Shown one piece after another: positions 1-64,000 of a stretch of DNA of 64,000 nt. The DNA lies in the NCBI GenBank assembly GCA_029939715.1, contig JAOZSJ010000003.1, positions 1,880 to 65,879 on the forward strand, written 5' to 3'. The notes under the pieces were generated by a model, which saw only the letters and a list, made by a program, of their open reading frames with translations, was not told where the DNA came from and made no database searches. This DNA comes from Desulfobacterales bacterium (lineage in GTDB: Bacteria; Desulfobacterota; Desulfobacteria; Desulfobacterales; 4572-123). Position 1 is the stretch's first letter. The number at the start of each line of letters is the position of its first letter. Both the position numbers and the translations under genes were made by a program.

Positions 1-1080
1 AATATCATCAGCCCCGCTGCCGCCAAGGATAATGTCATCACCGGCATTGCCGTATATCACATCATCTCCGGTCGCAATTGCAAAAGCTCTGATAATGTCA
101 ACAGCACCGCTGCCGTCTATCGCAACCTGGCCGTTATCACCCACCAGGATGTCATTGCCGGAATCTCCGGTTATTTCATCACCTCCGGCCCCGCCGAAGA
201 TAATGTCATCATCCTCGTTACCGGCCAGGGTATCATTGCCGCCGGCCGGTGAATCAATATTCAGAGTCCTTACTGTCCGGTCGCCCCATTTATCGATAAC
301 GGCGATCCCAACGTCGCCGATTATCGTATCTTTGCCGCTGTTACCGGTTATGCAGTCATCCCCGCTGCCGCCGAAAATAATATCGTTGCCGGCATCTCCG
401 GTTATGCTATCGTTGCCGTCGTCAAGCCGGCCAAGGGCTTTAGCAACAAAGCCGTCATCCTCGCTGAAAAGAACAGTTCCGTCATCTCCAAAAAGGAGAT
501 CCATACCATCACCGCCCCGGATCAAATCGTCTCCGGCCTGCCCGTAAACTATGTCATCCCCGCTCCCGGCCCGGATCACATCATAAGTTCCGATTGCATC
601 GTCGGTGACGGAGACTTGAGTTGCATATCCACCTTCCAGGCGATCGGCATCCGGTTCAATGATTCCACCATCTCCCAAAATCACATCATCTCCCTCACCA
701 CCTGTCAGGGTATCGGCTCCGGTGTCGCCGATAATGACGTCATCCCCTTCATGTCCTGCGATCTCGTCCTCATCATCGCCGCCAAAAAGAAAATCGTTGC
801 CCATGCCGCCGGAAATAAAATCCCCTCTGCCGTTTTCAGAACCGGCGGATGCAGCGCTGACAAGGTTTTCAACAGATTTTTCAACAATCCTGTCACCGTC
901 AAAGATGGTTATGAAATCATCTCCGAATACAACCTCCCCGGCATCACCGAAAAGCATCATGTTCTCTGTCCAGTTTTCACTTTCAACGGTGCCGATCAGG
1001 TCATTCCCGTCTCCGCCGAAGACAACGGCAAGCCCGTTTTCATTTTCGCCGTCATCTTCAAGAATACAGGTGTCATCCCC
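1..1080 (-). repeat. RTX-type Ca-binding nonapeptide repeats running off the window edge
   Basis: Hand translation of 1-69 gives GDDVIYGNAGDDIILGGSGADDI. Hand translation of 661-831 gives GRGDFISGGMGNDFLFGGDDEDEIAGHEGDDVIIGDTGADTLTGGEGDDVILGDGGI. Confidence 0.85.
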
Positions 1081-4000
1081 CTGATTCAGCCACACAAAGG
1101 TTATATCCTCTGCCTGAAGGCCGTATATGTACACGATATCGTCGGCCTTGCCGGCAAGGATATGAATGCCGCCGTCAAAATTGCCGTCGGCATCCCAGGT
1201 AATCACCGCCGGCGCCAGGCCGGTAATACTGCCGTGTTCTATTTCAGCCAAGGTGTCTGCATCGTCATCACCGGCATCACTGATATTCAGCATATGCCGT
1301 CCCTCTCCGGCATGGATAGTCAAATCCCCGGTAATCAGATCAAGGCTGCCGTTTTCAAGACGGGTATCAGAGGAGATATTGAAGATCTCGTTTCCGTCGT
1401 TGCCGCTGATGGTTGTAACGGCAGTCGTTCCTGTTACATTAAAAATGTCATTTCCCGAACCCAGTTCAATATCCAGGGTCTCGATGCCGTAATATACAAT
1501 GCCGTGGGCCATGGCCGTGATCTTGACCGTTCCGATCATGTCCGCGGAAGTATCGATGAAATCGATAGATAGATCTTTACAGCTCCCCATGAATGTAATC
1601 CGGTATACAGGCCCAAGAGAGGTAATCACGATATTTTTTGTGTGGGGCAGATCATCATGCGCATTATTGGGATTCAAGATGGGATCAAGGGCCGCAAGAA
1701 TATCTTCTGCTCCCGCATCAACGGAAATTTTCTCCGTCCACAAATCCATTGTTCCGTCATTGACAACTCCCCGGACATGCAGTCTGTAGGTACCCCGGGC
1801 CGCTTCAACCGAAAGGATCTGGGCCGTACTCAGATAAGGCCGGTTCGTTCCGTCGTGAAGCGTGCCGGTTTTTACAATAACCGAAGCATTCAAAGCGGGT
1901 ACCAGAGCTGTCGTATGGATATCCTCGGCCCATTTGATCTGAGCAAAATCATTGCCTGCCAGTTCACCGCCGAAGAGAATCGTAAAATTTGTATAAACAT
2001 CGGTTTCCAGATTAACCTGAATACTGTCGGAACCGTACAGCGCCCTGAGTTGAAATGCGATCTCATCTGCCGTCATGCCGTAATCCAGCAGCAGGGTTGC
2101 AAATCCGTAATATCGCGTGATCCTGTCGGTATCCGAAAGGCCCGATTCCCTGCCGCAGCCTTCAGCCGACAGGAGATAACTGCCCGAGGCCGCCTGGACA
2201 TACACCGTCTGAACCTCGGCCACGGACGGCATATCCAGCCCCGTCAACGTGGTCTGCGTCAGTGTGCCGATATCATCGGTTGTGTCATTGCCGTCATCGA
2301 CAAACAGTTCATCTTCACCTTCGCCCCCGGCAATTGTAAGCAGTGCCGCGATACGGTCCACGTATTGATCCTGGCTGCCCACATTGATCGTATCACTGCC
2401 AATGCCTGTATCAACGAGGGTATAACCGGAAACCGATTGAATATAAAGGGTATCGTCTCCATCGGCGCCAAAGACAGTGGTCAGGCCCTCATGGGTGGAT
2501 TCAATGGTCAGATTATCACTGCCGGAGCCCAGTTCAAGGTTCATCTCCTCCATATTGGCATAACGGATTCCGCCGGGAACCGGCCTGTCTCCGATCATGG
2601 TATCAGGCCCCATGCCGAAACCGTAAAGGCTGCTTTCGGTCAGGGTGCCTTCATCATTGGCCGGGCTGTTTCCGTTGTAGATGTTCAACGTATCCACCTG
2701 GTCTGCTTCATCCACCCTTACATTGGGATTTACCGGAGTATAAAAATAGGTATTACTACAGGCCACATAGCCGGTATCGATCCTCAGGACGGCGGAAAAG
2801 CCATCTCCGTTTACATTGGTGATTACGATATTGCTGCTGTTCTGTCCGGATTCGGCCGTATATCCATTGGCGTAATCCAGCTTGCCCGCCAGCCTGGAGG
2901 CCATTGACTCAAGGTCATCATCTGTTTTAACCGTACAGCCGTACTCTTCACCGTCGAGCACCATTGTCCATATCTCGCCCCTTATGACATTACCGCTCAG
3001 ACTGAAAGAGAGCTGTTCATCATTGCCGTCTTCATCCGTACTTGAATCCAGTTCTGTTTCGCTGACAGGCTCCAGCGTTATCGAAAAATCATTTCCGTCT
3101 GTATTCCTGATAGCAATTTCGCTGTCGCGGGCATCCGCTGCAAAACCGTCAATATCGCTTAACTGATCTGCCAGGGCCAAAGCCACGGTTTCAAGGGTCT
3201 CGGTGATGCCGCCTGCCGTGTAAAATGCGGCCGGTCCGGTTTCATCATTTATAAATATCCGCCAGGTCTCACCTGCGGCAGCATCACCGGTGAGCGTCAC
3301 CGTTCTGGCTACAAACAGATCGTTTACATCGATATCAATACCGGCCGCTGTAAAGGCATCTTCCCAGGATGTAGTAAATATTACGGTATCACCGATCACC
3401 GAGGCCGCCTGCATGACAATCCCCCGGGCCGGGCCGGCTGTGAGGACAAATTCATAGGGATTGTCGTTCATGCGGGGATCAAAGCCATCCATGCGGCCCT
3501 GCTCCGGATCGATGTACCAGGCGCTGGTATCGGTCAATGTCGCCTGCTCCTCACCATCGGCATTAACAATGGTCCCGGCGGTCAGGATATAACCGTCAGG
3601 CACATACCAGTTGGTTTCTCCGGGCAGGGTGAAGGGATCATTTAAAAACTTTTCCTCGCTGACCTGTATGCCGCCGTCGATGGCAAGGGGCCCCCGGATG
3701 CTGTTGATCCGTTCATTCATTGCAGGGAAAACCCGGGCATCACTTCCATCTACAACGTCGTCATCAATTCCCGAAACAAGGATCGTCTGGGGAAGATTCC
3801 AGTTTTGTGTGGTAAACACTACCTGGGGGATGACGGTCAAAAAGCCCGTACCTGCTGAATCAACCCGGGCATGAACTGTAAACAGCACCGGTTCGTCAAG
3901 CTGGTAGGTACTGACGGTCAGTGTATCGGCAGCCGTATCAGGTGTTGCCGAGTACCGGTTCAGGGCACCGGCCAGGCCGATGGCCACATCTTCTATGGTA

Positions 4001-7000
4001 TCATTTTCCTTTACCGTATAATTATAAGAGACGCTGTCTAATATAATGATCCAGGTATCCCCCGCTTTAACAGGGCCGTTCAGGTCAATGGTTTGAGCAT
4101 CGGCATCAAAACTGCTGAAGGAGCCTGCCGGTACGATATTGTAAGACAGGTTCATGTCAATACCCGACAGACTGGTGAGCACAACTGTGCGATCCTGTGA
4201 ACCGGCGGTCAGATCATTTCCGGACACCGCGTTTATAAGGGCGGCGAAACTGCCTGCAACGCTTTGTGCAGTGTCGTCTGTATCAATGACATACAGATAC
4301 TCGATGCCGTCTATCGTCACTGTCCATTGTTCACCGGCAACCACATCCGCCAGCAGTTCCACTGAGACCGAAGCCACTGCGGAAGCATCGACCTCACCCG
4401 ATCCCGTGGGGGTAACTGCACATGCCAGGGAGAACACCTCTCCTGCTTCACTGGTTACGGTGATGGTGTCGGCATCTGTATCATAAACCGCTGTAAAGCC
4501 TTCGACTGCATCCAGAAGAGATGCCAGCCGATCCCCTGCGGTATCCAGTTCCAGCGAATCTCCATTTGCCCCGCCCACATAAACATATTCATTTCCGTCC
4601 AGGGTCAGAGTCCATGTTTCATCCGCGCGTACCGGGCCGCTTAGAAAAATTTCCTTGATCCATTTTGTATCGGTGCCGAGGACTTCTCCGCTGCCTGCGG
4701 AAGATACCGTGCAGTACATGTCGAAATAATTTCCATTGAAGCTGGAAATTGTAATGATGCGCCCCTCGTATCCTGCAATAAAGCCATCCTCGGCATCCAT
4801 CAGGCCTGCCAGAATTGCCGCGATCTCCTCAAGTGTCTCGCCGGCGGTTACCGTGTGGCTGTAATCTTTACCGTCCAATGTTGCTGTCCAGTTTTCACCG
4901 GCAAACACCGGACCTGTCAGGTCAAGAGTCCGGGTCATCACTGCAAGGCGATTTACGACCACGGCATCTTCAAGGTCCGAAACAATCATGCATTGAATGT
5001 CGGCAGAGCTCAATCCATCTATATAAAAAGTAATTTCAGAACCATCTGAGCTTGCGACGCCATCGGGCTGCCGTGTTATAATTTCCGCCAGGCGTGTAAT
5101 GACGGCATCGATATCATCACCTGCCTGCACTTCATAGGCATAGGCAACCTGGTCCAGCATAATCGTCCAGATATCTCCGGGAATAACGGGCCCGTCAAAT
5201 TCGATCTTTGCCTGCGGAGTTGCCACATCCACCTGGACAGCTTCATTTTCACCGAAATTTGCATCCGGATCAAAGGCCAGGTCGGAGTTATAGGTCCGGG
5301 TCACCCGGGGAACAACATCTACGGCCACATCGCTTTCAGGCTGGAGCGTCAATACTATGTCATAGCTGTCCGTGACCGGGTTATAACCGGGGAATTCATC
5401 TTCCATCAGATAGGTTATGATAAAACGGCTCTCATCGGCTGAAAGAGTCTCCCATTGCCCGGTGCCCGGATCAACGGTATATTTCCTGGTAAGTGGGTCA
5501 TAGCCCATAATTATTGCAGTATTGCCGGTCCCGGGGCCTTCAACCACCGTAATCTGTTTGCCGATGAGTTCTACTGCCTTGGGATTTGTGGCATGCCGCT
5601 GCAGAGAGAGATTCAGTTGATATGAAAGCCCTTGGGCCACACCCTGTTCATAATCCGCATAGGGGATTGAAGGCAACGGCCCGGGTTCCATATAATGCAC
5701 CTGACTTCCGAGGCGGATGATGTAAAAACCGGCCCGGTCAAGATCAAACTCCAAAAATGGATCGTTGATGGAAAGGCTGCCTGCGTCAGGTACTGAAGGA
5801 TATACACCATTGAGAGGCTCCACCGGTGAAAGCACACCGCTTGAACCCATCAGATCATCAAAGGTTCGGCCCTCAATATCTGTTCCAGCGTCTACTCTGA
5901 ACAGATCAACACAGGGCCTTACGGTATAGACAACAGGAACCGGGATCATGCCTATCCCCGTATTATAATCATATATGGAGTAGCCCGTGAGATAGTTGCC
6001 CCTGTCAATATCTATAACGCCATGGACGGTTCCGCCGCCCCTTGTCACTTCGATTGTAAACGGTTCTTTTACGCCTTCTTTATCTTCAATAATAATTTTT
6101 TTATTGGAAAGCCGGCCGCCTGTGTTCAATCGGGCACTGTAAGTTGCCGCCGTATCTGCGTTGACAGCATCAACCAGGGCCAGTTTTACACCATACAGAT
6201 TCTTTAAAGGATCGGCCAGATCGGAAGTATTGCAGCTGTATGCCCTGCCGTTTACATAAATGGTCCAGAGCTCATTGGACTGGTAATCACCAAGCAATTT
6301 AATCGCTGCGCTGAAATAGTGCTTCCTGGCGTCAATCACCGATTGATCAGAGTCTATATCAAGGGCATCATGCAGACTGTGGTTGACTGAACTGATAAAA
6401 ACAGGTTCACCGTCGTCGGTATTGACGGTGATGGTACTGCCACCGTCCACATTTGGATTAAAACCGGAAAGGATTTCATCCGCCAGCCCCAGGGCCACGT
6501 CATTCATCGAGGTGTCTCCGGCAGCTACCTCATAGGCATCAGGATCGGCATTTTCGATGGTGACGCTCCAGAGATCGTGCGCTTCAACGGCAGCCCCGTT
6601 GTCCAGAACGATATCGCTGTACCAGAACAATAGCGGTGTACCGGACATTTCACTGCCACCTTCAATATCGGCTGCTGAGATATCACCGCTCAGGTCAATG
6701 CCCGCCGTATCATGATAGATCACCATGAACACTTCATTGCCGGCATTGCTGAAAATATGTGTGTCATAACCGGTGATACTGCCGTCAAGACCGTCCGCAG
6801 CATCGGATATATCCGCATCTGACGCGGATACGGTGTAATCATAGGTATTGACGTCCACGGTAACGATCCAGTCCTGTCCCTCATAAACTTCGTCCGTGTC
6901 CGTGTCGCCCAGCCGCAATGTTCCGGCATAACCGGTTTCACTGACAGCTCCCGAAGAAGATGCGGCGGTAATGTTCGCTGCCGTCAGCACGAGTGGCCCG

Positions 7001-10000
7001 CTGCAGGTAATACCGATGGTGCCGCCGGCAGTATCGGCAACAGGCGAGTATCCGCCGTCGATATCCCCGGCAAGGCCGGTGACTGCACTTGCAAGGGTGG
7101 AGCCATCGGTTTCATTGGCGGTATAATCAAACGACGAACCATCCATGTTTACAGCAAAAGTTTCACCCTCGGTAACATCGCCCCCAAGCAAAATGCTAAA
7201 GGTACTGGCAATCCGGATCTCATCGGTTCCAGCCGGGCTTGCATCTTCAGTTCGACTGTCCGCACTTAAGGCACCAAACGTTCCGGATCGTGAAATCGTT
7301 ATCTGACTGCCGGAAACTGATGTTGCGTACTGTGAAGGCAGGCCGGTTGAAGCGGCTGCCAGTCTGGCCTCAAAACTTGCCGCCACATCCGCCAGACTTG
7401 CATCAGCGGCAAGTGGCGTATGGGAATACTCGATGCCGTCAAGTGTAATGGCCCAGAGGTCATCGTCATCAAAATCTCCGGTCAGGGTAAAGGTTCCGGT
7501 CCAGTCCGTATAATCGATCGTGCTTTCGATATCCGCCTGTTCCACCTCCAGGGCCACTGTGAAGGTATCTTCGGAGCTGTTTTCAATCCTGATCACCCCG
7601 GGCTCATCCACGGTTCCGGGACCCTCCGCCGTGTAGGCGGTATACCGGATCGTGCCGTCGTTTATTTCCTGTGCAATGCCTGCTGCGACATCGTCTGCAG
7701 TGGTATCTTCCGCCGGTACCAGCCAGGAAAATTCATCCGTGCCGCCCAGGGTCAGTTTCCATGTCTGACCTTCATACACATCACCTTCAAACTCCACCAG
7801 GACAGATCGACGGTCCAGGCTTATGGTATCGGCCACCGGCGCGGCTATGATTTCAAAATCAATTGTAAAATCATTCCCGCGACTGTTTGCAATACTGAGT
7901 GCATGATTCGAGCCGGCCGCCACTTGTGCAGAATAGGGCCAATGGATCTCGGCGGCCAGGCCCGTGGCCACATCAGCCAGGGTTGTATTACCGCCCGGCA
8001 CAATATACTCGAAGGTATGCGGAGCTCCGGCTGAAGTATCATCCAGGGTCACCTGCCATGTTTCACCCTTTTTGACATCACCGCTTAATTCCAGCTGCAT
8101 TTCCACCCATTGAATACTCTCTATCACGGCTTCCGTCTGAACCGGTGTACCGCTGATATCCGCCCTGCCCGCGGGAGATGGGCCCTGCAGGGAAAAACTG
8201 ATGGTAAATCCGGCTGTATCAGATAGTGTCAGGGTGTCGTCTCCGGACCGAAGCGGTAAATAGTCATGATATGGATGATAATTTTCAATTTCATTGATAA
8301 GACCGTCTACAATGCCTTCAGGTGTCGGCGAATAACCGTTTTCTCCGGCGGTAACCGCATAGGGCGTATCGTTCAGTGTCAGGGTCCAGATCTCACCCTG
8401 GATCACCGGCCCTGAAATCTTAATCCGCGATTCGGTGAATTGAATCAGCGGCGTTCCGGTACCTGCAGGTGTTGTTACATCCGTTCTTCTGACCACAACT
8501 CCGGCATCCTGCCCCAGGTGGCTTACCCTGTCCACCCGGACACCGTTTTCATTGACGATAATTAAACTTCCGCCATCTGAAAAAACCTGAACCGGTTCAT
8601 CGGCAGCCGGGTTGTCATCATACTGTGCTGTCAGTACCGATGCCAGGCCGCCGGCCACATCGGCCGGCACTAAGTCGGTTTCCTGCACCTGGTAAGAGTA
8701 ATCCACGGCATTGAGCCGTATAGTCCAGACATCTCCGCCGGAAATCGTATCACTGTCATCAAGCAGATTCACCCTTACCCGGGTGTAATAGGTCTCATCG
8801 TCCGTGATTGTCCCGTTGCTTAAAATATCAGCCGCCTCCGGGACAAGCATCTCCTGTGTTACTTCAAACAGATAATAATCCCATGTGCCGTCTCCATAGC
8901 CCTGGATCTTGGTATAAGGCGTGTCGGAATTGATGGAATCGCCGTTACCGATCCGGGTGTCATAAAAAGTATACCAGTAGTAGGTATCCTCTATATCCTG
9001 AATATTCGCATAGCCCTCATTTTCGGAAACCGGATCAGGAGCAAACAAGAATGCATCCACATCGTGGTTTTCCATGGACACCTGCAGTTCATAGTCGGTG
9101 CCGGAGGGCAGGCCAAACCCAAGCCAGTTGTCTATTTCAAGATAATAATCACCCGCCTCGTAAAATGTGTATTCCATGTAATCATCAAGCCAGGTCGTGC
9201 TGCCTTCTCCACCCGTTGACGGGTTGGACCAGCCCTGCCCCTGTTTGACCAGGCGTGGTGTCCGGCTCCCGTCTTCATTGTCGATCATTTCATACAGTTT
9301 GAAACGGCTTGCCCATAAAATAGAATCGGTGTACTCAAACCCGTGATCCATATCAAAAACAGCATCAATGCCGGGAGAACCGCTGTCCAGGGCATCCCGG
9401 ATCATTCGCTCTGTTATGGAAAAGGCGTAGAAGGCGGACTCATCGTTTCCCTCGCCCTTGATGGTCAGGTGCGGAATGGCCGTGGACATATTGATTTCAT
9501 TATCAAAATTCATACCCCACATGCCCATGTCAATATTCTGGGCCGTATAGGCAGAGGTGTTGTATCGGGTGCCGTATATGACGGAAGTGCCGAAATCCGC
9601 CTCAAACACAGTGTCGGAATCCACAGACCGCACCTGTCCTGTTCCAAGTACCACCAGGCTGGTGGGCTCGGCTACAGTGGTCGTTCCCCCGGGCTCGGTT
9701 ACAAGGACACCGCCCGTGGCATCATCGGCAATCATGACATCCACGAACGACAGATGGAGGGTCTGGTTATTTACACCGGCCGTATAGGAATACTCTGTGC
9801 CGTTCAGTTTTACCGCCCAGATATTCCCGATATTTACAGGACCCTGAAGCTGGATTGTAATCCGGGTGAAATGGTTCGAAGGTTCCGGGTCTGTCAGGAT
9901 AACGGCATAATCCTGCGGGGCCGCGGTGATGGTAAAGCTGCTTCCATCAGCGCGGCTGAGAATGATTGTATCTGGATGGGTTGAATCAACATATGCGACA

Positions 10001-13000
10001 TAGTTTGAATCTCTGTTAATTTTTTCGGCCAGACCCCCGGCAATATCTTCAAGGGTATCTATACCTGTCACAACATACTCAAAAACATCGGTTGAATCGA
10101 TTGTAATAGACCAGGCATCGCCGGCCAGAACCGGACCATCGAGTTCAACAGATGCGATAAAGGCGGTATCAAAATCGGTCAGGACCGCACCCTGCAGCCT
10201 TGACTCGTCAAATGTAAACGTCGGGCCCCGTATGGTTATCGATGTGTTAGGATCGGAACTGCTGATGTCGGCTGTAAAATTTTCATACACGTTGCCCTGG
10301 ATCTTTTCAGACAGGCCATGGGCCGCATCTGCCGGCCCCAGGTTGAAATATGCTGCATACTCAGCTTCGCTTATATCGTGCGTAATCCGTGAGTAGTGTA
10401 TTCCCTCCACCTCATATCCGGCAGCATCGGGGGCAGCCTTCACATAGATATCCCGGGGGGTGTTCCAGTCTGCCTGGTTGAATTCCAGGCTCAAGATATC
10501 GGAAAAACCGGTGGATGCGGATGTTGACACCTGGGACTGGCTGTCGGTTTCAACAGTAATTTCAACACTGTCTGCTACAGCCCGGGTCAGTACGACCCTG
10601 TACCTGTCACTGCCCGTATAAAGGCCGGTATCGGCAAACTGATCATCTTCGCCAATCACCGTACCGGTTGTATGCTGGATCACCAGGACATCCGCGGTAT
10701 CATTGTCTATTACCTGAGCCGTCACGCCTATAACCGCCAGGCCGTCATATTCGCCGCCGTCATCCGGAATTGCCCCCTGAATAACCGTATGCTGGATATT
10801 ATAGTACCGCCGGCCTTCGGCAATCAGGTCTTCGGGAGCCGACACGGTCACGGTCTGGGGAATAAACCAGTTGGTCCGGTCAAACAGAAATGTGATACCG
10901 TCGCTGCTGCCGTTGAGTGCTATACCGGCACTGCCCGCCTTTTCCTCGGACTCGGTGGGCCTTGCGGGCGTTGCCGTAACGCGTACGCTCTCTACTGGTG
11001 ACCGGGTCAGAACGATCTGGTACCGGGATTGAACAAGAGTTGCAAATCCGGCGGAAGTATCCTCAAAAACCCGAATCGGACCCTCAACCATATCAACGAT
11101 GATACCTGCCTCGTCATTATCCACTACATTGGCGGAAACATCAGGGATGAACAGACCGTCAAAAATGGGATCATCGCTGAAGATGGTATGATCGATCAAC
11201 CCGCTGTGTCCTTCAAGGTCATTGCTCACAACGGTGATTGGATCGCCGTCGGTTCCTCCTGCAATATTAAAGGTGTCGCTGCCAAGTCCGCCTACAAGCT
11301 GGGTCTCCACATGCTCACTGGTGCCGGCCACATAGAACCGGTCGTTACCTTCCAGGGCATCCACCACGACCTTTTCAATGCCGTTATAGGTAACAAACAG
11401 GCCGCATCCCCAGACACCTTGATCCGTCACAACAATATCATCTCCAAACTCGGTGCCCACGATTGTCAGCGTATCATACCCGTCGCCGCCGGCGACCCGC
11501 ACCGGCGCGTTAACAACATAGGAGATAAAATCCGCGCCCTGCCCCCCGTTGATATTCGTATACGGGGCTTTGGGATCATTGGGGTCGACCTTTACAAAAG
11601 CCCTTACCCTGAAGGTATCGTCATCTTCCTCTCCGTAGAGGTACAACTCAGCCTTGTTGGCATATACTGTAAAACCGTCGTTTCCGATTCCGCCGTATAA
11701 GATTGTCGGAAAACTGATACCGTTGCTGAGATAGCCACGGGTGGTATGGGTGGTTTCAAACCAGTCATCTTCGGTGAGCCCGGCAGATCCATCCCGCGGA
11801 GACTTGAAGACCTGGCCTATCTGAAAGATATCGTCCCCGGCATCACCGTAAATAATGGTGGCGGAACTGTTGTCATCCAGGACAAAGGTATCATCTCCAT
11901 CCCGGCCGAAAATTCTCAGGCTGCCGTTTATGTCCCCGTTATAATTGACCCTCTCAATGGATCCGTTTTCAACTGGATTGCGAAATTCATCAAGTTCGAT
12001 GCAGGCAACCATATTCGGACGCATGAGAAAATAATCAGCCCTGTTCGTGCCGAAAATATCCAGCAGGTCGACATTCAGGTCATTTTCAGGAGTCTGGTCA
12101 TATACATCGATCAATGCCGACCCCTCGCCGGCCAGGCCTACCTGGTAATAATCACCGCCCGCCTGACCATGAAGGGTCAACGTGCCGCCGATACCGTTTT
12201 CATAGGTCTGATTCCCGGAAATATTATAGTTGGCCCGCAGGATGTCATTGTTATCGCCGGCAAAAATTTCGGTGGCCCCTGCAATACTGCTTATGTTGAT
12301 CGTGTCATCACCGCTCCCGGTATGCAGGGTTGTGGACCAGGCATGGGTGCTTTCGACAAAAAGGTTGTCCTCACAGGAGCCGAGCCATACTTCCAGATCT
12401 TCGGCTCCAAAGTAGAAAACCGCCCCTTCCATGCCAAAACCCGTAAAGGATGTTTCCGTCAGAACTCCTGTCTGGCCCGCGGAATCATCAGCTCCGGAAT
12501 TATCAATCCGGATATCATCCGCTCCCGTGCCGGTATTGACGGAAAGCGTGTAGCGGATATCCGCCAGTGTGTTTCCAAAAGGAAGCCCCGGTGACACGTC
12601 AACTTCATTTCCGATAAGAACTGAGTCGTCTCCTGTATTTGTGTTGACGGAACTATCTGTATTCTCCGCGATACTGAGTATATTAAAGGTATCACTGCCG
12701 GTTCCAAGGGCAATGTTCAGATCCTCAAGATTCCGATATCCGATTCCCGATGCCATATCAAGACCGGCAAGGAAACTGCTGCTCAACGTTCCGGTATTAT
12801 CGTTTGTATCCCCTGAATCATCGATATCCACCCGGTCGGTACCCGATCCGCCGTCAATATCAAGCAGGGCGTCTATACCGTCCACCCAGGGGTACCGGTT
12901 CTCATTTTCGTCCACCAGGATGTCAGTCACATCCGTCGTATCATCACCACCGCCGGTATTAACGGCAGTGAATCCTGAAATCGTCCTCACGTAAACAGCG

Positions 13001-16000
13001 TCATCGCCGGCAGTCGTATTGACTACGGACTGCCCTGTATGCGTGCTAATCAGGTCAATCGTGTCACTGCCGCTGCCGGTGGTGAATTCGACATATTCGA
13101 GATCGTCATACAGGATGTCAAAAGAGATGCCGCCACTGCTTGCAGCCGCGATACGGTAAAATGAATATTCAGTCTGAACCTGATCCGCATTTGTATAGTA
13201 GGCCTGCTCCCCGCCGAAGTATAAAACAGGCTCGTTGCCAAGATAATATCTCGCATCTCCGGCACTGTATGTTGCAGGGCTCCAGCTTTCGATGAGGGCC
13301 GGATCACCGCCCGGGGCAAGTTCATAGACGATATCGCCCCTGCCGTGAAAAACAGGATCACCGGCTTTGTCAATGATCGTATCGGCAGTAAAAAGTATCA
13401 CATTGTCGTCATCATCGAGGCGGATGCTGCCGTAGATGTCAAGGACTACCTGGCCGATTGCAACCTGTTCATCCCCGTAGTAGTATGCCGTCTCGCCGCC
13501 TTCATATGTCAGATGATTTCCATTCCGGTCCAGCACCGGGTCACGGCGGTTATGAATCATTGCCTCGCCTGCAAGGTGTACAAACAGACTGCCGTCGCCG
13601 TTAAAAACCTGATTGCCCTGCTCATCAAGTACCGGCTCTCCGCCGAAATAACGGACAACATCACCTGCAAGATGCAAAACAGGATCGCCGGCCATGTGCA
13701 CCAGCGCATCGCCGGCCTGATGCAGAACGCGGTTACCGAACATATCCCGGACAACCTCGCCGGTAAAAGGATTCAAAACAGGATCACCGGCCTGGTAAAC
13801 TTCTCCGGTATAGGGATCGATCTGCGCGTCGCTTTCATAAAAAAGCGGCTCAAGTGTTTCAAAATCTACCTTCTGTTCTCCGCCGAAATACAACCTGGGA
13901 TCGGCATCTATGTCACCCGCGTAATACAGCGGAAGTCCCTGGGCATCATACCGGTCCATGCCGGTTTCACAAGTGTCAAAGGATACGGAAAAATCGTCAC
14001 CTTGCTCTGCGCCGTTAATAATAAGGCTGTCGGCATAATCACCGGTTGTGATACGGTAATCCCTTGCAACAGTAAAATCCGACTTCTGGGTACGAAAAAC
14101 GGGAATAACCGACGGGAGGTTAGCCTGGTCCGCTTCATCATCATACGCGTCAAGGGTTTTGTAACCGTTTGAATTGACATATAAGAAATCTCCGTTTTCA
14201 AAATCGGTTGCAAATGACGGGTTGCCGGTGTTTAGGAAAACTTTCCGAAACTCACCGTCAAGATATAAAGGACTGCCGGAGTGATCATCGGTAACCGTTA
14301 TTACCGGCACTCCGGTATCGGTGAACACCGGATTTCCATCAACGTCAAAATAGAGCGGCAGCCCCCCGGCAGTTACAGTATCGATGGCCGGCACACCCGT
14401 ATCAACAGTTGTTTCTTCATTGTTTTCATCAATGAAAAGCAGATTACCATCCCCATCCGTCCTTTGAATCCCTCTATTTTGGACACCGGTTTCCTGCACC
14501 CCCTTTTCATGGACAAGATCCTCATAGACAGCGCCATTGGGATCGATGACAACCGTATAAATTGCAAGTCTGTCGGTACCACTGCCGTCATCTTCTTCAA
14601 AAAGGATAGGGGCCAGCTCAGGCAGCTCATAATAAACCCTTTTACCTGCGGTATCGGTAAAATAAAGAGTTCCGGTGGGGGCTGAGTGAATAAATGCATC
14701 GGGAACATTATTCAGCAGTTCATAATACTCATCCAGCTCCATGGAAAGAAATTGTGCATGCTCGGCCGCGGTAAGATGGCTGACTCTTTCATCGATATGA
14801 TCATCGCCGAAAAATAGAATCCGGGCTGCCAGGTTATCCAGCATGCCGTTATCGGAAACATGGACACTGTCTTCACCGCTGCCGCCAAGAATTATGGTCT
14901 GATCACCTGTCTGTTCGATAAAAATCTCGTCATTGCCGGGTCCTGCGGCAATGAGCATCTCCATGCCTGCAAGCATCTCGCCATCGGATACAACATCCCG
15001 CCCATTGATATAGGCATAAGTGTCGGCCCGGGCCACTGCAAAAGAGTCATTCCCGTCGGCAAGCCTTATCTGCAGATCTTCAATGCCCTCCACTTCGATG
15101 CCGAAATACCTGACAGTATCCACGCCCCGGCCATCGGGGAAACCGATCCCCTCAAGGCTCAAAAATGTATCATACAGGTACTTGCCGTCCTCATCGATTC
15201 CCTGTTCAAAAAGAGGATTGCCGTACTGGTCTTCACCGATCTGCTCCATACGGGAGGTGATTCTGTTGGCCAGGAGACCGGCCTCCGACGACCCCTCCTG
15301 GTTATGGATAATGAGTCTGTCACCACTTGTTTCATACTGGTCCCCGCCATCTATCTTGAGGCGCCCGAGAATATTGGAAACATTATTATTCCCTTCGGCC
15401 CGAAAGGCAAACGGCGGCGGGTCCACCGTCACTTCAGGGGGCTGCACCGTCTTTGATCTGGGCTCGAGCCGGCCGATATAACAGGTGAGTTCCAGATCAT
15501 GTACCGTTATTTCAACATATTCTTTGGACCAGAACCAGAAAGAGTCGTATTTGAATCGCCAGGAAATACCGGCATAGGCCATATCCGACGATGTAAATGC
15601 AAAATAGGGGTATGCATTCGAGATGCTCGCCATCAGGGCGCTGAAATAATGTTCCGCCGCCGCGTCCGGGGTATTAAAGGTAAAATCGGCAAGCTCAATC
15701 TCAAAGGTATAGCTTGCCAGGGACCATGTCATCGGCGTGTATACAAGTTCGGGCGGCAGATCGATTTCAAAGGCCGGCGGCTGATAGGTATAGGCCGGCG
15801 GGTCAAAAACAATCGGCGGCGGGTTGCCGCCCACATGAATCGTGTCATCTCCGCTGCCGCCCACAACCGTGGTTTCCACATTTTCATCGGAACTCAGGAT
15901 ATAGATTTCATCGGGTCCGCCGCCCCCGTCAACTTCAATGGATTCGATATTCGAAAAGTTGGTGATCCTGCCGGCACCGGCAATATAGGTATTGGTAATC

Positions 16001-19000
16001 ACGAACGTATCGCCAATGGGAGTACCGATCACAACGATGGTATCGATGCCCGGGCCGCCGTTTATCTCCACCGGCGCATTCTGCAGGTAGTCGTAGCGGT
16101 TGACACCGGCACCGCCGAAAAGGGCCGCCAGGTTTGTCACTTCATCAGGATTGTCCGCGTTCTCCTTGAGCACCAGGAAGGTTTTAAGCAAAAATTTATC
16201 ATTTCCCGAGCCGCCGTGCAGATACAGCTTGGCCCGGTTGTGATTCACCTCCATGCGGTCGTTCTGGCCCTGCCCCATGACAAAAAGAGGTGCACTGTTG
16301 CCGTTTGTCATATTCTGAGTATCCGCCACGGGAACGCCTTCGGGATATTCCAGGGTCCGGTTGCCCGTGTCCGGTATCAGGGGAACAGTACCGATGACAA
16401 TTTCGTCATCACCGCTGCCCATATTGATGATGGTCACAACTGCCGTGTCATTGGACAGGAACAGATCATTACCGGCGCGGCTGTTGACGGAAACACGGTC
16501 AATACGCCGGAAGGTAATGATGTTGCTTTCATCGGCAGATCTGCTTTCAGCGGTAATCCGGCCGGTACGGAAGGCACCTGAGCCTGCGGCATCCAGTGTC
16601 ATGATATCGGATTTGGATGTTCCGTTCACAATCAGTTCATCAAAACCGGAATCACCGGAATCGTCAATGCTGTATCGGGTTCCGCCGTCAGGGCTGATGT
16701 TTATGATAATGTATTCCCGCAGTCCCCCCTGCCCGCTTTCATTGCCCAGGTTGTCGATACTCACGGGGCCGGTCCAGGCACCGGCGGAAACAAAGGCACT
16801 GCCCACATAGATGGTATTATCCATATCGCCGACAACGATAACATTGCAGCTGTTGCCGCCGGTTATAAACGCTTCTTCAAAAATATTATCGATATCTTCG
16901 AAAATTGCACCTGCGGCAAAATGATCACCGGTATCTCTTAATGTAAGATCGGGATCATCCTCCCTGACCCGTTCGGCCAGGTCAAAGGCCGTATCAGGGG
17001 CCTGTTTCAGAAAACTGCCGCCGGTATCACCCACTATGGTGCCGGTAACAAACCCTGTATCAAAAAGTGACATATCCCGGTCCTGAGCCTCAACCAGAAT
17101 ATCATATCCGCCTTCATCGATGAATATATCAAGACCGTCGCCGCCGGTCACCCTGTCATTGCCCTCGCCGCTGTGCAGGATGTCGTTATAGGGTGTACCG
17201 ACCAGTTCATCATTATCTCCGCCGCTGTGCAGTTCCAGTGCCGTAAGATCGGGGTAGTGCAGATTATCCGAACCGTCGGGGTCACCCATTCCCCCGAAAT
17301 TAAGAATATCATCCCCGGCGCCGGTCCAAATTTCCAGAGCGTCCCCTTCAGACCGGACAGAACCGGAAAGTGCAAATTCCATTACCCCCACACGTGAAAT
17401 CAGGACATCCTGCATCCAGGAGGAGCCGCCGGAACCTTCACCGGCATTTCCCAAGCGTCCCATGAAACTGTCATCGCCTGCACTTCCCATGACAATCAGT
17501 TTATCTGCAAAATTGTCGTCATGGAAAACAATATCAGGCACCTCAACGCTGAATCGATCTTCTGTTGTAGAGCTGTCTCCATCCAGATCTTCGATCACCG
17601 TTTTTGTGCCTGCAACCTCCATATGCTTTCCAAAATCAACAGAGAGTTTGGTCATACCTGATCCGACAAGATCCTGAGCCGTGATCACATCGGCACCTTC
17701 GCCGGCGTCAATGGCCAGTTCCCGGACCCCTCTTGCATAAATGTTTCCGCTGTTTAGAAATTCAACCAGGACCTGGTTTAATCCCGGTGTGGAAACCCTG
17801 AGATCATCATTTCCAGAAGTACCCGTGATGACCAGATAATTATCATCGGCATCGGTATCATCCGCATCCACCGTGCTTCCAAGGTCGCCGGCCCCGAGCC
17901 GGATCAGGTCATTTCCGCTGCCGCTTGTAATGGTATTGATGCCGCCGCCGCCGGTTATTTCATCGTCACCGGTGCCGGCATTAATAATATCGTCTCCAGT
18001 GCTGCCCGTGATCTGATCGTTGCCGATACCGCCAAAAAGGCCGGCAAGGCCTGAGCCGGTGTGAATAATGTAATCATCGCCCGCATCACCGTTGATCACA
18101 ACAGCACCGGAACATGAGGTTTCCAGATAATCGGCTCCGCTTCCGCCGTTGATGACGGCACTGGAATCGCCGTTATAGATAAGAATGTCCTCACCATCGC
18201 CGCCGTTTAATTCCACCGGGACAAGAACGCCTTTCCTGATAAAAATACTGTCATTACCTGATCCTGCATCAGCATGGATACCCGTTACATGCTCATAGGT
18301 CCGGCTGCGGCCCATGGCACTTACCTTTATGGTGGCATCCGAAGCGGTCCCCCCCACCTGCTCCACGACATAGGCTTCATCTGGCTCATCTTCAGCCAGG
18401 TTCCGGTACTGCCCACGGGAGCCCATATTCAAATACAGTTCGCCGCCGCTCCAGCTTCTTGCCGCATCCTGAGAAGTGCCGGCATCACCGGCCAGCCAGA
18501 CGGGCCTGGGCAGTTCGAGGTAGCCGATGGTAAAACGGGCCGTCTTTTTGACTTTAACAAACAGGATCTTGATCTTGACGGTGACACTCAGCTGGATCTT
18601 GACCCGGCCGGTTCCCTGGGCACTGAAGGAAAAGCCGAGATCCAGACCGGCCAGGGTAATGCCAAACACCTTGGCCTTGACATGGGCCGATCCGGAAAGT
18701 TCAAAACGATAATATGAATTCCCGGTGGCATCGACAATGCTTTCGGATACAATATGGAAATGAAATCCACCGGAAAGACCGAAGGAACTGGAACCAAGGG
18801 TAAAATCTCCGTTCAGCCGGATATCAAAATTCCCTCTCGAATCAAGGTATCCGCTGCTGTCAAGGGTGGCCAGCCCGAAAAAACTGATGTCCGCATGAAA
18901 ATCAAAACGCCACTGTCCTCCACTCACCAAGACACTGAAGCCTGCATCGAATTTCAGGATCTTGAGGATCTCAACGTGACCTGAAAGCGACAGGTAAAAT

Positions 19001-22000
19001 GAGTTGGCGTCCACTCCCAGGCGACGGGTATTTGTGCTGTTAATGCTCAGCTTGCCGCTGCCCTCGATATCAAATACGGAGGAATTGGCCCCGGCATAAA
19101 CATCCAGGTAAATGACTATACCCGGATCGCTGCCCCCGTAAACACCGGCGCCGCCGCTTGCCCGGAAGCTAAGTCCGCCGATGGAAAATGACAATGAAAA
19201 TTCAAGGGTGATTTCAGATTCCGCAATGACGATATCGAGAGTGCCGCTGCCCCTGGCAAAGCCCAGAAAATCAATACTGCCATCAATGTGGATACGGAGT
19301 CCCGGTGCAATCGAGTTGCTCCCGATGGTCTGCACGCTCCCGGTGGTATTGATTTCAAGCCAGGCATTGGCATAAAATGCCAGGCCGATATCTTCTCCAA
19401 ATGCCAGATCAAGTTCAAGCTGGACATACATGACCAGGCCGGCACTGTTGATCCGCATACCGCCTTGTACCTGTATCGTTCCGATGGGATCCAGAGACAA
19501 AGCCGCATCCGCGGTGATCACGAGTTCAGTCGGGGTGATTCTGAATAAAAAGCTTCCGTCAAAAACAAGGAGCTCCGCCACATTCAGATATCCTGCCATA
19601 CTCAGTTCGATGCCTTCGGTGATATTGATATCAACTGTTTTTTCACCGATGGAGCCGTCATCGAGAATGGCCGGGATGGAAACATTTTGCCAGGCGTTGG
19701 CATAGGTGTTGATCTCCAGCAGGAAATCACCGTCCAGTGTGATGCCCGGGATCACGTTGCTGTCAAGGGCCAGATGAACGTATCCGATAACCCCTGCGCC
19801 CGGATGATCCGGATCATCATTTTCAAGAAAAACCTTGAACAGAAGATCGCCTGAAAATGTGCCTAAAAATGATATATCGGTGCTGACCGTACCCATGACA
19901 CTCAGGTAGGTACTGCCGGTGCCGGTACCGGCGGCAATCTGGATATAACCGGCAAGTGTAATCACATCACCGATGACAAGCTCTGCCTTGATGGTGGCCA
20001 CAAGGTAGATTTCAGGTGCCCGGGCCTCATTTTTCCTGCCGTCCAGGCCTGGAGACGACTTGTATATCTCTATGGTTGTGGGATCGCCCGGTTCGAGCAG
20101 CGGCAGAAAGGACTGGGGAATATCAAAACTCTGATCCTGCATGGTTGTATTGAACATGACCGACACCGAACCCGATGCCCGGAACAGATTACCGATATCC
20201 GGCAGCCCGATGCCCGCCGAGGCCCCGACATGGAACATACCGGCCACGCCGGGGTTATCTCCGGATTGAAAACCGGTTACAACCACGAAAAGTCCCGTGG
20301 CCTCGCCAAATGTGATGGCCGCATCTCCGGCCCCCATGGAAAGTTCGGCAGTGGCAAATATCTCGAACCGGTCAGGGTTGATTTTTAGAAAAAACCCGCC
20401 GTTCATCCGGAACAGGTCCGTATCCAGCCCGGGAGGCCGCAGCCTGACCTGACCTAATATCTCAACTGAAAATGTAAGGGGTGCAAGAACATATGTGCGG
20501 GTAAGGTCTTCGCCGTTTTCTCCAAAACCCGGCAGCGTGATGCTTTCGGTCTTTTCATAGAGCGTTGTGTTAATCTGCAATGTTCCGCTGCCGAACATGA
20601 AAATCCCGATCTGTTCGAGAAAATCAAAATTGGTCTGGACCGTCATGACGCCCCAGAACTGGGGTCCTTCGGTGAACAAATTATTCAGGTCCAGAACAAA
20701 TTTGCCGGCAGAGGCGCCCAGAGTGCCGAGTTTGAACACCTTGAGTTCTCCGCCCAGGGTCAGTTCAAAGACTTTCCTGGCGATATCGATTTCAAGGACG
20801 ACCTGCCCGGTCAATGACATCAGGGGTTCATCGAGAAAATCTGCGGCCCGCAGCTCAATACCGCCTCCGATCTCGATAAAAAATGATGCGGCCTGGGTAA
20901 TAACCACCATGGATTCGGACGAGGCAATGCCGTAATTACCTGCATCGTCCATCCAGCTTTTCTCGGTAAAATGGATGGTGAGTATGCCGGTGTCGAACTG
21001 GTCTTCGAATGAATAACGGAAGGTATTTGTGCCTGCCAGTTCACCCGGTTGGGTAGGGGCCCCGTTTACTCTGACGTTTTCACCGTTCGCACCGGTAAGT
21101 GTAAATTCAGCACCTGGATCCACGATGGATGAAAAATCCAGCGAATTTCCATTAACCGGAGTAAACGTGATTTCAATATATCCGCGGTCGTTAAGGACTT
21201 CACGGTCAACAGTCTCGCCGGCCATGGGGTCAGCCGGGGATGCCCGCGCTTCATCAACCCGGAATGATTCCGTTTCAGACAGGTTCACCATGCCGCTGGT
21301 ATCGGCCCATGCACCGGCACTGTATTCAACCGTATATTCACCGGCATTAAGGGCAACCTCAAAAAAGTATCGGTATCTGTCCGTCAAAAAATCGTCTTCG
21401 ACGTTTTCGCCCGTTGAAATAATGATCCGTTCAGGACTCCCCCTTATAGGGACGATATTGCCGTCTGAATCCTTTACAACCAGTTCATCGCCGTCAATAG
21501 TATTATGATCAATCAGAAAGCCGTCGGTGGCCTTGAAGAGGATCGAGATAAAGCCTGCTGCATTGATTACATCTTTTCCGATAACACTGCCGTTACCAGG
21601 ATCAGCCAGATCGGCCGTACTGCCCGCGGCGGTAAACATCATGGAAGATGAAATGTTGGATATACCGGCATCATCACACCATGTATTGTCAATAAACTGA
21701 ACAGTCACTTCACCGGGCAGAAATTCGCCTGTAAAATAATACCGGAAAGTATTGTTCAGATCTTCGGGGATTTCAGTCAGATCCGCATAGGCGTCATCAA
21801 CATCAACCACCTTGTCTACCTGCCCCTGGATGGAAACGCCGGAGGCACCCAGCCCGCTGACGCCAAATTCAGGACTCGAGTCAAAAATCGAATCCGTATC
21901 AAGGCTCTGTCCCGAACTCGGGAAAAATGTGACATCGAGATATCCGCGGTTGTTCAGCTGATGAATATCGATGCTTGATTTTCTGCCCGGATTGTTCAAA

Positions 22001-25000
22001 ATGGCGGTGGCACCATCTACAACAAAGGCAAGCATCAGGGTATTGTTCATTTCACCGGCGATGGTATTGCCGTTTGCCAGAACAATATCATCGGTCTTGA
22101 ACGTGCCTGCATCAAAGAGCAGCTGTGCTTCACCGCAGGGAAATACAAAGGAACCCGATGCAATGGTATAGCGAAACCGGTTGGTTCCCGTCCGGATAAT
22201 GGCTTCGATCATGGTTTCGCCTGCATTGGGAACCAGTTCGCTAAAGGTCATTATACCATTTTCCGTGATGGATACCACCGGCGCCGGTGCGCCATCAACG
22301 GAAACGCCGGCCCCGTTGACTGTCAGTTCAAACTCGCCGCTGCTGTCCAGAATCGATTGATAATCAAGGGTTGTACCGACAGGTGCCTCAAAAAGAACGT
22401 CGATATATTTATCCCGGCTGTTTATGACATTCACATCGATGCGATCGCCTGACGGGTCTACGATACTCGCAACGGGGATCAGATCGACGGGTTCCGATGC
22501 TTCAGTATCATCCACTACTTCAAACTGTACCTCTTCACCGGACGCATTCTTGAATCCCATCTTGAAATATCCGTATATGGACAGGAGCCTGAACTGTTCG
22601 GGAATATCGGCCAGAAAGTAGAGTTTGACCTCACCTGAGAACACATTGGCCAGATCCGCATACAGCTTACCGCTGATGCTGATGTTGTCGGCGGCGAAAT
22701 TCAGCTTTCCGGCAACCAGGAATTTGCCGTCCGTGCTGAGTTTTATCATAACCTCCCCGTTAAATACCTGTTGGGAGGTGTACAGGGAATAAATTTTTCC
22801 CCCGCCGGTGATGGTCATCGGCGAGGTAAATGCAGCCAGAAACCCCAGCCCGGGGGGCAGGCCCTTGGTGGCAACATACTGATTCAAGACCTGCTGTTTG
22901 ATGGATGACAGCCACATTTCAGCGGTCATGTCCGTGGGCAGTCCGAATGCCGAGTTTCTCAGTTCAAAAGGATGATCGATGGACGGCAGTGACTGAAAGA
23001 ATTCAACACCCGCTGAAAAATCATTGATGGCCAGGCCCACATAGGGAATGGGCAGCGGAACCCCGCCGGGCACTTCCACATTGATAAAAACCCCAAGGGG
23101 GCCCAGTTCACTCAGGCCCAGGCGTATGGTAAGGCCCCCCAGTCCGGGCATGCTGAATCCGCCTTCGATGCCCATAAAGAAAATGCGGGCAGCAACCTCC
23201 GAGGTTGTGTCGAACGCTCCTATAAGTTGATCATACGGATCGATCTTTAAAATACCGCCGACAAGTGCGGCCTTCAGCTCGCCCCCGAACATCTTGCCCT
23301 CAACACTGACCCCGATGGAGGCGATATCGATAATCGGGAATTCACCGTGCAAAAGCTTCATGGGGGCGATCTTGACACCTTCGACAGTACCGGAAAACTG
23401 CAATCCGGGAACACCCTGAATGCTCTCTACGCTGGCCGACAGGGACAGTACAAAATCTTCGGGATGGCTCTGGATGTCATCCCACTGAATACCGATGGCA
23501 TTGATGCGGATGGGCAGCCAGCTTGGCCATTTAAAGCTTTCACCGCCGGCAGCACCCACGCTGATAAACACACCGAATCCGGGTTTGGTAACAAAACTTC
23601 CGTCACCGAGGAAGGCAAAATTCCGGGCTTCTCCGCCAAGGAGCAAAGAACCTATCCTGACCTCGGCGCCCACGGAAATAAAGGCCACCAGTTCCTCATC
23701 CGCTGCCGCCCCGGTGTCCAGCCTGAACCCGACGGCATTGATGGAAACCAGTGTGCCCAGCTTCACGGAGAGGGTATCGACTTCAAAGATAAAAGCGTCC
23801 ACACGACCGTTGGTAAAGGTCAGCTCAAGGCGCAGGGCTTCATCATTGGCAGTGCCGTCGGAATTCATATCATCGGCACTGTTCCGGTCGGTGATCGAGG
23901 CCGATATCGGACGGCCCGGAAAAAATTCAGCACCGCCGGATGCAATATATATGGATCCGCTGAATTCAAATCGCTGACCGAAGGTAACCCCGAAATTGGT
24001 CACGCCGATGCGGATATCATCAAATTCGAGAATACTGCCCAGGCGGATCTTTTTGTCGTCGGATGTGACGGTTGTCCCATCCTGGGGTTCTTCACCGAAG
24101 CCGATCCCTATTTCGGCAACGCCTATCTGAAAACCATTCGGCCGGATCACAAGCCCCGGGATTTCGTCACCGGCGATTGTGGAATCAGGATCAAAAGGCA
24201 TGATTCTGCCGCGAATACCCAGGGCGGGAAACAGAACAGTCACCGATTCGACCCGCAGAAGTTCCTGGTTCAAATAGGCACTGCGGGCATCGGGATAGGC
24301 ATCCAGTGCATCGAGATAGGCCTCATATGCCTTGGGGTAGGCTTCCAGATCTTTGGTATATACTTCATACGCCTCTATATATGCGGCCCTTTCCTCCGGG
24401 GTTGCGGACTGCCCCGGGTCAACAGGCTCCGTGGGAAAAACCGGTTCCTCGGGAATTGACGGCGCCGGGTCGAAATTAATAACAATTCCTTCTGCCTCGA
24501 TCTCCACCACTCCGGGTATTACCACATCAAGTGCGGCAACACGAAACCCGAAGCTGCCCGGCACTTCAACACGTACTCCGCTGAAATCGCCGCTGAGTAT
24601 ACCGAGCAGACCAAACACATCAACGCCTATATCGAACGTGCCCAGAACACCAACCAGATCCGCCGTGATGCCGCTGCTCTCCTGCTGCTCCGTGGACTGT
24701 GTTGTGGTGCCGCCGGCATTGGAATTGCCGCCAAAAGCAAGCGTTGCCCGGTCAACGCCTATGCCGATGGTAAGCATCAGTATGCCGTCTTTAAAACCTA
24801 TGTCCTCGATGCCCACATGAGGTCCCTGCAGCACAAGCGGTCCCAGTTTAATGGATTTTTCCGATTTAGCCTGGCCCGCGGCCGTCGCACTTAGCGTAAA
24901 GCGCTCTGTTGCGGCCGTGTTGGCCGTCCCATCCTCGGTACTGAAGGTGTTGGGCCGGAAACTCACGGTTATTTCACCATCCTTGAAAAGATCGATGGTG

Positions 25001-28000
25001 TTGGCGGTGTTGGCATCCTTCAGATAATATCGGTATGTCGTGCCGGAGATAAGCTGCGGTCTGCCGACAATGTCAGGGATACCGCCGGTGCCCTGAATCA
25101 GTTTCACATCGCCTGTGCCAGTACCTGCCAGGCTGATTTCATCACCGTCAATACTATTTGTATTAAGAGGACTGTCGCTGCGGCTTGTAAAGGTAACGTC
25201 GATATAGCGCTTTGCGTTCAGGGACTCGGCAGACAGCACCGCACCGTTGGCGGGATTGGTAAGGGTGGCACCTGGTGCGGGCGGCAAAAGCTCTCCCGAG
25301 GCATTCCTGTTCACAAGGCTGAAACGCTCTGTCTCCGCAAAATTGGCATTACCATCGGCATCATACCAGGATCCGGCAATAAAACCGAGCTCAACATCAC
25401 CCGACCGGGCAAAGCTGCCTGTAATGGTGTAACGATACGTATTGGGAAATCCGTCTGCAACCTTTTCCGGGCGGCCGTTCACCGTAATGCCGGATATGGG
25501 CTGATTGTTCATGAGCAGCATAAATTCCGGGGAGTTATCCAGGATGCTGTTATCATTCAGGCCGACATTATTCGGGTCACTGAAGGTTACCTCGATATAT
25601 TTTTTATCCGCCGTCAGTCCGTTTATTTCGGCCCGGTCATATGCCATATATCCCATATTGCCGATCTCAAAGGAATCCTTGCCGAAACTTGCAGCGGACA
25701 TGTCCGCTGTTGGAAACAGGACAGGGATATCGGACAGCGGCGAATCAAAACCCACCTGATCAAATATCTGGAAATTATTTATATTGAAACTCTGCATCCT
25801 GAATCCGTCGGTACCGCCGATACTGAATGAAGCGCTGCCTCCGATCTCAAAATACTCCTGGCCCCCGACCGTAATCCTGACATAGGCACCGGCAATGGCA
25901 ACATCGATGGCACCCGTGGGTTTTTTGGAAAAACTGACAGTTCCCCCGATTTTCAGGATATCCAGTATGGATATATCCATACTTCCGGTAAAGGATGTCA
26001 CCATTACAGGTGTTGCAAAATCTATAACAACTGATTTTTCAGTATTTGGAATGTTTATTTCCCGATAGACCACCTGGCCGGAAGTATTGATGTCAATTAC
26101 AGCACTGCCGCTGATATCAAGACCTGCAAGACCTGCAAACGCGATATCTCCACTGGCATGCAGGGCGTATTTTCCGCCATCGAATTTCACCATTCCGATC
26201 TGCGCATTGGTAAGCAGAACACCGATGGCATCGGGGTTTACCTCTCCGTCATCGTTGCGGTACGGCCCCTGGCCCATGAAGACATCGATGCCTTCACCGC
26301 CAAAGGCGTCGCCGCTGAATACGACACTCCCCTCGATGGAGATAAAATTTGCGATATTCAGTTTTGCTTCAGAGGCAAAGAAGATAAACCCTGTTTCCTC
26401 GGCGCTGAAGCGGATCAGGATGGTACTGCCGTTGACCTCGATTTTCTCATCGACACCGCCGCCGGTGGTGTTGATCATAAGGCCCAGGGTTGCCTCGACC
26501 TGCACGGGCCCGCCGCCGCCCAGGGAGCCGACACCCGAAATAATACCGGCAACCCCTGAACCGGTAATCACAAGAGCGCCCTGACCATTTGTAATACTGC
26601 CGCCAAGACTCTCATCACCAAACTCAATACCCGTTACGGCCATCCGGGTAATCTTTTCGCCGGTTTCTGCCCGCGTGGCCTGATCAAAATAAAGGTTGCC
26701 TTCAAGGGTATAACCGCCGATTGTAATTCCGGCGTCAAGAGCGACGATGCGGACAAATACGCCAGCCGGGAGCACCATGTGTTCGGTGGTTGTACCAACG
26801 GTAAAATACTCATCCACTGCTGCCGGCAGCGTGTTTATTTCAAAGGTGATGGTTTCACATGAGAGGGTAAAAACAGATCCGATATTCAGATCATCGGGAT
26901 CAATGGTCAGTTTTCCGGCAATTCCCTGGGCGGTTATCAGCATGACACCGCTTGGGATACCGAGGCTTAAAATCGTGGAAGATCCGCTCTTGAGTTCAAG
27001 CTCAACTTCTGAAACAGCCAGTTTAACAACCCGGCTGCCGCTTTCGGTGCTCGTCTGTTCAAAGCTGAAGTTGCCTGAAAGTGTCTGTCCGAGGATGGAA
27101 AGAGATACATCAACACCCTCCACCCGCAGAAACGGTCCGGCATCCAGACTCAAGGCGACTGTTTCGCCGCCCGTGACAAATATTTCGTCAACAGCGCTGC
27201 CGGTATTGTTTATGGTAAGGGCGAAACTGCCTGCAAATTCAATACCGGGAATGTTTTCCACACGGATATCGGCGCCTATCTCACCGGCCAGTCCCTCGCT
27301 TGTAATCAGCAGTGATCCCCGGCCGTTTTCAACAACTACAAAATCGGTGGTGCCGTTACCAAGCCCCACTGATACATTTGAAGCTCCGATGCGGACAACA
27401 CTGCTCGTCACACCGCCGCTGATGGAACTTACCTTTTCAAAAGAAAAATTACCGCCAAGGGTCTGTCCGAGAATAGTAAGTTCAATGCCGGTTCCTTCAA
27501 CCCTGACAGAGGATTCCGCACCTACATCAACCGTGATCTCTTCGTCCCCGATGGTAAATGTCTGGTTTATGGGTCCGCTGGTTTCAACAATAGATACTGT
27601 AAATGTTCCATCAAATGTAATTCCGGGCACATTTAATCCGACAGCGGCGCTGATCCGGCCGGCCATGCCGCTGTCTGTAATAACCAGGTACCCGGATCCG
27701 TCATGCACGCTGACCACATCGCTTGATCCGTCTCCAAGGCGCAATGCGATATTGTCGGCCGCCACAATGACAATCCGGCTGCCTTCAACGGTTTTTTGTT
27801 CAAAGGCAAAATCACCGGAAATCGACTGCCCGGCAACAGAGAGGATGACATCACTGCCTTCAACGCGGAAATAGGGTCCCTGCGGGAGCAGGAGAGAGAC
27901 GGTGCTGCCGCCAATGACAAAAGTTTCCTCAACCGGGGCCATGGTATTATTTACGGCGATCTCAAATCTCCCTGCAAATCCGACACCGGGAATATTCCTG

Positions 28001-31000
28001 ATTGCCACCGCGGCGCTGAAGCGGCCTGCAAGACCGGCATCGGTGATTATCAGGAGGCCTTCACCTCCGGAAACGCTGACAAATTCCGTGGTGCCGTCGC
28101 CAAGACTTAACCCGGCGCCGGATACAGCCACGCGAATCACACTCGATCCTGCAGCGGTTGTTGCTTTCTCAAAGGCAAAATTGCCGGTCAGTGTCTGGCC
28201 TAGGATTTCAAGATCGAGATTTTCGATCTCCACTTTAAGGTACGGACCTGCCGGCAGTTCCAGGAGGCGTGTATCGTTTCCAACCGTAAACTCACTGGAA
28301 ACCGCCTGGCCCGTATTGTTTACCGATACCGTGACGCTGTCCACAGTTGTCGTCGTAATTCCGGGAATTGTCAGTGTTACACCTGCACTGATTTTTCCCG
28401 CCAGCCCGTCGCCGGTAATAATAAAATAGGCCTCACCGTTTTCAATTGTGACATAATCGGTGGTACCTGAGCCGATATGCAGTTCCACCCGGGTTGCACC
28501 CATCCGTACAATTCGCTGATTGTCGGCAGTTGTGGCCTGCTCGAAACTGAAATTTCCGCTTAACTTCTGGCCGAGTACTTCCAGCGAAGCAGTGGTGCCG
28601 TCCTCGATCCCCGTAATATCCACCTTCAGGTAGGGACCCGCCTGCAGATCAAGGGTTATCTCTTCATCACCGACTTCAAAGGTTTCAAGGACCGCCTGGC
28701 CGGTATTGTTGACAGCTATGCCAAATGCACCCTCCAGGGAAATTCCGGGAATATTGACGGAAACATCAGCACCCAGATAGCCGGCAAGGCCCGCGCTTGT
28801 GATGAGGAAACTGCCCTGTCCGTTGGTGACCGATACAAAATCCGTATGACCGTTGCCAAGGCCGAGGTGGACATTTACAGCAGCAATCCTGACGGCATTT
28901 TCGTCATCGGGCGTACCGATCAGGCCGTCGATGCCTGCGCTTGTAACGCGCTCAAATGCAAAATCACCGCCCAGCGTCTGCCCCAGGATATTCAAATTGA
29001 CGCCGACCCCTTCAACTCTCAGGTAGGGACCGGCCGGGAGATCAAGTGTGATGGTCGTTCCATCAAGAATTATCGTATCGTTTACAGCCGACGGGATATT
29101 ATTAACCGAGAGTTCAAATGATCCGTTAAAAACAACCCCCGGCACGTTAAGACCGACACTTGCCCCGATTTTACCCGCAATGCCCGCACCGGTTATAAGC
29201 AGGGACCCGCTGCCCCGGGAAATGGAAACCGCATCACCGATGGCAAGACTGACATCAGAGGCTCCGAGTCGTATCACGCGCTGTCCGAATGAATTTATGA
29301 CCTGCTCAAAAACAAAATTACCGGAAAGATCATTATCAAGGATTGAAAGTGTGGCATCGGTGACTTCCAGCCTGAGATAGGGTCCTGCCGGAAGGTCCAG
29401 GTTGAATGAATCAAAACTTTCAGATACGGGCGCCGCGGTATTATTCATGGCAAGCCTTATCGTACCTGAGATGGACACGGCATCCAGGTCCAGGGTCATG
29501 GATGCATTCAGCATACCCGAAACACCGGCAGTGGTGATCAAAAGTGCTCCGGAATCAATTTCAATTGAAAGGATATCACCCGCATCGTCGCCAAAGCCAA
29601 GCGCCGCATTTACAATGGCAATTTTTACAATCCGCTCGCCGTCGGGTTTTGTAAGCTGCTCAAAGACAATCTGCTCCGCGGTCAGTGAAATCCCGAGAAT
29701 TGTCAGGCTTGCAGGAGTTGTCCCCTCCGACGCATCACCGATGCTCCCTCCAGAGACGGGATTCAATGCATAAAGTCTGTTTAATGCACCCGTGTTTACA
29801 ACAACCAGTTCAGGGCCGGTGGCGGCAGTGTTCACATCTCCGGCAAGGATTGAAACGGTGGCATCCGCATCTGCTGTAATATCGGAAGCAGACCATGCAC
29901 CGGCGTTATGGGTATAAAGCCTGTTAATTTCATTATAATTACCCGCGGCAATATCAAGGTCGTTGTCTCCGTCGGCATCAAAAAAGGCAATGGCCCGGGT
30001 ATCGCCGTCATCTAACGTTATATCGGCACCGGCATCAAATCCGGCCCAGATGTTGCCGGCGGTTCCCGAATTCAGGTAAAGCCGGTTTACGCCGGTATTG
30101 CCGGCAGCCAGATCAAGGTCTCCGTCATTATCAATATCGCCAAGGGCAATGGCATGGGTTTCACGCGCGTCCGTGGTTAAATCCGTGCCCGGGCCAAATC
30201 CCAGCCAGTCCCCGCTGTCCCCGTCAAAGGCCAGCCATGCACCGGAATTTTCATCATAGCCCGGATTCAGGTAAAACCGGTTTACACCGTTATTACCGCT
30301 TACAATGTCGGAAGCACCGTCACCGTCAATATCGCCGCAGACAATGGAAGTCGTCGAATTTTCGGCATCGGAAACTGCAAGGCCCTCTTCAAACCCGATC
30401 CACTCACCTGTCGCATTGTCAACTCCCCGGTTAAAATAAATCCGGTTTACCCCGCCATGACTGGCTGCGATCAGATCGACATACCCGTCTTTGTTAAAAT
30501 CCTCAAGGGCAAGATCCCTTGTGTCGTCGGCATAGGTACCGATAATGCGGCCCACGGCCATATCCCAGGGGTTATCGTCTCCGTCATTTAAATAGGTAGT
30601 GTTGGCCTGATTAGAATTTCCCGCAACGAGATCAAGGTCCCCGTCATTATCAAGATCGCCAAGGGCAAGGCAGGAAGTTGCATCAGTCTCAAAACCCACG
30701 TTAAGGCCGAAAACCATATCCCATGGATCTCCATCTCCGTCATTGAGATAGAGGCGATTCATGGCAAGGGCGCTTCCGACAACAAGATCAAGGTCGCCGT
30801 CGCCGTCTACATCGCCAAGAACCGAACAGGTATCATCGGCAGTATCGTTATCAATACCGGCCACTTCCACACGCACATAGGGTCCGGAAGGCAGGATGAG
30901 GGTCATGGACCTGCCGCCTGCTTCAAAGGACTCTTCAATCTGCCGGTCGGTACTGTTAATGGCAAGTTCGATGCCGCCGTTAAAGGAGACCCCAGGAACA

Positions 31001-34000
31001 CTGATGTCGACATCACCGCTCAACCTTCCCGCAAGCCCGGCGGCGTTGATCACCAGCAGTCCATGGCCGTTTGAAATGCTGACAAAATCGGTTGTGCCGT
31101 CCCCTAAGCCAACATTTACCTGATTTGCTGCAATTTTAACGATATCCGTATCATCATCATCCCCTGTAATCCCGTTGGGTCCGGCAGACCTGATCTGTTC
31201 AAAGGCAAAATCGCCGCTGATTCTCTGGCCGAGCAACCGCAGATTTACGTCGGTGCCCTCGAATCGCACATAGAATCCGGCAGGCAGGTTAAGATTGATG
31301 CTCTCCGTACCGACTTTGAACTGCTCATTTACCACACTTGTCGTCGTATTGATGGCAAATCCGAAGGTTCCGGAAAATTCAAATCCAAGTGATGGATTAA
31401 AGATGACTGTCCCGCCAAGGCGCCCTGCCAGACCGCCGCCCGTAAAGACAAACATCCCCTCTCCGTCAGTGAGTGTAACAATCGGGGTTTCTCCGGCCAT
31501 CATTTCAAGAGAGACATCAGTTGCGGCCAGAGTTAAAATCATGGGAGGTGTGAAATCCGGATTTTCTGCTGACTGCGGACTGTAATTACCTGTAATTCTT
31601 TCAATAAAAAAGTTTCCGGAAAGTTTCTGTCCGGCGATTTCCAGTAAGGCATAAGGATCGGTTCCGCTGCCGGTTATGGAGAGCCTGAAATACGGTCCGG
31701 CCGGAAGATCCAGGATAATGGTTTCATCGTCTGTGTCTATGGCGGGGTCGTGTCCCAGAATAAACGTTTCGTTTATCTGATTATTTGTATTGTTGATGGC
31801 AATGCCGATGGCCCCGCTGAAAGAGACAGGGCCTACTTCAAGGGATTGAATATCAACAGATACCTCTCCGGCAAGTCCGTCTCCTGAAATCAGCAGTGCA
31901 CCGCTTATGTCTTCAATTGTGACAAGATTAGAGTTCCCGTCGTTTAACGACAGGGATGCGCCGGCCACTGCAATCTTGATATCACCGGCTTCATTTTTAC
32001 CCGGTGTGGCCGGATCATCCGCACCCTTTTCAAATAAAAAGGTTCCGGAAAGAACCTGACCGAGGATATCCAGATCAATGGTGGCCTCAAAGCGTCTTGC
32101 GCCGTAATTTATCGTATGATCGACACTGCCGCCGTTGCCGTCGGGTACGGAAACAATCGTCTCACCGCCGATGTCACTGTATTGTACAACCGCACTGCCG
32201 GAAAAGGATACGCCCGGAATACCGAGAATCATGACCTCCCCTTCGGCATACAGGGCATAGGTGTATGGGCCTGATCCGGACCGGATCAGACCGATGTTGG
32301 CGTTGTCCAGGAGTACGCCCCTTGCATCGGGATTGATACTGCCGTCTTCAAGCTTTACCGGTCCCTGGCCCATGAAAACGGAGATTCCGCTGCCGGAAAA
32401 AGAGCCTCCGGTAATATTGATTTCATCGCCTTCAATGATGACGAAATCACCGATGTTGATGGAGGCTCCGGAAATGATAAAGTTAAAAAAGGTGGAAGGA
32501 TCAGCGATCTCACCGTCACCAAATTCTATTGTAAGGCTCTGACCGTTAAGCTGAATCTCCTCATAAACCGTATGCGATGTAGAATTCAGGCGCAGTTTCA
32601 CGCCGGCACCTGCATCACAGCCGCCGATGCCAAGCGATAGCTGTCCGGAAACAAACCCGGCAATACCGTCGGAATAAATGACAAAAGCGCCCTGGCCCTG
32701 ACTTATTTCAAAATTATCTCCATCAGAATAATCAAAAGAGACATCCGACATGGCAAAGCGGGTTATTTTTACATTATCAGCATTTGTGGTCTGGTCAAAA
32801 AAGAAATTGCCGCTGAAGGAGACACCGCCCACGGACAATGTCAATTCCACCACCGATACCCTGACAAAGGAACCGCCCGCCAGATCGTTTTCATCTATAT
32901 CGCCGTCATCATCCAGGTCAAAGGGAAGCGGTCTTGTGTTGATTTCAACCCTGGTTGTGCCGCCGCTCACGGTTACTCCGGGAATATTCAATATATCAAG
33001 TGTAACATCAAAACTTGCCGCAATCCCGAGGCTGTCAATAACAAAAACAGCGGAACTGCTGGTTACAAGGACAAAAGGATCTGAATCAGAACCTAATTTG
33101 AGTTCAAAATCGGTCACCCGGAGAGTGAGCCTGGTGCCTTGAGGCGTATCTTCTATTTCAATGGCAAGGCTTTCACAAACGATTGACTGCCCGGCAATAT
33201 CAATATCAATATTCGTACCTTCGATGAAAAAACCATCTTCGATCAAAATTTCATCAATAGTTTTTTCACTGCCCGTGGTGTTTATTTTCACCTGGAAACT
33301 GCCGTCAAAATCGACCCCCGGAACATTGACGCCCACGCTTCCGGAAAGATAACCGTACAGGCCCTTTTCAACGACCACACCGTTTTCAAATATCTTTATG
33401 ATTTCAAAAGCACCCTGGCCGTTTGTGACCTGTATTATACTGTTATCCCCTTCACCAACCTTGAGTTCGACATCGGCAAAAGAGACCCTCACTGCCGTGG
33501 AAAGACCGGATGAAGTGCTCTGCTCAAAAACAAAACCGCCGGTGAGCAGAACCCCGCCCACTGAAAGCACAATACTGTCGCCTGCAACCCTCACATATGG
33601 ACCGGCCGGCAGGTCCAGCGTTTCTTCAACGTCGCCTGTAATAAAAGTTTCATTAACAATATGCCCGGTGGTGTTTATTTCCACGTCAAGGATTCCGCTG
33701 ACAACGATACCAGGGATATTTAAAGATGCACTGCAGCCGAGGCTGCCTGCAATTCCAGTGCTGTCTATCACGAAATTGCCATGGCCGCTGCCCACCGTTA
33801 AAATGCCGCTGCCAATGTTCATGGCAACCTGGCCTGCGGAAATTTTGACAACCTTTTCACCGCTGTCCCGGGTGGACTGCTCAAATGCAAAATTTCCACT
33901 CAGAGTTTGACCGAAAACGGAAAGGAGCACACTGTCACCGGCGATCAAAAGGTAAGGCCCGGCATCGAGTTCAAGTGTCAAAGTGCCGGATCCTGCCTGT

Positions 34001-37000
34001 ATGATTTCCGATACCGCGGCATCGGTTGTATTGATCTTGAGTGTGAAATCACCGCTGAAGGATACATCATCTCCTGCCTCTACACTGACACCGGCAGAAA
34101 GAGTTCCGGCCGCACCGGCTCCGGTAAAAACAAAGAAGCCTTGCCCATCAGTCACGGAAACGATGCCGTCGGCAAGGGAGATCTCCACATCCGATGCGGC
34201 AACGCGCACTACTGCCTGCCCGTCTGCACCGGTAACCTGTTCGATGACAAAATTGCCTTCAAGGGTCTGACCCAGGAGTGAAAGGGATGCCCGAGTGGTG
34301 TCATCCACCCCGGTTACTGCAACTTTGAAATAAGGACCTGCCAGAAGAGCTGCAGGTTCGGCATCAGGTAAAAGCTGGATATCCCCGGCAGCAGCGGTGG
34401 TGTTCACAAGCACAGTAAAACGGCCGGATAAGGATATCCCGGATAAATTTACGGCAAGGTCCGTGGAGAGCCCGCCCATGAGCCCGGCACTGGATATTTC
34501 AAAAAACCCGTATCCATTTGAAAGGCTGATGACGGGCGTAGTGCCCCCAAGGGAGATGGCAACGTTTTCCGCACGGGCACGCACAAGTGTATCGGCGTTT
34601 TCCGTGACCTGTTCAAAGACAAAATCACCTGTCAATGTCTGGCCGGATATGGACAGGCTGACATCTGTCCCGGCAAGGCGCACATAGGGTCCGGCGGGAA
34701 GTTCAAGGGCCACGGGTATGGAACCGGCCATGATGGTTTCATGGACATCTACACCGGTTGTGTTGATCTGCAGGTTAAGGGTTCCGGAAACTGCAACATC
34801 CGGGATATGAACGGCAACACTGCCTGAAAGCTCTCCTGCCAGGCCCGCGTCTGTTATAAACAGGGCACCGGTTCCATGAGTAACTGTGACCAGATCATCT
34901 GAGCCGTTTTTCAGGGAGAGCGTCACGTTGGCAGCGGCAATCTTTACAATTTTTACAGGCTCGGGATCCGATGTAACCGTCTGTTCAAATGAAAAATCTC
35001 CGGAAAGACTCTGGCCAAATACCTCAAGCTGCAGGCCGGTCCCCTCAAATCTCAGGTAGGGTCCAGAGGGCAGGATTAATTCAAGAACATTTGAATCTAC
35101 AAGGAACTGCTCATGAACGGCAAAGGTGGAAGTATTTACGGCGAGACTGAGATTACCGGCAAAGTTGATGCCCCCCGGGATTTCCATGGTGACCGTGCCT
35201 TCGAGTCTGCCGGCAAGGCCTGAATCGCTGATGACAAACATACCCTGTGCCTCTGTGAGGCTGAGGATATCATTTGATCCTGCTGTCAGGGAAAAGCTCA
35301 CATTGTCCGCCGCCAGTTTCACGATGGATCCGCCGGCGGGCGATGTCAACTGCTCAAAGGCAAAATCACCGCTGAGCGTCTGCCCCATAAGTTCAAGGCT
35401 GACATCCTGACCTGCAATCCTCATAAACGGCCCGGCACGAATATCCATGACAAGCTGTTCTTCTCCGAATACAAATATCTGGTTCACCGCTGCATGGGTC
35501 GTATTGATTTCAAGGGCAAATGTACCCGCAAAATCCACACCGGGAATATTCTCGGTAATGGCTGCCGATACGCTGCCGGCAATGCCGCTTCCCGTAAAAA
35601 TAAAGGACCCGCTGCCCTGGGTGATACTGACAAGATCGGTTGATCCGTCACCCATGGACATACTGACATCATTTGCAGCCACGCGAAGTGTGCCGGCCAT
35701 ATCGCCACTTGTTATTTTATCAAAGGAAAAGTCACCGGCAAGACTCTGACCGAAAAGGCAAAGTTCGGTATCGGCTACCTGCAGGCTAAGCACCTGGTCG
35801 CCGGAATCAAAGGTAACCGGGACGCCCTCGTCATTTGAACCCGGAATGGAAAGTGTTTCATTTATTGCCGTGCCGGTTGTATTGACCCTGACAGAGGCTG
35901 TTCCGCTGATGGTGATACCGTCAATACCGATAAGCGCAACGCTGCCCGTGGCATATAATGCAAAGGTATCTCCCTGGGCCTGTGTAATTTTTATCAACCC
36001 TATTTTTGCATCGGAAAGAAGAACGCCCGAGGCAAGGGGATTAATATCTCCGTTATCCAGTTTTGCAGGCCCGCTGCCCATGAATATCATCAGTTCATCA
36101 CCGGCAAAAACAAGCCTGTTGCCGTTTTCCACAAAACTGATATTGCCCTCGATTGAAATAAAATCGGCAATATTCAAGGAAAGGTCTGAAATGGAAAAGG
36201 AAAAAATGTCGCCTTCGGATTCTCCAAAACGGATCACAATGGATCGGCCGTTAATATCTATGGTTTCATCAACGGCCCCGCCGGTTTTATTGACACGCAG
36301 GATAATATTTCCACTGGCATCGGCTACGCCTGCATCAAGGGATGCCGAGCCGGAAACGACACCTGCGACACCTGCCGAAGATACGACAAATCCGCCTTCA
36401 CCGTCGGTGAGACTCTGGTCTCCGATGGCCACTGTTACATCCGATACGGCCATCCGGGTAATTTTATCATCATTTTCATCCAGGCGCTGATCAAAATAGA
36501 AATTCCCTGAAATTGCAGGAGAACCGGCCCCGATGGTTATTTGCGCGCCGATGATGGCCACCCTGACAAATGATCCCGCGGCAAGATTCAGTGTGATGGT
36601 TTCACTGCCGATTTGAAATGTCTCGTTGACAGGGGCCGGGGTTGTATTGATTTCAAAGGAGACCGTTCCGCCGCTGATTGATACGCCCGGCACATTAAAT
36701 ACGGGATCTATTGAAAATCCGGCGGCCACTCCGGAACTGCTGATGATCATCGCACCGCTGCCGCCGGTTATGGCGACAAACGGACTGGCAGGATCGCCGA
36801 GAGTTAAATTAAGCGCCGATGCCCCCAGTCTGACAACGCGCTCTCCTCCTGCAGTGGTGATGGATTCAAAGGTAAAATTGCCGCCAAGGCTCTGACCGGC
36901 GATCTCCAGTGATACGCCAACGCCTTCTATCCTGACAAATTTATCCGCCGAAACCGTATCGATCTCAAGGGCAAAGGTACCGGAAAAACTCAAATCCGGG

Positions 37001-40000
37001 ATATTGGCGCTCAGTTCGGCACCTGCAATCTCCCCTGTTACACCGGCACTGCTTATGGAAAGATTGCCGGATGCAATGGCTGCGCTGATAAAATCGGTGG
37101 TCCCGTCACCAAATCCGACATATGCGTTGGAAAGAGCCAGTTCGATGACATCCCCGTTTTTTATAAAAGCGAAATCACCGCTGATGGTCTGACCGAGAAT
37201 ACTGATACTGACATCTTCTCCTGAAATTTTCAGATATGGCCCGACAGGAAGATTTAAATAGATCGAACTGTCACCTGCGGTAAACAGTTCATTCACGGCA
37301 GCAGTTGTCTGGTTGATCTGCAGAGAAAATATTCCGCTTACATCAATTCCAGGGATTGTAATTGTAACAATACCGCTGATCTCACCGGCAAGGCCTTCGG
37401 GTGTCAGCAGGAAGCTGCCCTGCCCGTTTGACAGCGAAACAAGATCGGTTGACCCGTCACTCAGAGCAAAGCTTATATTTTCAGCCGCCACCCGGACAAG
37501 CTGTTCACCGGTATCATTGATAACGCTTTCAAATGCAAAATCGCCGTGGATTGCCTGATCGAAAATCACCAGGTCAAAGTCAACGGCCTCAAGGCGTATG
37601 TAGGGGCCGCCCGAAAGATCGAGTACCACACTTCGGCTGCCGGCAGTCATCGTTTCCAGCACAGGGCTGTCCGTAGTATTGACGGCAAGCTGGATATCGG
37701 ATCCAAAATCAATCCCGCTCACGTTGCTCAACGATATGGAACCGCTCAAACGGCCGGCAATGCCCGATCCGGTTATGATAAAAATTCCATCGCACCGGGC
37801 CCGAACACCAAAGTCATCGCTTTCATCGGCTGTATTTTGATCATCACCGATAAAAATTTCAACATCCATGGCACCAACGCGAATGATTGAACCGCCGCCG
37901 TCCGCAGCGGCCATTTCAAAAATAAAACTGCCTGAAAGTGTCTGGCCCAGAATATCAAGCTCGATATCGGTCCCTGTAATTCTTAAAAAGGGCCCGGCGG
38001 CAAGGGTGACATCAACATCATTGCCGGTTGTAAAAGTGACCTCGGAGCCTGTGGTATTAATACCAATCCCCATGGCACCCTGGAACTCGACACCGGGAAT
38101 ATCAGCTGCGACAAAAGCACTGAGCACTCCGGTCAGGCCGTCGCTTGTATATATAAAGGTGCCCTGGCCATCGGTGACATCCAGAGAACTGCCTCCGGCC
38201 TGGCCCAGGGAGAGCGAGACACTGTCAGCACTTATTTCAATAACCCGGCTGTCATCTTCATTGCCCGGCGTACCATCGGGGTCAAGGGTCAGCACCCCGA
38301 AGCCGAAATTACCGGTGAGGGTCTGGCCCAGCACCGTCAGTTCCATGTTGGTTGCCTGAAAGCTTTTGACCAGATCACCGGTGCTGAAAAAGACAGCAAC
38401 ATCACTGTCGGTTCCCGGAATTTCAAGAAGCTCATCCACAGCCAGGCCCGAGTTGTTGATCCGAACCCTTGCCGTGCCTGAAATCGTGATGCCGTCAACG
38501 CCGATTATGGCCACTGTTCCCGTTGCATAAAGTGCAAACCGGCTTTCCGAATAGTTGATCATCCCCACGGCGGCATCGAAAAGAAGGACACCGGCAGCAG
38601 CCGGGTTTATCTCCCCGCCGTTCAGCCGGGCAGGTCCCTGGCCTATGAAAATCTCAAGGCCAAAGCCTGCAAACCACTGGTAATCGCTTGCCGATGTATA
38701 GCTGAAACTGCCTTCGACGGAAATAAAATCGGCAATTCTAAGGCTCATATCAGCGCCGAAGATCTGGAAAAAAGGCGTTATGCCGCCCGCACTGCCGGAG
38801 GCCGTTTCGTTTTCACCGAAACCGACATGAATTAAACTCCCGTCAATTTCAACGTTTACGTCCACCGCTGACAGGGTTGAATTAATTCGAAGGCCCAGAC
38901 TGCCGCCGACACCGAAGTCATCTCCGGCGGCAATTGAAATTTCTCCTGAAATAATGCCGGCAATACCGCCGGGTGTAACCACAAAAGCACCGTCGGCATT
39001 TTTAACGCCGTTACCGTCAAAGGTGAATGAACCGTCAAGGACCGCCAGTGTAGTGACTGTTTCCAGCGTCCCTGCCCCGTTGTCTGTTGTCTGCTGCTCA
39101 AAGCCGAAGGTACCGGTGAGTGCCAGGGCATCGGCCTCGCCGATATTTACCGCAACATTTTTACCCACTACCTTTATATAAGGACCGGCAGGCAGGTCCA
39201 GCAGGATATCGTCTGTACCTGGAAGCGAAAAGGATTCACTCACCGCAGCCGCACTGGTATTGATTTCAACATCAAAGGATGCATCTGTCGTAAGACCGGT
39301 GATGCTGATATAAAAATCTCCCCCGATCATGCCGGCGATTCCGGTTTCCATGATCACAAGGGCTCCATGGGCGTTGGTGATGCCCACTGAATCCGACGCA
39401 AGGGAGACGCTGACCCCTGTTGCAGCCACACGGACGATCTTTTGATTATCGCCGGCGGTCAGTCCTTCAATCACAAAAACACCCTTTAAGGTCTGGCCGG
39501 CGATGGTCAGGACTGCAAGATCATTTTCATCTGCGCTGATTTCACCGCCTGCAATCCTGAAGTATTGAGCGGCCGTATCGATTTCAGCATTAAATATCCC
39601 GGCAAATTCGATGCCGGGCAGATCGACCTCTATTTGCGCCTGGGTCAACGTTCCGGCAATACCGCTGCTGCTCATGGCAAGACTGCCCGATTCGATGGTG
39701 ACACTTACAAAATCTTTTGTGCCGTCGCCAAGACCTATGTGCGCGTCACTGATGTGAATCTCAACATCACTGCCGTTTTTAACAATGGAAAAATTCCCGC
39801 CGATGGTCTGGCCGAGCATTTCCAGCTTGACATTCTCCCCGCCGAACCGAGATGTGCCCGCGGCCAGATCCAGGGTCTTTGTGATATTGCCCACGGTGAT
39901 CCCACGCAGAACAGCATCGGAGAAAGTGTTCTTCTGCATCCCGAGATCACCGGATAAAGTCACGCCGTCGATACCCACAACAGACGCCAGCCCCCCGGCC

Positions 40001-43000
40001 TCAAATGCATATCCGCCTGGAGCGATAAGCACCATGAGCTCGGCACCGGAAACACGGACGCCGATTTCCTCACTGTCACTGCCCACAAAAAGATCCACCC
40101 CTGCAGCGGCAATCAGTATCTGTGTCGGGCCATCAGGTGATGTTGTCTTTTCAACGGCAAAACTGCCGGAAAGGTTCCCAAGGGGGGTTTCAAGGGTTAT
40201 ATCATCCGCCCCCAGCCGGCTCATGCCCGCGGCAACATCAAGGATGACCGGTGTAGTGCCGACGGTGATGGATCGATTCACATCCGTAGTCATGGTATTC
40301 TGACTGGCACTGAGAACGCCGCTGAAAACCAGTTCAGGGACACCTGCAATTTCGGCGCTGCCGCCGGCATTAAATGCGTAGGTGCCGTCGGGTTTGATCA
40401 AAAGGGCAAATTGAGCCCCACTGACCCTGACGCCGAGGTCGTCGCCTTTATCCACGGTCTCATTATCATCACCTGCAAAAAACTCGATGCCGGTGCCACC
40501 GGCAATAATTTCATTGGTTACGCTGTTCTTTTCAAAATAAAGTGATCCGGTCAGGTCTGCCACGGGGGTGGACAGGGTAATTAAATCGCCCGAAAAACAG
40601 AGGAGATCGGTATCATCAGGCCCGAAATCAAGAACATGGTCCGTTCCATTGATATTGATCACCTGATGGACTTCATTGCCTGTGGTATTGGCACGCATGG
40701 ACAGGGAGCCGCCAAGGGAGAGGATGCCTTCAAGCCCGGTAAGCGCCACATCCCCGGATGCATCCGCCGCAAATGTAGAGTTGTCGTAAATCACCATCAG
40801 TAAAGAGGCGTCGCTTAATGAAATTCCCACCGAACCGGGTACACCGAGAAAAGTGTCCACATTAATGGCGCCGATCTTGATAACAGGGTCTGAAGGGCCG
40901 GTGGCATCGGATTTTTCAAAGAAAAAATCCCCCTGGATGGATACAAAATCCTCTATTTCTAGGTCTGCAAAACCGGACATGCGAATAAAACTGCCGGCTG
41001 CGTCAAATGTCAACGGTATGCCCGAGACTGTTTCATTGACACTGATACCGGTGTTGAACTCCAGATCAAGGCCGGCACTCATGACCAGATCGTCAATGCC
41101 CGAAAGGTCCGCAACCCCGGCTGCCCTTCCGGCCATGCCGTCCCGGGTCAGGATAAAGGCGCCAAACCCGCCTGCAAGATCCAGGTGTACATTTTCACTC
41201 CCGATGGAAAAAGTCACATCAGAGGCAGTAAAAATCATCGCTGTGCCTGATTGTTTAAAGACAAAGCTGCCCGTGAAAGTCTGGTCAAAAATAGTCAGAT
41301 CGACCCCGGCAGCTTCCACGCGGATAAAAGGACCGGCGGAAACATCAACCACGAGCACCTCTGCCCCGGAATTTTGAATCGTTTCGTAGACAGCAATATG
41401 GGTGGTGTTTACTGCAAGCGTTATATCTGCCGCCATGTTGACCGCACCGGGAATATCGATGGTTGTATGAGCGGACACCTTTCCCGCAAGGCCCGTGGAA
41501 GTCAGTAAAAATACACCATTTATACCGGTGATTTCAGCAAGGGGGTCGGGGTCGTCTCCGTCGGTGAAAAGAATATTTCCGGAGGTAACAGCCACGGTGA
41601 CCGTCTGGGTGTCGTCATCGGTGCCGGCCTGCCGGTCCGGACCGTCTGCTCTCTTTTTCTGAAAAATAAAAGCGCCGTCGGTAATCTCCTGATCGGCAAT
41701 CCCGAGGGTCAATCCAGTGCCGGAAACCGTTATATCGCTCCCGGAAATATCCAGGCTGATATCAGCGGTGAGGATTATGCCGGTATCCGGATTTACATGG
41801 ACGTGAGCCGAGGCCGAACCGGTAAGGCCCGAATCACTGTTCAGGGTAAAACCGCCATGGACCTGAGTCACCGAGACCAGTTCGGTTGTACCGTCACCCA
41901 GCAAGAAGGCCACGTTATCAAAGGCCACATCTATCATTGCCTGGGTTCCTGAACTCACGTCAAAATCAAAATCACCTTCAAGGGTCTGGCCGGCCACATG
42001 AAGTTCCACCCCCGTGCCTGAAATACTGAAAAAGTTGGTTTCTTCATCTGAAAATTTTATCGATACCGTGTCGGTCCCCATCAGGAAAGTCTGATCCACA
42101 GCGCCATCGGTGGTATTCATGTCGAGGCGGAAGGCTCCCGAAAAATCAACATCAGGAACGTTGAAGGCAACCGAGGCGCCAAGGGTTCCGGCAAGCCCGG
42201 TACTGCTTATAACAAAAAATCCTTGACCGTCCGAGAGGGTTAAATACTCACTGTCTGCCGATCCAAAGCCGATCCTGACATTGGATGCGGCAGCGACTAC
42301 GGTCTCTCCTGCCTTTTCAACGGCAAAATCACCGGTCAGGGTCTGCCCGTAAACCGTAAGTTCCACATCCCTGCCGTCAATACGGAAATAGCTTCCCCCG
42401 GGCAGATCAAAATCAAAGTTAATGGTTTCACCGTTGACTTCAATGGCCCCTGTCTTTGCTACCGGAACAGGCATGGTGTTGACTGAAACGGCCAGGCCCG
42501 CTCCGAAAGCGACATCAGCAGAAGCGTTGATTTCAATTCCGGCCTGCATGGTTCCCGCCAGCCCCTGGCTGTTAATTACAAAACAGCCGAACTGGCCTTC
42601 TCCCTGGGCAATGCTGACCGCATCTCCAAGATTAAGTTCCACACCGGAAAAACAGACCGTGAGCAATTTTTCACCATCTTCTGCCGTCACCTGATCCAGA
42701 GAAAAAAAGCCGCTGAGGATCTGGCCGAGAACAATCAATTCAAGGTCGCCGGAAAAACTCATATCGCCGTCACTTACCGTGACGGGATCACCGCCTGTCG
42801 TAAAGGTATAATCAAAACCGATATTATTGAATCGAACCGATGCCGAGCCTGAAAGCTGCGCATCGGACACCCCGAGCAGTTCCACATCACCTTCGGCATA
42901 AAGGGCGTATGAAGAACCGCTTTGAAAAATTTCCACAGATCCGTTGTCCATCAAAAAACCGCTGGCCGCAGCACTGGTTTCCCACAGTTCGGGATCATCA

Positions 43001-46000
43001 CCTGTTTTGACCTTGGCAGGTCCTTTGCCCATGAAGATGCTCAGCCCGGTGCCGGAAAAAACTCCGTTGCCGCCAAAGGAGATCTCATCTCCCTCTATGG
43101 TGACAAAACCGCCTATATTAAGGACAAGATCCGCACCGAAAAACATGAAATAAGGGCCGGTATCGCCGGCAGTTTCGGCAGCACTGAAACTGATGACAAT
43201 TTCACGGCCGTCCAGAATAATGGTTTCATCAACGGATAAACCGGTGGTATTGATCTTGAGTCCGATGCTGCCACCCATATCAAACCCGCCATCAGCGCTG
43301 ACACTGACCTCACCTGAAACCGTACCGGCAATTCCGCCGATATCACTGCCGCTACCGGCAACTATGACAAAAGCACCCTCTCCGTTTATAATTCCGTTGC
43401 CGTCGTAGGTCAGCGAAATACCGGTCATGGCAATTCTGGTCACGCTTGAACCGTCGGGCCGCTCACTTTGATCAAAACTGAAACTGCCTGTAAGTTCAGT
43501 GCCGTTGATGCCGAGGATCGCGTCGGTAACCACGATCCTTACAAACGGACCTGCGCCAAGGGATAGATCTATGGTTTCACCGGCGACCTCAAGGGATTCA
43601 TAAACCGGGACATCCGTGGTGTTCAACTCAATCGACACCCCGGCATCGGCAAGTGATATTCCCGGGACATCAAAATAAGCCGTTGCTGCAAAACTGCCGG
43701 CCAGACCGATGCTGTTGAAAACAAAAACGCCCTGACCACCGGTAACTCCCACATAGTCATTTTCGGTACTGCCAAGAGTCAGGGCAACATCGGATAGGCC
43801 TATAAGGACAATGGCTGAATTGTCGGCGGCGGAAAACTGCTCGATGCTGAAATTTCCGGAAAGAGACTGCCCTGCCGCGGACAGGCTCACATTACTGCCG
43901 CTTACCCGGACATATTTATCCGTGGGCGAGGTGGTATCGATGGCAACGGAAAATACACCTGAAAAAACAACTCCGGGAACCTGGGCTGTAACCAAAGCCT
44001 GGTCAAGAAATCCTGTAATACCGGAACTTTTAATCTCAAGACCGGCGAAATCCGCTGCCACATGGACAAAATCGGAAGTACCGTCCCCAAGAGAGAGCGT
44101 CACCGAATCAGCGGAAAGCGCAACCGTCGATTCACCGCTGTTATCGTCAAATCCGTATTCAAATTCAAAAATTGCGGCATTGAGCCGGATACCGAGGATA
44201 TGAATATGACCGCCGGCAAGTGCCGTCCGCACAAAAAAACCGCCCGGTTCCGCGGCTTCCACCGTCTCACCTGCCAGGGTATGGGCGGTTTCGGTGGTGT
44301 TGAAAAGCAGGGAGACCGTGCCCTCAAGGGTAATGTCACCGCCGAAATCAGGCCCCTGTACAGCGGCATTTACAGCCGCTCCGGCAATACCGTCCGGCGT
44401 AAAGATAAATGCAAATTCCGCATCTTCAATACTGATTACACGGGTCAGTCCTGCCTGCAGTATAAAGTCCAGGTTTTCACCGGAGATGGAAACATCTGCA
44501 CCGCTCTTTTCAAGGGTAAACCGGTCGGCACTCAGCCTGTTTTCAAACACGGTCAGGCTTCCGGAAGCTATTTCCACCCGGACATAGCCGGTGGCAGCGG
44601 CATCTACTGTAATGGTCTGATCATCTATGACCAATGTCCGGGTCTGCCCGGTTGTGTTGACCAGGAGCGAAACGACACCGTCAAGTGAAATATTTTCCAG
44701 ATCCGGTCCTGATACGACGGCATTGATCACACCGCCGGCAATGCCGGTGTCGGTAAATATGAATCCAAAATCAGCATCGTTGATCTCGACAATCCGGGTT
44801 ATGCCGGCCTGCAGTAAAAAGTCCAGATTTTCACCGGAGATTGATACCTCGGCCCCGCTTTTTCGCAGCACAAGGCTATCGGCTGTCAGGCGGTTGCCAA
44901 GAATTTCAAGGGCTGCGGGCTCGTTATCCGACAGGGCCGTTATGCCTAAATAAAAATAGGGACTGTTCGTCCCGGCCGCGGCAACGGTCAACGATTTTCC
45001 GTTTAATTCGAAGGTCTGCACTGTTGTGGTCGTATTAAAGGAGAGCGACAGTTCTCCGGCAAGAGAAATACCCGAAAGTGCAGGACCATTAAAATCGGTT
45101 ATCACAACCCCGCCGGCGATACCGTCATGGGAAAAAATGAATCCGAAGTCGGCCTGCAGGACTTCAACAATCGTCGTTCCACCGGCGGCAAGGTTGAAAC
45201 TGAAGCCCTGACCGGTGACCGTCACTTCAGCGCCGCTTTTTTCAAGAACCAGACTCTGGGCCGTAATTGTGTTGTCCAGTATATCCAGTGTTGCCGGAGC
45301 ACCTGTTTCGGTATCTTCACTGATTTCCACCCTGAAATAAGGGCTGCCCGTCTCGGCCCCTTCAACGGTGATAGTTTCAGTAGTGATATTTTCAAATGAC
45401 TGGATTGTTGCCGTTGTATTGACAAACAGCGACACCGAACCTTCAAGGGTGATAAAATCAAGATCCGGACCGGTCACATCCGCATTAACCAGCACACCGG
45501 CAATACCATCGGAGGTAAAGCGGAATCCGAAAGCAGCATCATTTATCTCAATAATCCGGGTGGTGCCTGCCTGCAGGAGAAAATCAAGGCCCTGCCCCGA
45601 AACATCGATCACCGAACCGCTCTTTTCAAACACCAGGTGATCGGCTGTCAACGTGTTGCCCATAATGCCCAGCTCCGCATCAAAAATCACAGCCTTGACA
45701 TAGAAGCTGTCCGCACCGGCACCACTTACTGAAACAACCTGGCCGCCTGCCATGATCTCCCTGGTGGCCTGTGTTGTATTCACAAACAGATCGGCCCTGC
45801 CGCCAAGGGTAATTTCCCCGGCAAAATCAGGCCCAAACATCCGGGCATCGACAACGGCGCCGACTATCCCTTCCGAATTAAGCTCAAATGCAAAATCCGC
45901 ATTAGTTACAGAGAGTATCCGTCTGTTTTCAACCCCGAGCCGGAATGCAAAACTTAAATTGTTTCCTGAAATGCCGACAACGGCTGTATCGCTGCTGTTT

Positions 46001-49000
46001 TCTTCAATCACCAGCTCATCGATGGAAAAGTCAAAGCTGTCCATCACAGTCAGTGTTATACCGGTACCGACAATTCTGACAAACGGTCCGGCTTCAAGAC
46101 CCAGGGAAAGCAGGGTATCATCAATTGTTGTTTCCAGGTTTACAGCCAGGCCGGTGCTGTTTAAAGACAGCCTGAAAGTCCCTGCCAGGGCAGCTTCCGG
46201 ACCGGCTATGGAAACCCTGGCCCCGCACTCGCCGGCAATACCTTGGGAATCAAGGATAAAAAAACCGCTGGCCTGATCGACAACGACAAGATTTGATCCG
46301 AGGTTAACTTCAACATCATTGAAAACGGCGGTCACAACCGCGTGATTTTCAGATGTAGTCTTCTGCTCTATGAAAAAACTGCCGCTCAGGGTCTGATCGC
46401 CCACGGCAAGTGTTGCCGGGCCGGTTACTTCAATCCTGAAATAGGGGCCTGCGGGAACACTAAGATCAATGGTTTGCCCGTTGACCTCAAAGTTTTTTAC
46501 AACAGCCTCACCGGTGCTGTTGACAGCCAGGGCCACATCACCCTGGAAAGAAAGGGAACCGATTGCCAGCCCGGCGCCAAGATCCAGCTTACCGGCAATG
46601 CCGGATTCCGTTATCAAAAGTGCACCGCTGATATCACTCAATGCTGCAAGGTCACCTGATTCATCACCTATATTCATAAAGGCGGCACTCACCCCGATCT
46701 CTATGGCGCCGTCTCCTCCAGCGGATCTTTCAAAGGAGAACGTGCCTTCCAGCACCTGATCAAGAATGGTAAGAGCAATGCCCCCTTCAAAACTCAAGGC
46801 TCCTGCGATGACTGAAATCGTACGGTCATCGGCCAGAACAACCGACTCGTCACTGCCTGTGTTGTTCACCCGTATAACCGCAGTTCCTGAAAAGGATACG
46901 CCCGGAATTCCCAGCAGCACCACCTGACCTTCGGCATAAAAAACATACTCACCGGCAGCCGGAGTATAAAGTCCGAATGAGGCATCCTGGAGAAGAATAC
47001 CGCTGGCACCGGGATTTATGGAGCCGTCATCAAGGACGCCCGGGCCTTCTCCAAGAAATATACTGGCATCTGCTGCAGAAAGCCGGCCGTCACCTCCGAT
47101 GCTGAAACTGCCCTCGATGACGACAAAATCGGCGATATTGATTCTGCCGCTGCCGAAGAACTCAAAAAGATCGGTTTCCGAAGAATCAAAGAAAATGGTA
47201 TAGATAACGCCGTTAACGTTGATGGTTTCATCAACCGATCCGCCGGTTTTGTTGATTCTCAGCCCCAGAGCCGCATCGACGCCGGCCTGGCCCCCTTCGA
47301 CATGCAGATCGCCGGACATGACGCCTGCAATTCCCCTTGCGGTAATAACGATTGCCCCTGCGCCGTTTTCAAGGGTCTGGTCGCCGATGGTAACTTCCAC
47401 CTCAGTGAGTATGATCCGGGTAATGACGGCACCGTCTGTTTCCCGCTGATCAAAATAAAAATTCCCCTGCAGCAGGCTTTCGCTGTTTCCGGCAATAGTT
47501 GCCGCTGCATTCAAGACAGCCACTCTTACATAGGGTCCTGCAGGGAGTTCAACAAGGTCAGGCGTTTCACCCATGGAAACACTTTCCGACCGCGTATTGA
47601 TCTCAATTAAAACATCTGTTGTATCCAGCTCGAACTGGTCAATCTCAAGGGCAATTGTACCACCCAGCACACCGGAAATGCCGGCATCACTGATATTCAA
47701 AATACCGGTTGTGACCGCAGCTTCAACAAAATCGGTGTTCCCGTCACCAAGGGTAAGGTCGGCATTTGAAACCCCCAGTGTAATCTGATCACCGCTCTTT
47801 TCAAACAGGAAAATACCGCCAAGGCTCTGGCCGGCCGCGGTAATGGAGCCTGCCAATTCGACCTTAAGATACTCGCTGCCCGCTTCAGTCGTATCAAGTT
47901 CCAGCTTAAAGCTGCCGGCAAGTGCAATACCTTCGATCCGAGAGGTAAAATTTTCAAGCAGATCCAGATCAATGGCGGCGATGATCCCGTTTTCGGTTAT
48001 CTGCATGAAACCGCTGCCTGCAAGACTGGCCAGGCTTTTTTCACCGGCGGCAAGTTCAAGTTCATCGATTCGGGTGGTTACGGCAATATCAATGCCGTTT
48101 TTCTCAAAAATAAAAAGACCGGCTATGGACTGATCAAGGAGCGTCAGCGCCCCGTCTAATTCAACCCGCAAATAAGAATCACCGGTTTCATTGACAGCCA
48201 GGATTTCCGGAAGCGCCTCTCCGCCGATGGCGGTAATTGTTTCACCTGTGGTATTGAGCTTAAGTGTAAAACCGCCGTCCATTGCCAGATGATCAAACCC
48301 GGTTGTAGAACCCGCGGCGACGGACAGTTCGATAAACGCACCAATACCGCTGGTGTTTATCAGCATTGAACCTGCACCGGTCAATTCAATCAGGCTTTTG
48401 TCGCCTGCCTTCAGCTCAAGGCTGTCGATATCTGCACCAGCCCTGATAGAGGCGCCGTCTTTTTCGAAAACAAATTTTCCGGCAAACAGTTGATTAAACG
48501 CTGTCAGGGTCCCATCCATCTCAATGAGAAAATATGCATCCCCGGCGTCATTTACCGCAAGCTCTTCCACAAGAGGCGTTCCACCTATGTGGGTGACCGT
48601 TTCACCGGTGGTATTAATTTTAAGATGAAAAGTTCCGTCCAGTGAAACCAGATCGATGGTTGAATCCGCAGTCAATGTCAAATCAAAAACGGCGGCAATG
48701 CCCTTTTCACTGATCTGGATAAAACTGTCTGTGATGGAAAACAGAGCAAGACTTTTAGCCTCATCTCCGGCACCTGTTTTTAAATCCAGGATAGCGGATG
48801 TGATATGAACAAAAATATTCCCATTGTCCAAACCAAAAGAAAAATCCCCCGAGATGGTCTGCCCCAGAATTTCCCAGGAACCGGAAATATCGGCAGACAG
48901 TGATTTGCCGGCCAGAAATGAGGCCAGTGCATTTTTCATACCTGGGTCATCCGCGGTACTTACCTGCAGATCATCAGAGGCGTTCACCACTTCGAGTACC

Positions 49001-50781: not shown

Positions 50782-51019
50782 AAGCAAATGACAACTGAGC
50801 AACCTGCCATTTTAGAAAGTGACAAACGGGCAGGCCTGAGTTAGAGTAATATCCGGATAATATAAGCTATTTGGAAACCCGGCTGGCAACATAGTGTTTA
50901 ATAATGCACCATAACGAACGTCTCTGCTGCAACTTTAAATAAAATATTATCTGCTGAATATACATTATTTTATTATTAAATCAACAATAATCAGCAAAAT
51001 TGTTCCGGTAATGATTCAA

Positions 51020-51693
51020 TCACAGCTCCCTAATAAGAGATCTGGCCGTCTTCCAGAGCCCTCTCCTTTCTTCAATTAACTCGCGCAGTAATCGCACCCT
51101 GTTTTCAGTTGACCCGCCATATTCATCCGTCCGATTGTTGGTTTTAGAAGATAAAAAAGGTGAAATCAAATAGTTGTGGGTTGCATACACATAAATGATA
51201 TCAAAGCCGGCGGTTTTGGCGCGCCTGGCAGCAGCCACATGCCATCTCCGAATTTTTTCTAATCGGATTTCCCCATAATACTGCTTTGAACCGGGTCATT
51301 GAATACGGCCGGTCTGCTGTATGCTGCCAACGGGGCCTCACGCGAATATAAATTCGCAACCTGATGCCCGCCATGCCATGGTTCAACGCCTGCCAGTGAT
51401 CCATGTTCATGCACCTTTTCAACCATTAAGGCGTTTGCTTTAATGTCTTCTTCATCCCAGAGACAGGCATGCGGATACGGTATATCTTCTGAAGTAGGAT
51501 GGATAGAACAGTATTCCGTATTAACGACACCCCAGCCCCCTTCCGCCTTCATTCCCCGCATCGCAGCGAGTGTATTGGGCATTCTGTAACCCATGCCGGT
51601 GGCATGAGGCACCTGATAAAATCTGTTTTTTGCTGTGACCGGACCTATTTTTACCGGTTCAAATAATATATCAAAGTAGGGACTGCGAGTCAT
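51020..51693 (-). pseudogene. Frameshifted and 3'-truncated Old-Yellow-Enzyme-family flavoprotein gene, closest in my recollection to the N-terminal domain of trimethylamine/dimethylamine dehydrogenase
   Basis: ATG at 51693 with an AAGGGAG RBS 5 nt upstream. [36 protein letters not shown]...AEGGWGVVNTEYCSIHP parallels the TMADH N-terminus ([23 protein letters not shown]...KAEGGWAALNTEYCSI). That frame stops at 51259-51261 (..MGKSD*). The homology then continues in another frame (LEKIRRWHVAAARRAKTAGFDIIYVYATHNYL...NNRTDEYGGSTENR) and ends at 51020, around residue 225 of an expected >600 aa. Confidence 0.75.
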
Positions 51694-51776
51694 GAAAACT
51701 CCCTTGTATTTATTAATGTTATGTACTTTCACCTGTTTTGATATCTTTGACAAATGTGGCGGAACCATCGACATTA

Positions 51777-53207
51777 TCAATCGGAAAGCACAAGTTTATC
51801 GTATTTTTCCAGTATTGTTTTTCCCTGTTTCAAAATTTCCGAATCCAGAGCAGGCACAACATGATTTTCAATTAGGTCTTTGGCTACTGCTCTCGCTTCC
51901 GGGACCATATTGTTGGACAGAGTTGTTTGCATAGCCAGTTTCTTTTTATCCCACAGGGTGAGTTCTTTCTTGAAATTGGCAAAAGTATGTTCGTGCTGTA
52001 GAAAATCTTTACCGGGGCCCACCTCTTTAACAATATCCAAAGCTACTTTTTCTTCTGTGATTTCTTGATTTTTGAGAAAAGATTGATAGCAGTCCCATAA
52101 GTATGCATCAATCACCAGTTGTTCATAAGAGTTAGTTAACGCATTATTGGTAGATCCCAGTCCAGTGACTAAATCCGTCCCCATAACAGAAAGCGTTGTA
52201 GTAGCGGTTTCGCAGTAAGATTTGGACATACCGATAGCTCCGTCACTTCCTCCAAAGCACCCTGTTTCACAGGGCAGCCGATATCTTCCGGCCATTTGCG
52301 CTGCGGAATTGGAAATAAAAGGGAGTTCCGGCGCACGGTAGTTAACGCCGGCTGTTGTCATTTCCATGGGTGTGGACTCGACGGTATATATGTGAGGTGC
52401 CCCGGGCGATGCGGTTTGAGTTATTACCAGACTGGCCAGGTTTTCGGTATTATTGTTGGATATCATCCCCGCTACTGTGATCGGTGCTGAGATCCCCCCC
52501 ATTGACATGGACATGGAGCTGATTGGAACACCTGCTTTGGCGAATTCAACTTGCGCTTCCACGGCACCTTTTTCAAAGGTGAGAGGTGCTACAGGGCACA
52601 CGACGACAGATAAAATCGGCTTTTTTTTCAGATTCTCTTTACCACCTGCCACCAGAGCAGCTAATTCGATCTGCATTAATGCATCTTCAGCACTCTGTGC
52701 AGTAACGCTGGTTACATGTTTCGTCGTATTCTGCAATGTGATCCAGGCTTCATGGGCGCCGTGAGTCATGGTTGGAACATCGGAAAGAGTGATGGATGTC
52801 CAAACGTACCCAACACTTTCCAAAGCATCCGCCAGCCTGATAAATTTGGTCAGGTCCTCTTTTGTGGCGTTCCGTTCTTCTCCGGTTTCCAGATCAGAAA
52901 TAAAAACAGCCAATCCGCTGGTTGAGCATTTTGGCGGACCATTGACAGGAAGCGCAATATCATGTCTGGAATCCCGCCCGTAAAGAGTGAATTGACTGGG
53001 CGCGGATTGAAGCGCTTTGTTCACCAATATTTCCGGTATTTTAGCCACCATGCTGTCATAATCCACAACAGCACCCTGTTCTTCCAGCATTTTCAGCACT
53101 TTTTCACTGTGGATGCAGACACCAATCTCATTTAAACATTTAATACTCATCTCATGGATTAAATCTTCTTCTTTTTGATCCATGGTAACCATCTTTGCTT
53201 TGGCCAT
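51777..53207 (-). CDS. MttB-superfamily (trimethylamine methyltransferase family) protein, non-pyrrolysine type; probable quaternary-amine:corrinoid methyltransferase
   Basis: Track ORF of 476 aa with no internal amber codon and an AAAGAGG RBS 6 nt upstream of the ATG. Length and sequence character match MttB-family members. It is a paralogue of the ORF at 54585-56018. Confidence 0.75.
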   Translation of the reverse strand: MAKAKMVTMDQKEEDLIHEMSIKCLNEIGVCIHSEKVLKMLEEQGAVVDYDSMVAKIPEILVNKALQSAPSQFTLYGRDSRHDIALPVNGPPKCSTSGLAVFISDLETGEERNATKEDLTKFIRLADALESVGYVWTSITLSDVPTMTHGAHEAWITLQNTTKHVTSVTAQSAEDALMQIELAALVAGGKENLKKKPILSVVVCPVAPLTFEKGAVEAQVEFAKAGVPISSMSMSMGGISAPITVAGMISNNNTENLASLVITQTASPGAPHIYTVESTPMEMTTAGVNYRAPELPFISNSAAQMAGRYRLPCETGCFGGSDGAIGMSKSYCETATTTLSVMGTDLVTGLGSTNNALTNSYEQLVIDAYLWDCYQSFLKNQEITEEKVALDIVKEVGPGKDFLQHEHTFANFKKELTLWDKKKLAMQTTLSNNMVPEARAVAKDLIENHVVPALDSEILKQGKTILEKYDKLVLSD

Positions 53208-53332
53208 AATTACCTCTTTAAAAATGCTAATATTGTAGTGTGACTAAATTTAAGGAATGTTTCCTGCCTGGTTTGAAATTCATAACCTGATGTTTTTTGA
53301 TAAAAAGCACTTACATATCCTTCTTTATTCTT

Positions 53333-54469
53333 TCAGGACCGCTGCATTCTGCAAAGGACACCTCGTTCGGCCAGATATCTCGCGACGCTTTCCCGGCATC
53401 CGTTAACACGCCCTACCAATTCGGGAGCACTTATCCCTGTTTGTGAATAACCGCCGTCAAGCACCAACCGGGTGACCGCTGCACAGGTGTACCCGGTCGT
53501 CCTGGCCATGGAAGGGGTTCCTGTTGCGGCATCGTATTCATCGTACATGTCGTAGGTGTAGGTCACGGGTTTTCCATCTTCCACGCCGGAGATGATAAGT
53601 CTCATGACAGTAAGATCAGCCTCGCCTGGTTCGTATTTCCAAATCGGGGTAAAAAGCTTCGCTGTCACATCGATGGGCCGCACCGAAGCGCCCTTCACCT
53701 GGATGGGGGCCTGGCTGAAAAATCCGGCATCATTGAAGATGCGCATCTGGTCTATATGCTCGGGATAGCGCAGCGTCTTCTCGAACATGACGGGGATGTC
53801 GGAGACAGAGGTATGGATCAGGGTTCTGAGTCCATCGGAGTTGAGGCATGCCATGGTGCCGACCTTAGGGAGATCAATGGTCATGGTTTCGGAGAGCGCC
53901 GGCCTTTCGACCACCTTGCCATCTTCAACCATTCTGCCAGGGCCTGAGTATTCCTCAAAAACCTCAAGGACGGGAAAGTCCGTCTTGTACCCTAAAGGCG
54001 CGTTCCTCGATTTTGGAAAGCCACCGACGTAGCACTCATAGCGGGCAACCTCCATCTTCCGCATATGATCGCCGAGAATGATGTTGGACATACCTGGTGC
54101 CACGCCGCAGTCCACCACCGCGGTGACTCCCTTTTCCCTTGCCAGGTCGTCCAGTCCGAAGGGATCCTCTAAAAAGTACGAGATGTCCACGATGTTCTTG
54201 CCTGCGCGAATGACAGCTTCAAGCATTGCGTATCCCAGGGGGCCGGGCACTGAACCGATGACAATGTCCGCATCCTCAACGGCCCGCGTGACGCCTTCCA
54301 CCGTGGAGAGATCCTCTACCCGGATCTGAACGGGATGTTTTTTGGCCAGGTGCTCCAGAGCATCCTGGTTGATGTCTACCGAGATAATCTCACAGGCGGG
54401 GTCCTTGCACAGATCGATGGCAATGTGTCTTCCCACTGGTCCACAGCCAAGGATTACCATTCTGTTCAT
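53333..54469 (-). CDS. Saccharopine dehydrogenase family NAD(P)-binding oxidoreductase
   Basis: Track ORF of 378 aa. It has an N-terminal Rossmann motif (VILGCGPVGRHIA) and then the layout typical of the saccharopine/carboxynorspermidine dehydrogenase family. A GGAG RBS lies upstream. Confidence 0.65.
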   Translation of the reverse strand: MNRMVILGCGPVGRHIAIDLCKDPACEIISVDINQDALEHLAKKHPVQIRVEDLSTVEGVTRAVEDADIVIGSVPGPLGYAMLEAVIRAGKNIVDISYFLEDPFGLDDLAREKGVTAVVDCGVAPGMSNIILGDHMRKMEVARYECYVGGFPKSRNAPLGYKTDFPVLEVFEEYSGPGRMVEDGKVVERPALSETMTIDLPKVGTMACLNSDGLRTLIHTSVSDIPVMFEKTLRYPEHIDQMRIFNDAGFFSQAPIQVKGASVRPIDVTAKLFTPIWKYEPGEADLTVMRLIISGVEDGKPVTYTYDMYDEYDAATGTPSMARTTGYTCAAVTRLVLDGGYSQTGISAPELVGRVNGCRESVARYLAERGVLCRMQRS

Positions 54470-54504
54470 ATTTTTCTCCTTTTCCTTTAAAGATAAGCTT
54501 TTGG

Positions 54505-54580
54505 CTTTTAGCAGTTAGCCATTAGCTAAATGAATCCTTTGTCATTTCGAGCTTGAAAGCCAATAGCTAACAGCTAAAAG
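54505..54580 (-). repeat. Imperfect 23-bp inverted repeat (CTTTTAGCAGTTAGCCATTAGCT ... AGCCAATAGCTAACAGCTAAAAG) forming a long stem-loop 5 nt after the stop of the MttB gene at 54585
   Basis: The arms lie at 54505-54527 and 54558-54580 and pair at 20 of 23 positions by my alignment. No U tract follows on the minus-strand RNA. Confidence 0.55.
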
Positions 54581-54584
54581 TTAA

Positions 54585-56018
54585 TTACGCCATTGCTGAA
54601 GCACGCTTGCAGATTTTATCCAGTTCTTGTTCAACATCATCATCAAGGGGCAGTGGCTCATGATTTTTTAATATTTGATTCACTTTTTCATGTGCTTCTT
54701 CCAGAACATCTTTTTTCCCCTTCTCTTTCCAGCGATCATATGTTTCATGGGAACCCAAATCTGAAATATACCAGTCATCACTGCGGACGGCTTTGACTGT
54801 GGATTCTTCAAGCAGGTAAGTGCCGCCCGGACCTGTTTTTTTAATAAGATCGGTTAACCACATTTCGTCATTGGTATTGACACCGCGCTGGGCATGTCTG
54901 CCCAAACGGAAAATCTCTGTATCAATTACAAGTTTTTCCAGGCTGGAGACCATTGAACCATCCAGCATTCCAGGGCCGACGATAATATCCGGGCAGGAAA
55001 GGATGGTTGGAAGATTCATGGCAGCATTCTCATAAGCCTCCTGGATATTTACAACATGGGCATCTGATCCGCCGGGTGATGACTCTGAGGGTATCCCATA
55101 ATAGCCGGCCATTTCAGTGGCAGCAGAATCCATAATGGAAAATTCCATACTGGCATAACCGGGTGTTGCCGTTCTGGGATTCATGACGGCCAGGGCCGGT
55201 GCATAAATAATGGGAAGCCCCGGTTCATTTGCCTCGAGCAGGCAGATCATGGAAAGTACCTCGCAATTTCCCTGGATGATCGTTGAAATCATATTTCCAG
55301 GAGCACTGGAGCCCATCAGGGGCATCGGCATGATACCAACCGGTATGTTCCAGCCTTTCGTGGCCAGATAAGCATCGGTAAAGGTTTTATCGATTGAAAG
55401 TGGAGACTGGGGGCAAAGCAGCCAGGAAACCGGGTGATTTTTTCTTATTTCTTCTCTGGACCCGAAAATTGTTTGCAGAATTTCAAGATACCAGGGTGCT
55501 TCATCAACCTTATCGATGCCTTCCTGGATATGTTTGGAAAAATTTCTGAAAACCCGGCACAGATAATCAACTGTGCCGCCAATATCACCAACCCTGTCAC
55601 CGGGCTCTACCTGGCACCAGAAAACACCGATTTCGTCCAGGGCATCTGACAATCTTGTTACGTTTTCCCAATCAGCGTAAGTTGCCGGGCGCCGTTCACA
55701 AGTTTTATAATCTAAAACCATTGTCCCGTTGCCATCCAGGCAAAGCGTGCTGTTTCCTTTGTTCATGATCAAGTCGTGACCAGGCCTTCGTGCACTTAAG
55801 GTAAATTCCCTGGTGATTTGTTTAAGGGATGTTTCAACGAGTGTTTTGGGAAACTTAACAATTTTATTGTTTTCATCTACCACGGCGCCGGCATCTTTCA
55901 ATATCCGCCGGCCCAGGTCTGTTTCAATACGAACACCTGTTGTTTTAAGAATGTCCAATGATTCTTCGTGGACACGATGTCGTTCATCTTCCGAGAGTAC
56001 TTGAAAAAATGATTTCAT
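54585..56018 (-). CDS. MttB-superfamily protein, non-pyrrolysine type (second paralogue)
   Basis: Track ORF of 477 aa, uninterrupted. The N-terminus (LSEDERHRVHEESLDILKTTGVRI) is typical of the family. Confidence 0.75.
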   Translation of the reverse strand: MKSFFQVLSEDERHRVHEESLDILKTTGVRIETDLGRRILKDAGAVVDENNKIVKFPKTLVETSLKQITREFTLSARRPGHDLIMNKGNSTLCLDGNGTMVLDYKTCERRPATYADWENVTRLSDALDEIGVFWCQVEPGDRVGDIGGTVDYLCRVFRNFSKHIQEGIDKVDEAPWYLEILQTIFGSREEIRKNHPVSWLLCPQSPLSIDKTFTDAYLATKGWNIPVGIMPMPLMGSSAPGNMISTIIQGNCEVLSMICLLEANEPGLPIIYAPALAVMNPRTATPGYASMEFSIMDSAATEMAGYYGIPSESSPGGSDAHVVNIQEAYENAAMNLPTILSCPDIIVGPGMLDGSMVSSLEKLVIDTEIFRLGRHAQRGVNTNDEMWLTDLIKKTGPGGTYLLEESTVKAVRSDDWYISDLGSHETYDRWKEKGKKDVLEEAHEKVNQILKNHEPLPLDDDVEQELDKICKRASAMA

Positions 56019-56054
56019 AAATATTCCCCAATAATAGATACAATTTTTTCTTGA

Positions 56055-57422
56055 TTATAAATGTCCTGCGTTCTTGACAACATTCACCATGTACCATTTT
56101 TTCAAAATGCTAAAAGATGCCCGCAAAAACTTCGGCCCGGCATAGGGAATAGGCCGGTTAATGATAAAGTGCTCGGTAAATTCATTTTTTTCACCGGTCA
56201 TCAATTCCGCTATCATTTTGCCGCCGGTCTGTGTGGAAGGAACCCCCTCGCCGTATCCCACACCATAATAGATATTATGATGATCGCCCATAACGCCGAC
56301 CGACGGTTGACGATCCAGACTACCGGCGGTCGGACCGCCCCAGGCATGATCAATCTTAATTCCGGCAAGTGAAGGAAAGGTTTCAACCAGATCTTTGAGA
56401 ATCAATTGTGAAACAGATTTATTATTTCCAGGAGCAATGCGATCATTATCATAGTATATGGCATCCGACCCGCCGATAATGATCCGTCCGTCGGCACTGG
56501 GGATCATATAATTAAACAGCTCCCTGTAATCTGAAATGCCCTGCCGGTTTTGCCAGCCGATAGCCTGCCATTGCTGATCACTTAAAGGTTCAGTGGCAAT
56601 CACATAGGTATACAGGGGAAATACCCGGTTTTGAAAAAATCCTAATTTATGGGAATAGGCGTTGGTGGCAATCACAAGGACAGGTGCTTTTACATCTCCC
56701 AGTTCCGTATCCACATGATTGACTTTACCGGGGATCACACGGGTTACAAGGGATCGCTCCCTGATTTCAACCCCCATATCTTCAACAATTTTTTTCATCC
56801 CCCGTGCCAGTTTCGCCGGATTAAGGGTCGCGCCATGGTCCATTTTGAGGGCCGCAATATATCTTGGGGATTTAATTTCCTTTTCAAGATCTTTTCCATG
56901 GAGCATTTCAACATTAAGTCCCCAATCCTTGAAAATTCTGTAATCCCTTTCCATGACTTTGACCTGCCCTTTATTCATGGCAGTGTCCAGCATTCCCATT
57001 TCATCGAAATCACAATCCAGGCCATAAACACTGATAAATTCTTTAATTTGATCAAGGCCCTGCAGGCTGACTTTCAGGTTTCTTTTACGGGCATGCGTAT
57101 CCTTACAATTCACATCTATCAACGAGGTTGCAACACAAAAACCGCCGTTTCTGCCGCTGGCGCCATAACCGCAGCAGGCACCTTCCAGTATCATGATTTT
57201 TTTATCGGCAAATTTTTTATGGATATTATAAGCTGCTGAAAGTCCGGTATAGCCACCGCCGATAATCACGATATCCGCTTGATGGCTGCCGCGCAGGGGT
57301 TGGTTAATAATTTCATTTTCCAGGCCGGCAGCTTTAAACCAGAAGTTGTCCAGAAAATATTCATAAATACTGGGGGGTTCTAATCCCAGCCGCCTGTTGT
57401 AAATTGAAGAAAAATGTTTCAT
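56055..57422 (-). CDS. FAD-dependent oxidoreductase, DAO family, PuuB/OrdL-like (gamma-glutamylputrescine-oxidase-like)
   Basis: Track ORF of 455 aa. It carries a dinucleotide motif (IVIIGGGYTGLSAAY) followed by GASGRNGG, and a C-terminal NIYYGVGYGEGV that resembles the PuuB layout. Confidence 0.7.
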   Translation of the reverse strand: MKHFSSIYNRRLGLEPPSIYEYFLDNFWFKAAGLENEIINQPLRGSHQADIVIIGGGYTGLSAAYNIHKKFADKKIMILEGACCGYGASGRNGGFCVATSLIDVNCKDTHARKRNLKVSLQGLDQIKEFISVYGLDCDFDEMGMLDTAMNKGQVKVMERDYRIFKDWGLNVEMLHGKDLEKEIKSPRYIAALKMDHGATLNPAKLARGMKKIVEDMGVEIRERSLVTRVIPGKVNHVDTELGDVKAPVLVIATNAYSHKLGFFQNRVFPLYTYVIATEPLSDQQWQAIGWQNRQGISDYRELFNYMIPSADGRIIIGGSDAIYYDNDRIAPGNNKSVSQLILKDLVETFPSLAGIKIDHAWGGPTAGSLDRQPSVGVMGDHHNIYYGVGYGEGVPSTQTGGKMIAELMTGEKNEFTEHFIINRPIPYAGPKFLRASFSILKKWYMVNVVKNAGHL

Positions 57423-57446
57423 ATAAAAATTCCCCCGGTATTCCAG

Positions 57447-58574
57447 TCACGCCCCCAGCACGTTATTGTATTTCCAATCCCAGTACGCCGTGATTTTGGA
57501 ACCGGCCTCAATGGATGAATTATAATGGATGGCGCGATTTAAATGGACGGTCAAATCATCACTACTGTCATTGAGCTCAATGGTGAGTTCACTGAATTCG
57601 CCCTGGTAGAATGTTTCTTTCACTTTCCCCTGGAATACGGTGTACTGATCCCGGGAAAGTTTTTGATTGTCGGGCGGGTCCCGGGAAATGGAAATCAGCT
57701 CGGGATGAATCGAAAATCCGGTTATATTTTTTTGGGCAATCCCGTTTTTTTTCGGTACAAAAATTTTTTGCCCGCTGTCTGTTTTTAATTCAAGCCGGTC
57801 ATTTTCTCCGGCTTCCACCCTGCCTTTGAAAATATTGGTTGCACCGATGAAAGAAGCGACAAACTGTGATTTCGGTGTTTCATAAATGTCCCGGGGACTG
57901 CCCATCTGGATCACGGCACCATTTTTCATAACGGCAATTTTGTCGGACATGCTCAACGCCTCTTTCTGATCATGGGTCACGTTCAAAAAGGTAATCCCCA
58001 CTTCTCTCTGGATTCTCTTTAATTCGGTCTGCATCTCTTTTCTCAGCTTGCGGTCAAGTGCTGCCAGGGGTTCATCAAGCAAAAGAATTTTGGGTTTGAG
58101 CACCAGGGATCGGCTCAGGGCAACCCGCTGCTGCTGGCCTCCGCTGAGCTGGGCAGGAAGCCTTTTTCCCATTCCGGTCAGGTTGACGAAGTCTATGGCT
58201 TCATTCACCAGTTTTTGAATCTGGTTTTTGGGCAGCCGTCTTTCCGTCAATCCAAAGGCAATGTTGTCAAACACCGTCATATGGGGGAAAAGCGCATGCT
58301 GTTGAAACACAATATTGCACTCTCTTTTATCGGGGGGAAGGTGGTTGACTTTTTTTCCTCCTAAAATAATGTCTCCCAGGTTGGGGCGCTCAAAGCCGGC
58401 AACTATGCGCAACAGCGTAGTTTTACCGCAGCCGCTCGGCCCCAGCAGAGAAAAAATCTCTCCCTTTGGAATCTCAATACTCACAGCATCAACGGCGAGC
58501 AGATCGCCAAACCGTTTGGTTACATTCTTTATTTCGAGAACCGGTTTTGCCTTGTCATTTTCTATTGATGTCAT
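57447..58574 (-). CDS. ABC transporter ATP-binding protein, PotA-like (polyamine-type importer)
   Basis: Walker A GPSGCGKTT, signature LSGGQQQRVALSRSL, Walker B LLLDEPL, and a C-terminal TOBE-like extension. 375 aa. Confidence 0.85.
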   Translation of the reverse strand: MTSIENDKAKPVLEIKNVTKRFGDLLAVDAVSIEIPKGEIFSLLGPSGCGKTTLLRIVAGFERPNLGDIILGGKKVNHLPPDKRECNIVFQQHALFPHMTVFDNIAFGLTERRLPKNQIQKLVNEAIDFVNLTGMGKRLPAQLSGGQQQRVALSRSLVLKPKILLLDEPLAALDRKLRKEMQTELKRIQREVGITFLNVTHDQKEALSMSDKIAVMKNGAVIQMGSPRDIYETPKSQFVASFIGATNIFKGRVEAGENDRLELKTDSGQKIFVPKKNGIAQKNITGFSIHPELISISRDPPDNQKLSRDQYTVFQGKVKETFYQGEFSELTIELNDSSDDLTVHLNRAIHYNSSIEAGSKITAYWDWKYNNVLGA

Positions 58575-58591
58575 ATTAAATTTTTCCTGTC

Positions 58592-59374
58592 TTAAAATCT
58601 TTTGTTCTTATTTTCCAGTGCCATACTAAGCAGAAGCAGGGTAATTGAAATCATCATGAGTATGGTTCCGATACAGTTAATCGTTGGCGTTGCACCAAAT
58701 CTTAACTGGGAAAATATATAGATCGGCAAGGTGGCGTTCCCCACACCTGCAACAAAATAGGTGATCATAAAGTCATCAAACGACCAGGGAAAAATTACCA
58801 GTGCGGATGCCCCGATGGCCGGCAGCAAAAGCGGCAGCGTGATCCTGAAAAAGGTCCTGATCTTTGATGCACCCAGATCCTGGGCTGCCTCCTCCCATGC
58901 CCAGTCGATCCGCTGCATTCTGCCGAGAATGATAAAAACAGCCAGGGGCGCGGTCCAGGAAAGCTGGGCAATAACGATGCTGAAATATCCCAAAGGGACA
59001 TGTACGATCCGTTCAAAATAAACCAGCAAAGAACCACCCATGACAACACCGGGCAAAACAATGGGGACCAGGATGGCGATCCTCAGCATTCTCTTGAATC
59101 TGAATTGTAATTTATAGAATCCGTATGCACCCAGTGTACCGATAATACAGGAGAAAATGACCACAACTACCGATACCGCCAAGCTCCTGAACAAGGCATC
59201 GTGCAATTGTGAATTATCAAGAAGGGTGCGGTACCATTTGAAAGTAAATTTTTTCCAGACCACCCCCAATTTGCTCTCATTAAAGGAAAAAATTACAACA
59301 ACGAGAACCGGTACCCAAAGGATAAAATAGACCAGTCCGGTGATGACCTTAAGCAATATATTATCTTTTTTCAT
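58592..59374 (-). CDS. ABC transporter permease, PotC-like
   Basis: Track ORF of 260 aa, hydrophobic, with the EAA-type loop (EEAAQDLGASKIRTFFRITLP). Its start overlaps the upstream permease stop by 4 nt (ATGA). Confidence 0.8.
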   Translation of the reverse strand: MKKDNILLKVITGLVYFILWVPVLVVVIFSFNESKLGVVWKKFTFKWYRTLLDNSQLHDALFRSLAVSVVVVIFSCIIGTLGAYGFYKLQFRFKRMLRIAILVPIVLPGVVMGGSLLVYFERIVHVPLGYFSIVIAQLSWTAPLAVFIILGRMQRIDWAWEEAAQDLGASKIRTFFRITLPLLLPAIGASALVIFPWSFDDFMITYFVAGVGNATLPIYIFSQLRFGATPTINCIGTILMMISITLLLLSMALENKNKRF

Positions 59375-60288
59375 ATGACCTTCTCCAATGCGTCTTCCCC
59401 GCCTTTTTTGATGATGATGAAAAGAACAAGAATCAATATGGCGGTCAGGACAACACCGAAGGCACTGCCTCCCGGAATATCGCCCGCGGTTATATACTTA
59501 TGGGTGACCAGGTTTCCAACCATCATCACTTTTGAACCACCCAGAAAAGTCGGTACCAGGTAATCACCCAGTGCCGGAATAAAAACCAGAATTGTTCCGG
59601 CAAAAACGCCTCCCTTGGTCAGCGGGAGTATCACCCTGAAAAACCGACGGATGGGAGTTGCCCCCATGTCGGTGGCGGCTTCAAGAAGCGCCGGGTTAAG
59701 GCCTTCCAAAGAAGCATAAATCGGCAAAATCATGTACGGCAGCGAATAATAAACCAGTCCGAACATGACGGCAAACGGTGAATACAACATACGGATGGGT
59801 GAATCAATCAGGCCCGTAGCCATCAGAATATTATTGATCACCCCCATATTGCCCAGCATGGTTTTAACGGCATAGATTCGAATGATAACCGCCGTGGTTT
59901 CCGGGATGATCAGCATGAGAATGAGAAAGGCTTTCCACCGGCCGCCGTACTGGGTAATGTAATAGGCCACCGGAAACGCAATAATAATGCACAGAATATT
60001 GGTTTGAACCGCATAGTAGAAAGATCTTAAAAAAATTTCCCCGTAAGCTCCGGAAAATGCATTGATGTAGCTCTGTAATGAAAAAGAGTTGGTCATCAAA
60101 CCATCATCCCCTAATTTCAAAAAACTGAAAAACAGTGTAATAAGAAGGGGTAAAAAAGTAAAAAGGACAACCAGCAATGTGAGAGGCCCGATGAGAATGG
60201 AGAACTCAAGATCAAAAAATCTTTTTTTGTGTATGGGTGTGTCTTCAGAGATCACTTCATCCATTGAGTGATCTAATGTGCGGTTCAT
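59371..60288 (-). CDS. ABC transporter permease, PotB-like
   Basis: Track ORF of 305 aa, polytopic, with the EAA loop (LEAATDMGATPIRRFFRVILP). A GGAG RBS lies upstream of the ATG at 60288. Confidence 0.8.
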   Translation of the reverse strand: MNRTLDHSMDEVISEDTPIHKKRFFDLEFSILIGPLTLLVVLFTFLPLLITLFFSFLKLGDDGLMTNSFSLQSYINAFSGAYGEIFLRSFYYAVQTNILCIIIAFPVAYYITQYGGRWKAFLILMLIIPETTAVIIRIYAVKTMLGNMGVINNILMATGLIDSPIRMLYSPFAVMFGLVYYSLPYMILPIYASLEGLNPALLEAATDMGATPIRRFFRVILPLTKGGVFAGTILVFIPALGDYLVPTFLGGSKVMMVGNLVTHKYITAGDIPGGSAFGVVLTAILILVLFIIIKKGGEDALEKVI

Positions 60289-60344
60289 TTAATTTTCTCC
60301 TGGAAATAAAGCCCTTAAAAACCTGAAGCCTGCAGTAAAATTGA

Positions 60345-60390
60345 TGCGGCGGACAACAGAAAGTTCCTGTCCGCCGCACCGGTTTTTTTT
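60345..60390. terminator. Perfect 11-bp stem hairpin (TGCGGCGGACA / TGTCCGCCGCA, 12-nt loop) flanked by T8 on the plus strand; a possible intra-operon attenuator or bidirectional terminator between the binding-protein and permease genes
   Basis: The stems lie at 60345-60355 and 60368-60378, with the T run at 60383-60390. On the minus-strand transcript the hairpin is followed only by UCAAUUUUAC. Confidence 0.5.
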
Positions 60391-60415
60391 GTTTCATCAA
60401 TACGGATTAAAATGC

Positions 60416-61543
60416 TTACCTTTTTATCTTTTCCCAGATTTTAGCCCTGAGAGCGCGGCCTTTACCTACGGCTGCTTCATAATTTGGCAGTATGCATTTT
60501 TTTAAGTATTCCGATGAAAGAGACATGGCCGGGAATGACTTGACCTTATCTGAAAGCATATGGGGTGTTGCTTTATGGGTGGGGGCATACCCGATCCCTT
60601 CTATCAGTTTTACATGATTTTCCGGGCTCCAGATCCAGTTTAAAAACAGGTGGGCGGCGGCAGGGCTTTTCCCGCCCTTGGCAATGGCAATGGAATCAAA
60701 TCCCATCATGGTGCCTTCCCTGGGTAATGACAATTTAATTCCAGGGACCTCTTGGGCAGTCCAATAGACATCACCGGCCCACATGACGGACAGAACGGTT
60801 TCCTGCTCAGCAAACAGGCGCGTGGGGTAGGCATCATAGGCTATCAGGTTCGGTTTTTGTTTGAGCAGCAGGTCCGTGGCTTCTTTCAGCTCTTTTTCAT
60901 CACAGGAGTTAGGGTTGTAACCCAGATACATCAATGCGGAACCAACCGCCTCATAGGAATCGTCGAGGGCGGTCATCCTGCCTGCGAATTCGTTCTTTTC
61001 AAAAACAATCTTCCAGGAATCCAGATCTTTGGTATTGGGGTCGACTATGTTCGAATTATAGGCTATTCCGGTTATATAAATACTTAAAGGGGCATAATAT
61101 TCAAACTTCGGGTCGAATTCCGTCTTTTTAAAATCGTCCATGATGTAATTGTCAATATTGGGGATCCATTCATGATTCAGTTTTTTTAATGCACCAAATT
61201 CTTTCAACAGCATAAAAGAACCGGAACCTATACTGACGATATCATACGGCACTTCCGGATTCAGCCTGAATTTTGTGTTCATTTCCTCTGTGCTGCCATA
61301 GTTGTCCCGGATAATTTTAATTCCGTATTTTTTTTCAAAACCCGTGTATAACTCTTCGGGCCACCATTCCGCCCAATCGTAAATGCGGAGTACACCTTCT
61401 GTTTTAGCCTGGGCAATACATGCTTCGGGCGGTTCAAAATTCGGGTAGTTATCCGCTGCACAAACAGGCGAAGATATGGCACACAGCAGGATGAAAGTGA
61501 TCATTGCAAAAAAAATCGTACTTTTTCTCGGGAATGTTTTCAT
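60416..61543 (-). CDS. Periplasmic substrate-binding protein, PotD/PotF-like, with a Sec signal peptide
   Basis: I prefer the ATG at 61543 (MKTFPRKSTIFFAMITFILLCAISSPVCA/AD) because a GGAGG RBS lies 5 nt upstream, whereas the track start at 61606 has none. The mature part follows the PotD layout (L.IY.W.E..P......F....GIK(V/I), ...YD(L/I)V..., ...IGY.P). Confidence 0.8.
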   Translation of the reverse strand: MKTFPRKSTIFFAMITFILLCAISSPVCAADNYPNFEPPEACIAQAKTEGVLRIYDWAEWWPEELYTGFEKKYGIKIIRDNYGSTEEMNTKFRLNPEVPYDIVSIGSGSFMLLKEFGALKKLNHEWIPNIDNYIMDDFKKTEFDPKFEYYAPLSIYITGIAYNSNIVDPNTKDLDSWKIVFEKNEFAGRMTALDDSYEAVGSALMYLGYNPNSCDEKELKEATDLLLKQKPNLIAYDAYPTRLFAEQETVLSVMWAGDVYWTAQEVPGIKLSLPREGTMMGFDSIAIAKGGKSPAAAHLFLNWIWSPENHVKLIEGIGYAPTHKATPHMLSDKVKSFPAMSLSSEYLKKCILPNYEAAVGKGRALRAKIWEKIKR

Positions 61544-61567
61544 TGTTGCCTCCAAGTTTATGGTTAA

Positions 61568-61597
61568 ATTAAAGTGGGACATGTCCATCATTGTCAA
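61568..61597 (-). promoter_or_regulatory. Candidate sigma-70 promoter of the transporter operon (-35 TTGACA, 18-bp spacer, -10 TTTAAT) with a 10-bp palindrome GGACATGTCC in the spacer
   Basis: Minus-strand sense reads TTGACAatgatGGACATGTCCcacTTTAATttaaccataaacttGGAGGcaacaATG. The -35 is at 61597-61592, the -10 at 61573-61568 and the palindrome at 61577-61586. Confidence 0.4.
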
Positions 61598-61780
61598 AAT
61601 GAGCATTTCAGAAAATTATATTTGTTTTAGTATAAAGCGGCTGTATCGGGGTGTTTTTAATTATTCATTCGCTCATTTCCGATAATTGTTCAACCCGGGT
61701 TTTGATCTGGTCTATCACCTCCTTTTTTACTGCCGTATAAAGGCGGGCTGGTAAGATGCTATAATTGCAACGCCCCTACT

Positions 61781-61857
61781 GACAGAATGATGTAACATTT
61801 TTAGGGAGGAGATTCCGCAACTGTAACCGCTATCCCGCACCTGGGACAGAATGATGT
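61781..61857. repeat. Two copies of the 13-mer GACAGAATGATGT, 64 bp apart, upstream of the transporter operon
   Basis: Exact copies at 61781-61793 and 61845-61857. Confidence 0.6.
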
Positions 61858-62026
61858 TGATGAATTCGGCTTGAATGAGCGTTACAGTATTTTGTTGCTT
61901 TTCGTCAAAAAGGCCCGTTACATTATTTGGATCTTATAACGCGGTTGGAAAGATTTTTTCATATCTGCAATTCTTAAGCATTATGTAGAGCTTAACAGGG
62001 ATGTTCTTTTTTCAGATCGGATTTGA

Positions 62027-62046
62027 CATAGATTTGGCATAGATTT
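62027..62046. repeat. Tandem direct 9-mer CATAGATTT x2 in 11-bp phase
   Basis: Copies at 62027-62035 and 62038-62046 (gaCATAGATTTggCATAGATTTa). Confidence 0.6.
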
Positions 62047-62143
62047 AACTTTTATTTTTAATAAATTTCATACTAACAAAAACAAAAAATGGTGTTAATA
62101 CAGAAGAAATTCAGCCTGCGGATAGACTTTTATGGCGGACAAT

Positions 62144-64000
62144 TTACAGAAGTTGTTCGCCGGCCCATGTTGATTTTGACGGGAAGCCGCCTTGAAGCAG
62201 TTTTTCCATTAAATCATCCGTGGCATTATCAGGATTAATCGATAATTCATTTTTCAGCTTTGCCCTTAATTGTTTATAGACTCTGGGTATTTCATTCCGG
62301 TTTCCGGAATAGACACAGGCTATCATCAATAATCTATATGCGGATTCACAGCAGGGATCATGCTCAATAAGTTTTTTTGAACTTTGCCGTGCCTTATGGT
62401 AATCACCAATATCCAGATAAAGTTTAGTTGAAGCATGCAAAATGAATCGAAATTTCTTTTTCAGGGAGACCCTCTCCTGATTGATCAGATCATCATATAA
62501 GTCAAAGTCAATGAAATCTCCCTTATACAGGTCTGCCGCCGCTTCAAACATTTGCAAAGCTGCCGGAGTATCATTTTTCTGAAGCCCTTTTTTTCCCAGG
62601 GAATAATAATTTTCAAATATATCTGCATCCAGCCAGTATGTATCCTTTAAAAGCCGGATATTTTCCCCTTCAGATTCAATAAAATCATGCTTTGTTCCAA
62701 GCAGATTACGCATACGAAATAAGAGGTTATGTAAATTTGTCCGGGCTGACTTTATCGGGTAATTCTGCCAGAAAGTGTTGTAAATGACCTCCTTTGGCAC
62801 ATATGATTTTCGATGAACAATAAGAAATTTTAACAGCCGGCTCAACATCTTCTGCCGGTTCAAATTAAATCCCGGAATATCCTGCCCATCAATTTTTAAA
62901 TGCAGTGTCCCGAATGTGTAGATCTTGATACAAATATCAGTTGAATCTGTTTCAGATCCTGAAGTGGTCAGCCGGTCATCCCCGAGATACGATTTATAAT
63001 TAGACCGCTGCTGATTCAAATGCTGAACAAGTTTACTGCCGGATCTATCCTCAATCTCTTTTAAAAGATCATTATTGTCGGCCTGGAGTCCTTCAACTTC
63101 ATGTTCTATCAACACTTTTTCCATCAGACTAAAATACTTTTCAGACGCTTTTTTATTATTATTCCTGTCGTGCAATACGCCCATCATGGCATAACCCGAC
63201 GCAACAGCCAGCGGGAACTTGCTTTCCGGGGCCTCTTTTATAAAATTATCAAGTGTCTTACACACCTCGGAATCGTTTCCAATAAACAGACTGGCTTCTG
63301 CATAATACAAATATGTATCCGGATAATAAAAGAGAAAATATTTATGATTTTCTCTTTGTTTAAGGCGGTTGCAATAATATTCAACCTTTTCTCTGTCTTT
63401 TGCAAGGTAAGCGCTTCTCAATTGGGCGAAAAACATAAATCCCTGTTTGAAATACGAATCAGTGGCCGGGTATTCATACAATATTTTATCAATAATCTGT
63501 TCACATTCAGAGAGCTCTTCAGGAATACGATAACAATAATAAAGAACAGCATATAAGTTATAACGAAATGTAGAATCCTGATCAAGAAGTGCCAGCGCTT
63601 TATCAACCTCTTTTTTTGCCTTGTTGCTGGAACCCATAATGAGAAGGGTATCTGCTTTATGGTAACGTATCAGGGGTTCGTAAATATGGTAGTATAACTT
63701 TTTATGAATGATTTGAAGCGATTTGTCATATTGCAGCAGGGCTTTTTTAAATTTTCCGCGGTCATTATAGAGGCGGGCCATTGCCAGCCGGGAAAAAATT
63801 AATACTACCTCATCTTTCAGTTCAAATGCATGCTCTTCAGTATCAAGTATTACTTCAAATGCCCGGTCATATTCCAGAAAAATCCACCATTTCCCCAGAC
63901 TGATCCACATGTCTAAAATCTTGGTTGAGCGTAACTTGAGCTTTGATTTATTCACTTCAAGAAAAACCTGGGCATCTTCAATGAGTTTTAATAAATCATT
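62144..64000 (-). CDS. Transcriptional regulator with a TPR-like N-terminal part and a C-terminal SARP-type winged helix + BTAD domain; 5' end probably outside the window
   Basis: Track ORF 62144-63955 starts at a GTG with no RBS, and the frame stays open to position 64000 (NDLLKLIEDAQVFLE upstream). The C-terminal ~255 aa (62147-62923) read IKIYTFGTLHLKIDGQDIP...RQKMLSRLLKFLIVHRKSYVPKEVIYNTFW...ARTNLHNLLFRMRNLLG, then YWLDADIFE...AADLYKGDF...YRLLMIACVYSGNRNEIPRVYKQLRAKLKNELSINP. This is the DnrI/AfsR (SARP) pattern. Confidence 0.65.
   Translation of the reverse strand, partial: NDLLKLIEDAQVFLEVNKSKLKLRSTKILDMWISLGKWWIFLEYDRAFEVILDTEEHAFELKDEVVLIFSRLAMARLYNDRGKFKKALLQYDKSLQIIHKKLYYHIYEPLIRYHKADTLLIMGSSNKAKKEVDKALALLDQDSTFRYNLYAVLYYCYRIPEELSECEQIIDKILYEYPATDSYFKQGFMFFAQLRSAYLAKDREKVEYYCNRLKQRENHKYFLFYYPDTYLYYAEASLFIGNDSEVCKTLDNFIKEAPESKFPLAVASGYAMMGVLHDRNNNKKASEKYFSLMEKVLIEHEVEGLQADNNDLLKEIEDRSGSKLVQHLNQQRSNYKSYLGDDRLTTSGSETDSTDICIKIYTFGTLHLKIDGQDIPGFNLNRQKMLSRLLKFLIVHRKSYVPKEVIYNTFWQNYPIKSARTNLHNLLFRMRNLLGTKHDFIESEGENIRLLKDTYWLDADIFENYYSLGKKGLQKNDTPAALQMFEAAADLYKGDFIDFDLYDDLINQERVSLKKKFRFILHASTKLYLDIGDYHKARQSSKKLIEHDPCCESAYRLLMIACVYSGNRNEIPRVYKQLRAKLKNELSINPDNATDDLMEKLLQGGFPSKSTWAGEQLL

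Follow-up and report, generated by a model that had tools for sequence, protein, structure and literature searches.

The window, by which we mean the whole 64-kb stretch of DNA analysed here, is largely occupied by one open reading frame on its minus strand. This frame contains no stop codon over 16,937 codons (positions 1-50811) and is still open at the left edge. An in-frame TAA (50812-50814, minus strand), located by an open-frame scan and in the sequence itself, closes the frame upstream, and ten codons after it lies the ATG at 50781, from which the giant ORF (1-50781, minus strand) runs for 16,927 codons to the window edge, with its 3' end beyond it. Translation of the frame begins NGRLLSCHLLM. 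The first-pass annotation had claimed this start, the upstream TAA, the codon count and the open edge, and our frame scan agrees with it exactly, as TAA, TAG and TGA are absent over all 16,937 codons. It had also noted that every minus-strand ORF of at least 60 aa listed inside 1-50781 ends at 2 mod 3, and that the ORF track seems to leave out ORFs open at the edge. A recount gave the identical result (all 34 ORFs have a high coordinate of 2 mod 3 and share a single other frame), and the ORF tool, by its own statement, omits ORFs that run off sequence ends.

Given the base composition, the probability of meeting no stop in 16,937 codons is ~1e-345, and the second-longest open stretch in any frame of the 64-kb window is 618 codons. 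In each 1,000-codon block the giant frame contains no stops, compared with 28-102 in the other two frames of the same strand, and its codon-position composition is uniform (GC1 0.56-0.60, GC2 0.39-0.46, G at position 1 0.40-0.47). The earlier claim that the translation is meaningful along the whole span is thus borne out by a coding-type composition in every block. Antisense ORFs opposite the giant gene (plus strand, for example at 253-2907) reach 421-444 codons; we read them as shadow by-products of the codon bias of the giant gene, not as genes.

The start codon is preceded by an AT-rich spacer of 240 nt, and no obvious Shine-Dalgarno sequence was found upstream of it. A sigma-70-like promoter match (TTGATT-16-TATATT, 50957-50984, minus strand) is a weak candidate, being a consensus match only, of which two were found against 1.7 expected by chance. 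The N-terminus of the protein is conserved in a handful of other proteins (MGRGNSKNLFELENLEPRILLSAD...), and these homologous N-termini support ATG 50781 as the true start.

Proteins encoded next to the giant gene are identical to entries of 'Desulfobacteraceae bacterium 4572_123' (OQY08210.1 and neighbours), a metagenome-assembled genome (MAG) from Guaymas Basin sediment (PMC5569505; discussed too in PMC8318568). The upstream neighbours of the giant gene, encoded on the same strand, are a flavin oxidoreductase in fragments, two methyltransferases of the MttB family, a saccharopine-dehydrogenase-like gene, a DAO oxidoreductase, an ABC importer and a BTAD/TPR regulator. The NADH:flavin oxidoreductase (PF00724; 51020-51780, minus strand) survives as two pieces that do not share a frame (~171 and 72 aa), far less than the 342 positions of the domain. 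The split is called alike in five assemblies, so that it is a conserved remnant rather than an assembly error. A recoded stop was rejected for this gene, as two pieces in different frames indicate a frameshifted remnant. The genes at 51777-61606 (minus strand), namely two MttB genes without internal stop (the non-pyrrolysine type), the saccharopine-dehydrogenase-like gene, the DAO oxidoreductase and the ABC importer, resemble a cluster for the catabolism of quaternary amines or methylamines. Use of Pyl and Sec has been discussed for relatives of the 4572_123 MAG (PMC8318568). In the last part of the regulator gene, a 9-bp indel near position ~62069 (CTTCGACTA), present in loci L001 and L002 and absent from the window, is the only length difference among the assemblies compared. 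No type I secretion system (T1SS) genes (ABC, MFP, OMP) occur in the 13 kb upstream of the giant gene, which hold methylamine-type catabolic and ABC-import genes.

Domain order and the 122-residue repeat

The encoded protein has at least 17,004 residues, the length reached in another assembly (see below), and a mass of roughly 1.7-1.8 MDa. It is rich in G, D, A, L, S, T, V and I and poor in lysine (1.6%) and cysteine (0.2%; 35 in 16,927 residues), and its net charge is about -1,700 overall and between -29 and -85 in each 500-aa block. Along the 16,927 residues there is no transmembrane-like hydrophobic window, and inspection of the N-terminus by eye showed no hydrophobic core typical of a signal peptide. 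Pfam, NCBIfam and PDB sequence searches found no enzymatic domain; a motif scan found no HExxH, and its GxSxG matches were scattered and uninformative. Curated families cover ~5% of the length, leaving ~95% without one. The order of parts from the N-terminus is a LEPR-XLL motif, an acidic linker, 59 repeats of 122 aa split by an FG-GAP propeller, a mixed C-terminal half and an RTX beta-roll.

The LEPR-XLL motif (aa 12-32, FELENLEPRILLSAD; 50686-50748, minus strand) scores 28.8 bits with the NCBIfam profile LEPR-8K (NF012209; curated cutoff 17) at E 6.2e-7, covering positions 1-21 of the 24 in the profile, and is conserved in the N-termini of the relatives P0287, P0288 and P0290. The region that follows (aa 33-638; 48868-50685, minus strand) comprises the acidic linker and a domain common to a few relatives and has no Pfam family. 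In family profile searches of the first 660 aa only LEPR-8K matches, and no retention-module family does. A LapG-type dialanine site after the motif was considered and dropped, the residues here being TIAPD, with AA(A)P in some relatives.

Between aa 639 and 8259 the protein is built of 59 repeats of ~122 aa, interrupted once. Array A has 49 tandem all-beta repeats (aa 639-6640; 30862-48867, minus strand), delimited by self-BLASTP, HMM iteration and AlphaFold2 (AF2) modelling, and array B has ten more (aa 7030-8259; 26005-29694, minus strand), delimited by self-comparison and HMM. The interruption is an FG-GAP beta-propeller (aa ~6641-7029; 29695-30861, minus strand) that matches PF13517 in six stretches (110.6 bits, cutoff 26.9) and PF01839 in five (66.8 bits, cutoff 22.1), with a Trp about every 55 aa. 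Self-BLASTP on the chunked sequence shows the repeats to be 35-47% identical as protein, with a period of 123-124 aa. An AF2 model of three consecutive repeats, with the other repeats as the alignment, is entirely beta (pLDDT 92.5, pTM 0.81), each repeat contributing eight strands of 7-16 residues to a continuous meander. Neither Big nor Cadherin Pfam domains occur in the giant protein, and its extender repeats are not Ig-like. Foldseek searches with the model found only the walls of outer-membrane barrels in the PDB (TM ≤0.28) and no significant match among viral models. As predicted, the repeat thus combines a familiar local meander with an overall fold that has no solved counterpart in the libraries searched. 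If the 59 units formed a continuous sheet (eight strands per unit, spaced 4.8 A apart), the rod would measure ~0.2 micrometre, or about half of this if it were two-layered.

The repeat is widespread. Searching its profile against 1.84 billion cluster representatives yielded 1,990 proteins with E ≤1e-3, of which 569 reach E ≤1e-30, with up to 49 copies in one relative, a protein of 7,479 aa. None of the repeats matches Pfam. Word-indexed protein searches gave seven matches for the repeat and six for the N-terminus (all of ≤1,467 aa, near-identical copies being missed by this method), and the relatives found with the repeat in this way are also without a Pfam domain. The 122-aa repeat family is undescribed and uncurated and is the freshest element of the finding; its occurrence in ~2,000 cluster representatives across phyla, together with a confident and unmatched predicted fold, makes it a good target for domain curation and structural work. 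Named carriers, all of them partial sequences, are a Lacunisphaera 'LEPR-XLL domain-containing protein' (HVZ63437.1, 7,712 aa), one protein from Rariglobus (6,519 aa) and one from an Olavius algarvensis-associated bacterium (CAB5080406.1, 6,015 aa), the last with 31 copies. Among the 147 best-scoring relatives with sequences examined, LEPRxLL-like N-termini were found in nine (7-24 residues after the Met), FG-GAP-type calcium loops in 19 and RTX-like C-terminal parts in six; these counts are lower bounds, because most of the 147 sequences are fragments. The relatives with a LEPR-XLL motif span 1,255-7,712 aa and are mostly partial. An FG-GAP region flanked by 122-aa repeats is also present in a relative on a long-read contig.

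The C-terminal half is more heterogeneous. A ~115-aa domain (family r150) was recognised by self-comparison in six copies, two at aa 8392-8635 (24877-25608, minus strand) and four at aa 9451-9965 (20887-22431, minus strand). It is followed by degenerate calcium-binding, beta-roll-like modules (aa 10816-13176; 11254-18336, minus strand), a zone defined by a Pfam RTX match at aa 11186-11219 and by self-comparison, which revealed a duplicated 218-aa unit (aa 11435-11652 and 12960-13175). Next come 17-18 copies, in three blocks, of a ~92-aa Trp-containing alpha/beta domain (aa 13544-16019; 2725-10152, minus strand), identified by self-comparison, AF2 and Foldseek. Foldseek matches its AF2 model (pLDDT 86.7, topology b-b-a-b-b-b) best to domains from the tail and sheath proteins of phages (8i4m_A, E 1.8e-5, TM 0.66; 8kee) and more weakly to flagellar cap and flagellin domains. 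Given the general background on such phage and flagellar proteins, we take the 92-aa domains to be surface-exposed decoration domains.

A terminal RTX beta-roll block (aa ~16650-16927; 1-834, minus strand) is cut by the window edge. It matches PF00353 in six stretches within the last ~280 available residues (88.9-93 bits), the NCBIfam family RTX_toxin and, among PDB sequences, the CyaA RTX region (E 6.4e-10). Two relatives indicate what may lie beyond it. A protein of at least 4,697 aa from a Desulfuromonadales MAG (L006), 35% identical to the C-terminal part, continues for ~267 residues past the point aligned with the window edge; its own end comprises an acidic stretch plus a short hydrophobic segment. 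From aa ~15,001 on, the giant protein is colinear with a relative on a nanopore contig (L019), in which an RTX block of ~1,080 aa is followed by a beta-rich end domain of ~170 aa, possibly lectin-like. By analogy with these, some 0.3-1 kaa would be missing from the giant protein, whose total length may be near 17,200-18,000 aa. As relatives end differently after the RTX block, a T1SS signal at the very C-terminus is not assured, and the flanks fetched for the relatives contain no T1SS genes.

It should be noted that on four long-read contigs (L018, L019, L021 and L022) the relatives appear as strings of adjacent ORFs of 300-2,900 aa on one strand. These are probably single giant genes broken by indel errors, in which case such genes are undercounted. 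On a further contig (L020; JGI 3300027098 Ga0209367_1000459), a homologue of the LEPR-XLL N-terminus lies between two cadherin/Big_9-type genes (3,651 and 3,565 aa) and adjoins an ATPase_2 gene, which looks like a local cluster of giant surface-protein genes.

Export and function

RTX adhesins are secreted through a T1SS and held at the cell surface (10.1101/2025.09.30.679566). They consist of a retention module, Ig-like extenders, a ligand-binding region and, at the C-terminus, a beta-roll that bears the T1SS signal, and range from 1,500 to 15,000 aa (10.1101/2025.09.30.679566). The retention module has ~130-200 aa, and the cognate T1SS genes are often adjacent. We favour, with a probability of about 0.7, the reading that the giant ORF is an intact gene of an uncultured Desulfobacteraceae population, the 4572_123 lineage, encoding a secreted, calcium-folded, adhesin-like surface fibre. 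The protein would be exported unfolded and would fold outside the cell on binding calcium at its RTX and FG-GAP loops. Its 122-aa repeats may form a long, stiff beta-sheet rod serving as an extender, while the propeller and the C-terminal domain arrays could contact partner cells, minerals or matrix polymers. Secretion would, by analogy with RTX adhesins, be of type I, C-terminus first, and the N-terminal part would keep the fibre attached to the cell. On the strength of this analogy a T1SS is the most likely export route, and the acidic, Cys-poor and signal-less character of the protein suits a type I substrate (established knowledge; 10.1101/2025.09.30.679566).

The main rival for the mechanism also places the protein outside the cell, but supposes that a dedicated pathway recognising the LEPR-XLL tag exports and anchors it, with the RTX parts acting as calcium-dependent folding modules only. 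In its favour, the motif keeps a fixed spacing (7-24 residues) to the initiator Met across unrelated lineages, as a sorting tag behaves, and such a pathway fits the lack of T1SS genes near the giant gene or its relatives, the non-RTX C-terminal ends of relatives and the RTX block at aa 11186, where RTX is used away from the C-terminus. We nevertheless consider it unlikely. No such pathway has been described, the motif being mentioned only in passing in the literature found, and the giant protein has no hydrophobic signal-peptide core; moreover, T1SS genes are often unlinked from their substrates, and an RTX block close to the C-terminal end is the classic T1SS arrangement. In a bolder proposal, which we regard as unlikely, the 59 units would build an undescribed kind of continuous beta-meander rod of ~0.1-0.2 micrometre and define a large, uncurated domain family, LEPR-XLL would mark a new export or anchoring route, and the whole would serve sediment Desulfobacteraceae as a long-range contact device, for example towards syntrophic partners or minerals.

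Integrity of the gene and of its assembly

Copies of the locus were found by an exact-protein look-up of the neighbouring MttB gene. The same locus is present on five other public contigs, which are 99.7-99.96% identical to the window over the shared parts, and the shared first 9 kb of the giant gene contains neither an indel nor a stop in the other assemblies. The gene is called from the same ATG at 16,864 aa on ENA DOMB18-1 scaffold_31, where it is cut by the contig end (at window position ~190), and at 17,004 aa on contig JAPOGU010000244.1 of GCA_029935855.1, where it is cut 231 nt to the left of window position 1; both contig ends (~190 and -231) were placed by arithmetic on the gene-call lengths. 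The minimum length is therefore 17,004 codons, with the frame still open at that point. The leftward extension that the first-pass annotation had called for was thus achieved in part, in that another assembly adds 231 nt of open frame, but the stop codon was not reached. Two exact-pattern scans of metagenome contigs with 31-32-mers from the left end gave no match, a scan of a genome collection with the C-terminal 800 aa returned relatives of 28-40% identity only, not of the same species, and no cluster of the collection matched N-terminal fragments from L004 and L005. All of the long assemblies break within ~420 nt of one another, inside the terminal RTX block near the left edge of the window. 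The cause lies outside the window and may be a further repeat, a C-terminus with a paralogue at another place in the genome, or variation between strains. On an older contig (JGI Ga0073581_100267, in JGI and NCBI; locus L002) the giant gene is called as only 3,449 aa, ending at the equivalent of window position ~40,430, and the contig continues; this call may come from a gap in the scaffold, from an indel introduced by sequencing or from a truncated variant that is real.

When the window was compared with three other assemblies, pN/pS was 0.46-0.72 over the giant gene's first 9 kb, on the basis of small counts (16-24 differences), and 0.11 in the metabolic genes that flank it. The higher ratio fits a surface-exposed protein under relaxed or diversifying selection. 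A ratio so far above that of the neighbouring genes could also mark a decaying relic, or a gene intact only in some strains, with no functional full-length protein, and this reading gains something from the ATG without a clear Shine-Dalgarno sequence, from the 3,449-aa call on one contig and from the adjacent flavin oxidoreductase, a conserved fragment whose persistence indicates that the neighbourhood tolerates decay. We hold it to be very unlikely, because the frame has no stop in 16,937 codons, the population variants compared carry no nonsense mutation or frameshift, pN/pS is still below 1, the coding-type composition is uniform and the architecture is conserved across phyla.

The first-pass annotation had also worried that repeat arrays might be misassembled. 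This worry proved unfounded, as the repeats of the protein are only 35-47% identical, and at the DNA level Tandem Repeats Finder reported no tandem array in 1-50811, no 21-mer is repeated in the whole 64-kb window, and the best self-BLASTN match is 58 bp at 88%. Without DNA-level repeats there is no repeat-driven ambiguity in the assembly of the gene. That the giant frame is an artefact, either a chimera or collapsed or expanded repeats joining shorter genes, is the least probable reading and already close to refuted: the shared break near the left edge, the 3,449-aa call and the frequency of short-read misassembly in giant repetitive genes (10.1101/2025.09.30.679566) speak for it, but besides the lack of repeats it is opposed by two other assemblies that are open over 50.6 and 51.0 kb from the same start, by the near-identity and absence of indels noted above, by a domain order colinear with relatives and by the consideration that a chimera would not hold one frame open for 16,937 codons. 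We conclude that the giant ORF is genuine, coding throughout and reproduced in independent assemblies. It demonstrates that a gene of >50 kb can be assembled reliably from short reads where its repeats are old and diverged.

Comparison with known systems

Proteins of >10,000 aa and the combination of LEPR-XLL with RTX are already known, and the gene itself is present as an unnamed call in public assemblies. The giant protein belongs to the annotated but uncharacterised LEPR-XLL group (NF012209), for no member of which was an experimental study found in the literature searched. Like these proteins it begins with a short basic stretch, has the LEPRxLL motif a few residues further on, is extremely long and carries RTX at its C-terminal end, as does a Vibrio protein of ~8,000 aa with an N-terminal LEPR-XLL and a C-terminal RTX (PMC10868602), and it has the same 122-aa repeats as the Lacunisphaera protein HVZ63437.1. 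It differs from the Lacunisphaera and Vibrio proteins in being about twice as long, in coming from Desulfobacterota and in the other domain arrays of its C-terminal half.

The RTX adhesins (LapA, MpIBP, FrhA and SiiE-like proteins) resemble it in their long extender array with an inserted module of ligand-binding type (here the FG-GAP propeller), in their acidic, calcium-binding character, few Cys, lack of a signal peptide and C-terminal beta-roll. Its extenders, however, are 122-aa beta-meanders rather than Ig-like sandwiches and are 35-47% rather than nearly identical to one another; its length is above the 1,500-15,000 aa range, and neither a retention module nor, in the 13 kb upstream, T1SS genes were detected. 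With non-Ig-like extenders and with no retention module, secretion signal or transporter genes seen in the sequence available, it is not a canonical RTX adhesin by the minimum definition of that group (10.1101/2025.09.30.679566).

With regard to size, the first-pass annotation had ranked the protein with the few giant bacterial proteins known. A survey describes predicted proteins that reach 10,000 aa or more as frequent in several phyla, gives 85,804 aa as the longest and plots a class of 15-20 thousand residues (bioRxiv 10.1101/2023.11.21.568195), so that the idea of a few is dated, while the size itself stands. That study sets thresholds of 10,000 aa for 'large' and 30,000 aa for 'giant' proteins; with its minimum of 17,004 aa the present one counts as 'large' and not 'giant', unless there is much more sequence beyond the break. 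It adds a Desulfobacterota example to the class of 15-20 thousand residues. The very large proteins of Omnitrophota and other phyla (bioRxiv 10.1101/2023.11.21.568195) and of Chlorobium chlorochromatii (bioRxiv 10.64898/2026.03.19.712371) are likewise single ORFs of tens of kb, for the most part with no domain that is recognised. They have calcium-binding repeats, are predicted to form long beta-sheet superstructures and have been proposed to act in contact between cells, and their assemblies are also often cut inside the gene. No sequence relationship to them was found, however, and the giant protein is without transmembrane segments or peptidase domains, stays below the 30,000-aa threshold and belongs to a free-living or syntrophic sediment Desulfobacteraceae. 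If its fibre does mediate contact between cells or between cells and minerals, it would bear on how sediment sulfate reducers form consortia.

Within the same broad lineage, Candidatus Magnetomorum sp. HK-1 encodes 30 proteins of at least 5,000 aa (PMC11573180). The Magnetomorum and Olavius-associated proteins (the latter CAB5080406.1) are shorter or partial; the broad lineage to which they and the giant protein belong has a known tendency towards very large proteins of the surface type.

What the first reader, a model, noticed from the sequence alone, without database searches (positions are those of the whole stretch)
1..1080. RTX repeats at the truncated C-terminal side imply type I secretion; the signal and possibly the T1SS genes lie left of the window
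Canonical nonapeptides (GGMGNDFLFGGDDEDEIAGHEGDDVIIGDTGADTLTGGEGDDVILG; GNAGDDIILGGSGADDI) run up to position 1, and a further tight block sits at 17,830-18,260. No N-terminal signal peptide is present. In established T1SS substrates, RTX blocks precede an uncleaved C-terminal secretion signal, and the ABC/MFP genes are often adjacent. The ORF is still open at position 1, so the true size, the C-terminal signal and any transporter genes are unseen.
Basis: partly seen in the sequence, partly recalled or inferred. Interest (0 to 1): 0.55.

Follow-up and report, generated by a model that had tools for sequence, protein, structure and literature searches.

The report
Giant RTX-tailed surface protein, unusual export

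Summary
Window 1-1080 (minus strand) encodes RTX-type nonapeptides at the cut end of one stop-free ORF, 1-50781, of at least 16,927 aa. Pfam HemolysinCabind scores E 1e-12. An AlphaFold model (pLDDT 80) is a beta-roll whose best PDB match is the CyaA RTX domain. The nonapeptides come in runs of 3-5 inside a ~57-aa higher-order repeat.

The N-terminus has no Sec signal. It carries the LEPR-XLL motif (NF012209) typical of giant proteins. The source is a Guaymas Basin Desulfobacteraceae MAG, and two public assemblies break within about 230 nt of window position 1.

The type I secretion reading is only partly supported. No ABC exporter or TolC gene appears in the 13 kb upstream, nor in the flanks of about ten related loci.

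Relatives with a stop codon share a conserved C-terminal tail ([LIM]AG[LSM]xGW...RRFxxW). They are followed by DUF3467, a GAF-MFP protein, an HExxH-protease-MFP fusion, a truncated SecA paralogue and a small MFP.

The likely mechanism is T1SS-like, C-terminus-directed export with a different motor. This rests on synteny alone. The cluster was not found for the source organism.

The parts
1..50781 (-). One giant ORF. It starts at ATG 50781 and is still open at position 1, giving at least 16,927 aa in the window. One public assembly shows at least 17,004 aa.
   Evidence: The stop-free frame covers 16,937 codons. Gene callers in three public assemblies use the same start. The ENA and NCBI contigs end inside the gene, at 16,864 aa and 17,004 aa.
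50686..50748 (-). N-terminal LEPR-XLL domain (residues 12-32, ...FELENLEPRILLSADPLL...). It is followed by an acidic, probably disordered linker. There is no Sec signal peptide.
   Evidence: NCBIfam NF012209 scores 35.2 bits against a cut-off of 17.
26182..48984 (-). A zone of about 60 divergent tandem repeats of ~122 aa (aa ~600-8200). The copies are 27-52% identical to each other. No Pfam model matches them.
   Evidence: Self-BLAST of 200-aa chunks and an offset histogram. Pfam and NCBIfam found nothing here.
30046..30813 (-). FG-GAP / VCBS-type repeats of the integrin-like beta-propeller kind.
   Evidence: Pfam FG-GAP_3 E 2.3e-22 in 5 stretches, and FG-GAP E 4.3e-14.
17830..18260 (-). Internal RTX-like block (aa 10841-10984). 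The first part has period 19 (GGxGxDxL...VIN). About five nonapeptides follow. More scattered RTX motifs run to aa ~13,180.
   Evidence: Translation and motif scan. Pfam HemolysinCabind E 5.3e-7, best stretch at window 17125-17226.
1..1080 (-). C-terminal RTX beta-roll region, cut by the window edge. Nonapeptide runs lie at 676-810 (5 units), 490-570 (3), 319-399 (3), 142-222 (3) and 1-51 (2, cut). They are organised in a ~57-aa higher-order repeat with beta-hairpin excursions.
   Evidence: for the repeats. Model with pLDDT 80.2. Foldseek matches to CyaA RTX, RTX lipase, MpAFP and serralysins.
51020..51780 (-). Decayed Oxidored_FMN gene. Two fragments cover profile positions 2-115 and 156-211 of 342. 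The gene stops 240 nt before the giant gene's start and marks the right-hand border of the giant-gene insert.
   Evidence: Pfam scan, ORF list, and the GC step from 0.52 to 0.42-0.48.

Best explanation
Window 1-1080 is the calcium-binding RTX beta-roll near the C-terminus of a LEPR-XLL-family giant surface protein of at least 17,004 aa. The source is Desulfobacteraceae bacterium 4572_123 from Guaymas Basin.

Shown: the protein has no Sec signal and no membrane segment. Its body is made of about 60 divergent 122-aa repeats, an FG-GAP propeller and RTX-like blocks. This is the build of an extended extracellular fibre or adhesin.

Inferred from eight or more relatives: beyond position 1 the ORF continues with a few more 57-aa RTX units. 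Then come a 'GxLDLIAxTQF' cap, a variable acidic or TLPDGT-repeat linker, and a conserved ~45-aa tail ([LIM]AG[LSM]xGW ... D[RP]xxFxxL ... RRFxxW) just before the stop. The genes expected next are:
- DUF3467;
- a cytoplasmic GAF domain, one transmembrane segment and a periplasmic MFP;
- a PqqD-like domain, an HExxH intramembrane protease and an MFP, fused in one protein;
- a ~665-aa SecA paralogue lacking the wing, the two-helix finger and the C-terminal parts;
- a small secreted MFP.

Proposed mechanism (inference): export is post-translational and led by the C-terminus, as in type I secretion. The conserved tail would be the recognition element. The MFP proteins would build the periplasm-spanning conduit to an outer-membrane channel encoded elsewhere. 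The SecA-like ATPase would take the place of the ABC exporter as motor. Ca2+-driven folding of the RTX beta-roll outside the cell would act as a ratchet. The HExxH protease module may remove or process a terminal signal, possibly the LEPR-XLL leader.
For: RTX beta-roll.

Giant ORF, LEPR-XLL domain and absence of a signal or transmembrane segment.

Source organism and assembly breaks.

Colinear homology to cluster-linked giants: the window's last 2,000 aa match the L027 ORF at 37% identity over 850 aa (E 2e-127). L029 (E 3e-59), L028, L001, L034 and L030 also match.

Same-strand synteny of giant, DUF3467, GAF-MFP, M50-MFP, SecA-like and small MFP:
- L027, L028 and L029;
- Desulfoluna limicola complete genome, with a 9,009-aa giant;
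- Desulfococcus sp. 4484_241, 9,402 aa;
- a Thermodesulfobacteriota MAG, 17,800 aa;
- Syntrophaceae;
- L037-L044;
- partial or rearranged versions in L001, L006 and L035.

Five SecA-like members were picked without regard to their neighbours. All five lie in this cluster beside a very large repetitive gene.

The tail motif aligns in eight independent giants. A 3-sequence profile of it finds 55 cluster representatives among 1.84 billion proteins. Nearly all matches are at the extreme C-terminus, for example 3931-3991 of 3991 and 6393-6438 of 6439. One complete 6,439-aa protein (P0408) has both the LEPR-XLL N-terminus (30 bits) and the tail.

Identities of the cluster proteins: RND_mfp 99.5 bits (above cut-off) and a partial type_I_hlyD match for the GAF-MFP. 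The daptide-type HExxH intramembrane protease model is covered 1-371 of 379, plus an MFP domain, for the 714-aa protein. The SecA paralogue aligns to B. subtilis SecA residues 17-607 only.

[quoted passage not shown] Omnitrophota giants carry fused SecA_DEAD and preprotein-binding domains that lack the scaffold and wing (10.1101/2023.11.21.568195).
Against: Nothing left of window position 1 could be read. The tail and the cluster are therefore predicted for this gene, not seen.

The source organism's copy of the cluster was not found in three large protein searches or in two collection scans.

The functional link between the cluster and the giant rests on synteny alone. Some clusters also carry radical-SAM and methyltransferase genes, and the protease resembles a RiPP leader peptidase. 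The cluster could therefore serve a small peptide instead.

No outer-membrane component was seen. L006 has the cluster but a different tail. DUF3467 gave no informative fold match. Unlinked classic T1SS genes remain possible.
Confidence: 0.55

Rival explanations
1. Classic type I secretion. The RTX block is followed by an uncleaved C-terminal signal. The protein leaves through a HlyB-type ABC exporter, a HlyD-type MFP and TolC, encoded left of the window or elsewhere in the genome. The SecA-like cluster seen in relatives would be irrelevant or absent here.
For: The beta-roll's nearest structural matches are all T1SS substrates: CyaA, RTX lipase, serralysins and MpAFP. There is no N-terminal signal. 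T1SS genes are often unlinked from their substrates (established knowledge). A Vibrio LEPR-XLL giant with an RTX/serralysin C-terminus has been read as a secreted RTX protein (PMC10868602). Chlorochromatium LEPRxLL giants are flanked by a TolC-like gene.
Against: No ABC exporter or OMF gene lies in the 13 kb upstream or within 10 kb of the 3' end in about ten related loci. The relatives' C-terminal tail is sequence-conserved and strongly basic, unlike the poorly conserved T1SS signals. It is missed by all Pfam and NCBIfam models, including the T1SS target-domain models.
Confidence: 0.25
2. The conserved neighbouring cluster is a RiPP-like or small-peptide maturation and export system. It would comprise a PqqD-like recognition domain, an HExxH leader protease, sometimes radical SAM and methyltransferase genes, and MFPs. 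It would travel with the giant genes on the same island without exporting them. The giant's own export route would remain unknown.
For: The 714-aa protein's N-terminal 410 aa match the daptide intramembrane metalloprotease model, and weak PqqD hits occur. Radical SAM and O-methyltransferase genes sit in the cluster in L031, L034 and L036.
Against: Radical SAM and methyltransferase genes are absent from L027, L029 and L030, while the five core genes and the giant are kept. DUF3467 starts within about 15-500 nt of the giant's stop, on the same strand, in every case. A SecA-family motor is not a known part of RiPP systems (established knowledge). No small precursor-like ORF is conserved.
Confidence: 0.12
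3. Assembly or annotation artefact. On this reading the 50.8-kb ORF is a chimera of collapsed repeats, and the RTX stretch at the edge belongs to another gene.
For: Two public assemblies break in the same repeat region and a third ends inside the gene. The JGI version of the gene is interrupted after 3,449 aa.
Against: 16,937 sense codons without a stop cannot arise by chance. Three independent assemblies share the same start and the same neighbours. The internal repeats are only 27-52% identical at protein level, and no DNA tandem repeats were found in window 1-6000, the only stretch scanned, so collapse is unlikely. Relatives of 9,009, 9,402 and 17,800 aa with the same architecture exist, one of them in a finished genome.
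Confidence: 0.03

Closest known systems
RTX beta-roll domains of T1SS substrates (Bordetella CyaA RTX blocks, Pseudomonas and Serratia lipases and serralysins, Marinomonas MpIBP region IV)
   Same: It has GGxGxDxUx nonapeptides and a predicted parallel beta-roll with turns every 9 residues. It lies in the C-terminal part of a protein that lacks a Sec signal. It gives Pfam PF00353 hits and a Foldseek match to 7usl_C at E 2e-7.
   Different: The nonapeptides come in runs of only 3-5, inside a regular ~57-aa unit with beta-hairpin excursions. Relatives follow the repeats with a cap, a long linker and a conserved basic tail, not a typical T1SS signal. No ABC exporter is linked.
Giant T1SS adhesins of the LapA / SiiE / MpIBP / FrhA type
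   Same: It is a very long repetitive extracellular-type protein with C-terminal RTX repeats and no Sec signal, in a diderm host. MFP-family genes are linked in relatives. The GAF sensor on one MFP recalls nucleotide-controlled LapD-type regulation, though that resemblance is inferred only.
   Different: No LapA-type N-terminal retention module or LapG TAAG/PAAG site occurs in the first 400 aa. No BIg or cadherin Pfam repeats were found. The N-terminus is LEPR-XLL instead. The protein is three to ten times larger. No lapB/lapE-type ABC or OMF genes were seen.
LEPR-XLL domain-containing giant proteins (NCBIfam NF012209, 'LEPR-8K'), e.g. Chlorochromatium Cag_663/Cag_665 and a Vibrio ~8,000-aa protein
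   Same: The N-terminal 24-aa LEPRxLL motif scores above the cut-off. The protein is of extreme length. A C-terminal RTX region is present, as reported for the Vibrio protein.
   Different: The family is defined only by the N-terminal motif and has no assigned function or export route. The conserved C-terminal tail and the linked SecA-like cluster described here do not appear in the papers found.
SecA_DEAD / preprotein-binding domains fused into Omnitrophota and Actinobacteriota giant proteins (bioRxiv 10.1101/2023.11.21.568195)
   Same: A SecA-family motor lacking the scaffold and wing parts is tied to a giant protein. In both cases it has been suggested to export the giant itself.
   Different: Here the SecA paralogue is a separate ~665-aa gene downstream. 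It is accompanied by three MFP-type proteins, an HExxH intramembrane protease and DUF3467. The giant itself has no transmembrane segments.
Accessory SecA2 systems of Gram-positive bacteria and mycobacteria
   Same: A second, dedicated SecA paralogue is encoded next to a very large repetitive surface protein and helper genes.
   Different: Scores against all SecA2 equivalog models are below their cut-offs. There is no SecY2 or Asp gene. The hosts are diderm and the partners are MFP-type. The cargo lacks an N-terminal signal peptide.

Membership tests
RTX calcium-binding repeat domain (Pfam PF00353) | Tandem nonapeptides of the form GGxGxDxUx | tested here: met
   Pfam E 1.3e-12 in 6 stretches. 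Runs of 5, 3, 3, 3 and 2 units lie in window 1-810. The pattern gives 39 hits against 6.9 expected.
RTX calcium-binding repeat domain (Pfam PF00353) | Parallel beta-roll fold | tested here: met
   The AF2 model has pLDDT 80.2 and pTM 0.83. Foldseek matches are CyaA RTX at E 2e-7, then RTX lipase, MpAFP and serralysins. This is a prediction, not an experiment.
RTX calcium-binding repeat domain (Pfam PF00353) | Ca2+ binding and Ca2+-dependent folding | not testable with these tools
   This needs biochemistry.
Type I secretion substrate (HlyA / LapA kind) | No cleavable N-terminal Sec or Tat signal | tested here: met
   The highest 19-residue hydropathy mean in the first 80 aa is 1.19, and there are no transmembrane segments.
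Type I secretion substrate (HlyA / LapA kind) | Uncleaved secretion signal in the last ~50-60 residues after the RTX block | tested here: inconclusive
   The C-terminus lies outside the window. Relatives end in a conserved basic tail, [LIM]AG[LSM]xGW...RRFxxW, that no T1SS target-domain model matches. Whether it acts as a secretion signal is unknown.
Type I secretion substrate (HlyA / LapA kind) | Dependence on an ABC exporter (HlyB type), an MFP and a TolC-like OMF, often encoded nearby | tested here: not met
   Only linkage could be tested. No ABC exporter or OMF gene lies in the window's 13 kb upstream or in the 10-kb flanks of about ten related loci. MFP-type genes are present there. Unlinked T1SS genes cannot be excluded.
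LEPR-XLL giant proteins (NCBIfam NF012209) | N-terminal ~24-aa LEPRxLL domain above the curated cut-off | tested here: met
   35.2 bits against a cut-off of 17, at residues 12-32.
LEPR-XLL giant proteins (NCBIfam NF012209) | Extreme length and repetitive body | tested here: met
   At least 16,927 aa in the window and at least 17,004 aa in the NCBI contig. About 60 repeats of 122 aa.
LapA-like T1SS giant adhesins | N-terminal retention module with a LapG cleavage site (T/P-AAG), and BIg-type repeats | tested here: not met
   No [TPA]AAG occurs in the first 400 aa. No Pfam or NCBIfam domain other than LEPR-XLL was found in the first 4,500 aa.
Unnamed group: giants linked to the DUF3467 / GAF-MFP / M50-MFP / short-SecA / MFP cluster | Colinear homology of the C-terminal modules (non-RTX modules plus 57-aa RTX units) to cluster-linked giants | tested here: met
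   37% identity over 850 aa to the L027 ORF (E 2e-127). Also L029 at E 3e-59, and L028, L001, L034 and L030.
Unnamed group: giants linked to the DUF3467 / GAF-MFP / M50-MFP / short-SecA / MFP cluster | Conserved C-terminal tail motif, and the five-gene cluster directly downstream | not testable with these tools
   Both would lie left of window position 1. The source contig could not be extended, and the organism's copy was not found.

The most novel reading that the evidence does not exclude
LEPR-XLL giant proteins, this one included, may be exported by a previously undescribed envelope-spanning secretion pathway. In it a truncated SecA paralogue replaces the ABC transporter of type I secretion. 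It would work with three MFP-type adaptors: one fused to a cytoplasmic GAF sensor, one fused to a PqqD-like / HExxH intramembrane protease, and one small secreted form. The small DUF3467 protein would also take part. The cargo would be recognised through a conserved C-terminal '[LIM]AG[LSM]xGW...RRFxxW' tail.
Probability: 0.35. Interest if true: 0.85.

Novelty: new variant of a known kind. Interest (0 to 1): 0.62.

Why it matters
How bacteria move proteins of 1-2 MDa across two membranes is largely unknown. For LEPR-XLL giants the literature states that no transport signal is known.

This locus and its relatives give a concrete, testable candidate. It consists of a conserved C-terminal tail and a five-gene set built around a SecA paralogue and MFP adaptors. 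The set is present in a finished genome of a cultured sulfate reducer, Desulfoluna limicola. If it is confirmed, it would add a new energising module to tripartite, T1SS-like secretion. It would also connect with the unexplained SecA-like domains seen in Omnitrophota giant proteins.

There is a practical lesson too. RTX repeats alone should not be taken as proof of a HlyB/HlyD/TolC route. Short-read assemblies also tend to break in this region, which hides the tail and the export genes.

Tried and rejected
(1) Extending the sequence past position 1.
- Scans of genome contigs and metagenome contigs with the last 800 aa found only relatives of 28-40% identity, not the source.
- An exact look-up of a neighbouring gene identified three assemblies, but the giant gene is incomplete in all of them. 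The ENA and NCBI contigs end inside it, at 16,864 and 17,004 aa.

(2) Finding the source organism's copy of the cluster. Profile searches with the SecA-like protein and with DUF3467 each hit the limit of about 8,000 scored candidates, of which only the best 120 are listed. None of those listed came from Desulfobacteraceae 4572_123. One candidate chosen by its source pattern (P0279) came from other samples.

(3) DUF3467 as a SecB-like chaperone. The profile found no PDB sequence match. The AF2 model was mediocre (pLDDT 60.7; four strands and one helix). Foldseek gave nothing significant, the best being E 0.38 to PC4/Sub1 and Pur-alpha. The idea is dropped as unsupported.

(4) DNA tandem repeats as the cause of the assembly breaks. 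None were found in window 1-6000. The cause must lie beyond the window.

(5) LapA-type retention module or LapG site, PEP-CTERM-like or other membrane anchors, and autotransporter or T9SS domains in the visible part. None were found.

(6) The + strand ORFs of 300-440 aa inside the giant gene (for example 253-1569). They are treated as shadow frames of a compositionally biased gene.

(7) Generic RTX hits (Shimia Hint-domain proteins, Pirellulaceae, Micavibrio; L003-L012, L014-L020). They share only the nonapeptides and say nothing about this protein.
Full report
**What is in the window**

The minus strand of window 1-50811 is a single frame of 16,937 codons with no stop. It is the only long frame there. 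The + strand ORFs listed by the ORF tool are shadow frames.

Gene callers in three public assemblies start the gene at ATG 50781. That gives 16,927 aa in the window, with the frame still open at position 1.

The protein is rich in Gly, Asp, Ala, Ser and Thr, and almost free of Cys. It has no hydrophobic segment long enough for a signal peptide or a membrane helix.

Residues 12-32 (FELENLEPRILLSADPLL) match the NCBIfam LEPR-XLL / 'LEPR-8K' domain at 35.2 bits against a cut-off of 17. An acidic linker follows.

From N- to C-terminus the body consists of:
- about 60 divergent repeats of ~122 aa, between aa ~600 and 8200 (27-52% identity);
- FG-GAP/VCBS repeats at window 30046-30813;
- the C-terminal RTX region.

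**Check of the observation**

Both peptide strings quoted in the finding are present at the stated place. Pfam HemolysinCabind scores E 1.3e-12 in six stretches in the last 4,037 aa. NCBIfam RTX-toxin and serralysin models also hit. A loose nonapeptide pattern occurs 39 times, against 6.9 +/- 2.5 in shuffled sequence.

I predicted the structure of window 1-1080 from a 20-sequence alignment (pLDDT 80.2, pTM 0.83). It has three-residue strands every nine residues, which is a beta-roll, with beta-hairpin excursions. Its best PDB matches are the CyaA RTX domain (7usl_C, E 2e-7; 7rah_E; 6sus), an RTX lipase, the Ca2+-dependent antifreeze beta-helix of Marinomonas and serralysins.

One refinement applies. 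The nonapeptides form runs of 5, 3, 3, 3 and 2 units (window 676-810, 490-570, 319-399, 142-222, 1-51). These runs sit inside a regular ~57-aa higher-order unit, '3-4 nonapeptides + GDxGxV... hairpin'. The same unit is very clear in relatives such as P0001.

**Where the sequence comes from, and why it stops**

Exact look-ups of the neighbouring genes place the window in Desulfobacteraceae bacterium 4572_123, a Guaymas Basin MAG.

In an ENA scaffold the giant gene runs off the contig end at 16,864 aa. In an NCBI contig (JAPOGU010000244.1) it does so at 17,004 aa. The JGI contig is interrupted earlier. Two assemblies therefore break within about 230 nt of window position 1.

No DNA tandem repeat lies inside the window to explain this. 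I could not obtain sequence to the left.

**Surroundings in the window**

The genes upstream of the giant gene (window 51-64 kb) are:
- an FMN oxidoreductase gene decayed into two fragments, ending 240 nt before the giant gene's start;
- two MttB-family methyltransferases;
- a saccharopine dehydrogenase;
- a DAO oxidoreductase;
- a PotABCD-type importer;
- a BTAD/TPR regulator.

None is a secretion gene. GC drops from 0.52 in the giant gene to 0.38-0.48 here. Together with the truncated gene, this suggests the giant gene is an insert.

**What relatives show**

The protein database used appears to list only proteins of up to about 1,400 aa. Its best hits to the last 800 aa are fragments of other giants, at 34-40% identity. 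Three of them carry a stop codon: P0003 (L027), P0005 (L028) and P0008 (L029).

The window's last 2,000 aa are colinear with the L027 ORF over 850 aa, including non-RTX modules (37% identity, E 2e-127). They are also colinear with L029, L028, L001, L034 and L030.

These proteins do not end like ordinary RTX proteins. After the 57-aa units come:
- a 'GxLDLIAxTQFxL' element;
- a variable linker, either acidic and Pro-rich or made of TLPDGT repeats;
- a conserved tail near the stop: [LIM]AG[LSM]xGW, then 12-20 residues, then D[RP]xxFxxL...RRFxxW.

The tail aligns in eight independent giants. No Pfam or NCBIfam model covers it.

A profile of only three tails found 55 cluster representatives among 1.84 billion proteins. 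The match is almost always at the extreme C-terminus, including in proteins of 3,991, 4,961, 5,365 and 6,439 aa. The 6,439-aa protein is complete. It also carries the LEPR-XLL N-terminus at 30 bits. The N-terminal motif and the C-terminal tail therefore belong to the same kind of protein.

**The linked genes**

Directly after the stop codon, on the same strand, L027, L028 and L029 encode:
- DUF3467 (~100 aa);
- a ~615-aa protein with a cytoplasmic GAF domain, one transmembrane segment and a periplasmic MFP/HlyD-type domain;
- a ~715-aa protein with a PqqD-like start, a six-helix HExxH intramembrane protease and a periplasmic MFP domain;
- a ~665-aa SecA paralogue;
- a ~250-aa secreted MFP.

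The SecA paralogue aligns to B. subtilis SecA residues 17-607. That covers both nucleotide-binding domains, the preprotein cross-linking domain and the start of the scaffold helix. It lacks the wing domain, the two-helix finger and the C-terminal tail. It scores below the cut-offs of all SecA and SecA2 equivalog models.

tblastn shows DUF3467 right after the giant's stop in L001 (Desulfuromonadales). In L006 (Oceanospirillaceae), the M50-MFP, SecA-like and small MFP genes are convergent on the giant's 3' end.

I then took five members of the short-SecA family, chosen by name or contig length and not by their neighbours. All five lie in the same cluster beside a very large gene:
- Desulfoluna limicola, finished genome, 9,009 aa;
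- Desulfococcus sp. 4484_241, 9,402 aa;
- a Thermodesulfobacteriota MAG, 17,800 aa;
- a Syntrophaceae MAG, where the upstream gene is cut by the contig end;
- a Tectomicrobia MAG, with an RHS/cadherin protein of more than 3,032 aa.

A DUF3467 look-up gave further short contigs with 'tail - DUF3467 x2 - GAF-MFP'.

In none of these loci is there an ABC exporter or a TolC-family gene within the 10 kb shown. Some clusters add radical SAM, O-methyltransferase and DUF3467-fusion genes.

**Interpretation**

The layout 'RTX beta-roll, then a C-terminal signature, no N-terminal signal, MFP genes next door' follows the logic of type I secretion.

The hardware suggested by the relatives differs. It has a SecA-family ATPase where T1SS has an ABC transporter. 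It has three MFP-type proteins. One of them is fused to a leader-peptidase-like intramembrane protease carrying a PqqD-like peptide-recognition domain. I found no description of this gene set in the searchable literature.

Two reports are close to it. A preprint on Chlorochromatium says its LEPRxLL giants lack known transport signals and are flanked by a TolC-like gene. A preprint on Omnitrophota giants reports fused SecA domains lacking the scaffold and wing, and suggests they export the giant itself.

**What is shown and what is inferred**

Shown:
- the RTX beta-roll;
- the giant LEPR-XLL ORF;
- the lack of secretion genes upstream;
- the homology to cluster-linked giants;
- the conservation of the tail and the synteny in relatives.

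Inferred:
- that this gene ends with the same tail and is followed by the same cluster (I put this at roughly 0.65);
- that the cluster exports the giant (roughly 0.5, given the first point);
- the roles of the individual parts.

**Alternatives and caveats**

A classic T1SS encoded elsewhere remains a fair alternative (0.25). The cluster could instead serve a small modified peptide (0.12). The idea that DUF3467 is a SecB-like chaperone was tested and not supported.

**Verdict**

The finding is real. On its own terms it is ordinary: RTX repeats at the end of a giant adhesin-like protein. The protein is among the largest bacterial proteins, and following it leads to a conserved, undescribed candidate export system. 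I rate it as a new variant of a known kind, with interest 0.62.

Noticed in passing
window 51020-51780 (minus strand): An Oxidored_FMN (TMADH/OYE-like) gene is broken into two fragments covering profile positions 2-115 and 156-211 of 342. It ends 240 nt before the giant gene's ATG. With the GC step (0.52 against 0.38-0.48), this suggests the 50-kb gene was inserted into, or truncated, this gene.
   Followed up: partly
window 51777-61606 (minus strand): A methylated-amine or polyamine utilisation cluster: two MttB-family methyltransferases with no in-frame stop, a saccharopine dehydrogenase, a DAO-type FAD oxidoreductase, and a PotA/B/C/D-like ABC importer with its binding protein.
   Followed up: partly
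window 62144-63955 (minus strand): A 603-aa BTAD/TPR (SARP-like) regulator lies in the most AT-rich part of the window (GC 0.38). The public assemblies call a longer 726-aa product.
   Followed up: no
window 26182-48984 (minus strand): About 60 divergent ~122-aa repeats with no Pfam or NCBIfam match.
   Followed up: partly
window 1-300, and contig ends of ENA scaffold_31 and NCBI JAPOGU010000244.1: Two independent assemblies end inside the C-terminal RTX zone, within about 230 nt of window position 1, yet the window shows no DNA-level repeat there. Near-identical units probably lie just beyond. Short contigs of relatives (L037-L044) break in the same region.
   Followed up: partly
L031 1222-5291; L034 12767-18772; L036 117-5094: Some clusters carry extra genes: a radical SAM enzyme, an O-methyltransferase, a ~287-aa protein of unknown function, and 374-688-aa proteins with a DUF3467 domain. 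This hints at post-translational modification of the giant or of a peptide.
   Followed up: no
L030 12819-14096 (Desulfoluna limicola AP024488.1): A group II intron reverse transcriptase (RVT_1 + GIIM) is inserted between the SecA-like gene and the small MFP gene.
   Followed up: no
L002 (Verrucomicrobiota) ORF end 16621; L013 ORF end 14302: Two other giants share a different conserved C-terminal domain (...NLETNGGxNNxPDA...GEFNxYxVPFS...GEPFGExGL...). This points to a second family-specific terminus among RTX-bearing giants.
   Followed up: no
L003, L004, L010 (Pirellulaceae): These RTX proteins end abruptly with ...GGxGDD(Q/E)EIQ* directly after the last nonapeptide.
   Followed up: no
L029 and L030 giant tails: A shared linker motif, 'F(G/A)EAFxxARxxG...(F/T)FIWNGxVYDAGL', lies between the RTX cap and the terminal tail in two relatives.
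   Followed up: no

What the first reader, a model, noticed from the sequence alone, without database searches (positions are those of the whole stretch)
2930..10200. Second large array: about 18 copies of a ~100-aa Trp-centred module, interrupted by two ~320-aa PPC-like inserts
The motif G(E/D).W.(V/L/I)T(L/I)(D/N)G..Y.(Y/H).V recurs every 270-330 nt. Each copy is followed by an (V/I)A.GLA..(I/L) helix-like segment. The Trp positions are listed in the feature entry, and three copies were verified by hand. The array is broken at 5,280-6,250 and 8,800-9,790 by domains with GDYYLEI...DYELQV or GFYIIRL...SYQLNL motifs reminiscent of pre-peptidase C-terminal (PPC) domains. It is also broken at ~3,300-3,900 by a domain with the ...FTTQNWNLPQTILVSGIDDD... 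motif. I cannot place the Trp module in a known family.
Basis: seen in the sequence. Interest (0 to 1): 0.6.

Follow-up and report, generated by a model that had tools for sequence, protein, structure and literature searches.

The report
Nested repeat modules in giant adhesin
The repeats are real. They lie on the minus strand inside a single gene of about 17,000 codons for a giant bacterial surface protein, where an uncatalogued ~95-residue domain related to phage-tail and flagellin decoration domains buds out in variable numbers from four fixed sites of a conserved multi-domain head.

Summary
Window 50781..1 is one stop-free ORF of at least 16,927 codons. It has a LEPR-XLL N-terminus and RTX repeats at the end, and comes from a Desulfobacteraceae MAG.

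My own HMM finds 18 Trp-motif units at window 10179..2752. Seventeen are complete modules. The eighteenth is an N-terminal half, and its C-terminal half sits upstream at 10335..10228.

The module matches no Pfam or NCBIfam model, but it is a real family: 1,676 representative proteins across many phyla. AlphaFold gives a confident beta3-alpha-beta3 fold (pLDDT 89). Fold and profile searches link it remotely to accessory domains of phage nozzle, sheath and baseplate proteins and to the Flagellin_IN motif.

The "inserts" are not interruptions. They are conserved host domains, always in the same order:
- A ~130-residue C domain.
- Segments S, Z and Post.

X2 and C3 are split, and the Trp arrays sit inside their loops. 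Copy number changes by whole modules among homologues (0-5, 0-10 and 7-13 at different sites).

This extends the "split domain" principle known from RTX adhesins, so I rate it a new variant of a known kind. Function is inferred, not shown: a multivalent or decorative adhesive head.

The parts
1..50781 (-). Giant ORF of at least 16,927 codons from Met. It runs off the window start. LEPR-XLL N-terminus; RTX nonapeptide repeats in the last ~280 residues (window about 1-833).
   Evidence: Stop-free frame. Gene called in three assemblies as 16,864 or 17,004+ aa, each cut by a contig end. NF012209 LEPR-XLL, 30 bits against a cut-off of 17. HemolysinCabind E 7e-27.
10375..11178 (-). Two complete copies (C1, C2) of a ~130-aa unassigned 'C' domain. 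Motif: VxDND...YxVVLTRxP...FxxxNWxxPQxVxVxAxxDxxxEG.
   Evidence: Own HMM, E 1e-41 and 8e-35. No Pfam or PDB sequence match.
10228..10335 (-). C-terminal half of a Trp module (helix + beta4-5) directly after C2. This is the first piece of a circularly permuted module at site 1.
   Evidence: Module HMM positions 43-74, E 5e-4 locally. The same half-module is at this place in 12 homologues.
9889..10179 (-). Trp module 1 (complete), site 1.
   Evidence: HMM E 1e-28. AlphaFold model pLDDT 88.9.
9763..9885 (-). N-terminal half of a Trp module (beta1-3 with the Trp).
   Evidence: Module HMM positions 2-44, E 4e-16. The remainder of 'copy 2' matches the C-domain HMM.
9655..9765 (-). C3N: the N-terminal third (HMM positions 10-46) of a third C domain, which is split.
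   Evidence: E 1.7e-5 locally. The equivalent piece lies before X1 in P0005, P0006, P0023, P0033, P0060 and P0068.
9064..9567 (-). X1: a complete PPC / collagen-binding-domain-like jelly roll, about 165 aa. It contains GDYYLEI...DYELQV.
   Evidence: AlphaFold pLDDT 90.7, pTM 0.87. Foldseek top hits 4hpk_B and 3jqw, the ColG/ColH CBDs, E 4.6e-6, TMt 0.69. Pfam PPC sub-threshold in 11 of 22 homologues.
8836..9024 (-). X2N: the first third (profile positions 4-61) of a second X domain.
   Evidence: E 6e-7. The same piece is present in 12 homologues.
6013..8793 (-). Nine complete Trp modules nested inside X2 (site 2).
   Evidence: Homologues have 7-13 modules here and never none.
5587..6012 (-). 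X2C: the remaining two thirds of X2. It starts with VIDIDRG (compare AVFDMDHG in X1) and contains GFYIIRL...SYQLNL.
   Evidence: profile positions 107-162, E 4e-6. When X2N and X2C are joined, the alignment runs continuously across the splice, positions 4-76 at 41 bits, against 30 bits for X2N unjoined (positions 4-60).
5383..5586 (-). S: a small conserved segment of unknown fold (LxGKxItIxxGxGxGQxaxIxxYDP...).
   Evidence: Part of insert 2, which is conserved in about 50 homologues. No Pfam or PDB sequence match.
5236..5382 (-). C3M: the middle of the split C3 domain (DSYDIVLTLQPESDVAVDVVP...).
   Evidence: C-domain HMM positions 50-76. Alignment to homologues in which this piece is contiguous with C3C.
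3835..5235 (-). Five complete Trp modules nested in the C3 loop (site 3).
   Evidence: The gap at this point in homologues is quantised: 9-22, 91-102, 194-221, 252-305 and 354-385 aa, against 467 aa here.
3712..3834 (-). C3C: the C-terminal part of C3 (VVFTTQNWNLPQTILVSGIDDDVVDG).
   Evidence: C-domain HMM positions 93-123, E 1e-5.
3331..3711 (-). [not shown]
   Evidence: Insert 3 is conserved in about 40 homologues, with E down to 1e-59. No Pfam or PDB match.
2752..3330 (-). Two complete Trp modules between Z and Post (site 4).
   Evidence: Homologues have 0, 1, 2, 3, 5 or 10 modules here.
1612..2751 (-). Post: a conserved ~380-aa region that follows Z directly in homologues with no modules at site 4. 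It leads into the RTX block.

Best explanation
The region is the distal 'head' cassette of a giant (about 17,000 aa), very acidic surface fibre that is probably exported by a type I system. It lies just before the C-terminal RTX block.

**Scaffold.** The cassette is a conserved set of globular domains in a fixed order: C1, C2, C3, X1, X2, S, Z, Post. X is a PPC / collagen-binding-domain-like jelly roll.

**Module.** The Trp module is a ~95-aa beta3-alpha-beta3 insertion-type domain whose two ends lie close together. It is distantly related to the accessory domains of phage nozzle, sheath and baseplate proteins and to the Flagellin_IN motif.

**Arrangement.** Arrays of the module bud out of four fixed sites:
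1. The C2|C3 linker, where the array is in a circularly permuted register.
2. A loop of X2. This site is always occupied, with 7-13 modules.
3. A loop of C3, with 0-5 modules.
4. The Z|Post junction, with 0-10 modules.

C3 itself also carries X1, X2 and S nested inside it. The arrays therefore form side branches or loops on the head. They do not lengthen the fibre.

**Status of each step.**
- Shown: the architecture, the splits, the whole-module copy-number variation, the folds and the remote relationships.
- Inferred: adjacent termini, re-assembly of the split halves, export by T1SS.
- Inferred function: the head is a multivalent binding or decoration device, with the X domains as candidate Ca2+-dependent ligand binders.
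For: - **ORF and termini.**
- **Modules.** 18 units found only in this region. Family of 1,676 representative proteins in Methylophilaceae, Thermodesulfobacteriota, Gaiellaceae, Gemmatimonas, Methylomirabilota, Planctomycetota and Elusimicrobia.
- **Conserved order.** The inserts are conserved at E 1e-29 to 1e-74 and keep the same order in homologues.
- **X2 split.** The X1 profile hits positions 4-61 right after X1 and positions 62-162 about 700-1,300 aa later, in 12 homologues and here. The alignment is continuous when the two pieces are spliced.
- **C3 split.** Its three pieces complement each other at positions 46/47 and about 77/93, and the domain is continuous in P0014, P0060 and P0068.
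- **Whole-module gaps.** Gaps at sites 3 and 4 are quantised by whole modules, including single-module insertions into a 9-22-aa loop. This requires the module's ends to be close together.
- **Permuted register.** C-half + n full modules + N-half, with n = 0, 1, 2 or more, in 12 homologues.
- **Module fold.** pLDDT 88.9. It matches the P-SCSP1u nozzle (TMq 0.71), the Bas63 baseplate (0.69), tail sheaths, flagellin p5 and FliD, and BFVD sheath, baseplate and tubular-B proteins. Profile hits E 3e-5 to 7e-3. The family consensus carries an Ile-Asn pair, as Flagellin_IN does (PMC9751261).
- **X fold.**
- **Precedent.** RTX adhesins bud ligand-binding domains with adjacent termini out of split domains, sometimes at several levels (PMC12077191).
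- **Composition.** pI 4.05, 16% Asp+Glu.
Against: - Re-assembly of X2 and C3 and the adjacency of the module termini therefore rest on sequence complementarity and indel logic.
- The C-terminal secretion signal and any T1SS genes lie outside the window and outside every contig found. The upstream neighbours are metabolic genes.
- The LEPR-XLL N-terminus is not the classical LapA/MpIBP retention module.
- No ligand or binding site is identified. The conserved Trp may simply be a core residue.
- The links to Flagellin_IN and Phage_nozzle are sub-threshold, in 3-4 of 61 modules.
- The S, Z, Post and C domains have no assigned fold.
Confidence: 0.7

Rival explanations
1. One reading: a simple in-line extender array, like the BIg repeats of RTX adhesins, that lengthens the fibre and is occasionally interrupted by unrelated PPC-like domains.
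For: The tandem head-to-tail arrangement. A weak profile match of the beta-hairpin part to the MpAFP RII BIg extender repeats (1.9e-7 summed, about 0.8 per repeat). Giant adhesins usually contain extender arrays, and this protein has one at aa ~600-8200.
Against: The flanks of each array are complementary halves of single domains. Single modules can sit in a 9-22-aa loop. A circularly permuted register occurs at site 1. The predicted fold has a helix and is not Ig-like, and its best structural matches are insertion domains of phage and flagellar proteins.
Confidence: 0.08
2. The obligatory 7-13-module array inside X2 forms a defined closed superstructure, such as a ring, rosette or cage clasped by the re-assembled jelly roll. 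On this view it has a structural or mechanical role (for example a shock absorber or a shield for X2) rather than a binding role.
For: Site 2 is never empty, whereas the other sites can be. The first and last modules of that array keep positional identity across homologues. Half-modules complement each other across an array at site 1.
Against: The number of modules varies (7, 9, 10-11, 11, 12-13) and the interior modules show no positional orthology. This argues against a fixed stoichiometric ring. No structural model is available.
Confidence: 0.15
3. The modules are recently acquired, phage-derived tail-decoration domains, or the locus is part of a phage-tail-like or contractile system rather than an adhesin.
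For: The best fold and profile matches are phage nozzle, sheath and baseplate proteins. Pfam Phage_nozzle is sub-threshold in 4 of 61 modules.
Against: Only the ~80-aa accessory domain is shared, not the sheath, nozzle or baseplate cores. The window has no phage genes. The modules are old and diverged: identity of the other copies to the first is 16-37% and there is no DNA repeat. They are embedded in a LEPR-XLL/RTX protein conserved across phyla.
Confidence: 0.03

Closest known systems
Split-domain / ligand-binding-region architecture of RTX adhesins (MpIBP, FrhA, AhLap; PMC12077191, PMC10865825)
   Same: A giant acidic repeat protein with a long extender array, a varied domain region just before the C-terminal RTX repeats, guest domains budding out of split host domains, and multi-level nesting.
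   Different: Here the guests are tandem arrays of 1-13 copies of one module rather than single ligand-binding domains. The hosts are a PPC-like jelly roll and an unassigned 130-aa domain rather than Ig-like domains. One site uses a circularly permuted module. The N-terminus is LEPR-XLL, not a LapA-type retention module. T1SS genes were not seen.
Flagellin_IN motif (PF07196): the beta-domain of Sphingomonas flagellin p5, FliD D2/D3 and the T4 gp11 finger domain
   Same: A beta-hairpin, helix, beta unit with a central Ile-Asn pair after the helix (PMC9751261). Foldseek hits to 2zbi/3k8w and to FliD 5h5v. Three of 61 modules give Flagellin_IN hits, best E 1.1e-4.
   Different: The module is longer (~95 aa against ~53), has its own GExW signature and is not in a flagellar protein. 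None of the 18 modules in this window hits the Pfam model. TM to flagellin is only about 0.44.
Accessory (outer) domains of the phage nozzle / tail tubular protein B, tail sheath and baseplate wedge (8i4m_A, 8kee, 8fop, 9ndy, 9zdk_S gp76, Phi92 gp130)
   Same: These are the best fold matches, TMq 0.6-0.79, and the only significant profile-to-sequence matches, E 3e-5 to 7e-3 over about 75 residues. In those proteins the matched stretch is internal, for example residues 161-236 of 806.
   Different: The phage proteins carry one copy on a structural core. Here there are 17 or more copies in arrays on a bacterial surface protein, and sequence identity is 10-20%.
PPC / bacterial pre-peptidase C-terminal domain (PF04151), including the ColG/ColH collagen-binding domains
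   Same: The X1 model matches 4hpk_B and 3jqw (E 4.6e-6 to 3e-4, TMt 0.62-0.69) and the Tk-SP and KP-43 C-terminal jelly rolls. It shares the D-x-Y-x-F and G-x-Y-x-h-x-V ... Y-x-L-x-V motifs. Eleven of 22 homologues give sub-threshold PPC hits.
   Different: X is about 165 aa against about 70-115 aa, with an extra helix and loops. The window's own copy gives no Pfam hit even at E 10. X is not attached to a peptidase, and the second copy is split by a ~930-aa insertion.

Membership tests
RTX adhesin (T1SS-exported giant adhesin) | C-terminal RTX nonapeptide beta-roll repeats | tested here: met
   HemolysinCabind E 7e-27 with 8 stretches in the last 917 aa. NCBIfam RTX-type hits.
RTX adhesin (T1SS-exported giant adhesin) | C-terminal T1SS secretion signal and adjacent ABC/MFP/TolC genes | not testable with these tools
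   The ORF runs off the window, and every assembly found is cut at a contig end.
RTX adhesin (T1SS-exported giant adhesin) | Long tandem extender region | tested here: met
   Self-similar array at aa ~600-8200. Its fold was not determined.
RTX adhesin (T1SS-exported giant adhesin) | Ligand-binding region with guests budding from split domains near the C-terminus | tested here: met
   Split X2 and C3 shown by complementary profile coverage. The principle is described in PMC12077191. Ligand binding itself was not tested.
RTX adhesin (T1SS-exported giant adhesin) | N-terminal LapA/MpIBP-type retention module | tested here: not met
   The only N-terminal match is LEPR-XLL NF012209. Pfam finds nothing in the first 2000 aa.
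Flagellin_IN (PF07196) | Match to the Pfam model | tested here: not met
   0 of 18 window modules at E<=10. 3 of 61 family members match, best E 1.1e-4.
Flagellin_IN (PF07196) | Central conserved Ile-Asn pair | tested here: met
   Family consensus LAaaINA: Ile 60-63% and Asn 46-48% over 1,198 modules. The feature is described in PMC9751261.
Flagellin_IN (PF07196) | [quoted passage not shown] | tested here: inconclusive
   Foldseek E 8e-3 to 3e-2, TMq 0.42-0.46. Phage accessory domains match better.
PPC (PF04151) | Match to the Pfam model at the gathering score | tested here: not met
   No hit for the window's X1 or for either insert at E<=10. Eleven of 22 homologues are sub-threshold, best E 0.0015.
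PPC (PF04151) | Jelly-roll fold of the collagenase CBD / pre-peptidase C-terminal domains | tested here: met
   Model pLDDT 90.7. Top Foldseek hits are 4hpk_B, 3jqw, 3afg and 1wmd.
PPC (PF04151) | Position C-terminal to a secreted peptidase | tested here: not met
   No peptidase domain anywhere in the ORF.
Calx-beta (considered for the C domain) | Match to a Pfam model or to a solved structure by sequence | tested here: not met
   The 16 C-domain copies give no Calx-beta hit at E<=10, and the profile finds no PDB chain at E<=1.

The most novel reading that the evidence does not exclude
This would be a previously undescribed way of building the tip of a giant surface fibre: a 'Russian-doll' cassette conserved across at least seven bacterial phyla. 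Arrays of a Flagellin_IN / phage-decoration-like insertion module bud from four fixed sites. They vary by whole modules between lineages, which would give tunable valency. One site lies inside a PPC-like jelly roll and always carries 7 or more modules. Another is closed by a circularly permuted 'clasp' module. The host domain C3 itself carries two further domains nested inside it.
Probability: 0.45. Interest if true: 0.7.

Novelty: new variant of a known kind. Interest (0 to 1): 0.55.

Why it matters
- **A domain family missing from the catalogues.** The module occurs in 1,676 representative proteins and about 1,200 copies in the 152 sequences examined, yet it is absent from Pfam-A (2025) and NCBIfam (2026). 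A large part of many giant 'hypothetical' proteins therefore goes unannotated.
- **Wider scope for split domains.** The split-domain principle, so far described for single ligand-binding domains in adhesins of a few pathogens and Marinomonas, would also apply to whole tandem arrays, to non-Ig hosts and to environmental phyla.
- **A practical parsing rule.** Look for complementary half-domains around an array before calling it an 'interrupted repeat'.
- **An evolutionary link.** It ties the decorations of flagellar and phage-tail surfaces to bacterial adhesin heads as one reusable insertion-type fold.

Tried and rejected
1. **Recoded stop codons.** With no large ORF in the ORF listing I first suspected an alternative genetic code. 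This was rejected: the minus strand has a stop-free standard-code frame that runs off the window.
2. **Word-indexed homologue search.** A search with four modules found only two proteins. The exhaustive profile search was needed.
3. **Pfam hits on homologues.** DUF7526, E1_FCCH, LysM and others had 0 significant stretches. I rejected them as repeat-bias sums.
4. **MpAFP RII BIg match.** Judged a local beta-hairpin resemblance, because the model has a helix where RII has strands.
5. **Direct tests of the inserts.** Pfam at E<=10, PDB phmmer, and BLASTP of insert 1 against insert 2 gave nothing or E 0.75. Only profiles built from homologues resolved them.
7. **Genome search with an alignment.** The single-protein scan found two MAGs but not the source genome.
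8. **Calx-beta label for the C domain.** This was my guess from memory. It was tested and not supported.
9. **Positional orthology.** Only the first and last modules of the X2 array keep position. This speaks against a fixed-stoichiometry ring.
10. **C-terminus and downstream genes.** They could not be reached. All contigs end inside the gene, and look-ups are limited to 5000 aa.

Full report
**1. Where the feature is**

The ORF listing shows only short ORFs across 2930-10200, which at first suggested recoding. Counting stops per frame resolved it. The minus strand carries one frame with no stop from window 50811 to position 1, 16,937 codons. The tool does not list it because it runs off the window.

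The same gene is called in three independent assemblies as 16,864 or 17,004+ residues, each time cut by a contig end. Translation starts at Met, window 50781. Neighbouring proteins are deposited as OQY08210-13 from 'Desulfobacteraceae bacterium 4572_123'.

The protein has these features:
- It starts with a LEPR-XLL motif (NF012209, 30 bits against a cut-off of 17).
- It has a first huge self-similar array at aa ~600-8200 and FG-GAP repeats near aa 6,700.
- It ends in the window with RTX nonapeptide repeats.
- It is very acidic: pI 4.05.

**2. The observation**

An HMM seeded on 13 motif hits and iterated once finds 18 units, each with E 1e-20 to 1e-29. All lie between window 10179 and 2752, and there are none elsewhere in the protein.

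They align along their full ~95 residues. Identity of the other copies to the first copy is 16-37% and mean column identity is 30%; the Trp is the only nearly invariant residue. There is no DNA-level tandem repeat, so the copies are old and are not an assembly artefact.

The three gaps are window 9579-8794, 6012-5236 and 3834-3331.

**3. The module is a real, uncatalogued family with a recognisable fold**

No Pfam or NCBIfam model matches the modules, even at E<=10.

The profile, scored against 1.84 billion representative proteins, finds 1,676 proteins at E<=1e-3 and 143 at E<=1e-30, with up to 27 copies per protein. These come from Methylophilaceae, Thermodesulfobacteriota, Gaiellaceae, Gemmatimonas, Methylomirabilota and Planctomycetota, and from Elusimicrobia and Planctomycetaceae MAGs. 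All are named 'hypothetical' or 'calcium-binding'.

The consensus over 1,198 modules is tvtLsGtv.aGEtWTvTLdG..ysYTV.agdTLadVAaaLAaaINA.agytAta..G.tLtIt...G..FT.

AlphaFold2 with the 18 paralogues gives pLDDT 88.9 and pTM 0.80, with topology b1-b2-b3-helix-b4-b5-b6. The fold and profile searches agree on phage and flagellar accessory domains:

| Search | Best matches |
|---|---|
| Foldseek against PDB | P-SCSP1u nozzle protein (E 1.5e-4, TMq 0.71), cyanophage A-1(L), PhiTE and Milano tail sheaths, a Bas63 baseplate protein (TMq 0.69), Sphingomonas flagellin p5, FliD D2-D3 |
| Foldseek against BFVD | Tail sheath, baseplate J/gp47-like and tail tubular B proteins, TM up to 0.79 |
| 61-module profile against PDB sequences | gp76 (2.8e-5), Phi92 gp130 (3e-5), the nozzle protein (3.4e-4), three sheath proteins (2e-3 to 7e-3), each over about 75 internal residues |
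| Single-sequence Pfam scan of 61 modules | Phage_nozzle in 4, Flagellin_IN in 3 (best E 1.1e-4), all sub-threshold |

The consensus 'IN' after the helix corresponds to the Ile-Asn pair that defines Flagellin_IN. The flagellin p5 beta-domain is already known to resemble a phage baseplate finger domain (PMC9751261).

So the module is a new family within a known fold class of surface accessory (insertion) domains.

**4. The 'inserts' are the conserved scaffold, and the arrays are nested in it**

A local phmmer search of the three gaps against the 151 homologues showed that each gap is far better conserved than the modules (E 1e-29 to 1e-74). They always occur in the same order.

*X domains.* A profile of the first ~165 residues of insert 1 (X1) hits three places in this protein and in 12 homologues:
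- the full X1 copy;
- immediately after it, a piece covering only profile positions ~4-61 (X2N);
- 675-1,283 residues further on, a piece covering positions ~62-162 (X2C), at the start of insert 2.

When X2N is spliced to X2C, the alignment runs straight across the junction (...FEVTQEMLVPEAAD|IGTVHGVIDIDRGN, positions 4-76, 41 bits, against 30 bits for X2N unjoined, positions 4-60). In the X1 model the split falls between the only long helix and the next strand. The nine modules at window 8793-6013 are therefore an insertion in a loop of a second X domain.

*C domains.* A ~130-aa 'C' domain occurs twice complete just upstream (window 11178-10375). A third copy is in three pieces:
- positions 10-46, before X1 and inside what looked like 'module 2';
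- positions 50-76, at the end of insert 2;
- positions 93-123, at the start of insert 3.

In P0014, P0060 and P0068, positions ~40-124 are contiguous.

*Copy number at each site.*
- At the C3 loop (site 3) the gap among 25 homologues is quantised: 9-22, 91-102, 194-221, 252-305 and 354-385 aa, against 467 aa (five modules) here.
- Between Z and a strongly conserved 380-aa 'Post' region (site 4; E down to 1e-107), homologues have 0, 1, 2, 3, 5 or 10 modules and this protein has 2.
- Between C2 and C3N (site 1), every homologue with modules shows a C-terminal half-module, then n full modules (n = 0, 1, 2 or more), then an N-terminal half-module. This is a circularly permuted register.

Single-module insertions into a 9-22-residue loop, together with the tolerated circular permutation, both imply that the module's N- and C-termini are adjacent.

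Within the X2 array only the first and last modules keep positional identity across homologues, and the array length varies from 7 to 13.

**5. Testing the PPC idea**

The window's own copies give no Pfam hit at E<=10. The two inserts resemble each other only weakly by BLASTP (E 0.75).

With 21 homologues, AlphaFold gives X1 a pLDDT of 90.7. Foldseek puts the ColG and ColH collagen-binding domains first (E 4.6e-6, TMt 0.69), followed by the Tk-SP and KP-43 C-terminal jelly rolls and C-CPE. Eleven of 22 homologues give sub-threshold Pfam PPC hits, and the profile weakly hits the collagenase CBDs.

The C domain matched neither Pfam nor PDB sequences, so my Calx-beta impression is not supported.

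**6. Mechanism and comparison**

In RTX adhesins, ligand-binding domains with adjacent termini bud from 'split' domains in a region between the extender array and the RTX block. Nesting can be multi-level (PMC12077191). This cassette occupies that same position and follows the same principle.

It differs in three ways:
- the guests are variable-length arrays of one module;
- a jelly roll and an unassigned domain act as hosts;
- one site uses a permuted module.

I therefore read the region as the adhesive or decorated head of a giant exported fibre. The X domains would be candidate Ca2+-dependent binders, and the Trp-module arrays would be lateral, copy-number-tunable lobes.

Export, binding and 3-D re-assembly are all inferences. 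The secretion signal and transporter genes lie outside all available sequence.

**7. Verdict**

- The feature is a new variant of a known kind: a split-domain adhesin head carrying a new family of a known insertion fold.
- Interest is moderate, 0.55. The nested, whole-module architecture conserved across phyla is unusual, and the domain family is unannotated, but the general principle and the fold class are already known.

Noticed in passing
window 1-50781 (- strand): The whole left 80% of the window is one gene of at least 16,927 codons. The ORF listing hides it because it runs off the window. Pfam and NCBIfam recognise only LEPR-XLL, FG-GAP and RTX in it, so more than 90% of the protein is unannotated.
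   Followed up: partly
window ~26200-49000 (- strand; aa ~600-8200): A first, much larger self-similar array, with 20-50 BLAST partners per 250-aa chunk at 38-51% identity and no Pfam match. It is interrupted by FG-GAP/FG-GAP_3 repeats at about window 30050-30800.
   Followed up: no
window ~17100-17300 (- strand; aa ~11180-11250): An internal RTX-type calcium-binding block far from the C-terminus (HemolysinCabind E 7e-7; NF046115 SMc04171-family repeat E 7e-16). It may be a budded RTX-like domain of the kind described for AhLap.
   Followed up: no
window 1612-2751 (- strand): The 'Post' region is a 380-aa segment with no family assignment that is very strongly conserved in homologues (E down to 1e-107). 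Weaker paralogous copies occur at aa ~12566-12887 and 16437-16532 of the same protein.
   Followed up: partly
window 51020-51774 (- strand): Between the giant gene and the MttB gene, other assemblies call two short Oxidored_FMN fragments (171 or 144 aa, plus 72 aa). This is possibly a disrupted old-yellow-enzyme-type gene.
   Followed up: no
window 51777-63955 (- strand): An upstream cluster: two non-Pyl MttB-family methyltransferases, a saccharopine-dehydrogenase-like protein, a DAO FAD oxidoreductase, a complete ABC importer (SBP, two permeases, ATPase) and a BTAD/TPR regulator. It looks like a quaternary-amine uptake and demethylation locus. GC falls from about 52% in the giant gene to 38-48% here.
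   Followed up: partly
L002 (JGI 3300005264 contig Ga0073581_100267): In this assembly the same giant gene is called as only 3,449 aa before the end of the locus, whereas two other assemblies,004+ aa. This suggests a frameshift or assembly error in that contig.
   Followed up: no
window 7221-6943 (- strand; module at aa 14531-14623): One module has Phe in place of the signature Trp (GETFAVNMDG). Across the family, Trp is present in about 75% of modules.
   Followed up: partly

What the first reader, a model, noticed from the sequence alone, without database searches (positions are those of the whole stretch)
26050..48900. A ~23-kb array of roughly 45-50 copies of an unclassified ~120-aa module
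The FxFE(Q/K) motif recurs every 350-380 nt, for example at 33521, 33871, 34231, 34611, 34981, 35351 and 35716. Each unit reads approximately L.LPAGPY.R..G..V.L.I.GQ.L.GDF.FEQ....(V)..AA.NV...LGDG..D.V....G.G.F.I...G.AG...G.V...IPGV...G...L.INTT...V.E. The alternation of short hydrophobic and Gly-rich segments suggests an all-beta repeat that could stack into a very long fibre. I cannot assign it to a family I know. Units differ substantially at the nucleotide level, so the array is old and maintained rather than a recent amplification or an assembly artefact.
Basis: seen in the sequence. Interest (0 to 1): 0.75.

Follow-up and report, generated by a model that had tools for sequence, protein, structure and literature searches.

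The report
Sixty-module beta-sheet stalk, giant protein
The repeat array is real: it is 60 diverged copies of an unnamed ~120-residue all-beta module that probably form one continuous beta-sheet ribbon, the stalk of a bacterial surface protein of more than 17,000 residues, and the same module occurs unannotated in giant proteins of many phyla.

Summary
The array lies on the minus strand, inside one open frame of at least 16,927 codons (ATG at 50781, running off the window's left end). It spans 25768-48972 and holds 60 modules, not 45-50. Module 50 is split by an inserted seven-bladed FG-GAP propeller.

The modules are old. Mean pairwise identity is 27% and the maximum is 53%. There is no DNA-level tandem repeat. 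52 of 60 modules match a module in another organism's protein better than any sister module.

No Pfam-A, NCBIfam, PDB-sequence, PDB-Foldseek or BFVD match exists. An exhaustive profile search nevertheless finds 1,795 cluster representatives, nearly all named "hypothetical".

AlphaFold2 gives pLDDT 96.6 for one module and 86.2 (pTM 0.77) for three. Independent coevolution analysis gives the same topology: six long antiparallel strands per module join one continuous sheet across module borders. A short hairpin from each module folds back onto the previous module. One face of the sheet is uniformly hydrophobic.

The most likely role is a rigid extracellular stalk or scaffold of an RTX-type, LEPR-XLL giant adhesin-like protein that displays inserted binding domains. 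I rate it a new variant of a known kind, of moderate interest.

The parts
1..50781 (-). Giant gene, 5' part only. It starts at ATG 50781 and has at least 16,927 codons with no stop. It runs off the left end of the window.
   Evidence: Stop-free frame 50811 to 1. Other assemblies call the same start, and in them the gene also runs into the contig end (at least 17,004 aa).
50686..50748 (-). N-terminal LEPR-XLL motif (ELENLEPRILLSADP). No Sec-type hydrophobic signal is visible.
   Evidence: NCBIfam NF012209 'LEPR-8K' scores 29.2 bits against a cut-off of 17, E 4.6e-7. The sequence is shown.
48985..49485 (-). Conserved pre-array domain (aa 443-609) that also precedes the arrays of homologs.
   Evidence: 41-48% identity to the corresponding N-terminal regions of P0108, P0130, P0091, P0155 and P0113. 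It has no Pfam hit.
30961..48972 (-). Modules 1-49 of the ~120-aa beta-meander module. Module 1 matches only from HMM position 20, so it lacks the flap hairpin.
   Evidence: HMM hits, alignment and consensus, AF2 models.
30850..30960 (-). N-terminal part of split module 50: NST start, flap hairpin and first half of strand 3.
   Evidence: Sequence reading.
29722..30849 (-). FG-GAP propeller inserted into module 50 at the strand-3 kink, read as seven blades.
   Evidence: Pfam PF13517 E 2.5e-22 (6 stretches) and PF01839 E 1.1e-13. Five regex-matched D-x-D-x-DG sites, and blades read from the sequence.
29449..29721 (-). C-terminal part of split module 50. It resumes at HMM position ~35 (ASLTILGISLTAEQIVFEQ...).
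25768..29448 (-). Modules 51-60. Modules 52-58 are the best-conserved copies; the last module is weak (E 9e-11).
   Evidence: The three-module AF2 model covers 27589-28713.
22462..25767 (-). Conserved post-array region (aa 8349-9450) that also follows the arrays of homologs.
   Evidence: 38-61% identity, colinear, with the post-array parts of P0015, P0124, P0134, P0093 and P0084.
1..864 (-). RTX nonapeptide (GGxGxD) calcium-binding repeats at the last visible part of the protein. A second small block lies at about 17062-18264.
   Evidence: Pfam PF00353 E 8.8e-28 / 1.3e-21 with 6 stretches, and E 7.4e-7 for the internal block.

Best explanation
The array encodes the long stalk, or scaffold, of a giant secreted surface protein of a Desulfobacteraceae bacterium.

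Each ~120-residue module contributes six long antiparallel strands (11-16 residues) to a single beta-meander sheet. The sheet runs without interruption from module to module: strand 8 of one module pairs with strand 3 of the next. Each module also contributes a short two-stranded hairpin ('flap') that folds back and packs on strands 5-7 of the preceding module. The modules are therefore interlocked into one ribbon rather than strung like beads.

One face of the ribbon is uniformly hydrophobic. The other face is polar.

At 4.8 A per strand, 60 modules would give a ribbon of up to roughly 170 nm (inference).

The ribbon holds away from the cell, and displays, an FG-GAP propeller that buds from a split module, together with the large C-terminal region of other repeats and calcium-binding RTX blocks. 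In this it works like the extender region of RTX adhesins.

Shown here: the repeat, its age, its strand topology and interlock (predicted and coevolution-supported), its amphipathy, the inserted propeller, and the LEPR-XLL and RTX ends.

Inferred: extracellular location, rigidity, length and the adhesive or contact role.
For: Repeat and age: 60 tandem modules; the array is ancient, with positional orthologs in other organisms.

Structure:
- AF2 on one module gives pLDDT 96.6 and eight strands. AF2 on three modules gives pLDDT 86.2 and pTM 0.77, with 24-25 strands and no helix.
- Mean-field DCA on 1,493 consecutive module pairs from 150 other proteins plus this one (Neff 1,439) recovers antiparallel ladders 1-2, 3-4, 4-5, 5-6, 6-7 and 7-8.
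- DCA also recovers an inter-module ladder between strand 8 and strand 3 of the next module, and flap contacts to positions 61/63/65, 87/89 and 98 of the previous module, including an E10'-R63 pair.
- Module 1, which has no predecessor, lacks the flap.
- Hydrophobicity alternates strictly i/i+2 on every strand.

Secretion or surface context:
- The N-terminus carries a LEPR-XLL motif.
- RTX repeats are present.
- Actinobacterial homologs carry Sec signal peptides ahead of the same module arrays.

Display role:
- The propeller is inserted inside one module.
- Propellers are inserted at turns of modules in many homologs.
- At least 20 of 120 hits carry FG-GAP.
- In RTX adhesins, ligand-binding domains likewise bud from split extender domains (PMC12077191).
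- Tandem beta repeats extend the adhesin from the cell (PMC7493085, abstract).
Against: - No experiment exists on any member of the family.
- The tools return no coordinates, so I could not see how the hydrophobic face is buried. If it is exposed, 'inert spacer' is incomplete.
- The C-terminus and the downstream genes are outside the window and outside every public contig found. A type I secretion signal and its transporter are therefore unverified.
- No secretion genes lie upstream here or next to three homologs.
- The AF2 alignments consisted only of sister modules from this protein.
- The modules are not Ig-like domains, so the analogy to RTX-adhesin extenders is functional only.
Confidence: 0.55

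Rival explanations
1. The hydrophobic face is the working surface for protein-protein or envelope contact. Two copies, or a copy and a partner protein, would pair face to face into a double-layered fibre. [quoted passage not shown]
For: Every strand is amphipathic, with one continuous V/I/L/F face. Kuzyk et al. 2026 (bioRxiv 10.64898/2026.03.19.712371) describe a LEPRxLL giant protein whose 13,000-aa N-terminal part is predicted as an extended beta-sheet. That sheet has a continuous hydrophobic cleft, protruding domains that do not disrupt it, and modelled dimerisation through the cleft. Architecturally this is very close to what is seen here. DSSP keeps the strands unbroken through the Gly-rich mid-strand line, which fits a curved open sheet better than a sharply folded one.
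Against: Homology to Cag_663 was not tested. Dimerisation in that paper is itself a model. About 28% strongly hydrophobic positions per module is also what an ordinary two-layer beta core needs, so the face may be buried within one chain (inference). No multimer prediction could be run.
Confidence: 0.2
2. The array is a very long hydrophobic groove that carries lipids or other hydrophobic molecules between cells or to a surface. It would be an extracellular counterpart of the AsmA/TamB/VPS13 'beta-taco' bridge-like transfer proteins.
For: The structure is a continuous amphipathic antiparallel meander with a Gly/small-residue line at mid-strand on all six long strands. Foldseek's weak best hits are lipid-facing beta walls such as porins and outer-membrane barrels. 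The source organism comes from hydrocarbon-rich hydrothermal sediment; this rests on sample names and on my own knowledge of the 4572 MAG series.
Against: No AsmA, TamB/DUF490 or Chorein Pfam model matches any module, even at E<=10. TM-scores to all solved structures are at most 0.33. No N-terminal membrane anchor is present. The array is 7,700 aa long, extracellular and decorated with propellers, which is unlike known bridge proteins. The shape of the groove could not be inspected.
Confidence: 0.07
3. The modules are independent Ig-like beta-sandwich domains on flexible or calcium-stiffened linkers, as in an ordinary RTX-adhesin extender. The apparent continuity would then be a prediction artefact.
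For: The module size (~120 aa), the all-beta content and the conserved LGDGxxD turn resemble BIg extender repeats in a general way. The AF2 alignments were shallow and made of paralogs.
Against: No Big/Ig/cadherin Pfam or NCBIfam model matches. pLDDT stays at about 90 across both junctions, and pTM is 0.77 for three modules. DCA from other proteins gives a strand 8 to strand 3' ladder and flap-to-previous-module contacts, which an autonomous domain would not show.
Confidence: 0.05
4. The array is an assembly artefact, a recent amplification or a decaying pseudogene.
For: All public contigs break inside the gene.
Against: The frame has 16,937 codons without a stop. No two modules exceed 53% identity. 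Three independent assemblies carry the same sequence. GenBank fragment OQY08208.1 is 99.8% identical over 2,853 aa. Colinear orthologs exist.
Confidence: 0.01

Closest known systems
Extender region of RTX adhesins (LapA, MpIBP, SiiE, FrhA, AhLap)
   Same: A giant secreted protein with dozens of tandem ~100-120-aa all-beta repeats that make up most of its length. A ligand-binding-type domain buds out of a split repeat. Varied binding and repeat domains and RTX nonapeptide blocks lie towards the C-terminus (PMC12077191, PMC7493085).
   Different: The repeats here are not Ig-like sandwiches and match no Big model. They are predicted to fuse into one continuous sheet with a swapped hairpin rather than forming discrete domains. 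The N-terminus is a LEPR-XLL motif, not the known retention module. The type I secretion signal and transporter genes were not seen.
[quoted passage not shown]
   Same: A LEPRxLL N-terminus. Thousands of residues of extended beta-sheet with one hydrophobic surface. Foreign domains protrude at intervals without breaking the sheet. A calcium-binding repeat region lies C-terminal. The authors report no structurally characterised relative.
   Different: The protruding domains there are HK97-like, whereas here the insert is an FG-GAP propeller. The C-terminal part there is a parallel beta-helix. Sequence homology of the sheet-forming units was not tested here. Cag_0614 did not appear among the 150 best hits of the profile search, so any relation is distant at best.
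AsmA-like / TamB / VPS13 repeating beta-groove ('beta-taco') proteins
   Same: Long antiparallel beta-meander sheets built from repeating strand units, with one hydrophobic and one polar face.
   Different: There is no sequence match and no fold match in the PDB. The unit has 8 strands including a back-folding flap. The protein is extracellular, about five times longer, and lacks a membrane anchor.
Antiparallel beta-helix tubules and Rhs/YD-type spiralling sheets in giant proteins (West-Roberts et al. 2023)
   Same: Continuous antiparallel sheets that extend over more than 1,000 residues in giant bacterial proteins, recognised only by structure prediction.
   Different: [quoted passage not shown] No helix is predicted here, and no Rhs/YD model matches.

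Membership tests
Curated repeat families of giant bacterial surface proteins (Pfam Big_x, Cadherin-like, VCBS, PATR, SprB, DUFs; NCBIfam T1SS-143, tandem-95, Ig-like repeat) | Significant match of the module to the family HMM | tested here: not met
   Pfam-A gave nothing in aa 1-8348 at E<=1 except the FG-GAP insert. Sixty modules scanned singly at E<=10 hit no family more than once. The same holds for NCBIfam.
LEPR-XLL giant proteins (NCBIfam NF012209) | N-terminal LEPRxLL motif above the curated cut-off | tested here: met
   29.2 bits against a cut-off of 17, E 4.6e-7, at residues 22-42 of the frame. Several homologs with the same module start in the same way.
RTX adhesins | RTX nonapeptide calcium-binding repeats towards the C-terminus | tested here: met
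   PF00353 E 8.8e-28 with 6 stretches in the last 300 visible residues, and a second block at about aa 10,890-11,230.
RTX adhesins | [quoted passage not shown] | not testable with these tools
   The gene leaves the window, and all three public contigs end inside it. The upstream 13 kb holds only metabolic and solute-import genes.
RTX adhesins | Extender built of discrete Ig-like beta-sandwich domains with calcium-binding linkers | tested here: not met
   No Ig-family HMM match. AF2 and DCA indicate a continuous sheet with inter-module strand pairing.
RTX adhesins | Ligand-binding domains that bud from split extender domains | tested here: met
   The FG-GAP propeller lies between HMM positions ~35 and ~36 of module 50. 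The criterion is taken from PMC12077191.
AsmA-like / TamB / RBG lipid-transfer proteins | Match to AsmA, DUF490/TamB or Chorein-type models, and an N-terminal membrane anchor | tested here: not met
   No such Pfam hit. No hydrophobic N-terminal segment. No PDB fold match with TM above 0.33.
AsmA-like / TamB / RBG lipid-transfer proteins | Open groove lined by the hydrophobic face | tested here: inconclusive
   Amphipathy is shown. The shape of the groove could not be inspected because no coordinates are returned.
Cag_663-type hydrophobic-cleft beta-sheet | Sequence or fold homology of the sheet-forming units | not tested
Only the architectural description could be compared.
FG-GAP / VCBS beta-propeller (the insert only) | Repeated FG-GAP units with DxDxDG calcium sites | tested here: met
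   PF13517 79.7 bits (cut-off 26.9) and PF01839 51.1 bits (cut-off 22.1). Blades were read from the sequence.

The most novel reading that the evidence does not exclude
The 60 interlocked modules would form a continuous, open hydrophobic groove of about 100-170 nm outside the cell. This would be an extracellular bridge that moves lipids, hydrocarbons or other hydrophobic molecules, or that docks into a partner cell's envelope, between a sulfate-reducing Desulfobacteraceae bacterium and its neighbours. It would be a new structural class of intercellular conduit, shared by giant proteins of many phyla.
Probability: 0.07. Interest if true: 0.9.

Novelty: new variant of a known kind. Interest (0 to 1): 0.55.

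Why it matters
Giant bacterial surface proteins are mostly annotation deserts. Here, 7,700 residues of one protein, and matching stretches in at least 1,795 protein clusters, turn out to be one module family. The carriers include Verrucomicrobiota, Planctomycetota, Desulfobacterota, Actinomycetota, Acidobacteriota, Bacteroidota and others. The family has no name, no Pfam or NCBIfam model and no solved relative.

Defining the family would annotate a great deal of 'hypothetical' sequence. The predicted architecture is a single interlocked amphipathic sheet that hosts inserted propellers. This is a different way of building a long extracellular stalk from the bead-like Ig repeats of known adhesins, and it resembles the hydrophobic-cleft sheet just proposed for a symbiosis protein that is transferred between cells.

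Carriers include cultured isolates (Microbacterium, Sinomonas, Pelagicoccus, Limisphaera), so the fold and its function can be tested experimentally.

Tried and rejected
- I aligned overlapping three-module windows (A2). MAFFT slid the shared segments out of register (1,315 columns), so I replaced it with 18 non-overlapping triples (A3).
- The first word-indexed homolog search with the profile returned only 8 fragments. The exhaustive search showed that this was a prefilter limit, not rarity.
A single three-module protein worked.
- I looked for coevolution signals between the upper and lower halves of the strands, which would indicate a folded-over sheet. Only weak pairs near the 99th percentile appeared. 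The two module copies in the matrix are not independent, so I drew no conclusion.
- I considered a closed 8-stranded barrel per module. I rejected it because strand 8 pairs with strand 3 of the next module, not with strand 1 of its own, and because TM-scores to 8-stranded barrels (OmpA, PagP, avidin) are at most 0.3.
- The plus-strand ORFs inside the region, such as 26747-27874, are shadows of the minus-strand gene.
- Literature searches for LEPR-XLL and for planctomycete giant genes gave no description of this module.


Full report
**What is in the sequence**

The finding sits inside one enormous open frame on the minus strand. The frame runs from 50811 down to position 1 without a stop, 16,937 codons, and leaves the window. 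The first ATG is at 50781. Independent gene calls on other assemblies use the same start. The ORFs that the mechanical list shows on the plus strand of the region are shadows of this gene.

**Checking the repeat**

I seeded an HMM with six adjacent units and iterated it on the protein. It converges on 61 head-to-tail hits, with per-domain E-values from 1e-10 to 1e-41. The hits cover aa 614-8348, which is window 25768-48972, and have one gap of 313 residues. Spacing is 101-148 aa.

The gap is an FG-GAP beta-propeller (PF13517 E 2.5e-22; PF01839 E 1.1e-13). Reading the sequence shows that the propeller is inserted inside a single module. The module begins INSTDRQ...PSGPYVRVEVAGID, leaves for the blades, and resumes ...ASLTILGISLTAEQIVFEQ at the same HMM position, about 35. 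The array therefore has 60 modules, one of them split.

**Age**

- Mean pairwise identity of modules is 27%. Neighbours average 31.6%. No pair exceeds 53%.
- Tandem Repeats Finder sees no ~360-nt array. Only short motif-coding patches recur.
- For 52 of 60 modules, the most similar module anywhere in my data set lies in another organism's protein. These matches come in colinear runs: modules 14-20 with P0044, 24-29 with P0038, and 58-61 with P0124.

The order of modules therefore predates the split of these lineages. The array is ancient and conserved, not a recent amplification or an assembly product.

There is also a higher-order pattern. A trio of special modules recurs five to six times along the array: one lacking the first ~22 residues, one 'FYFDQ' type, and one longer 'INKTGG...FSIGGDG' type.

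**Is it a known family?**

- Pfam-A finds nothing in the whole array apart from the FG-GAP insert. Scanning each module alone at E<=10 gives no family hit by more than one module.
- NCBIfam gives the same result.
- A profile of the 60 modules finds no PDB sequence.
- The module is nevertheless common. An exhaustive profile search of 1.84 billion cluster representatives returns 1,795 proteins at E<=1e-3 and 549 at E<=1e-30. Many have thousands of residues, with up to 49 copies. None of the listed hits carries as many copies as this protein.
- The names sources give are 'hypothetical protein', 'large repetitive protein', 'beta strand repeat-containing protein', or 'VCBS/FG-GAP repeat-containing' because of the insert.
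- Carriers include Verrucomicrobiota, Planctomycetota, Desulfobacteraceae, Acidobacteria, Rokuibacteriota, Bacteroidota and many Actinomycetota. Among them are the isolates Microbacterium sp. 2FI and MF43, Sinomonas mesophila, Pelagicoccus, strain DG1235 and Limisphaera.

**Structure**

AlphaFold2 on one module, with the 59 sister modules as alignment, gives pLDDT 96.6 and pTM 0.79. It predicts eight strands: two of 7 residues and six of 9-15 residues.

Three consecutive modules, with 17 non-overlapping triples as alignment, give pLDDT 86.2 and pTM 0.77. The model has 24-25 strands, no helix, and high confidence across both junctions.

Foldseek finds no hit at E<=1e-3 in the PDB or in BFVD. 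The weak best hits are walls of porins, large outer-membrane barrels and gasdermin or perforin hairpins, with TM-scores of 0.33 or less. That is only the local likeness of a long-stranded antiparallel meander.

Because those alignments were made of paralogs only, I made an independent test. I extracted 2,103 modules from this protein and 150 other proteins, built 1,493 consecutive module pairs (Neff 1,439), and ran mean-field direct-coupling analysis. The results were as follows.

- About 85% of the 90 strongest within-module couplings fall on the antiparallel ladders 1-2, 3-4, 4-5, 5-6, 6-7 and 7-8.
- Between modules, strand 8 (positions 113-121) forms an antiparallel ladder with strand 3 of the next module (positions 30-39).
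- The short hairpin of the next module (positions 8-23) contacts positions 61/63/65, 87/89 and 98 of the previous one, including an E10'-R63 pair.

The main sheet is therefore 3-4-5-6-7-8-3'-4'..., continuous through the array. Each module also sends a flap back over its predecessor. In keeping with this, the first module, which has no predecessor, matches the HMM only from position 20 and lacks the flap.

Column statistics show strict i/i+2 alternation of V/I/L/F with polar or small residues on every strand. A line of Gly or small residues lies at mid-strand. One face of the ribbon is hydrophobic over its whole length.

**The rest of the protein and its origin**

- The N-terminus carries the LEPR-XLL motif (NF012209) and no Sec-type signal.
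- A conserved ~170-aa domain precedes the array and a conserved ~1,100-aa region follows it, both here and in homologs.
- Further downstream lie other unannotated repeat families and two RTX blocks.
- Actinobacterial homologs put ordinary signal peptides in front of the same module arrays. Several Gram-negative ones start with LEPR-XLL.
- FG-GAP propellers are frequent guests. In homologs they are inserted mostly in the flap or at the 4-5 turn.
- The neighbouring MttB gene product is found, residue for residue, on three public contigs. On all three the giant gene runs into the contig end (at least 17,004 aa).
- GenBank OQY08208.1 from 'Desulfobacteraceae bacterium 4572_123' is 99.8% identical to aa 3532-6384.
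- The upstream genes are metabolic. No secretion genes are seen here or next to three homologs.

**Interpretation**

The best-supported reading is a rigid extracellular stalk or scaffold that displays inserted and C-terminal binding domains. Functionally this is like the extender of RTX adhesins, where tandem beta repeats project the adhesin from the cell (PMC7493085) and ligand-binding domains bud from split repeats (PMC12077191). It is not a member of that structural class. The modules are not Ig-like, and they fuse into one sheet.

[quoted passage not shown] That sheet has protruding domains and a proposed cleft-to-cleft dimer. I could not test homology to it.

The parallel keeps open the rival readings in which the hydrophobic face is the working surface: pairing, docking into a partner envelope, or a lipid groove. 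I put 0.55 on the stalk or scaffold reading, 0.2 on the functional-cleft pairing or docking reading, 0.07 on a lipid conduit, 0.05 on independent Ig-like beads and 0.01 on an artefact.

**Verdict**

This is a widespread but uncurated module family with a predicted fold that has no solved relative. It sits in a known kind of protein, the giant repeat-rich secreted adhesin-like proteins. I rate it a new variant of a known kind, with interest 0.55.

Noticed in passing
window 1-50781 (-): The gene is at least 16,927 codons long and incomplete in the window. In three independent public assemblies carrying the same locus it also runs into the contig end (at least 16,864 aa and at least 17,004 aa). 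Its true length and C-terminus are unknown. GenBank holds a 2,858-aa fragment (OQY08208.1, Desulfobacteraceae bacterium 4572_123), 99.8% identical to this protein over 2,853 aligned residues, named hypothetical.
   Followed up: yes
window 29722-30849 (-): An FG-GAP beta-propeller, read as seven blades, is inserted inside module 50 at the strand-3 kink. In homologs, propellers are inserted at other turn positions of the module (the flap, or the 4-5 turn), so the module array is a recurrent host for propellers.
   Followed up: yes
window 25768-48972 (-), modules 5-6, 15-17, 27-29, 34-36, 44-46, 59-60: A recurring trio of specialised modules divides the array into segments of roughly 7-14 modules. 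The trio is a flap-less 'IDT' module, then a 'FYFDQ' module, then a longer 'INKTGG...FSIGGDG' module. These modules are each other's best matches across lags of up to 54 modules. They could be joints or hinges.
   Followed up: partly
window 2821-10152 (-): Eighteen copies of another unannotated repeat (conserved core ~63 aa, consensus ...GDVKAGETWTITLDGTEYSYTV..GDTLEDVAAGLA..I) lie in the C-terminal half, with no Pfam hit.
   Followed up: partly
window 20908-25605 (-) and 11401-16494 (-): There are six copies of a ~95-105-aa module (KKYIDVTF...; possibly Ig-like) just after the array. There are also about twelve copies of a Gly/Asp-rich ~90-aa module. Neither has a Pfam hit. A small internal RTX block lies at about 17062-18264.
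   Followed up: partly
start of every module, e.g. window 28321-28313 (-): The Asn of the 'NTT' motif is present in 51 of 53 aligned modules. That gives an N-x-T sequon about every 120 residues. It could be purely structural (it couples with positions 27-29) or a site of adhesin-type N-glycosylation.
   Followed up: no
window 51259-63955 (-): The upstream cluster on the same strand holds two MttB-family methyltransferases, a saccharopine-dehydrogenase-like gene, a DAO-family oxidase, a complete solute-binding-protein ABC importer and a BTAD/TPR regulator. It looks like a quaternary-amine utilisation locus unrelated to the giant gene.
   Followed up: partly
window 51259-51780 (-): The Oxidored_FMN (old yellow enzyme family) ORF covers only profile positions 2-115 of 342. 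Other assemblies call a second 72-aa piece after it. It is probably a broken gene remnant directly upstream of the giant gene.
   Followed up: no
window 1-48000 versus 50001-64000: G+C is 0.49-0.535 throughout the giant gene but 0.38-0.48 in the upstream metabolic genes. This may reflect the Gly/Ala/Val-rich coding or a foreign origin.
   Followed up: no
L038 2731-9939 and L040 3561-9458: In two complete homolog loci, a second large protein (2,402 and 1,965 aa) with no Pfam hit lies directly upstream of the giant gene. One of these loci is flanked by GGDEF, PAS and two-component genes, which hints at c-di-GMP control as in Lap-type adhesins.
   Followed up: no

What the first reader, a model, noticed from the sequence alone, without database searches (positions are those of the whole stretch)
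26070..47470. Hierarchical super-repeat: six ~210-aa 'cap' modules punctuate the 120-aa array at irregular intervals
A second conserved unit occurs six times (46855-47470, 42825-43490, 38450-39120, 35872-36510, 32170-32810, 26070-26700). It reads (F/Y)(Y/F)FDQ ... ADF(V/I).(I)EG ... (I/V)F(M/L/I)G.GP..L.(D/N)G.(I/V)NP.A.G(V/I)LL.(D)A..G ... ALYA.G.V..(L/I)G(I/V).G(V/I).(F/I)SG(T/S)A. I translated the F.G.GP...NP core by hand in five of them. The sixth (42825-43490) rests only on the antisense GPLPMK reading in track ORF 42944-43153. By span, the caps are separated by about 4, 9, 10, 5, 8 and 12 ordinary modules. This suggests segment-level organisation: a shaft built of sub-rods, each closed by a cap, rather than a homogeneous repeat.
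Basis: seen in the sequence. Interest (0 to 1): 0.65.

Follow-up and report, generated by a model that had tools for sequence, protein, structure and literature searches.

The report
Conserved two-module landmarks in giant stalk protein
The six "caps" are real, but each is a pair of specialised copies of the same ~120-residue beta module that builds the rest of the array, and relatives in other bacterial phyla keep these pairs at the same positions in a giant secreted surface protein.

Summary

**The gene.** One stop-free frame on the minus strand runs from the ATG at 50781 off the window start (at least 16,927 aa). It has an N-terminal LEPR-XLL motif and C-terminal RTX repeats.

**The array.** Frame residues 634-8263 (nt 26023-48912) are tiled by 59 all-beta modules of about 120 aa. 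The only interruption is one FG-GAP propeller.

**The caps.**
- The six caps are mutually homologous (BLAST E 1e-45 to 1e-60, 37-46% identity).
- They are not a second kind of unit. Each is two consecutive diverged modules, type A then type B (hhalign against ordinary modules: 99.8% and 97.7% probability).
- B carries an 11-residue insertion. Its loop, F-x-G-x-G-P..N-P-x-A-x-G-x-L, is almost invariant in 35 caps from several taxa.
- Spacing is 4, 9, 10, 5, 8, then 11 modules plus the propeller.
- Flanking modules do not co-repeat, so there is no larger repeat unit.

**Conservation.** Relatives in Verrucomicrobiota MAGs align module for module. The motif AB-5-AB-8 recurs there, and AB-3-[gap the size of the window's propeller]-8-AB recurs in library proteins. 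A is followed by B in 141 of 156 cases.

**Structure.** AlphaFold models are confident (pLDDT 85-88, pTM 0.71-0.77). They show the same eight-strand layout in cap and ordinary modules and have no PDB counterpart.

**Function.** The most likely role is a fixed structural landmark in a stalk. This is inferred, not shown.

The parts
1..50781 (-). Giant gene. ATG at 50781, at least 16,927 codons, and the 3' end runs off the window start.
   Evidence: The frame is stop-free from 50811 to 1. The first Met begins 'MPLNRSKTENIFELENLEPRILLSADP'. Collinear giant ORFs exist in other genomes.
50686..50748 (-). LEPR-XLL N-terminal motif (FELENLEPRILLSADPLLGAL)
   Evidence: NCBIfam NF012209 scores 29.2 bits against a cutoff of 17, at residues 12-32. 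Translation checked.
26023..48912 (-). Array of 59 all-beta modules of about 120 aa (frame residues 634-8263), interrupted once by the propeller
   Evidence: An iterated module HMM tiles the region with gaps of -1 to 27 residues, apart from one 400-residue gap. Pfam and NCBIfam find nothing for the modules.
47170..47541 (-). Cap 1, A-type module (m05)
   Evidence: capA HMM 168 bits against 63 for the ordinary HMM.
46792..47169 (-). Cap 1, B-type module (m06). Loop FLGEGPGVLDDGSINPGASGIL at 46993-47058.
   Evidence: capB HMM 167 bits against 24 for the ordinary HMM. Loop coordinates.
43159..43554 (-). Cap 2, A-type module (m16)
   Evidence: capA HMM 168.5 bits.
42760..43158 (-). Cap 2, B-type module (m17). 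The loop at 42952-43035 is degenerate and longer, with no N-P.
   Evidence: capB HMM 160 bits. It is the only outlier among the 35 loops compared.
38776..39189 (-). Cap 3, A-type module (m28)
   Evidence: capA HMM 159 bits.
38365..38775 (-). Cap 3, B-type module (m29). Loop at 38584-38649.
   Evidence: capB HMM 188 bits.
36214..36579 (-). Cap 4, A-type module (m35)
   Evidence: capA HMM 168 bits. Modelled by AlphaFold.
35800..36213 (-). Cap 4, B-type module (m36). Loop FMGSGPAKLDNGDINPLASGVL at 36019-36084.
   Evidence: capB HMM 180.5 bits. In the cap-only model the loop occupies residues 170-183, where block pLDDT is about 80.
32494..32877 (-). Cap 5, A-type module (m45)
   Evidence: capA HMM 175 bits.
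32095..32493 (-). Cap 5, B-type module (m46). Loop at 32311-32376.
   Evidence: capB HMM 176 bits.
26389..26766 (-). Cap 6, A-type module (m58)
   Evidence: capA HMM 159 bits.
26023..26388 (-). Cap 6, B-type module (m59), the last module of the array. Loop at 26215-26280.
   Evidence: capB HMM 172 bits. Downstream of it the module HMM gives only weak fragments.
29713..30888 (-). FG-GAP (integrin-alpha-like) beta-propeller inserted between modules m49 and m50
   Evidence: Pfam FG-GAP_3 E 1.3e-32 and FG-GAP E 4.9e-19. Several library proteins show the same 3-modules / gap of 377-451 aa / 8-modules context; I did not scan their gaps for FG-GAP.
39853..40998 (-). Modules m23-m25, which are B-like intermediates without the loop motif
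   Evidence: capB HMM 51, 32 and 17 bits, against 12 or less for most ordinary modules.
7..828 (-). C-terminal RTX nonapeptide repeat block
   Evidence: Pfam HemolysinCabind E 1.2e-26 with 6 stretches. NCBIfam RTX-family models match as well. Translation.

Best explanation
**Shown.**
- The window encodes most of a giant, very acidic protein of at least 16,927 aa. It has an N-terminal LEPR-XLL motif and C-terminal RTX repeats.
- Its first ~7,600 residues after a 630-aa head are a chain of 59 all-beta modules of about 120 aa plus one FG-GAP propeller. The module family is unannotated. Each module is predicted as eight strands: five or six long and bent, two or three short.
- Each of the six 'caps' is a heterotypic pair from that same module family.
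  - The A-type module is close to the ordinary type. It has its own invariant residues (FDQ, TR, VDE, and a modified tail).
  - The B-type module always follows A. It belongs to a more divergent class and lacks the AGPY start motif.
  - B has an 11-residue insertion between strands 3 and 4, which forms the loop [IV]F[LM]G[QE]GP[AG][KR]Lx[NDS]G[ES]xNPxAxG[VL]L.
- The A-B pair and its positions are old and fixed. Relatives in other phyla align module for module and share the AB-5-AB-8 motif. Several library proteins share the tail AB-3-[gap the size of the window's propeller]-8-AB.

**Inferred.**
- The protein is probably secreted by a type I system and forms a surface fibre of roughly a quarter micron, in which the modules make a continuous, rigid stalk.
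- The A-B pairs are built-in structural landmarks that set the local geometry of the rod (junction, twist or kink) and display one conserved loop.
- They are neither terminators of separate sub-rods nor a different fold.
For: **Gene and termini.** Stop-free frame. LEPR-XLL at 29.2 bits against a cutoff of 17, and RTX repeats. Net charge is about -11 per module, with K+R about 3.6%.

**Caps belong to the module family.**
- The module HMM tiles through the caps.
- Clustering puts the A modules and the B modules into two clean groups.
- hhalign gives 99.8% for A and 97.7% for B against 47 ordinary modules. The B loop appears as an 11-column insertion.

**Same predicted layout.** The model of module-A-B-module has pLDDT 84.9 and pTM 0.71. 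The cap-only model has pLDDT 88.4 and pTM 0.77. Strand order is identical in all module types.

**Conservation.**
- Ten genome loci hold caps at 46-49% identity to the window's.
- Module strings such as oAB-8-AB-8-AB-5-AB-8 appear in those loci.
- Window modules m28-m43 align collinearly with L002, L003 and L009 at 35-54% identity per module.
- Positional orthologues of caps within Chthoniobacterales are 71-87% identical, against 58% or less for paralogous caps.
- 462 representative proteins carry a B-type module at E<=1e-10.
- A is followed by B in 141 of 156 cases, and the commonest spacing is 5.

**Structural rather than binding role.** The residues at 97-100% in 35 caps are G (13), A (5), F (5), N (3), P (2), L, Q and T. 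None is aromatic-polar or acidic.
Against: - No experiment or measured geometry supports a structural role.
- Among close orthologues, caps are no more conserved than ordinary modules (0.74-0.75 against 0.72 identity). There is no sign of special selective pressure on them.
- The loop keeps a basic residue (K/R in 27 of 35) and an acidic one (E/D in 24 of 35) in a protein that is otherwise poor in lysine and arginine. That would also fit a binding or Ca2+ site.
- The type I secretion inference rests on RTX repeats alone. The 3' end of the gene and any transporter genes are outside the window, and the 13 kb upstream holds only unrelated metabolic genes.
- pTM as an indicator of rigidity is weak evidence.
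Confidence: 0.6

Rival explanations
1. The B-loop is a binding site. The caps are spaced docking or adhesive patches along the stalk, for a ligand, a partner protein, Ca2+, or lateral self-association of fibres. The rest of the A-B pair only presents the loop.
For: The loop is the main insertion that separates B from ordinary modules. It is nearly invariant across phyla and includes a conserved K/R and E/D. It is modelled as an ordered excursion with pLDDT about 80. Conserved module counts between caps would fit a spacing requirement.
Against: The invariant positions are Gly, Pro, Ala, Asn and Phe, which define shape rather than chemistry. Cap 2 of the window has lost the N-P loop yet keeps the rest of the cap at 316 bits. 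No known binding or Ca2+ motif matched in Pfam or NCBIfam.
Confidence: 0.2
2. Caps are joints or terminators that divide the shaft into separate sub-rods, acting as hinges or edge-capping units that close each run of ordinary modules.
For: The three junctions around a cap are atypical. A has a modified tail, B lacks the AGPY start, and the module after B also starts late in the HMM. Cap 6 sits exactly at the end of the array.
Against: A and B have the same eight-strand layout as ordinary modules. The four-module model through a cap is confident as a whole, with pTM 0.71. No linker or low-confidence segment flanks the caps: no stretch has pLDDT below 50. The array also starts without a cap (4 ordinary modules come first).
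Confidence: 0.12
3. Historical relic. The A-B pair is simply an old duplicated block that spread within the array by unequal recombination. It is now conserved like any other module and has no role distinct from them.
For: Among close orthologues, caps evolve at the same rate as ordinary modules. Other module subfamilies also exist in the array (m09-m13 at up to 64% identity, m24-m25, m02-m03). That shows local duplication does occur.
Against: The A-then-B order is kept in 141 of 156 cases across hundreds of proteins. B keeps a near-invariant loop across phyla. Spacing motifs are shared between Desulfobacterota and Verrucomicrobiota proteins. Flanking modules were not co-duplicated.
Confidence: 0.08

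Closest known systems
LEPR-XLL domain-containing proteins (NCBIfam NF012209, 'LEPR-8K')
   Same: The N-terminal motif matches above the curated cutoff. Like that class, this is a very large, repetitive, uncharacterised protein.
   Different: The family is defined only by the roughly 24-residue N-terminal motif. Nothing in it describes the 120-aa modules or the A-B pairs. Only two papers in the library mention the name, each once.
Giant RTX adhesins secreted by type I systems (LapA, MpIBP, SiiE, BapA class; from my own knowledge)
   Same: Giant and very acidic, with C-terminal RTX repeats. A long 'extender' of tandem beta modules of about 100-120 aa. A different, candidate ligand-binding domain (the FG-GAP propeller) sits in the chain.
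   Different: The extender modules are not BIg or Ig-like by Pfam, and the models have no PDB counterpart. The modules average only about 28% identity and have positional individuality, unlike the near-identical repeats of those adhesins. The N-terminus is LEPR-XLL, not a retention module. Secretion genes were not seen.
Titin A-band super-repeats of Ig and Fn3 domains (from my own knowledge)
   Same: A giant filament protein in which two module types occur in a fixed order, and each position is conserved between species more than neighbouring modules are to each other.
   Different: Titin's super-repeats are regular 7- and 11-domain units repeated as whole blocks. Here only the A-B pair recurs, intervals are irregular (4, 9, 10, 5, 8, 11 plus propeller), and flanking modules do not co-repeat.
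Fibrillar adhesins with repeated stalk domains (Monzon et al., 10.1101/2020.12.07.414375; PMC9210967)
   Same: The general plan is shared: a long stalk of tandem repeats plus at least one different, potentially adhesive domain (abstracts seen).
   Different: The stalk module is not among annotated stalk domains (no Pfam hit). The anchor and the adhesive function are unproven here.
Outer-membrane beta-barrels and SlpA (best Foldseek hits)
   Same: They share long antiparallel up-and-down strands. Best hit 8agd_A has E 2.6e-5.
   Different: TM-scores are only 0.14-0.23 for the four-module model and 0.26 or less for the cap. This is a local strand-meander resemblance, not the same fold.

Membership tests
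LEPR-XLL domain-containing protein (NCBIfam NF012209) | N-terminal LEPRxLL motif scoring above the curated cutoff | tested here: met
   29.2 bits against a cutoff of 17, at residues 12-32 after the Met.
Type I-secreted giant RTX adhesin | C-terminal RTX nonapeptide (GGxGxD) repeats | tested here: met
   HemolysinCabind E 1.2e-26 with 6 stretches at nt 7-828. A second, smaller block lies at 17125-17226.
Type I-secreted giant RTX adhesin | C-terminal secretion signal and cognate ABC, MFP and OMP genes | not testable with these tools
   The gene runs off the window start. The 13 kb upstream holds MttB, saccharopine dehydrogenase, DAO, a solute ABC importer and a BTAD regulator only.
Type I-secreted giant RTX adhesin | Extender built of BIg or Ig-like repeats | tested here: not met
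   No Pfam family matches any of the 59 modules at E<=0.01. Foldseek finds no Ig-like hit.
Type I-secreted giant RTX adhesin | N-terminal retention module or LapG-type cleavage site | not tested
   In the first 990 residues Pfam found nothing and NCBIfam found only LEPR-XLL. No dedicated search was run.
Regular super-repeat (titin-like) | A multi-module block repeated as a unit with constant period | tested here: not met
   Intervals are 4, 9, 10, 5, 8 and 11 plus the propeller. Modules at offsets -5 to +6 do not co-repeat (p 0.07-0.82).
Same module family as the 120-aa array (are the caps diverged modules?) | Full-length profile-profile homology and the same secondary-structure order | tested here: met
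   hhalign gives A 99.8% (E 1.5e-27, 123 columns) and B 97.7% (E 1.8e-12, 107 columns). All have eight strands in the same order.
Fibrillar adhesin (Monzon et al.) | Stalk of tandem repeats plus an adhesive domain plus a surface anchor | tested here: inconclusive
   The stalk is present. The FG-GAP propeller is a candidate binding domain. No anchor was identified and adhesion is untested.
AsmA/TamB-like or other solved beta-meander folds | Structural match to a solved member | tested here: not met

The most novel reading that the evidence does not exclude
The ~120-aa modules are an unsolved two-layer beta-meander rod fold. The conserved A-B pairs act as geometric joints that give a quarter-micron fibre a defined three-dimensional path or register. 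On this reading the number of modules between joints (5, 8, 3+propeller+8) is kept across phyla like a molecular ruler, for example to position the propeller and the loops at set distances from the cell surface or from each other.
Probability: 0.15. Interest if true: 0.7.

Novelty: new variant of a known kind. Interest (0 to 1): 0.4.

Why it matters
Giant bacterial surface proteins are usually treated as monotonous repeat arrays, and assemblies often break inside them. Here the array has a fixed internal grammar:
- two module classes occur in a set order;
- module counts between landmarks are conserved between a Desulfobacterota protein and Verrucomicrobiota proteins;
- the module family is absent from Pfam and NCBIfam, and Foldseek finds no counterpart in the PDB.

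This gives three practical returns. The B-loop motif is a usable signature for finding and aligning these proteins. The conserved landmarks give a register for checking assemblies of such genes. The A-B pair is a concrete target for structural work on how very long beta-rods are organised. The function itself remains unproven, so the interest is moderate.

Tried and rejected
- **Pfam and NCBIfam on the whole protein.** Nothing matched the modules or caps. A weak DUF7407 hit (E 0.006, below cutoff) was dismissed as chance.
- **Sequence profile of 47 modules against PDB chains.** Only two chance hits to L25, at E about 0.6.
- **Mean-field DCA on 1,603 modules.** I hoped for strand pairings independent of AlphaFold. 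Gap and indel artefacts dominated the signal. A few ladders appeared (around columns 68-78 with 96-104, and 57-58 with 83-90) but were too noisy to use.
- **A larger repeated block around the caps.** Rejected. A tendency for a short module (94-108 aa) two positions before caps 1-4 was noted but not tested further.
- **Recent horizontal transfer judged from composition.** GC3 of the giant gene is 0.53, inside the range of the flanking genes (0.39-0.64). Not supported.
- **Stronger purifying selection on caps.** Not seen.
- **Thr-Gln ester or Asn-Pro self-cleavage chemistry at the invariant Q, T and N-P residues.** Considered from memory only. There are no supporting catalytic residues (His is 0.3-0.7%), so I did not pursue it.
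- **Word-indexed protein searches.** Only 8 and 13 fragmentary hits, with one name (Planctomycetota MAG). They say little about taxonomy.


Full report
**What is in the window**

The minus strand carries one stop-free frame from nt 50811 to nt 1, which is 16,937 codons. The first Met is at 50781 and begins MPLNRSKTENIFELENLEPRILLSADP. The 3' end of the gene lies beyond the window start.

NCBIfam recognises the N-terminus as the LEPR-XLL motif (NF012209, 29.2 bits, cutoff 17). Pfam and NCBIfam find RTX nonapeptide repeats at the C-terminal edge, nt 7-828 (E 1.2e-26), and a small block at 17125-17226.

Exact matches of the flanking proteins place the window in the MAG 'Desulfobacteraceae bacterium 4572_123' (OQY08210-OQY08217). 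The upstream genes are unrelated to the giant gene: two MttB-family methyltransferases, saccharopine dehydrogenase, a DAO oxidoreductase, a solute ABC importer and a BTAD/TPR regulator.

**The array**

An iterated HMM seeded on one module tiles frame residues 634-8263 (nt 26023-48912) with 59 modules of 94-143 aa. Gaps between modules are -1 to 27 residues, apart from one 400-residue gap. That gap is an FG-GAP beta-propeller at nt 29713-30888 (FG-GAP_3 E 1.3e-32). Pfam and NCBIfam do not recognise the modules. They are very acidic, with net charge about -11 per module, and show alternating hydrophobic positions along the strands.

**Checking the observation**

- Cap 1 finds the other five at 37-46% identity, E 7e-45 to 6e-60. 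It finds ordinary modules at 20-33%.
- A cap HMM scores the six at 316-344 bits. Everything else in the protein scores 31-70 bits, and only over the first half of the model.
- The full extents are 248-275 aa: 46792-47541, 42760-43554, 38365-39189, 35800-36579, 32095-32877 and 26023-26766.
- The module string is ooooAB-9o-AB-10o-AB-5o-AB-8o-AB-3o-[propeller]-8o-AB.

**What a cap is**

The general module HMM runs straight through each cap as two modules. In an alignment of all 59 modules, the first halves (m05, 16, 28, 35, 45, 58) form one cluster, which I call A. The second halves (m06, 17, 29, 36, 46, 59) form another, which I call B.

Within-group identity is 41% for both. To other modules it is 26% for A and 20% for B.

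Profile-profile comparison against 47 ordinary modules gives:

| Module type | Probability | E-value | Aligned columns |
|---|---|---|---|
| A | 99.8% | 1.5e-27 | 123 |
| B | 97.7% | 1.8e-12 | 107 |

In the B alignment, the stretch GPAKLDNGDINP appears as an 11-column insertion.

So a cap is not a second kind of unit. It is a heterotypic pair of diverged copies of the array's own module.
- (F/Y)(Y/F)FDQ is the A version of the ordinary FxFE.
- ADF(V/I).IEG is strands 1-2 of B.
- F.G.GP...NP.A.G.LL is the B insertion.
- ALYA.G.V..LGI.G..FSGTA replaces the ordinary GxFxIT..GIAG.L segment.

**Predicted structure**

AlphaFold2 on m34-A-B-m37, using an alignment of window segments and database fragments, gives pLDDT 84.9 and pTM 0.71. 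The cap alone gives pLDDT 88.4 and pTM 0.77.

Every module, whether ordinary, A or B, has the same order of eight strands: five or six long strands of 12-17 residues joined by tight turns, then two or three short ones. B differs by a 14-residue loop between strands 3 and 4 and a longer loop before the last strand.

**Relatives**

A genome scan with cap 4 returned ten loci. Eight are stop-free in the matching frame across the whole locus (up to 21 kb). In L004 and L008 the frame is interrupted. The loci come from MAGs labelled Chthoniobacterales, Spartobacteria, Verrucomicrobiia and Akkermansiaceae, and from one bin labelled Actinomycetes. Their caps are 46-49% identical to the window's.

Their module strings show the same A-B punctuation, for example L002 oAB-8-AB-8-AB-5-AB-8-... 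and L010 oAB-5-AB-2-AB-2-AB-2-AB-5-AB-8-AB.

Window modules m28-m43 align collinearly with L002, L003 and L009. Every module is 35-54% identical to its positional partner. A modules are at 43-47% and B modules at 46-53%.

Within the Chthoniobacterales group, caps at the same position are 71-87% identical, except the second cap position at 54-58%. Caps at different positions are at most 58% identical. So the architecture predates these lineages.

A B-only profile searched against 1.84 billion representative proteins finds 716 proteins at E<=1e-3, 462 at E<=1e-10 and 104 at E<=1e-30. Many are 2-8 kaa long. In the best 146:
- A is followed by B in 141 of 156 cases.
- The commonest AB-to-AB spacing is 5 modules.
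- Several proteins (P0037, P0039, P0076, P0095) repeat the window's tail, AB-3o-[377-451 aa]-8o-AB. I did not scan those gaps for FG-GAP repeats.

Some other giant proteins (P0036, P0041, P0043, P0110) consist of tandem runs of weakly B-like modules without the loop motif, and they also have no Pfam family. B therefore belongs to a second class of a wider module superfamily. Window modules m23-m25 are intermediates of this kind.

**The B loop**

Across 35 non-redundant caps the consensus is [IV]F[LM]G[QE]GP[AG][KR]Lx[NDS]G[ES]xNPxA[TSR]G[VL]L. F, both G, A and the last G are present in 35 of 35. P, N and P are present in 34 of 35. The whole-cap positions at 97-100% are almost all Gly, Ala, Phe, Asn and Pro. 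That pattern points to a shape constraint rather than a chemical one.

**Tests that came out negative**

- Modules at fixed offsets from the caps are no more alike than random sets of ordinary modules (p 0.07-0.82). There is no larger repeated block.
- Among close orthologues, caps are no more conserved than ordinary modules (0.74-0.75 against 0.72).
- GC3 of the giant gene (0.53) lies within the range of its neighbours.
- A DCA attempt at independent strand pairings was too noisy to use.

**Interpretation**

Shown:
- The caps are real.
- Each is an ordered A-B pair of the array's own module family.
- B carries a near-invariant loop insertion.
- The pair and its positions are conserved across phyla.

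Inferred:
- The protein is a type I-secreted fibre in the manner of giant RTX adhesins. The basis is the RTX repeats, the acidity and the lack of a Sec-type leader. The 3' end and transporter genes were not seen.
- The module chain forms a continuous rigid stalk. The basis is the high pTM through four modules.
- The A-B pairs are structural landmarks that set local geometry and display one loop.

I put about 0.9 on the anatomical statement and about 0.4 on the structural-landmark role.

**Comparison with known systems**

- The protein is a member of the LEPR-XLL class by its N-terminal motif.
- It resembles giant RTX adhesins in overall plan. It fails the defining BIg-extender feature, and its secretion apparatus is unseen.
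- The ordered two-type pattern with position-specific conservation recalls titin super-repeats, but it is not periodic.
- In the library I searched, the LEPR-XLL name appears only in passing in two papers, and searches on giant proteins and fibrillar adhesins turned up no description of these modules or of the A-B punctuation.

I rate it a new variant of a known kind (a giant repeat stalk protein) built from an unannotated module family, and of moderate interest.

Noticed in passing
window 29713-30888 (minus strand): An FG-GAP (integrin-alpha-like) beta-propeller sits inside the module array between m49 and m50. Several library proteins (P0037, P0039, P0076, P0095) have a gap of 377-451 aa in the same '3 modules, gap, 8 modules, AB' context, though I did not scan those gaps. 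In L002 a larger insertion of about 1,150 aa also contains FG-GAP repeats.
   Followed up: partly
window 44245-46092 (modules m09-m13): Five consecutive modules form their own subfamily, with m10, m12 and m13 at 55-64% identity. This is the most recent-looking internal expansion in the array, and it lies inside the 9-module interval between caps 1 and 2.
   Followed up: no
window 39853-40998 (modules m23-m25): Three modules are intermediate between ordinary and B type (capB HMM 51, 32 and 17 bits) and lack the FxGxGP..NP loop. They resemble the units that form long homotypic arrays in other giant proteins (P0036, P0041, P0043).
   Followed up: partly
whole array 26023-48912; motif near the end of each module (e.g. 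INTTG, VNKTG, LNSTG): An N-x-T/S tripeptide is present near the C-terminal third of 51 of 59 modules, and N and T are at least 90% conserved in the four-module alignment. It has the form of an N-glycosylation sequon (14 of 100 sites have D/E at -2). It may equally be a purely structural turn.
   Followed up: no
window 51259-51780 and the ~480-bp spacer down to 50781: The Old Yellow Enzyme (Oxidored_FMN) gene immediately upstream of the giant gene is a pseudogene. It is frameshifted (the AGFD..THNYLISPFLS..RTDEYGGS segment continues in another frame) and truncated at roughly two thirds of the family length. This may be a scar of a rearrangement at the giant gene's 5' end.
   Followed up: partly
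window 17125-17226 (minus strand): A second, small RTX (HemolysinCabind) block lies in the middle of the protein, about 5,600 residues before the C-terminal RTX region.
   Followed up: no
window 1-26022 (minus strand, frame residues 8264-16937): The distal half of the protein is not built from the 120-aa module. It contains several other weakly repeated segments (self-hits around residues 9400-9800, 10860-10920, 13500-13620 and 15100-15500) and has no Pfam family apart from RTX. Asp rises to 10%.
   Followed up: no
window 26087-26584 (+) and 35846-36490 (+), among others: Plus-strand ORFs of 165-214 aa lie antisense to caps 6 and 4 (other long plus-strand ORFs lie elsewhere in the gene). They are most likely spurious products of the stop-poor composition of the giant gene. 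The relatives also show very long antisense open frames (up to 2,714 aa in L006).
   Followed up: no
modules m03, m14, m26, m33 (window 47878-48183, 43921-44244, 39571-39852, 36949-37242): A short module (94-108 aa, lacking the usual tail) sits two positions upstream of caps 1-4 but not of caps 5-6. The next module then lacks the AGPY start.
   Followed up: partly
L008 (CAVRTK010000006.1) and L001 (ERZ25039536 contig_18329): L008 carries a homologous giant gene but is binned as 'Actinomycetes', unlike all the other hits (Verrucomicrobiota), so it may be mis-binned. In L001, L004 and L008 the gene is broken into several frames, which looks like frameshift errors from long-read assembly.
   Followed up: no

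Follow-up and report, generated by a model that had tools for sequence, protein, structure and literature searches.

A predicted seven-bladed VCBS/FG-GAP β-propeller in a conserved cassette of a giant modular protein from Desulfobacterales

The minus-strand segment between positions 29,683 and 30,846 of the window (the whole 64-kb stretch of Desulfobacterales DNA that was analysed) is shown by profile searches and structure modelling to encode a predicted closed seven-bladed β-propeller of the prokaryotic VCBS/FG-GAP superfamily, lodged in a tandem module array of a giant protein. The cassette composed of the propeller, about ten modules and a region of about 1,850 aa is inherited and is shared with giant proteins of Planctomycetota, Actinomycetota-labelled MAGs and a deltaproteobacterial worm symbiont. 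We consider it moderately probable that the propeller in this cassette is a Ca2+-stabilised accessory interaction knob and not the sole head of the molecule; it is probably one of several functional parts of the giant protein. The propeller itself is ordinary, as few recognisable domains are commoner than VCBS/FG-GAP propellers in large bacterial proteins that are secreted. What makes it useful is its context: it is the lone recognisable landmark in a protein of at least 17,000 aa that is otherwise unannotated, and this landmark has revealed a widespread, uncharacterised family with collinear architecture across phyla. It also provides an experimental handle, a soluble, predicted Ca-dependent domain of about 390 aa to express and screen.

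The giant protein and its module array

A six-frame scan revealed a single long frame, on the minus strand (50,811..1), of 16,937 codons with zero stops. The giant ORF starts from an ATG at 50,781 (50,781..1, minus strand; at least 16,927 aa) and is still open where the window ends on the left; its C-terminus lies outside the window. Two independent public assemblies contain it as one gene each, of 16,864 and 17,004 aa, both truncated by the contig end. Proteins encoded beside it match exactly those of Desulfobacteraceae bacterium 4572_123, a marine sulfate reducer; among GTDB species representatives the highest segment identity to a module-propeller-module query was 51%. The region also contains many plus-strand ORFs of 100-375 aa, which were discounted as shadows of the giant gene on the minus strand. 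Since every public assembly ends its contig within the gene and repeats may be mis-assembled, one might suspect an artefact, be it an assembly chimera, non-coding sequence or a motif run arising by chance. Its probability is negligible in our estimate, considering the stop-free frame, Pfam E-values down to 2.5e-30, the two other assemblies, in which the frame likewise stays open (more than 16,800 codons), and the same junction and architecture in an unrelated MAG (L005, see below).

The N-terminus carries a LEPR-XLL motif (ELENLEPRILLSAD; 50,686..50,748, minus strand) recognised by NCBIfam NF012209 (E 4.2e-07; 29.3 bits vs a cutoff of 17) and containing LEPRxLLS; the same type of start is found in 15 of the 150 best module-bearing proteins. 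No hydrophobic signal peptide was noticed at the N-terminus when the sequence was read by eye. The protein is very acidic (net charge of about -1,750), with few Cys. Over the 16,937 aa Pfam recognised FG-GAP and RTX only and no other domain, the propeller being the sole Pfam-recognised domain within the first 8,280 aa. The genes upstream of the giant ORF are metabolic, and neither a C-terminal secretion signal nor T1SS genes were found in the window, past which, as past every public contig, the giant ORF runs. By analogy to other RTX proteins the giant protein is probably exported by a type I system.

The modules were located by an iterated profile built from the giant protein and searched against the giant protein itself. 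The array totals 59 modules in two parts: 49 tandem all-β modules of about 116 aa (aa 653-6655; 30,847..48,855, minus strand), separated by linkers of mostly 6 aa, and ten further modules (aa 7044-8280; 25,972..29,682, minus strand), the tenth of which is a partial match. A single module was modelled by AF2 with a pLDDT of 94.8 and eight long strands; it has no match in Pfam and its model has none in the PDB by Foldseek, Ig-like domains included. The module is carried by 1,748 cluster representatives. The only gap longer than 26 aa in the 59-module array is the 388-aa propeller segment. Modules are complete up to aa 6655 (profile positions 1-115) and resume at aa 7044 (positions 2-116); as the modules on either side are full-length matches to the profile, the propeller lies between two ordinary modules, as the sequence-only reading had proposed, and not inside one.

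About half of the protein, some 8,650 aa of heterogeneous non-module sequence, follows the array. The earlier description of the propeller as lying in the middle of the array corresponds to 49 modules upstream and ten downstream, with this further sequence beyond the array. The non-repetitive region directly after the array (1,855 aa, aa 8281-10135; 20,407..25,971, minus strand) is the best-conserved part of the protein, with 38 homologues at E<=1e-10, nearly all of them without a Pfam domain. Dispersed GGxGxD motifs occur at aa 10,870-13,174, and Pfam matches an internal RTX nonapeptide block at aa 11,196-11,229 (17,125..17,226, minus strand). A C-proximal RTX nonapeptide block (aa ~16,599-16,930; 22..1,017, minus strand) reaches the window edge and is matched by PF00353 (E 1.3e-12, six stretches), by NCBIfam RTX-type models and, in a PDB sequence search, by the RTX block of CyaA (9.9e-10). 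Searches of the C-terminal 8,650 aa against Pfam, NCBIfam and PDB sequences found the RTX blocks only.

Blades and predicted fold of the propeller

According to Pfam, AF2 and Foldseek, the inter-module segment (388 aa, aa 6656-7043; 29,683..30,846, minus strand) consists of the propeller and a C-side linker of about 24 aa. The limits given previously, 29,790-30,830 for the propeller and ~29,780 for the resumption of modules, have to be moved, as the next module starts at ~29,682, and the upstream motif quoted as PAGPYVRVEV reads PSGPYVRVEV. All the quoted repeat peptides are present in the translation of 29,400-31,200 on the minus strand, the strand not having been stated: six blade-loop peptides (GDVDGDGDLDLV, GDLDNDGDLDLVAG, EDFNKDGYVDLIAA, GDIDGDGASDIVSG, GDIDNDGDLDLAAG and FDADGDNDLDIAAG) and a seventh, degenerate one (GDVNTAATGPELVV), each followed by N(R/T)(L/I/F)Y.

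The blades, all on the minus strand, were assigned as follows: blade 1 at aa 6657-6708 (30,688..30,843; Ca loop DVDGDGDLD), blade 2 at aa 6709-6760 (30,532..30,687; DLDNDGDLD), blade 3 at aa 6761-6815 (30,367..30,531; DFNKDGYVD), blade 4 at aa 6816-6880 (30,172..30,366; DIDGDGASD), blade 5 at aa 6881-6933 (30,013..30,171; DIDNDGDLD), blade 6 at aa 6934-6980 (29,872..30,012; DADGDNDLD, with N in place of G6) and blade 7 at aa 6981-7033 (29,713..29,871), the degenerate loop of which, DVNTAATGPE, has no complete Ca site. The DxDxDGxxD loop, a predicted Ca2+ site which in the superfamily forms the hairpin joining strands 1 and 2 of a blade, is thus complete in six of the seven blades. The pattern D-x-[DN]-x-[DN]-G-x-x-D has six matches in the whole protein, five of them within aa 6667-6892. 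FG-GAP_3 (PF13517; E 2.5e-30, 105.3 bits vs a cutoff of 26.9) and FG-GAP (PF01839; E 4.2e-18, 65.2 bits vs 22.1) each gave six significant stretches, about six being the minimum asked of such a propeller in the sequence-only reading, and neither had a further match elsewhere in the 16,937 aa.

AF2 modelled the propeller as one compact domain with seven strand sets (pLDDT 86.8, pTM 0.87); the C-side linker (model residues 372-401) falls below a pLDDT of 50. Blade 4 has about 13 extra residues ahead of blade 5, modelled with a pLDDT of 58-77, and the blade 4/5 junction is an insertion hot spot among homologues. Blade 7 comprises three confident strands only, and there is a short strand at model residues 2-3. 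The VAGIDN stretch before blade 1, an ambiguous candidate for the N-terminal "Velcro" strand that would complete blade 7, resembles the D strands of the blades, yet the same residues form the tail of the preceding module; homologues have a clearer strand, I-x-F-G-P-Q, at this place. Foldseek matched the model to the CRTAC1, ITFG2, BBS and LGI1 propellers, and its alignments to the ITFG2, BBS9 and LGI1-EPTP propellers, which we take to be seven-bladed, run over the full length (370-390 columns, TMt up to 0.74). The seven repeats, the two Pfam models, the confident compact model and the end-to-end alignments bear out the earlier proposal of a seven-blade FG-GAP-type propeller. In a profile search against the PDB the best match was CRTAC1 (4.5e-26), with integrin alpha at ~5e-9 and the Tc-toxin YenB at 1e-8; FG-GAP/VCBS homologues of the propeller number 4,528 at E<=1e-5.

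Conservation of the propeller and its position among homologous giant proteins

Five or more blades were found in 18 of the 150 best module-bearing representatives. In the protein described here and in L005, P0121, P0123, P0152, P0146, P0175 and P0131 the propeller is followed by 9-12 modules (mode 10) and then by the collinear conserved region; a second propeller is often located exactly five modules upstream in homologous giant proteins. Two layouts recur: n modules, seven blades, five modules, seven blades, ten modules and tail, or a single propeller, ten modules and tail. L005, a Planctomycetaceae MAG and the closest collinear homologue, has 12 modules, seven blades, ten modules and 1,834 aa. 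Modules -2, -1, +1, +2, +6, +7, +8 and +10 from the propeller find their best match at equal offsets in L005, modules +8, +9, +10 and -2 do so in several other homologues, and the junction between the module and blade 1 is kept in L005. The tails of P0121 and P0123 are collinear with the giant protein from aa ~8,280. The conservation of the propeller position, about ten modules before the collinear region, means that the placement considered unusual in the sequence-only reading is the norm of the family. No propeller was found in the region sampled of some relatives (L007, L008, L012 and L013); close module-bearing Desulfobacteraceae relatives have none in the last ~40 modules sampled. Literature searches on LEPR-XLL, FG-GAP giant genes, Omnitrophota giant genes, Chlorochromatium giant proteins and huge proteins turned up no description of this family or its architecture.

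In comparison with L005 the propeller is the least conserved segment (37% identity), vs 39-56% for position-matched modules and 54.5% over 1,886 columns for the post-array region, and it is 33-42% identical to the family's own propellers vs 39-47% to unrelated FG-GAP proteins. Sorting of the propeller by sequence into the upstream or downstream type of two-propeller homologues was abandoned, since BLAST does not separate the two (e.g. 131 bits for P0123_A vs 140 for P0123_B), and it can be assigned only by its position and flanking modules. Among 12 positional orthologues only scaffold residues are conserved (the Ca loop, LYLNDG and T..A.A.GD), and no blade-specific conserved surface residues that could serve as a signature of a ligand site were found beyond these motifs; the loops of the top face are not conserved. 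In Verrucomicrobiota homologues repeat inserts of 335-865 aa are displayed from the blade 4/5 junction.

These data bear on the claim that the propeller is an integrin-alpha-like ligand-binding head, unusually placed mid-shaft and constituting the functional site of the whole molecule. FG-GAP repeats, the predicted closure of the propeller, its homology to the Ca blades of integrin alpha and its being alone among Pfam-recognised domains in the first 8,280 aa would agree with such a head. We regard it as distinctly unlikely: the propeller is nearer to VCBS/CRTAC1 than to integrins, VCBS/FG-GAP_3 scoring better, so the label of integrin-alpha type is not clear, and the placement is no peculiarity of this protein. 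As the propeller is the least conserved segment, with conservation confined to the scaffold, as none was seen in the sampled array portion of some related giants and as about 8,650 aa follow the array, a sole binding site is unlikely. The better-conserved 1,855-aa region is more likely than the propeller to be the functional core.

Conservation limited to Ca-binding and scaffold residues would also fit a propeller with no specific ligand, serving as a Ca2+-triggered ratchet or stopper in C-to-N export, as a rigid spacer or hinge, or as a fibre-fibre registration point at 5/10-module spacing. Spacing in modules is remarkably uniform from phylum to phylum, and six Ca sites are predicted in a very acidic protein with internal RTX blocks. 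Such a structural or secretory role is nevertheless unlikely, because VCBS propellers studied to date bind or catalyse (PMC8023676; PMC10102183), the Verrucomicrobiota inserts suggest a display platform and not an inert node, and the related arrays apparently lacking a propeller are presumably exported as well. A more far-reaching and quite improbable proposal is that of an undescribed class of surface fibres, with a module fold that has no PDB counterpart and with the cassette propeller (- five modules - propeller) - ten modules - ~1,850-aa region, spanning Desulfobacterota, Planctomycetota, Verrucomicrobiota and Actinomycetota-labelled MAGs; Ca2+ propellers at ruler-like spacings would there be nodes that register or cross-link fibres with each other or with the matrix, and not classical adhesin heads. 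A catalytic propeller carried on the fibre, e.g. a polysaccharide lyase or dehydratase like RGL11 or AUDH of the VCBS periphery, is conceivable, since the supercluster includes enzymes of this kind (PMC8023676), but we hold it to be very improbable, since there is no profile match to any enzyme family and there are no conserved non-scaffold residues able to form an active site.

Relation to known systems and probable role

The nearest described relatives are the VCBS/FG-GAP_3 core-group propellers (PF13517; Pereira & Lupas 2021, PMC8023676), which are secreted, multi-domain and interaction-associated, and the bacterial integrin-type propellers (Chouhan et al. 2011, PMC3192720), in which every blade has a Ca site and blade 7 is locked by a strand from the N-terminus. 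The propeller described here resembles them in its seven repeats of ~50-60 aa with regular loop lengths and the DxDxDG loop in almost every blade, and in its presumably secreted multi-domain hosts with at times two propellers per protein. It differs in being embedded among undescribed ~116-aa modules and not Ig-like domains, in its distance of ten modules from the ~1,850-aa region and in the loss of the blade 7 Ca site. To integrin alpha it is linked by profile matches to Ca blades 4-7 of alpha-4, alpha-V and alpha-IIb, by the seven blades and possibly by the expected closure through an N-terminal strand. The integrin alpha propeller, however, is N-terminal and has three or four Ca sites, whereas the one here is mid-chain, flanked by modules, with six predicted sites in the bacterial pattern (PMC3192720). 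No thigh or calf Pfam domains were detected in the 16,937 aa, an integrin-like partner was not found, and integrins are absent from the 50 best Foldseek matches of the model. The best solved relative is the CRTAC1/ASPIC-type propeller (PDB 9etn; Foldseek 4.6e-14), with a TM-score of only 0.64; CRTAC1 itself is small, eukaryotic and secreted, and its accompanying domains are different.

Among bacterial adhesin propellers only those of Bap1/RbmC have been tested and their function defined experimentally: they bind directly VPS, the cell's own exopolysaccharide (PMC10102183). Like them, the propeller analysed here is of the predicted Ca type in a presumably secreted bacterial adhesin, and the Bap1/RbmC propeller tolerates an inserted domain, as do the Verrucomicrobial homologues. 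Bap1/RbmC gave no significant match to the propeller at E<=1e-3 in the PDB profile search. Bap1 has eight blades, is small, is exported by the type II system and is not part of a fibre.

The giant protein as a whole resembles RTX adhesins of the LapA/MpIBP/AhLap type in being very large, acidic and, by prediction, Ca-dependent, with a long array of tandem extenders, functional domains toward the distal end of the array and RTX repeats close to the C-terminus. Unlike RTX adhesins with Ig-like (BIg) extenders, its module matches no solved structure, and unlike Lap-type adhesins it has a LEPR-XLL N-terminus and no [T/A/P]AA[G/V] site (the LapG/DvhG cleavage motif) in the first 400 aa. Ligand-binding domains of RTX adhesins bud from "split" extender domains (PMC12077191), whereas the propeller stands between two complete modules; a precedent for a globular domain in mid-array is the Desulfovibrio adhesin DvhA, which has a vWFA domain between its repeats 14 and 15 (PMC13090378).

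In the accessory-knob model that we favour, the giant protein would be exported, probably by a type I system, and then extend as a fibre, the propeller folding when it encounters Ca2+ outside the cell. Since the entry and exit points of the chain lie on adjacent blades in propellers of the integrin type, the propeller would probably protrude from the side of the fibre, whose axis would stay unbroken. In this position, close to the distal end of the module array, it would serve as an accessory interaction knob. By analogy to Bap1/RbmC and VCBS-type lectins the ligand would most likely be a glycan or matrix polymer, and the variable loops of the top face suggest a lineage-specific specificity.

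The propeller and its place in the module array

The giant minus-strand protein of the window (WIN) carries a closed, Ca-type VCBS/FG-GAP propeller, which stands in line between complete modules and occupies a conserved place in this acidic, RTX-bearing protein. A profile built iteratively from WIN's own repeats detected about 59 modules of ~116 aa between aa 653 and 8280 (window 25,972-48,855, minus strand, propeller segment included; an example module, aa 6531-6655, lies at 30,847-31,221), connected mostly by linkers of 6 aa. The sole large gap in the array comprises 388 aa (aa 6656 to 7043, window 29,683-30,846), with 49 modules upstream and 10 downstream. Since the modules flanking the gap match profile positions 1-115 (upstream) and 2-116 (downstream), the propeller stands between two complete modules, in agreement with the sequence-only reading that had proposed an insertion amid ordinary modules. 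The module has no Pfam match; a single module was modelled with pLDDT 94.8 and eight long beta strands, Foldseek found no PDB match for it (best E 0.6), and it seems to represent a domain family or fold not yet described.

All peptides quoted in the earlier reading are present in the translation of 29,400-31,200 (minus strand), six of the seven blades have a complete Ca2+ loop and the seventh is indeed degenerate (DVNTAATGPE). The coordinates then assigned stop ~100 nt early on the 3′ side, and the motif upstream, given as PAGPYVRVEV, is PSGPYVRVEV. The FG-GAP models suggested for the search matched six stretches each (FG-GAP_3, E 2.5e-30; FG-GAP, E 4.2e-18), with no second FG-GAP match by Pfam elsewhere in the 16,937 aa of WIN, and five of the six Dx[DN]x[DN]GxxD motifs in those 16,937 aa fall within aa 6667-6892.

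The predicted structure closes into a propeller, as had been anticipated: AlphaFold2, applied to aa 6650-7050 aligned with 60 homologues, gave seven strand sets in succession (pLDDT 86.8, pTM 0.87) and a disordered C-side tail of ~24 residues. Blade 7 has just three confident strands, and a short strand before blade 1 (VAGIDN), similar to the D strands of the blades, is a candidate integrin-style closing strand in the model, but VAGIDN at the same time forms the end of the preceding module. Foldseek matched the model to CRTAC1 in the PDB (9etn, E 4.6e-14), then to ITFG2 in KICSTOR, BBSome propellers and LGI1-EPTP (alignments of 370-390 columns, target TM-score up to 0.74), with integrins absent among the top 50. 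The alignment profile searched against PDB sequences found CRTAC1 (4.5e-26), the Tc-toxin YenB propeller (1e-8), ITFG2 (2e-6) and, in their Ca blades only, integrin alpha-4 and alpha-V (about 5e-9). These matches assign the domain to the VCBS/FG-GAP supercluster defined by Pereira and Lupas (PMC8023676), and its Ca sites agree with what Chouhan et al. described for bacteria, one in nearly every blade (PMC3192720).

Conserved position in homologous giant proteins

Conservation of the propeller position in homologous giants, the check put forward in the sequence-only reading, was examined by searching 1.84 billion cluster representatives with a 45-module profile. At E<=1e-3 the module is carried by 1,748 proteins, of which the top matches reach 7,762 aa and 48 modules; among the best 150 of the 1,748, blades were matched in 32 and at least five blades in 18. 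Eight of these homologues (P0121, P0123, P0146, P0152, P0164, P0183, P0229 and P0254) have n modules, seven blades, five modules, seven blades, ten modules and a tail, and four (P0131, P0158, P0174 and P0175) one propeller only and then about 10 modules. In proteins whose array can be followed to its end, the last propeller is succeeded by 9-12 modules (mode 10). L005, a Planctomycetaceae MAG in the genome collection, encodes 12 modules, seven blades, 10 modules and 1,834 aa. Mid-shaft placement, earlier considered unusual, thus recurs in the homologous giants and is no oddity of the WIN gene.

The modules themselves are positionally orthologous: counted from the propeller, WIN modules -2, -1, +1, +2, +6, +7, +8 and +10 have their best L005 match at the identical offset, and the same holds for +8, +9, +10 and -2 in several further proteins. 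The tails are collinear from about WIN aa 8,280 (L005, 54.5% identity over 1,886 columns; P0123, 44%; P0121, 39%), and the junction of module and blade 1 is alike in WIN (PYVRVEVAGIDN followed by DTADDT) and L005 (PYLRVEVRSVDN followed by SATQDT). Homologues with two propellers have the upstream one between modules -6 and -5, exactly five modules before the second. In WIN an ordinary 6-aa linker connects the corresponding modules (aa 5878-5992 and 5999-6118), hence WIN has the downstream propeller only; the missing one would stand at window about 32,817-32,836, after aa 5992 and before aa 5999. No propeller was found in the last ~40 modules sampled of L007 (Desulfobacteraceae), L012 (Desulforapulum), L008 and L013. 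The fixed position across homologues, together with relatives showing no propeller in the modules sampled, makes it a cassette that is ancient and fixed in place but dispensable. The propeller domain itself belongs to a well-known kind; more interesting, and going beyond the original finding, is its context, a widespread, uncharacterised family of giant proteins whose architecture is conserved and whose module fold matched nothing in the PDB.

Conservation and possible role of the propeller

The proposal that the propeller is the functional binding site of the whole molecule fared less well than the observation itself, which is confirmed; the interpretation is only partly supported. Between WIN and L005 the propeller is the least conserved part (37% identity), as against 39-56% for position-matched modules and 54.5% for the post-array region. 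Its identity to unrelated FG-GAP proteins (39-47%) is no lower than that to the propellers of its own family (33-42%). Across 12 aligned positional orthologues conservation is confined to scaffold residues (Ca loop, LYLNDG, T..A.A.GD); the 2-3 and 4-1 loops, which make up the ligand face of integrins and PVL/tachylectin-type lectins, are variable. Low identity and scaffold-only conservation argue against the propeller as the sole binding head, which we regard as quite improbable. The best conserved part of WIN is the non-repetitive post-array region (aa 8281-10135, window 20,407-25,971, minus strand), which has 38 homologues at E<=1e-10 in many phyla, nearly all 'hypothetical, partial' and without a Pfam domain; judged by sequence, it is the better candidate for the functional core.

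The conservation data are compatible with a lineage-specific binding role or a structural one. A structural, ratchet or registration node that binds no ligand, in keeping with the scaffold-only conservation and the constant module spacings, is unlikely, and a tethered enzyme very improbable indeed. We favour an accessory interaction knob: WIN would be exported and extended, the propeller would fold on meeting extracellular Ca2+, and it would jut out to one side of the fibre, close to the distal end of the array, because integrin-type propellers have their N- and C-terminal ends locked together in blade 7 (PMC3192720). Bap1 and RbmC, the only bacterial adhesin propellers with tested function, bind the cell's own exopolysaccharide (PMC10102183), and fungal and animal relatives are lectins (PMC8023676); by analogy, we therefore guess that the ligand is most likely a glycan or matrix polymer. 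The position among beta-rich repeats has a precedent in the globular vWFA domain of the sulfate-reducer adhesin DvhA (PMC13090378), whereas in gammaproteobacterial RTX adhesins the ligand-binding domains bud from a split extender domain (PMC12077191), which the WIN propeller does not.

The blade 4/5 junction is an insertion hot spot, with about 13 extra residues in WIN (window about 30,172-30,240), 104 aa in L005 (5,253-5,564) and 335-865 aa of tandem ~100-aa units in Verrucomicrobiota homologues; the inserts lie at 9,745-10,812 in L006, 12,662-13,666 in L011, 7,760-10,354 in L014 and 9,866-12,208 in L017. They resemble the integrin alpha-I and Bap1 beta-prism insertions.

The host protein and its gene

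A six-frame scan found a single frame, on the minus strand from window 50,811 to 1, that stays open for 16,937 codons, with the first ATG at 50,781 and a start reading MPLNRSKTENIFELENLEPRILLSAD.... Residues are numbered from the beginning of this frame, the codon of residue i starting at window 50,811-3(i-1). In two other public assemblies the same gene specifies one product (16,864 aa and 17,004 aa), each copy ending at the contig end, and that the propeller is an artefact seems practically out of the question. In each of the three public assemblies (L001, L002 and L003) the contig stops before the gene does, so its length is at least 17,004 aa; the JGI contig (L002) lists the product at just 3,449 aa. 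Plus-strand ORFs of 100-375 aa at window 26,087-36,490 (e.g. 26,747-27,874) overlap the giant gene and were taken as shadow ORFs.

The N-terminus has a LEPR-XLL motif (NF012209, window 50,686-50,781, minus strand), for which a literature search found no description of a role in export or anchoring; no hydrophobic signal peptide is apparent there on reading the sequence, and no LapG-type [T/A/P]AA[G/V] site occurs in the first 400 aa. Beyond the array, in about 8,650 heterogeneous aa, RTX nonapeptide blocks are the only recognisable elements, an internal GGxGxD set at aa 10,870-13,174 (window about 11,290-18,204) and a C-proximal one at aa 16,599-16,930, both on the minus strand. Classical RTX adhesins have a C-terminal beta-roll; WIN is unusual in having such blocks mid-protein as well. 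WIN as a whole is very acidic, with a net charge of about -1,750, and contains little Cys. Its features fit an exported, Ca-dependent RTX-type protein, any secretion signal or T1SS genes lying outside the available sequence.

The flanking proteins are identical to OQY08210.1 and OQY08211.1 of 'Desulfobacteraceae bacterium 4572_123', and the neighbouring genes include a BTAD/TPR regulator. Directly upstream of the giant gene (window 51,777-61,606, minus strand) lie two MttB-family methyltransferases, saccharopine dehydrogenase, a DAO oxidoreductase and a complete ABC importer, which look like a methylated-amine utilisation cluster apparently not tied to the giant gene. The G+C content of the giant gene is 50-53% (window 1-48,000) versus 38-48% for the flanking metabolic genes (48,001-64,000); this contrast and the 54.5% identity to the Planctomycetaceae protein hint at horizontal transfer, amino-acid composition bias being a possible alternative cause.
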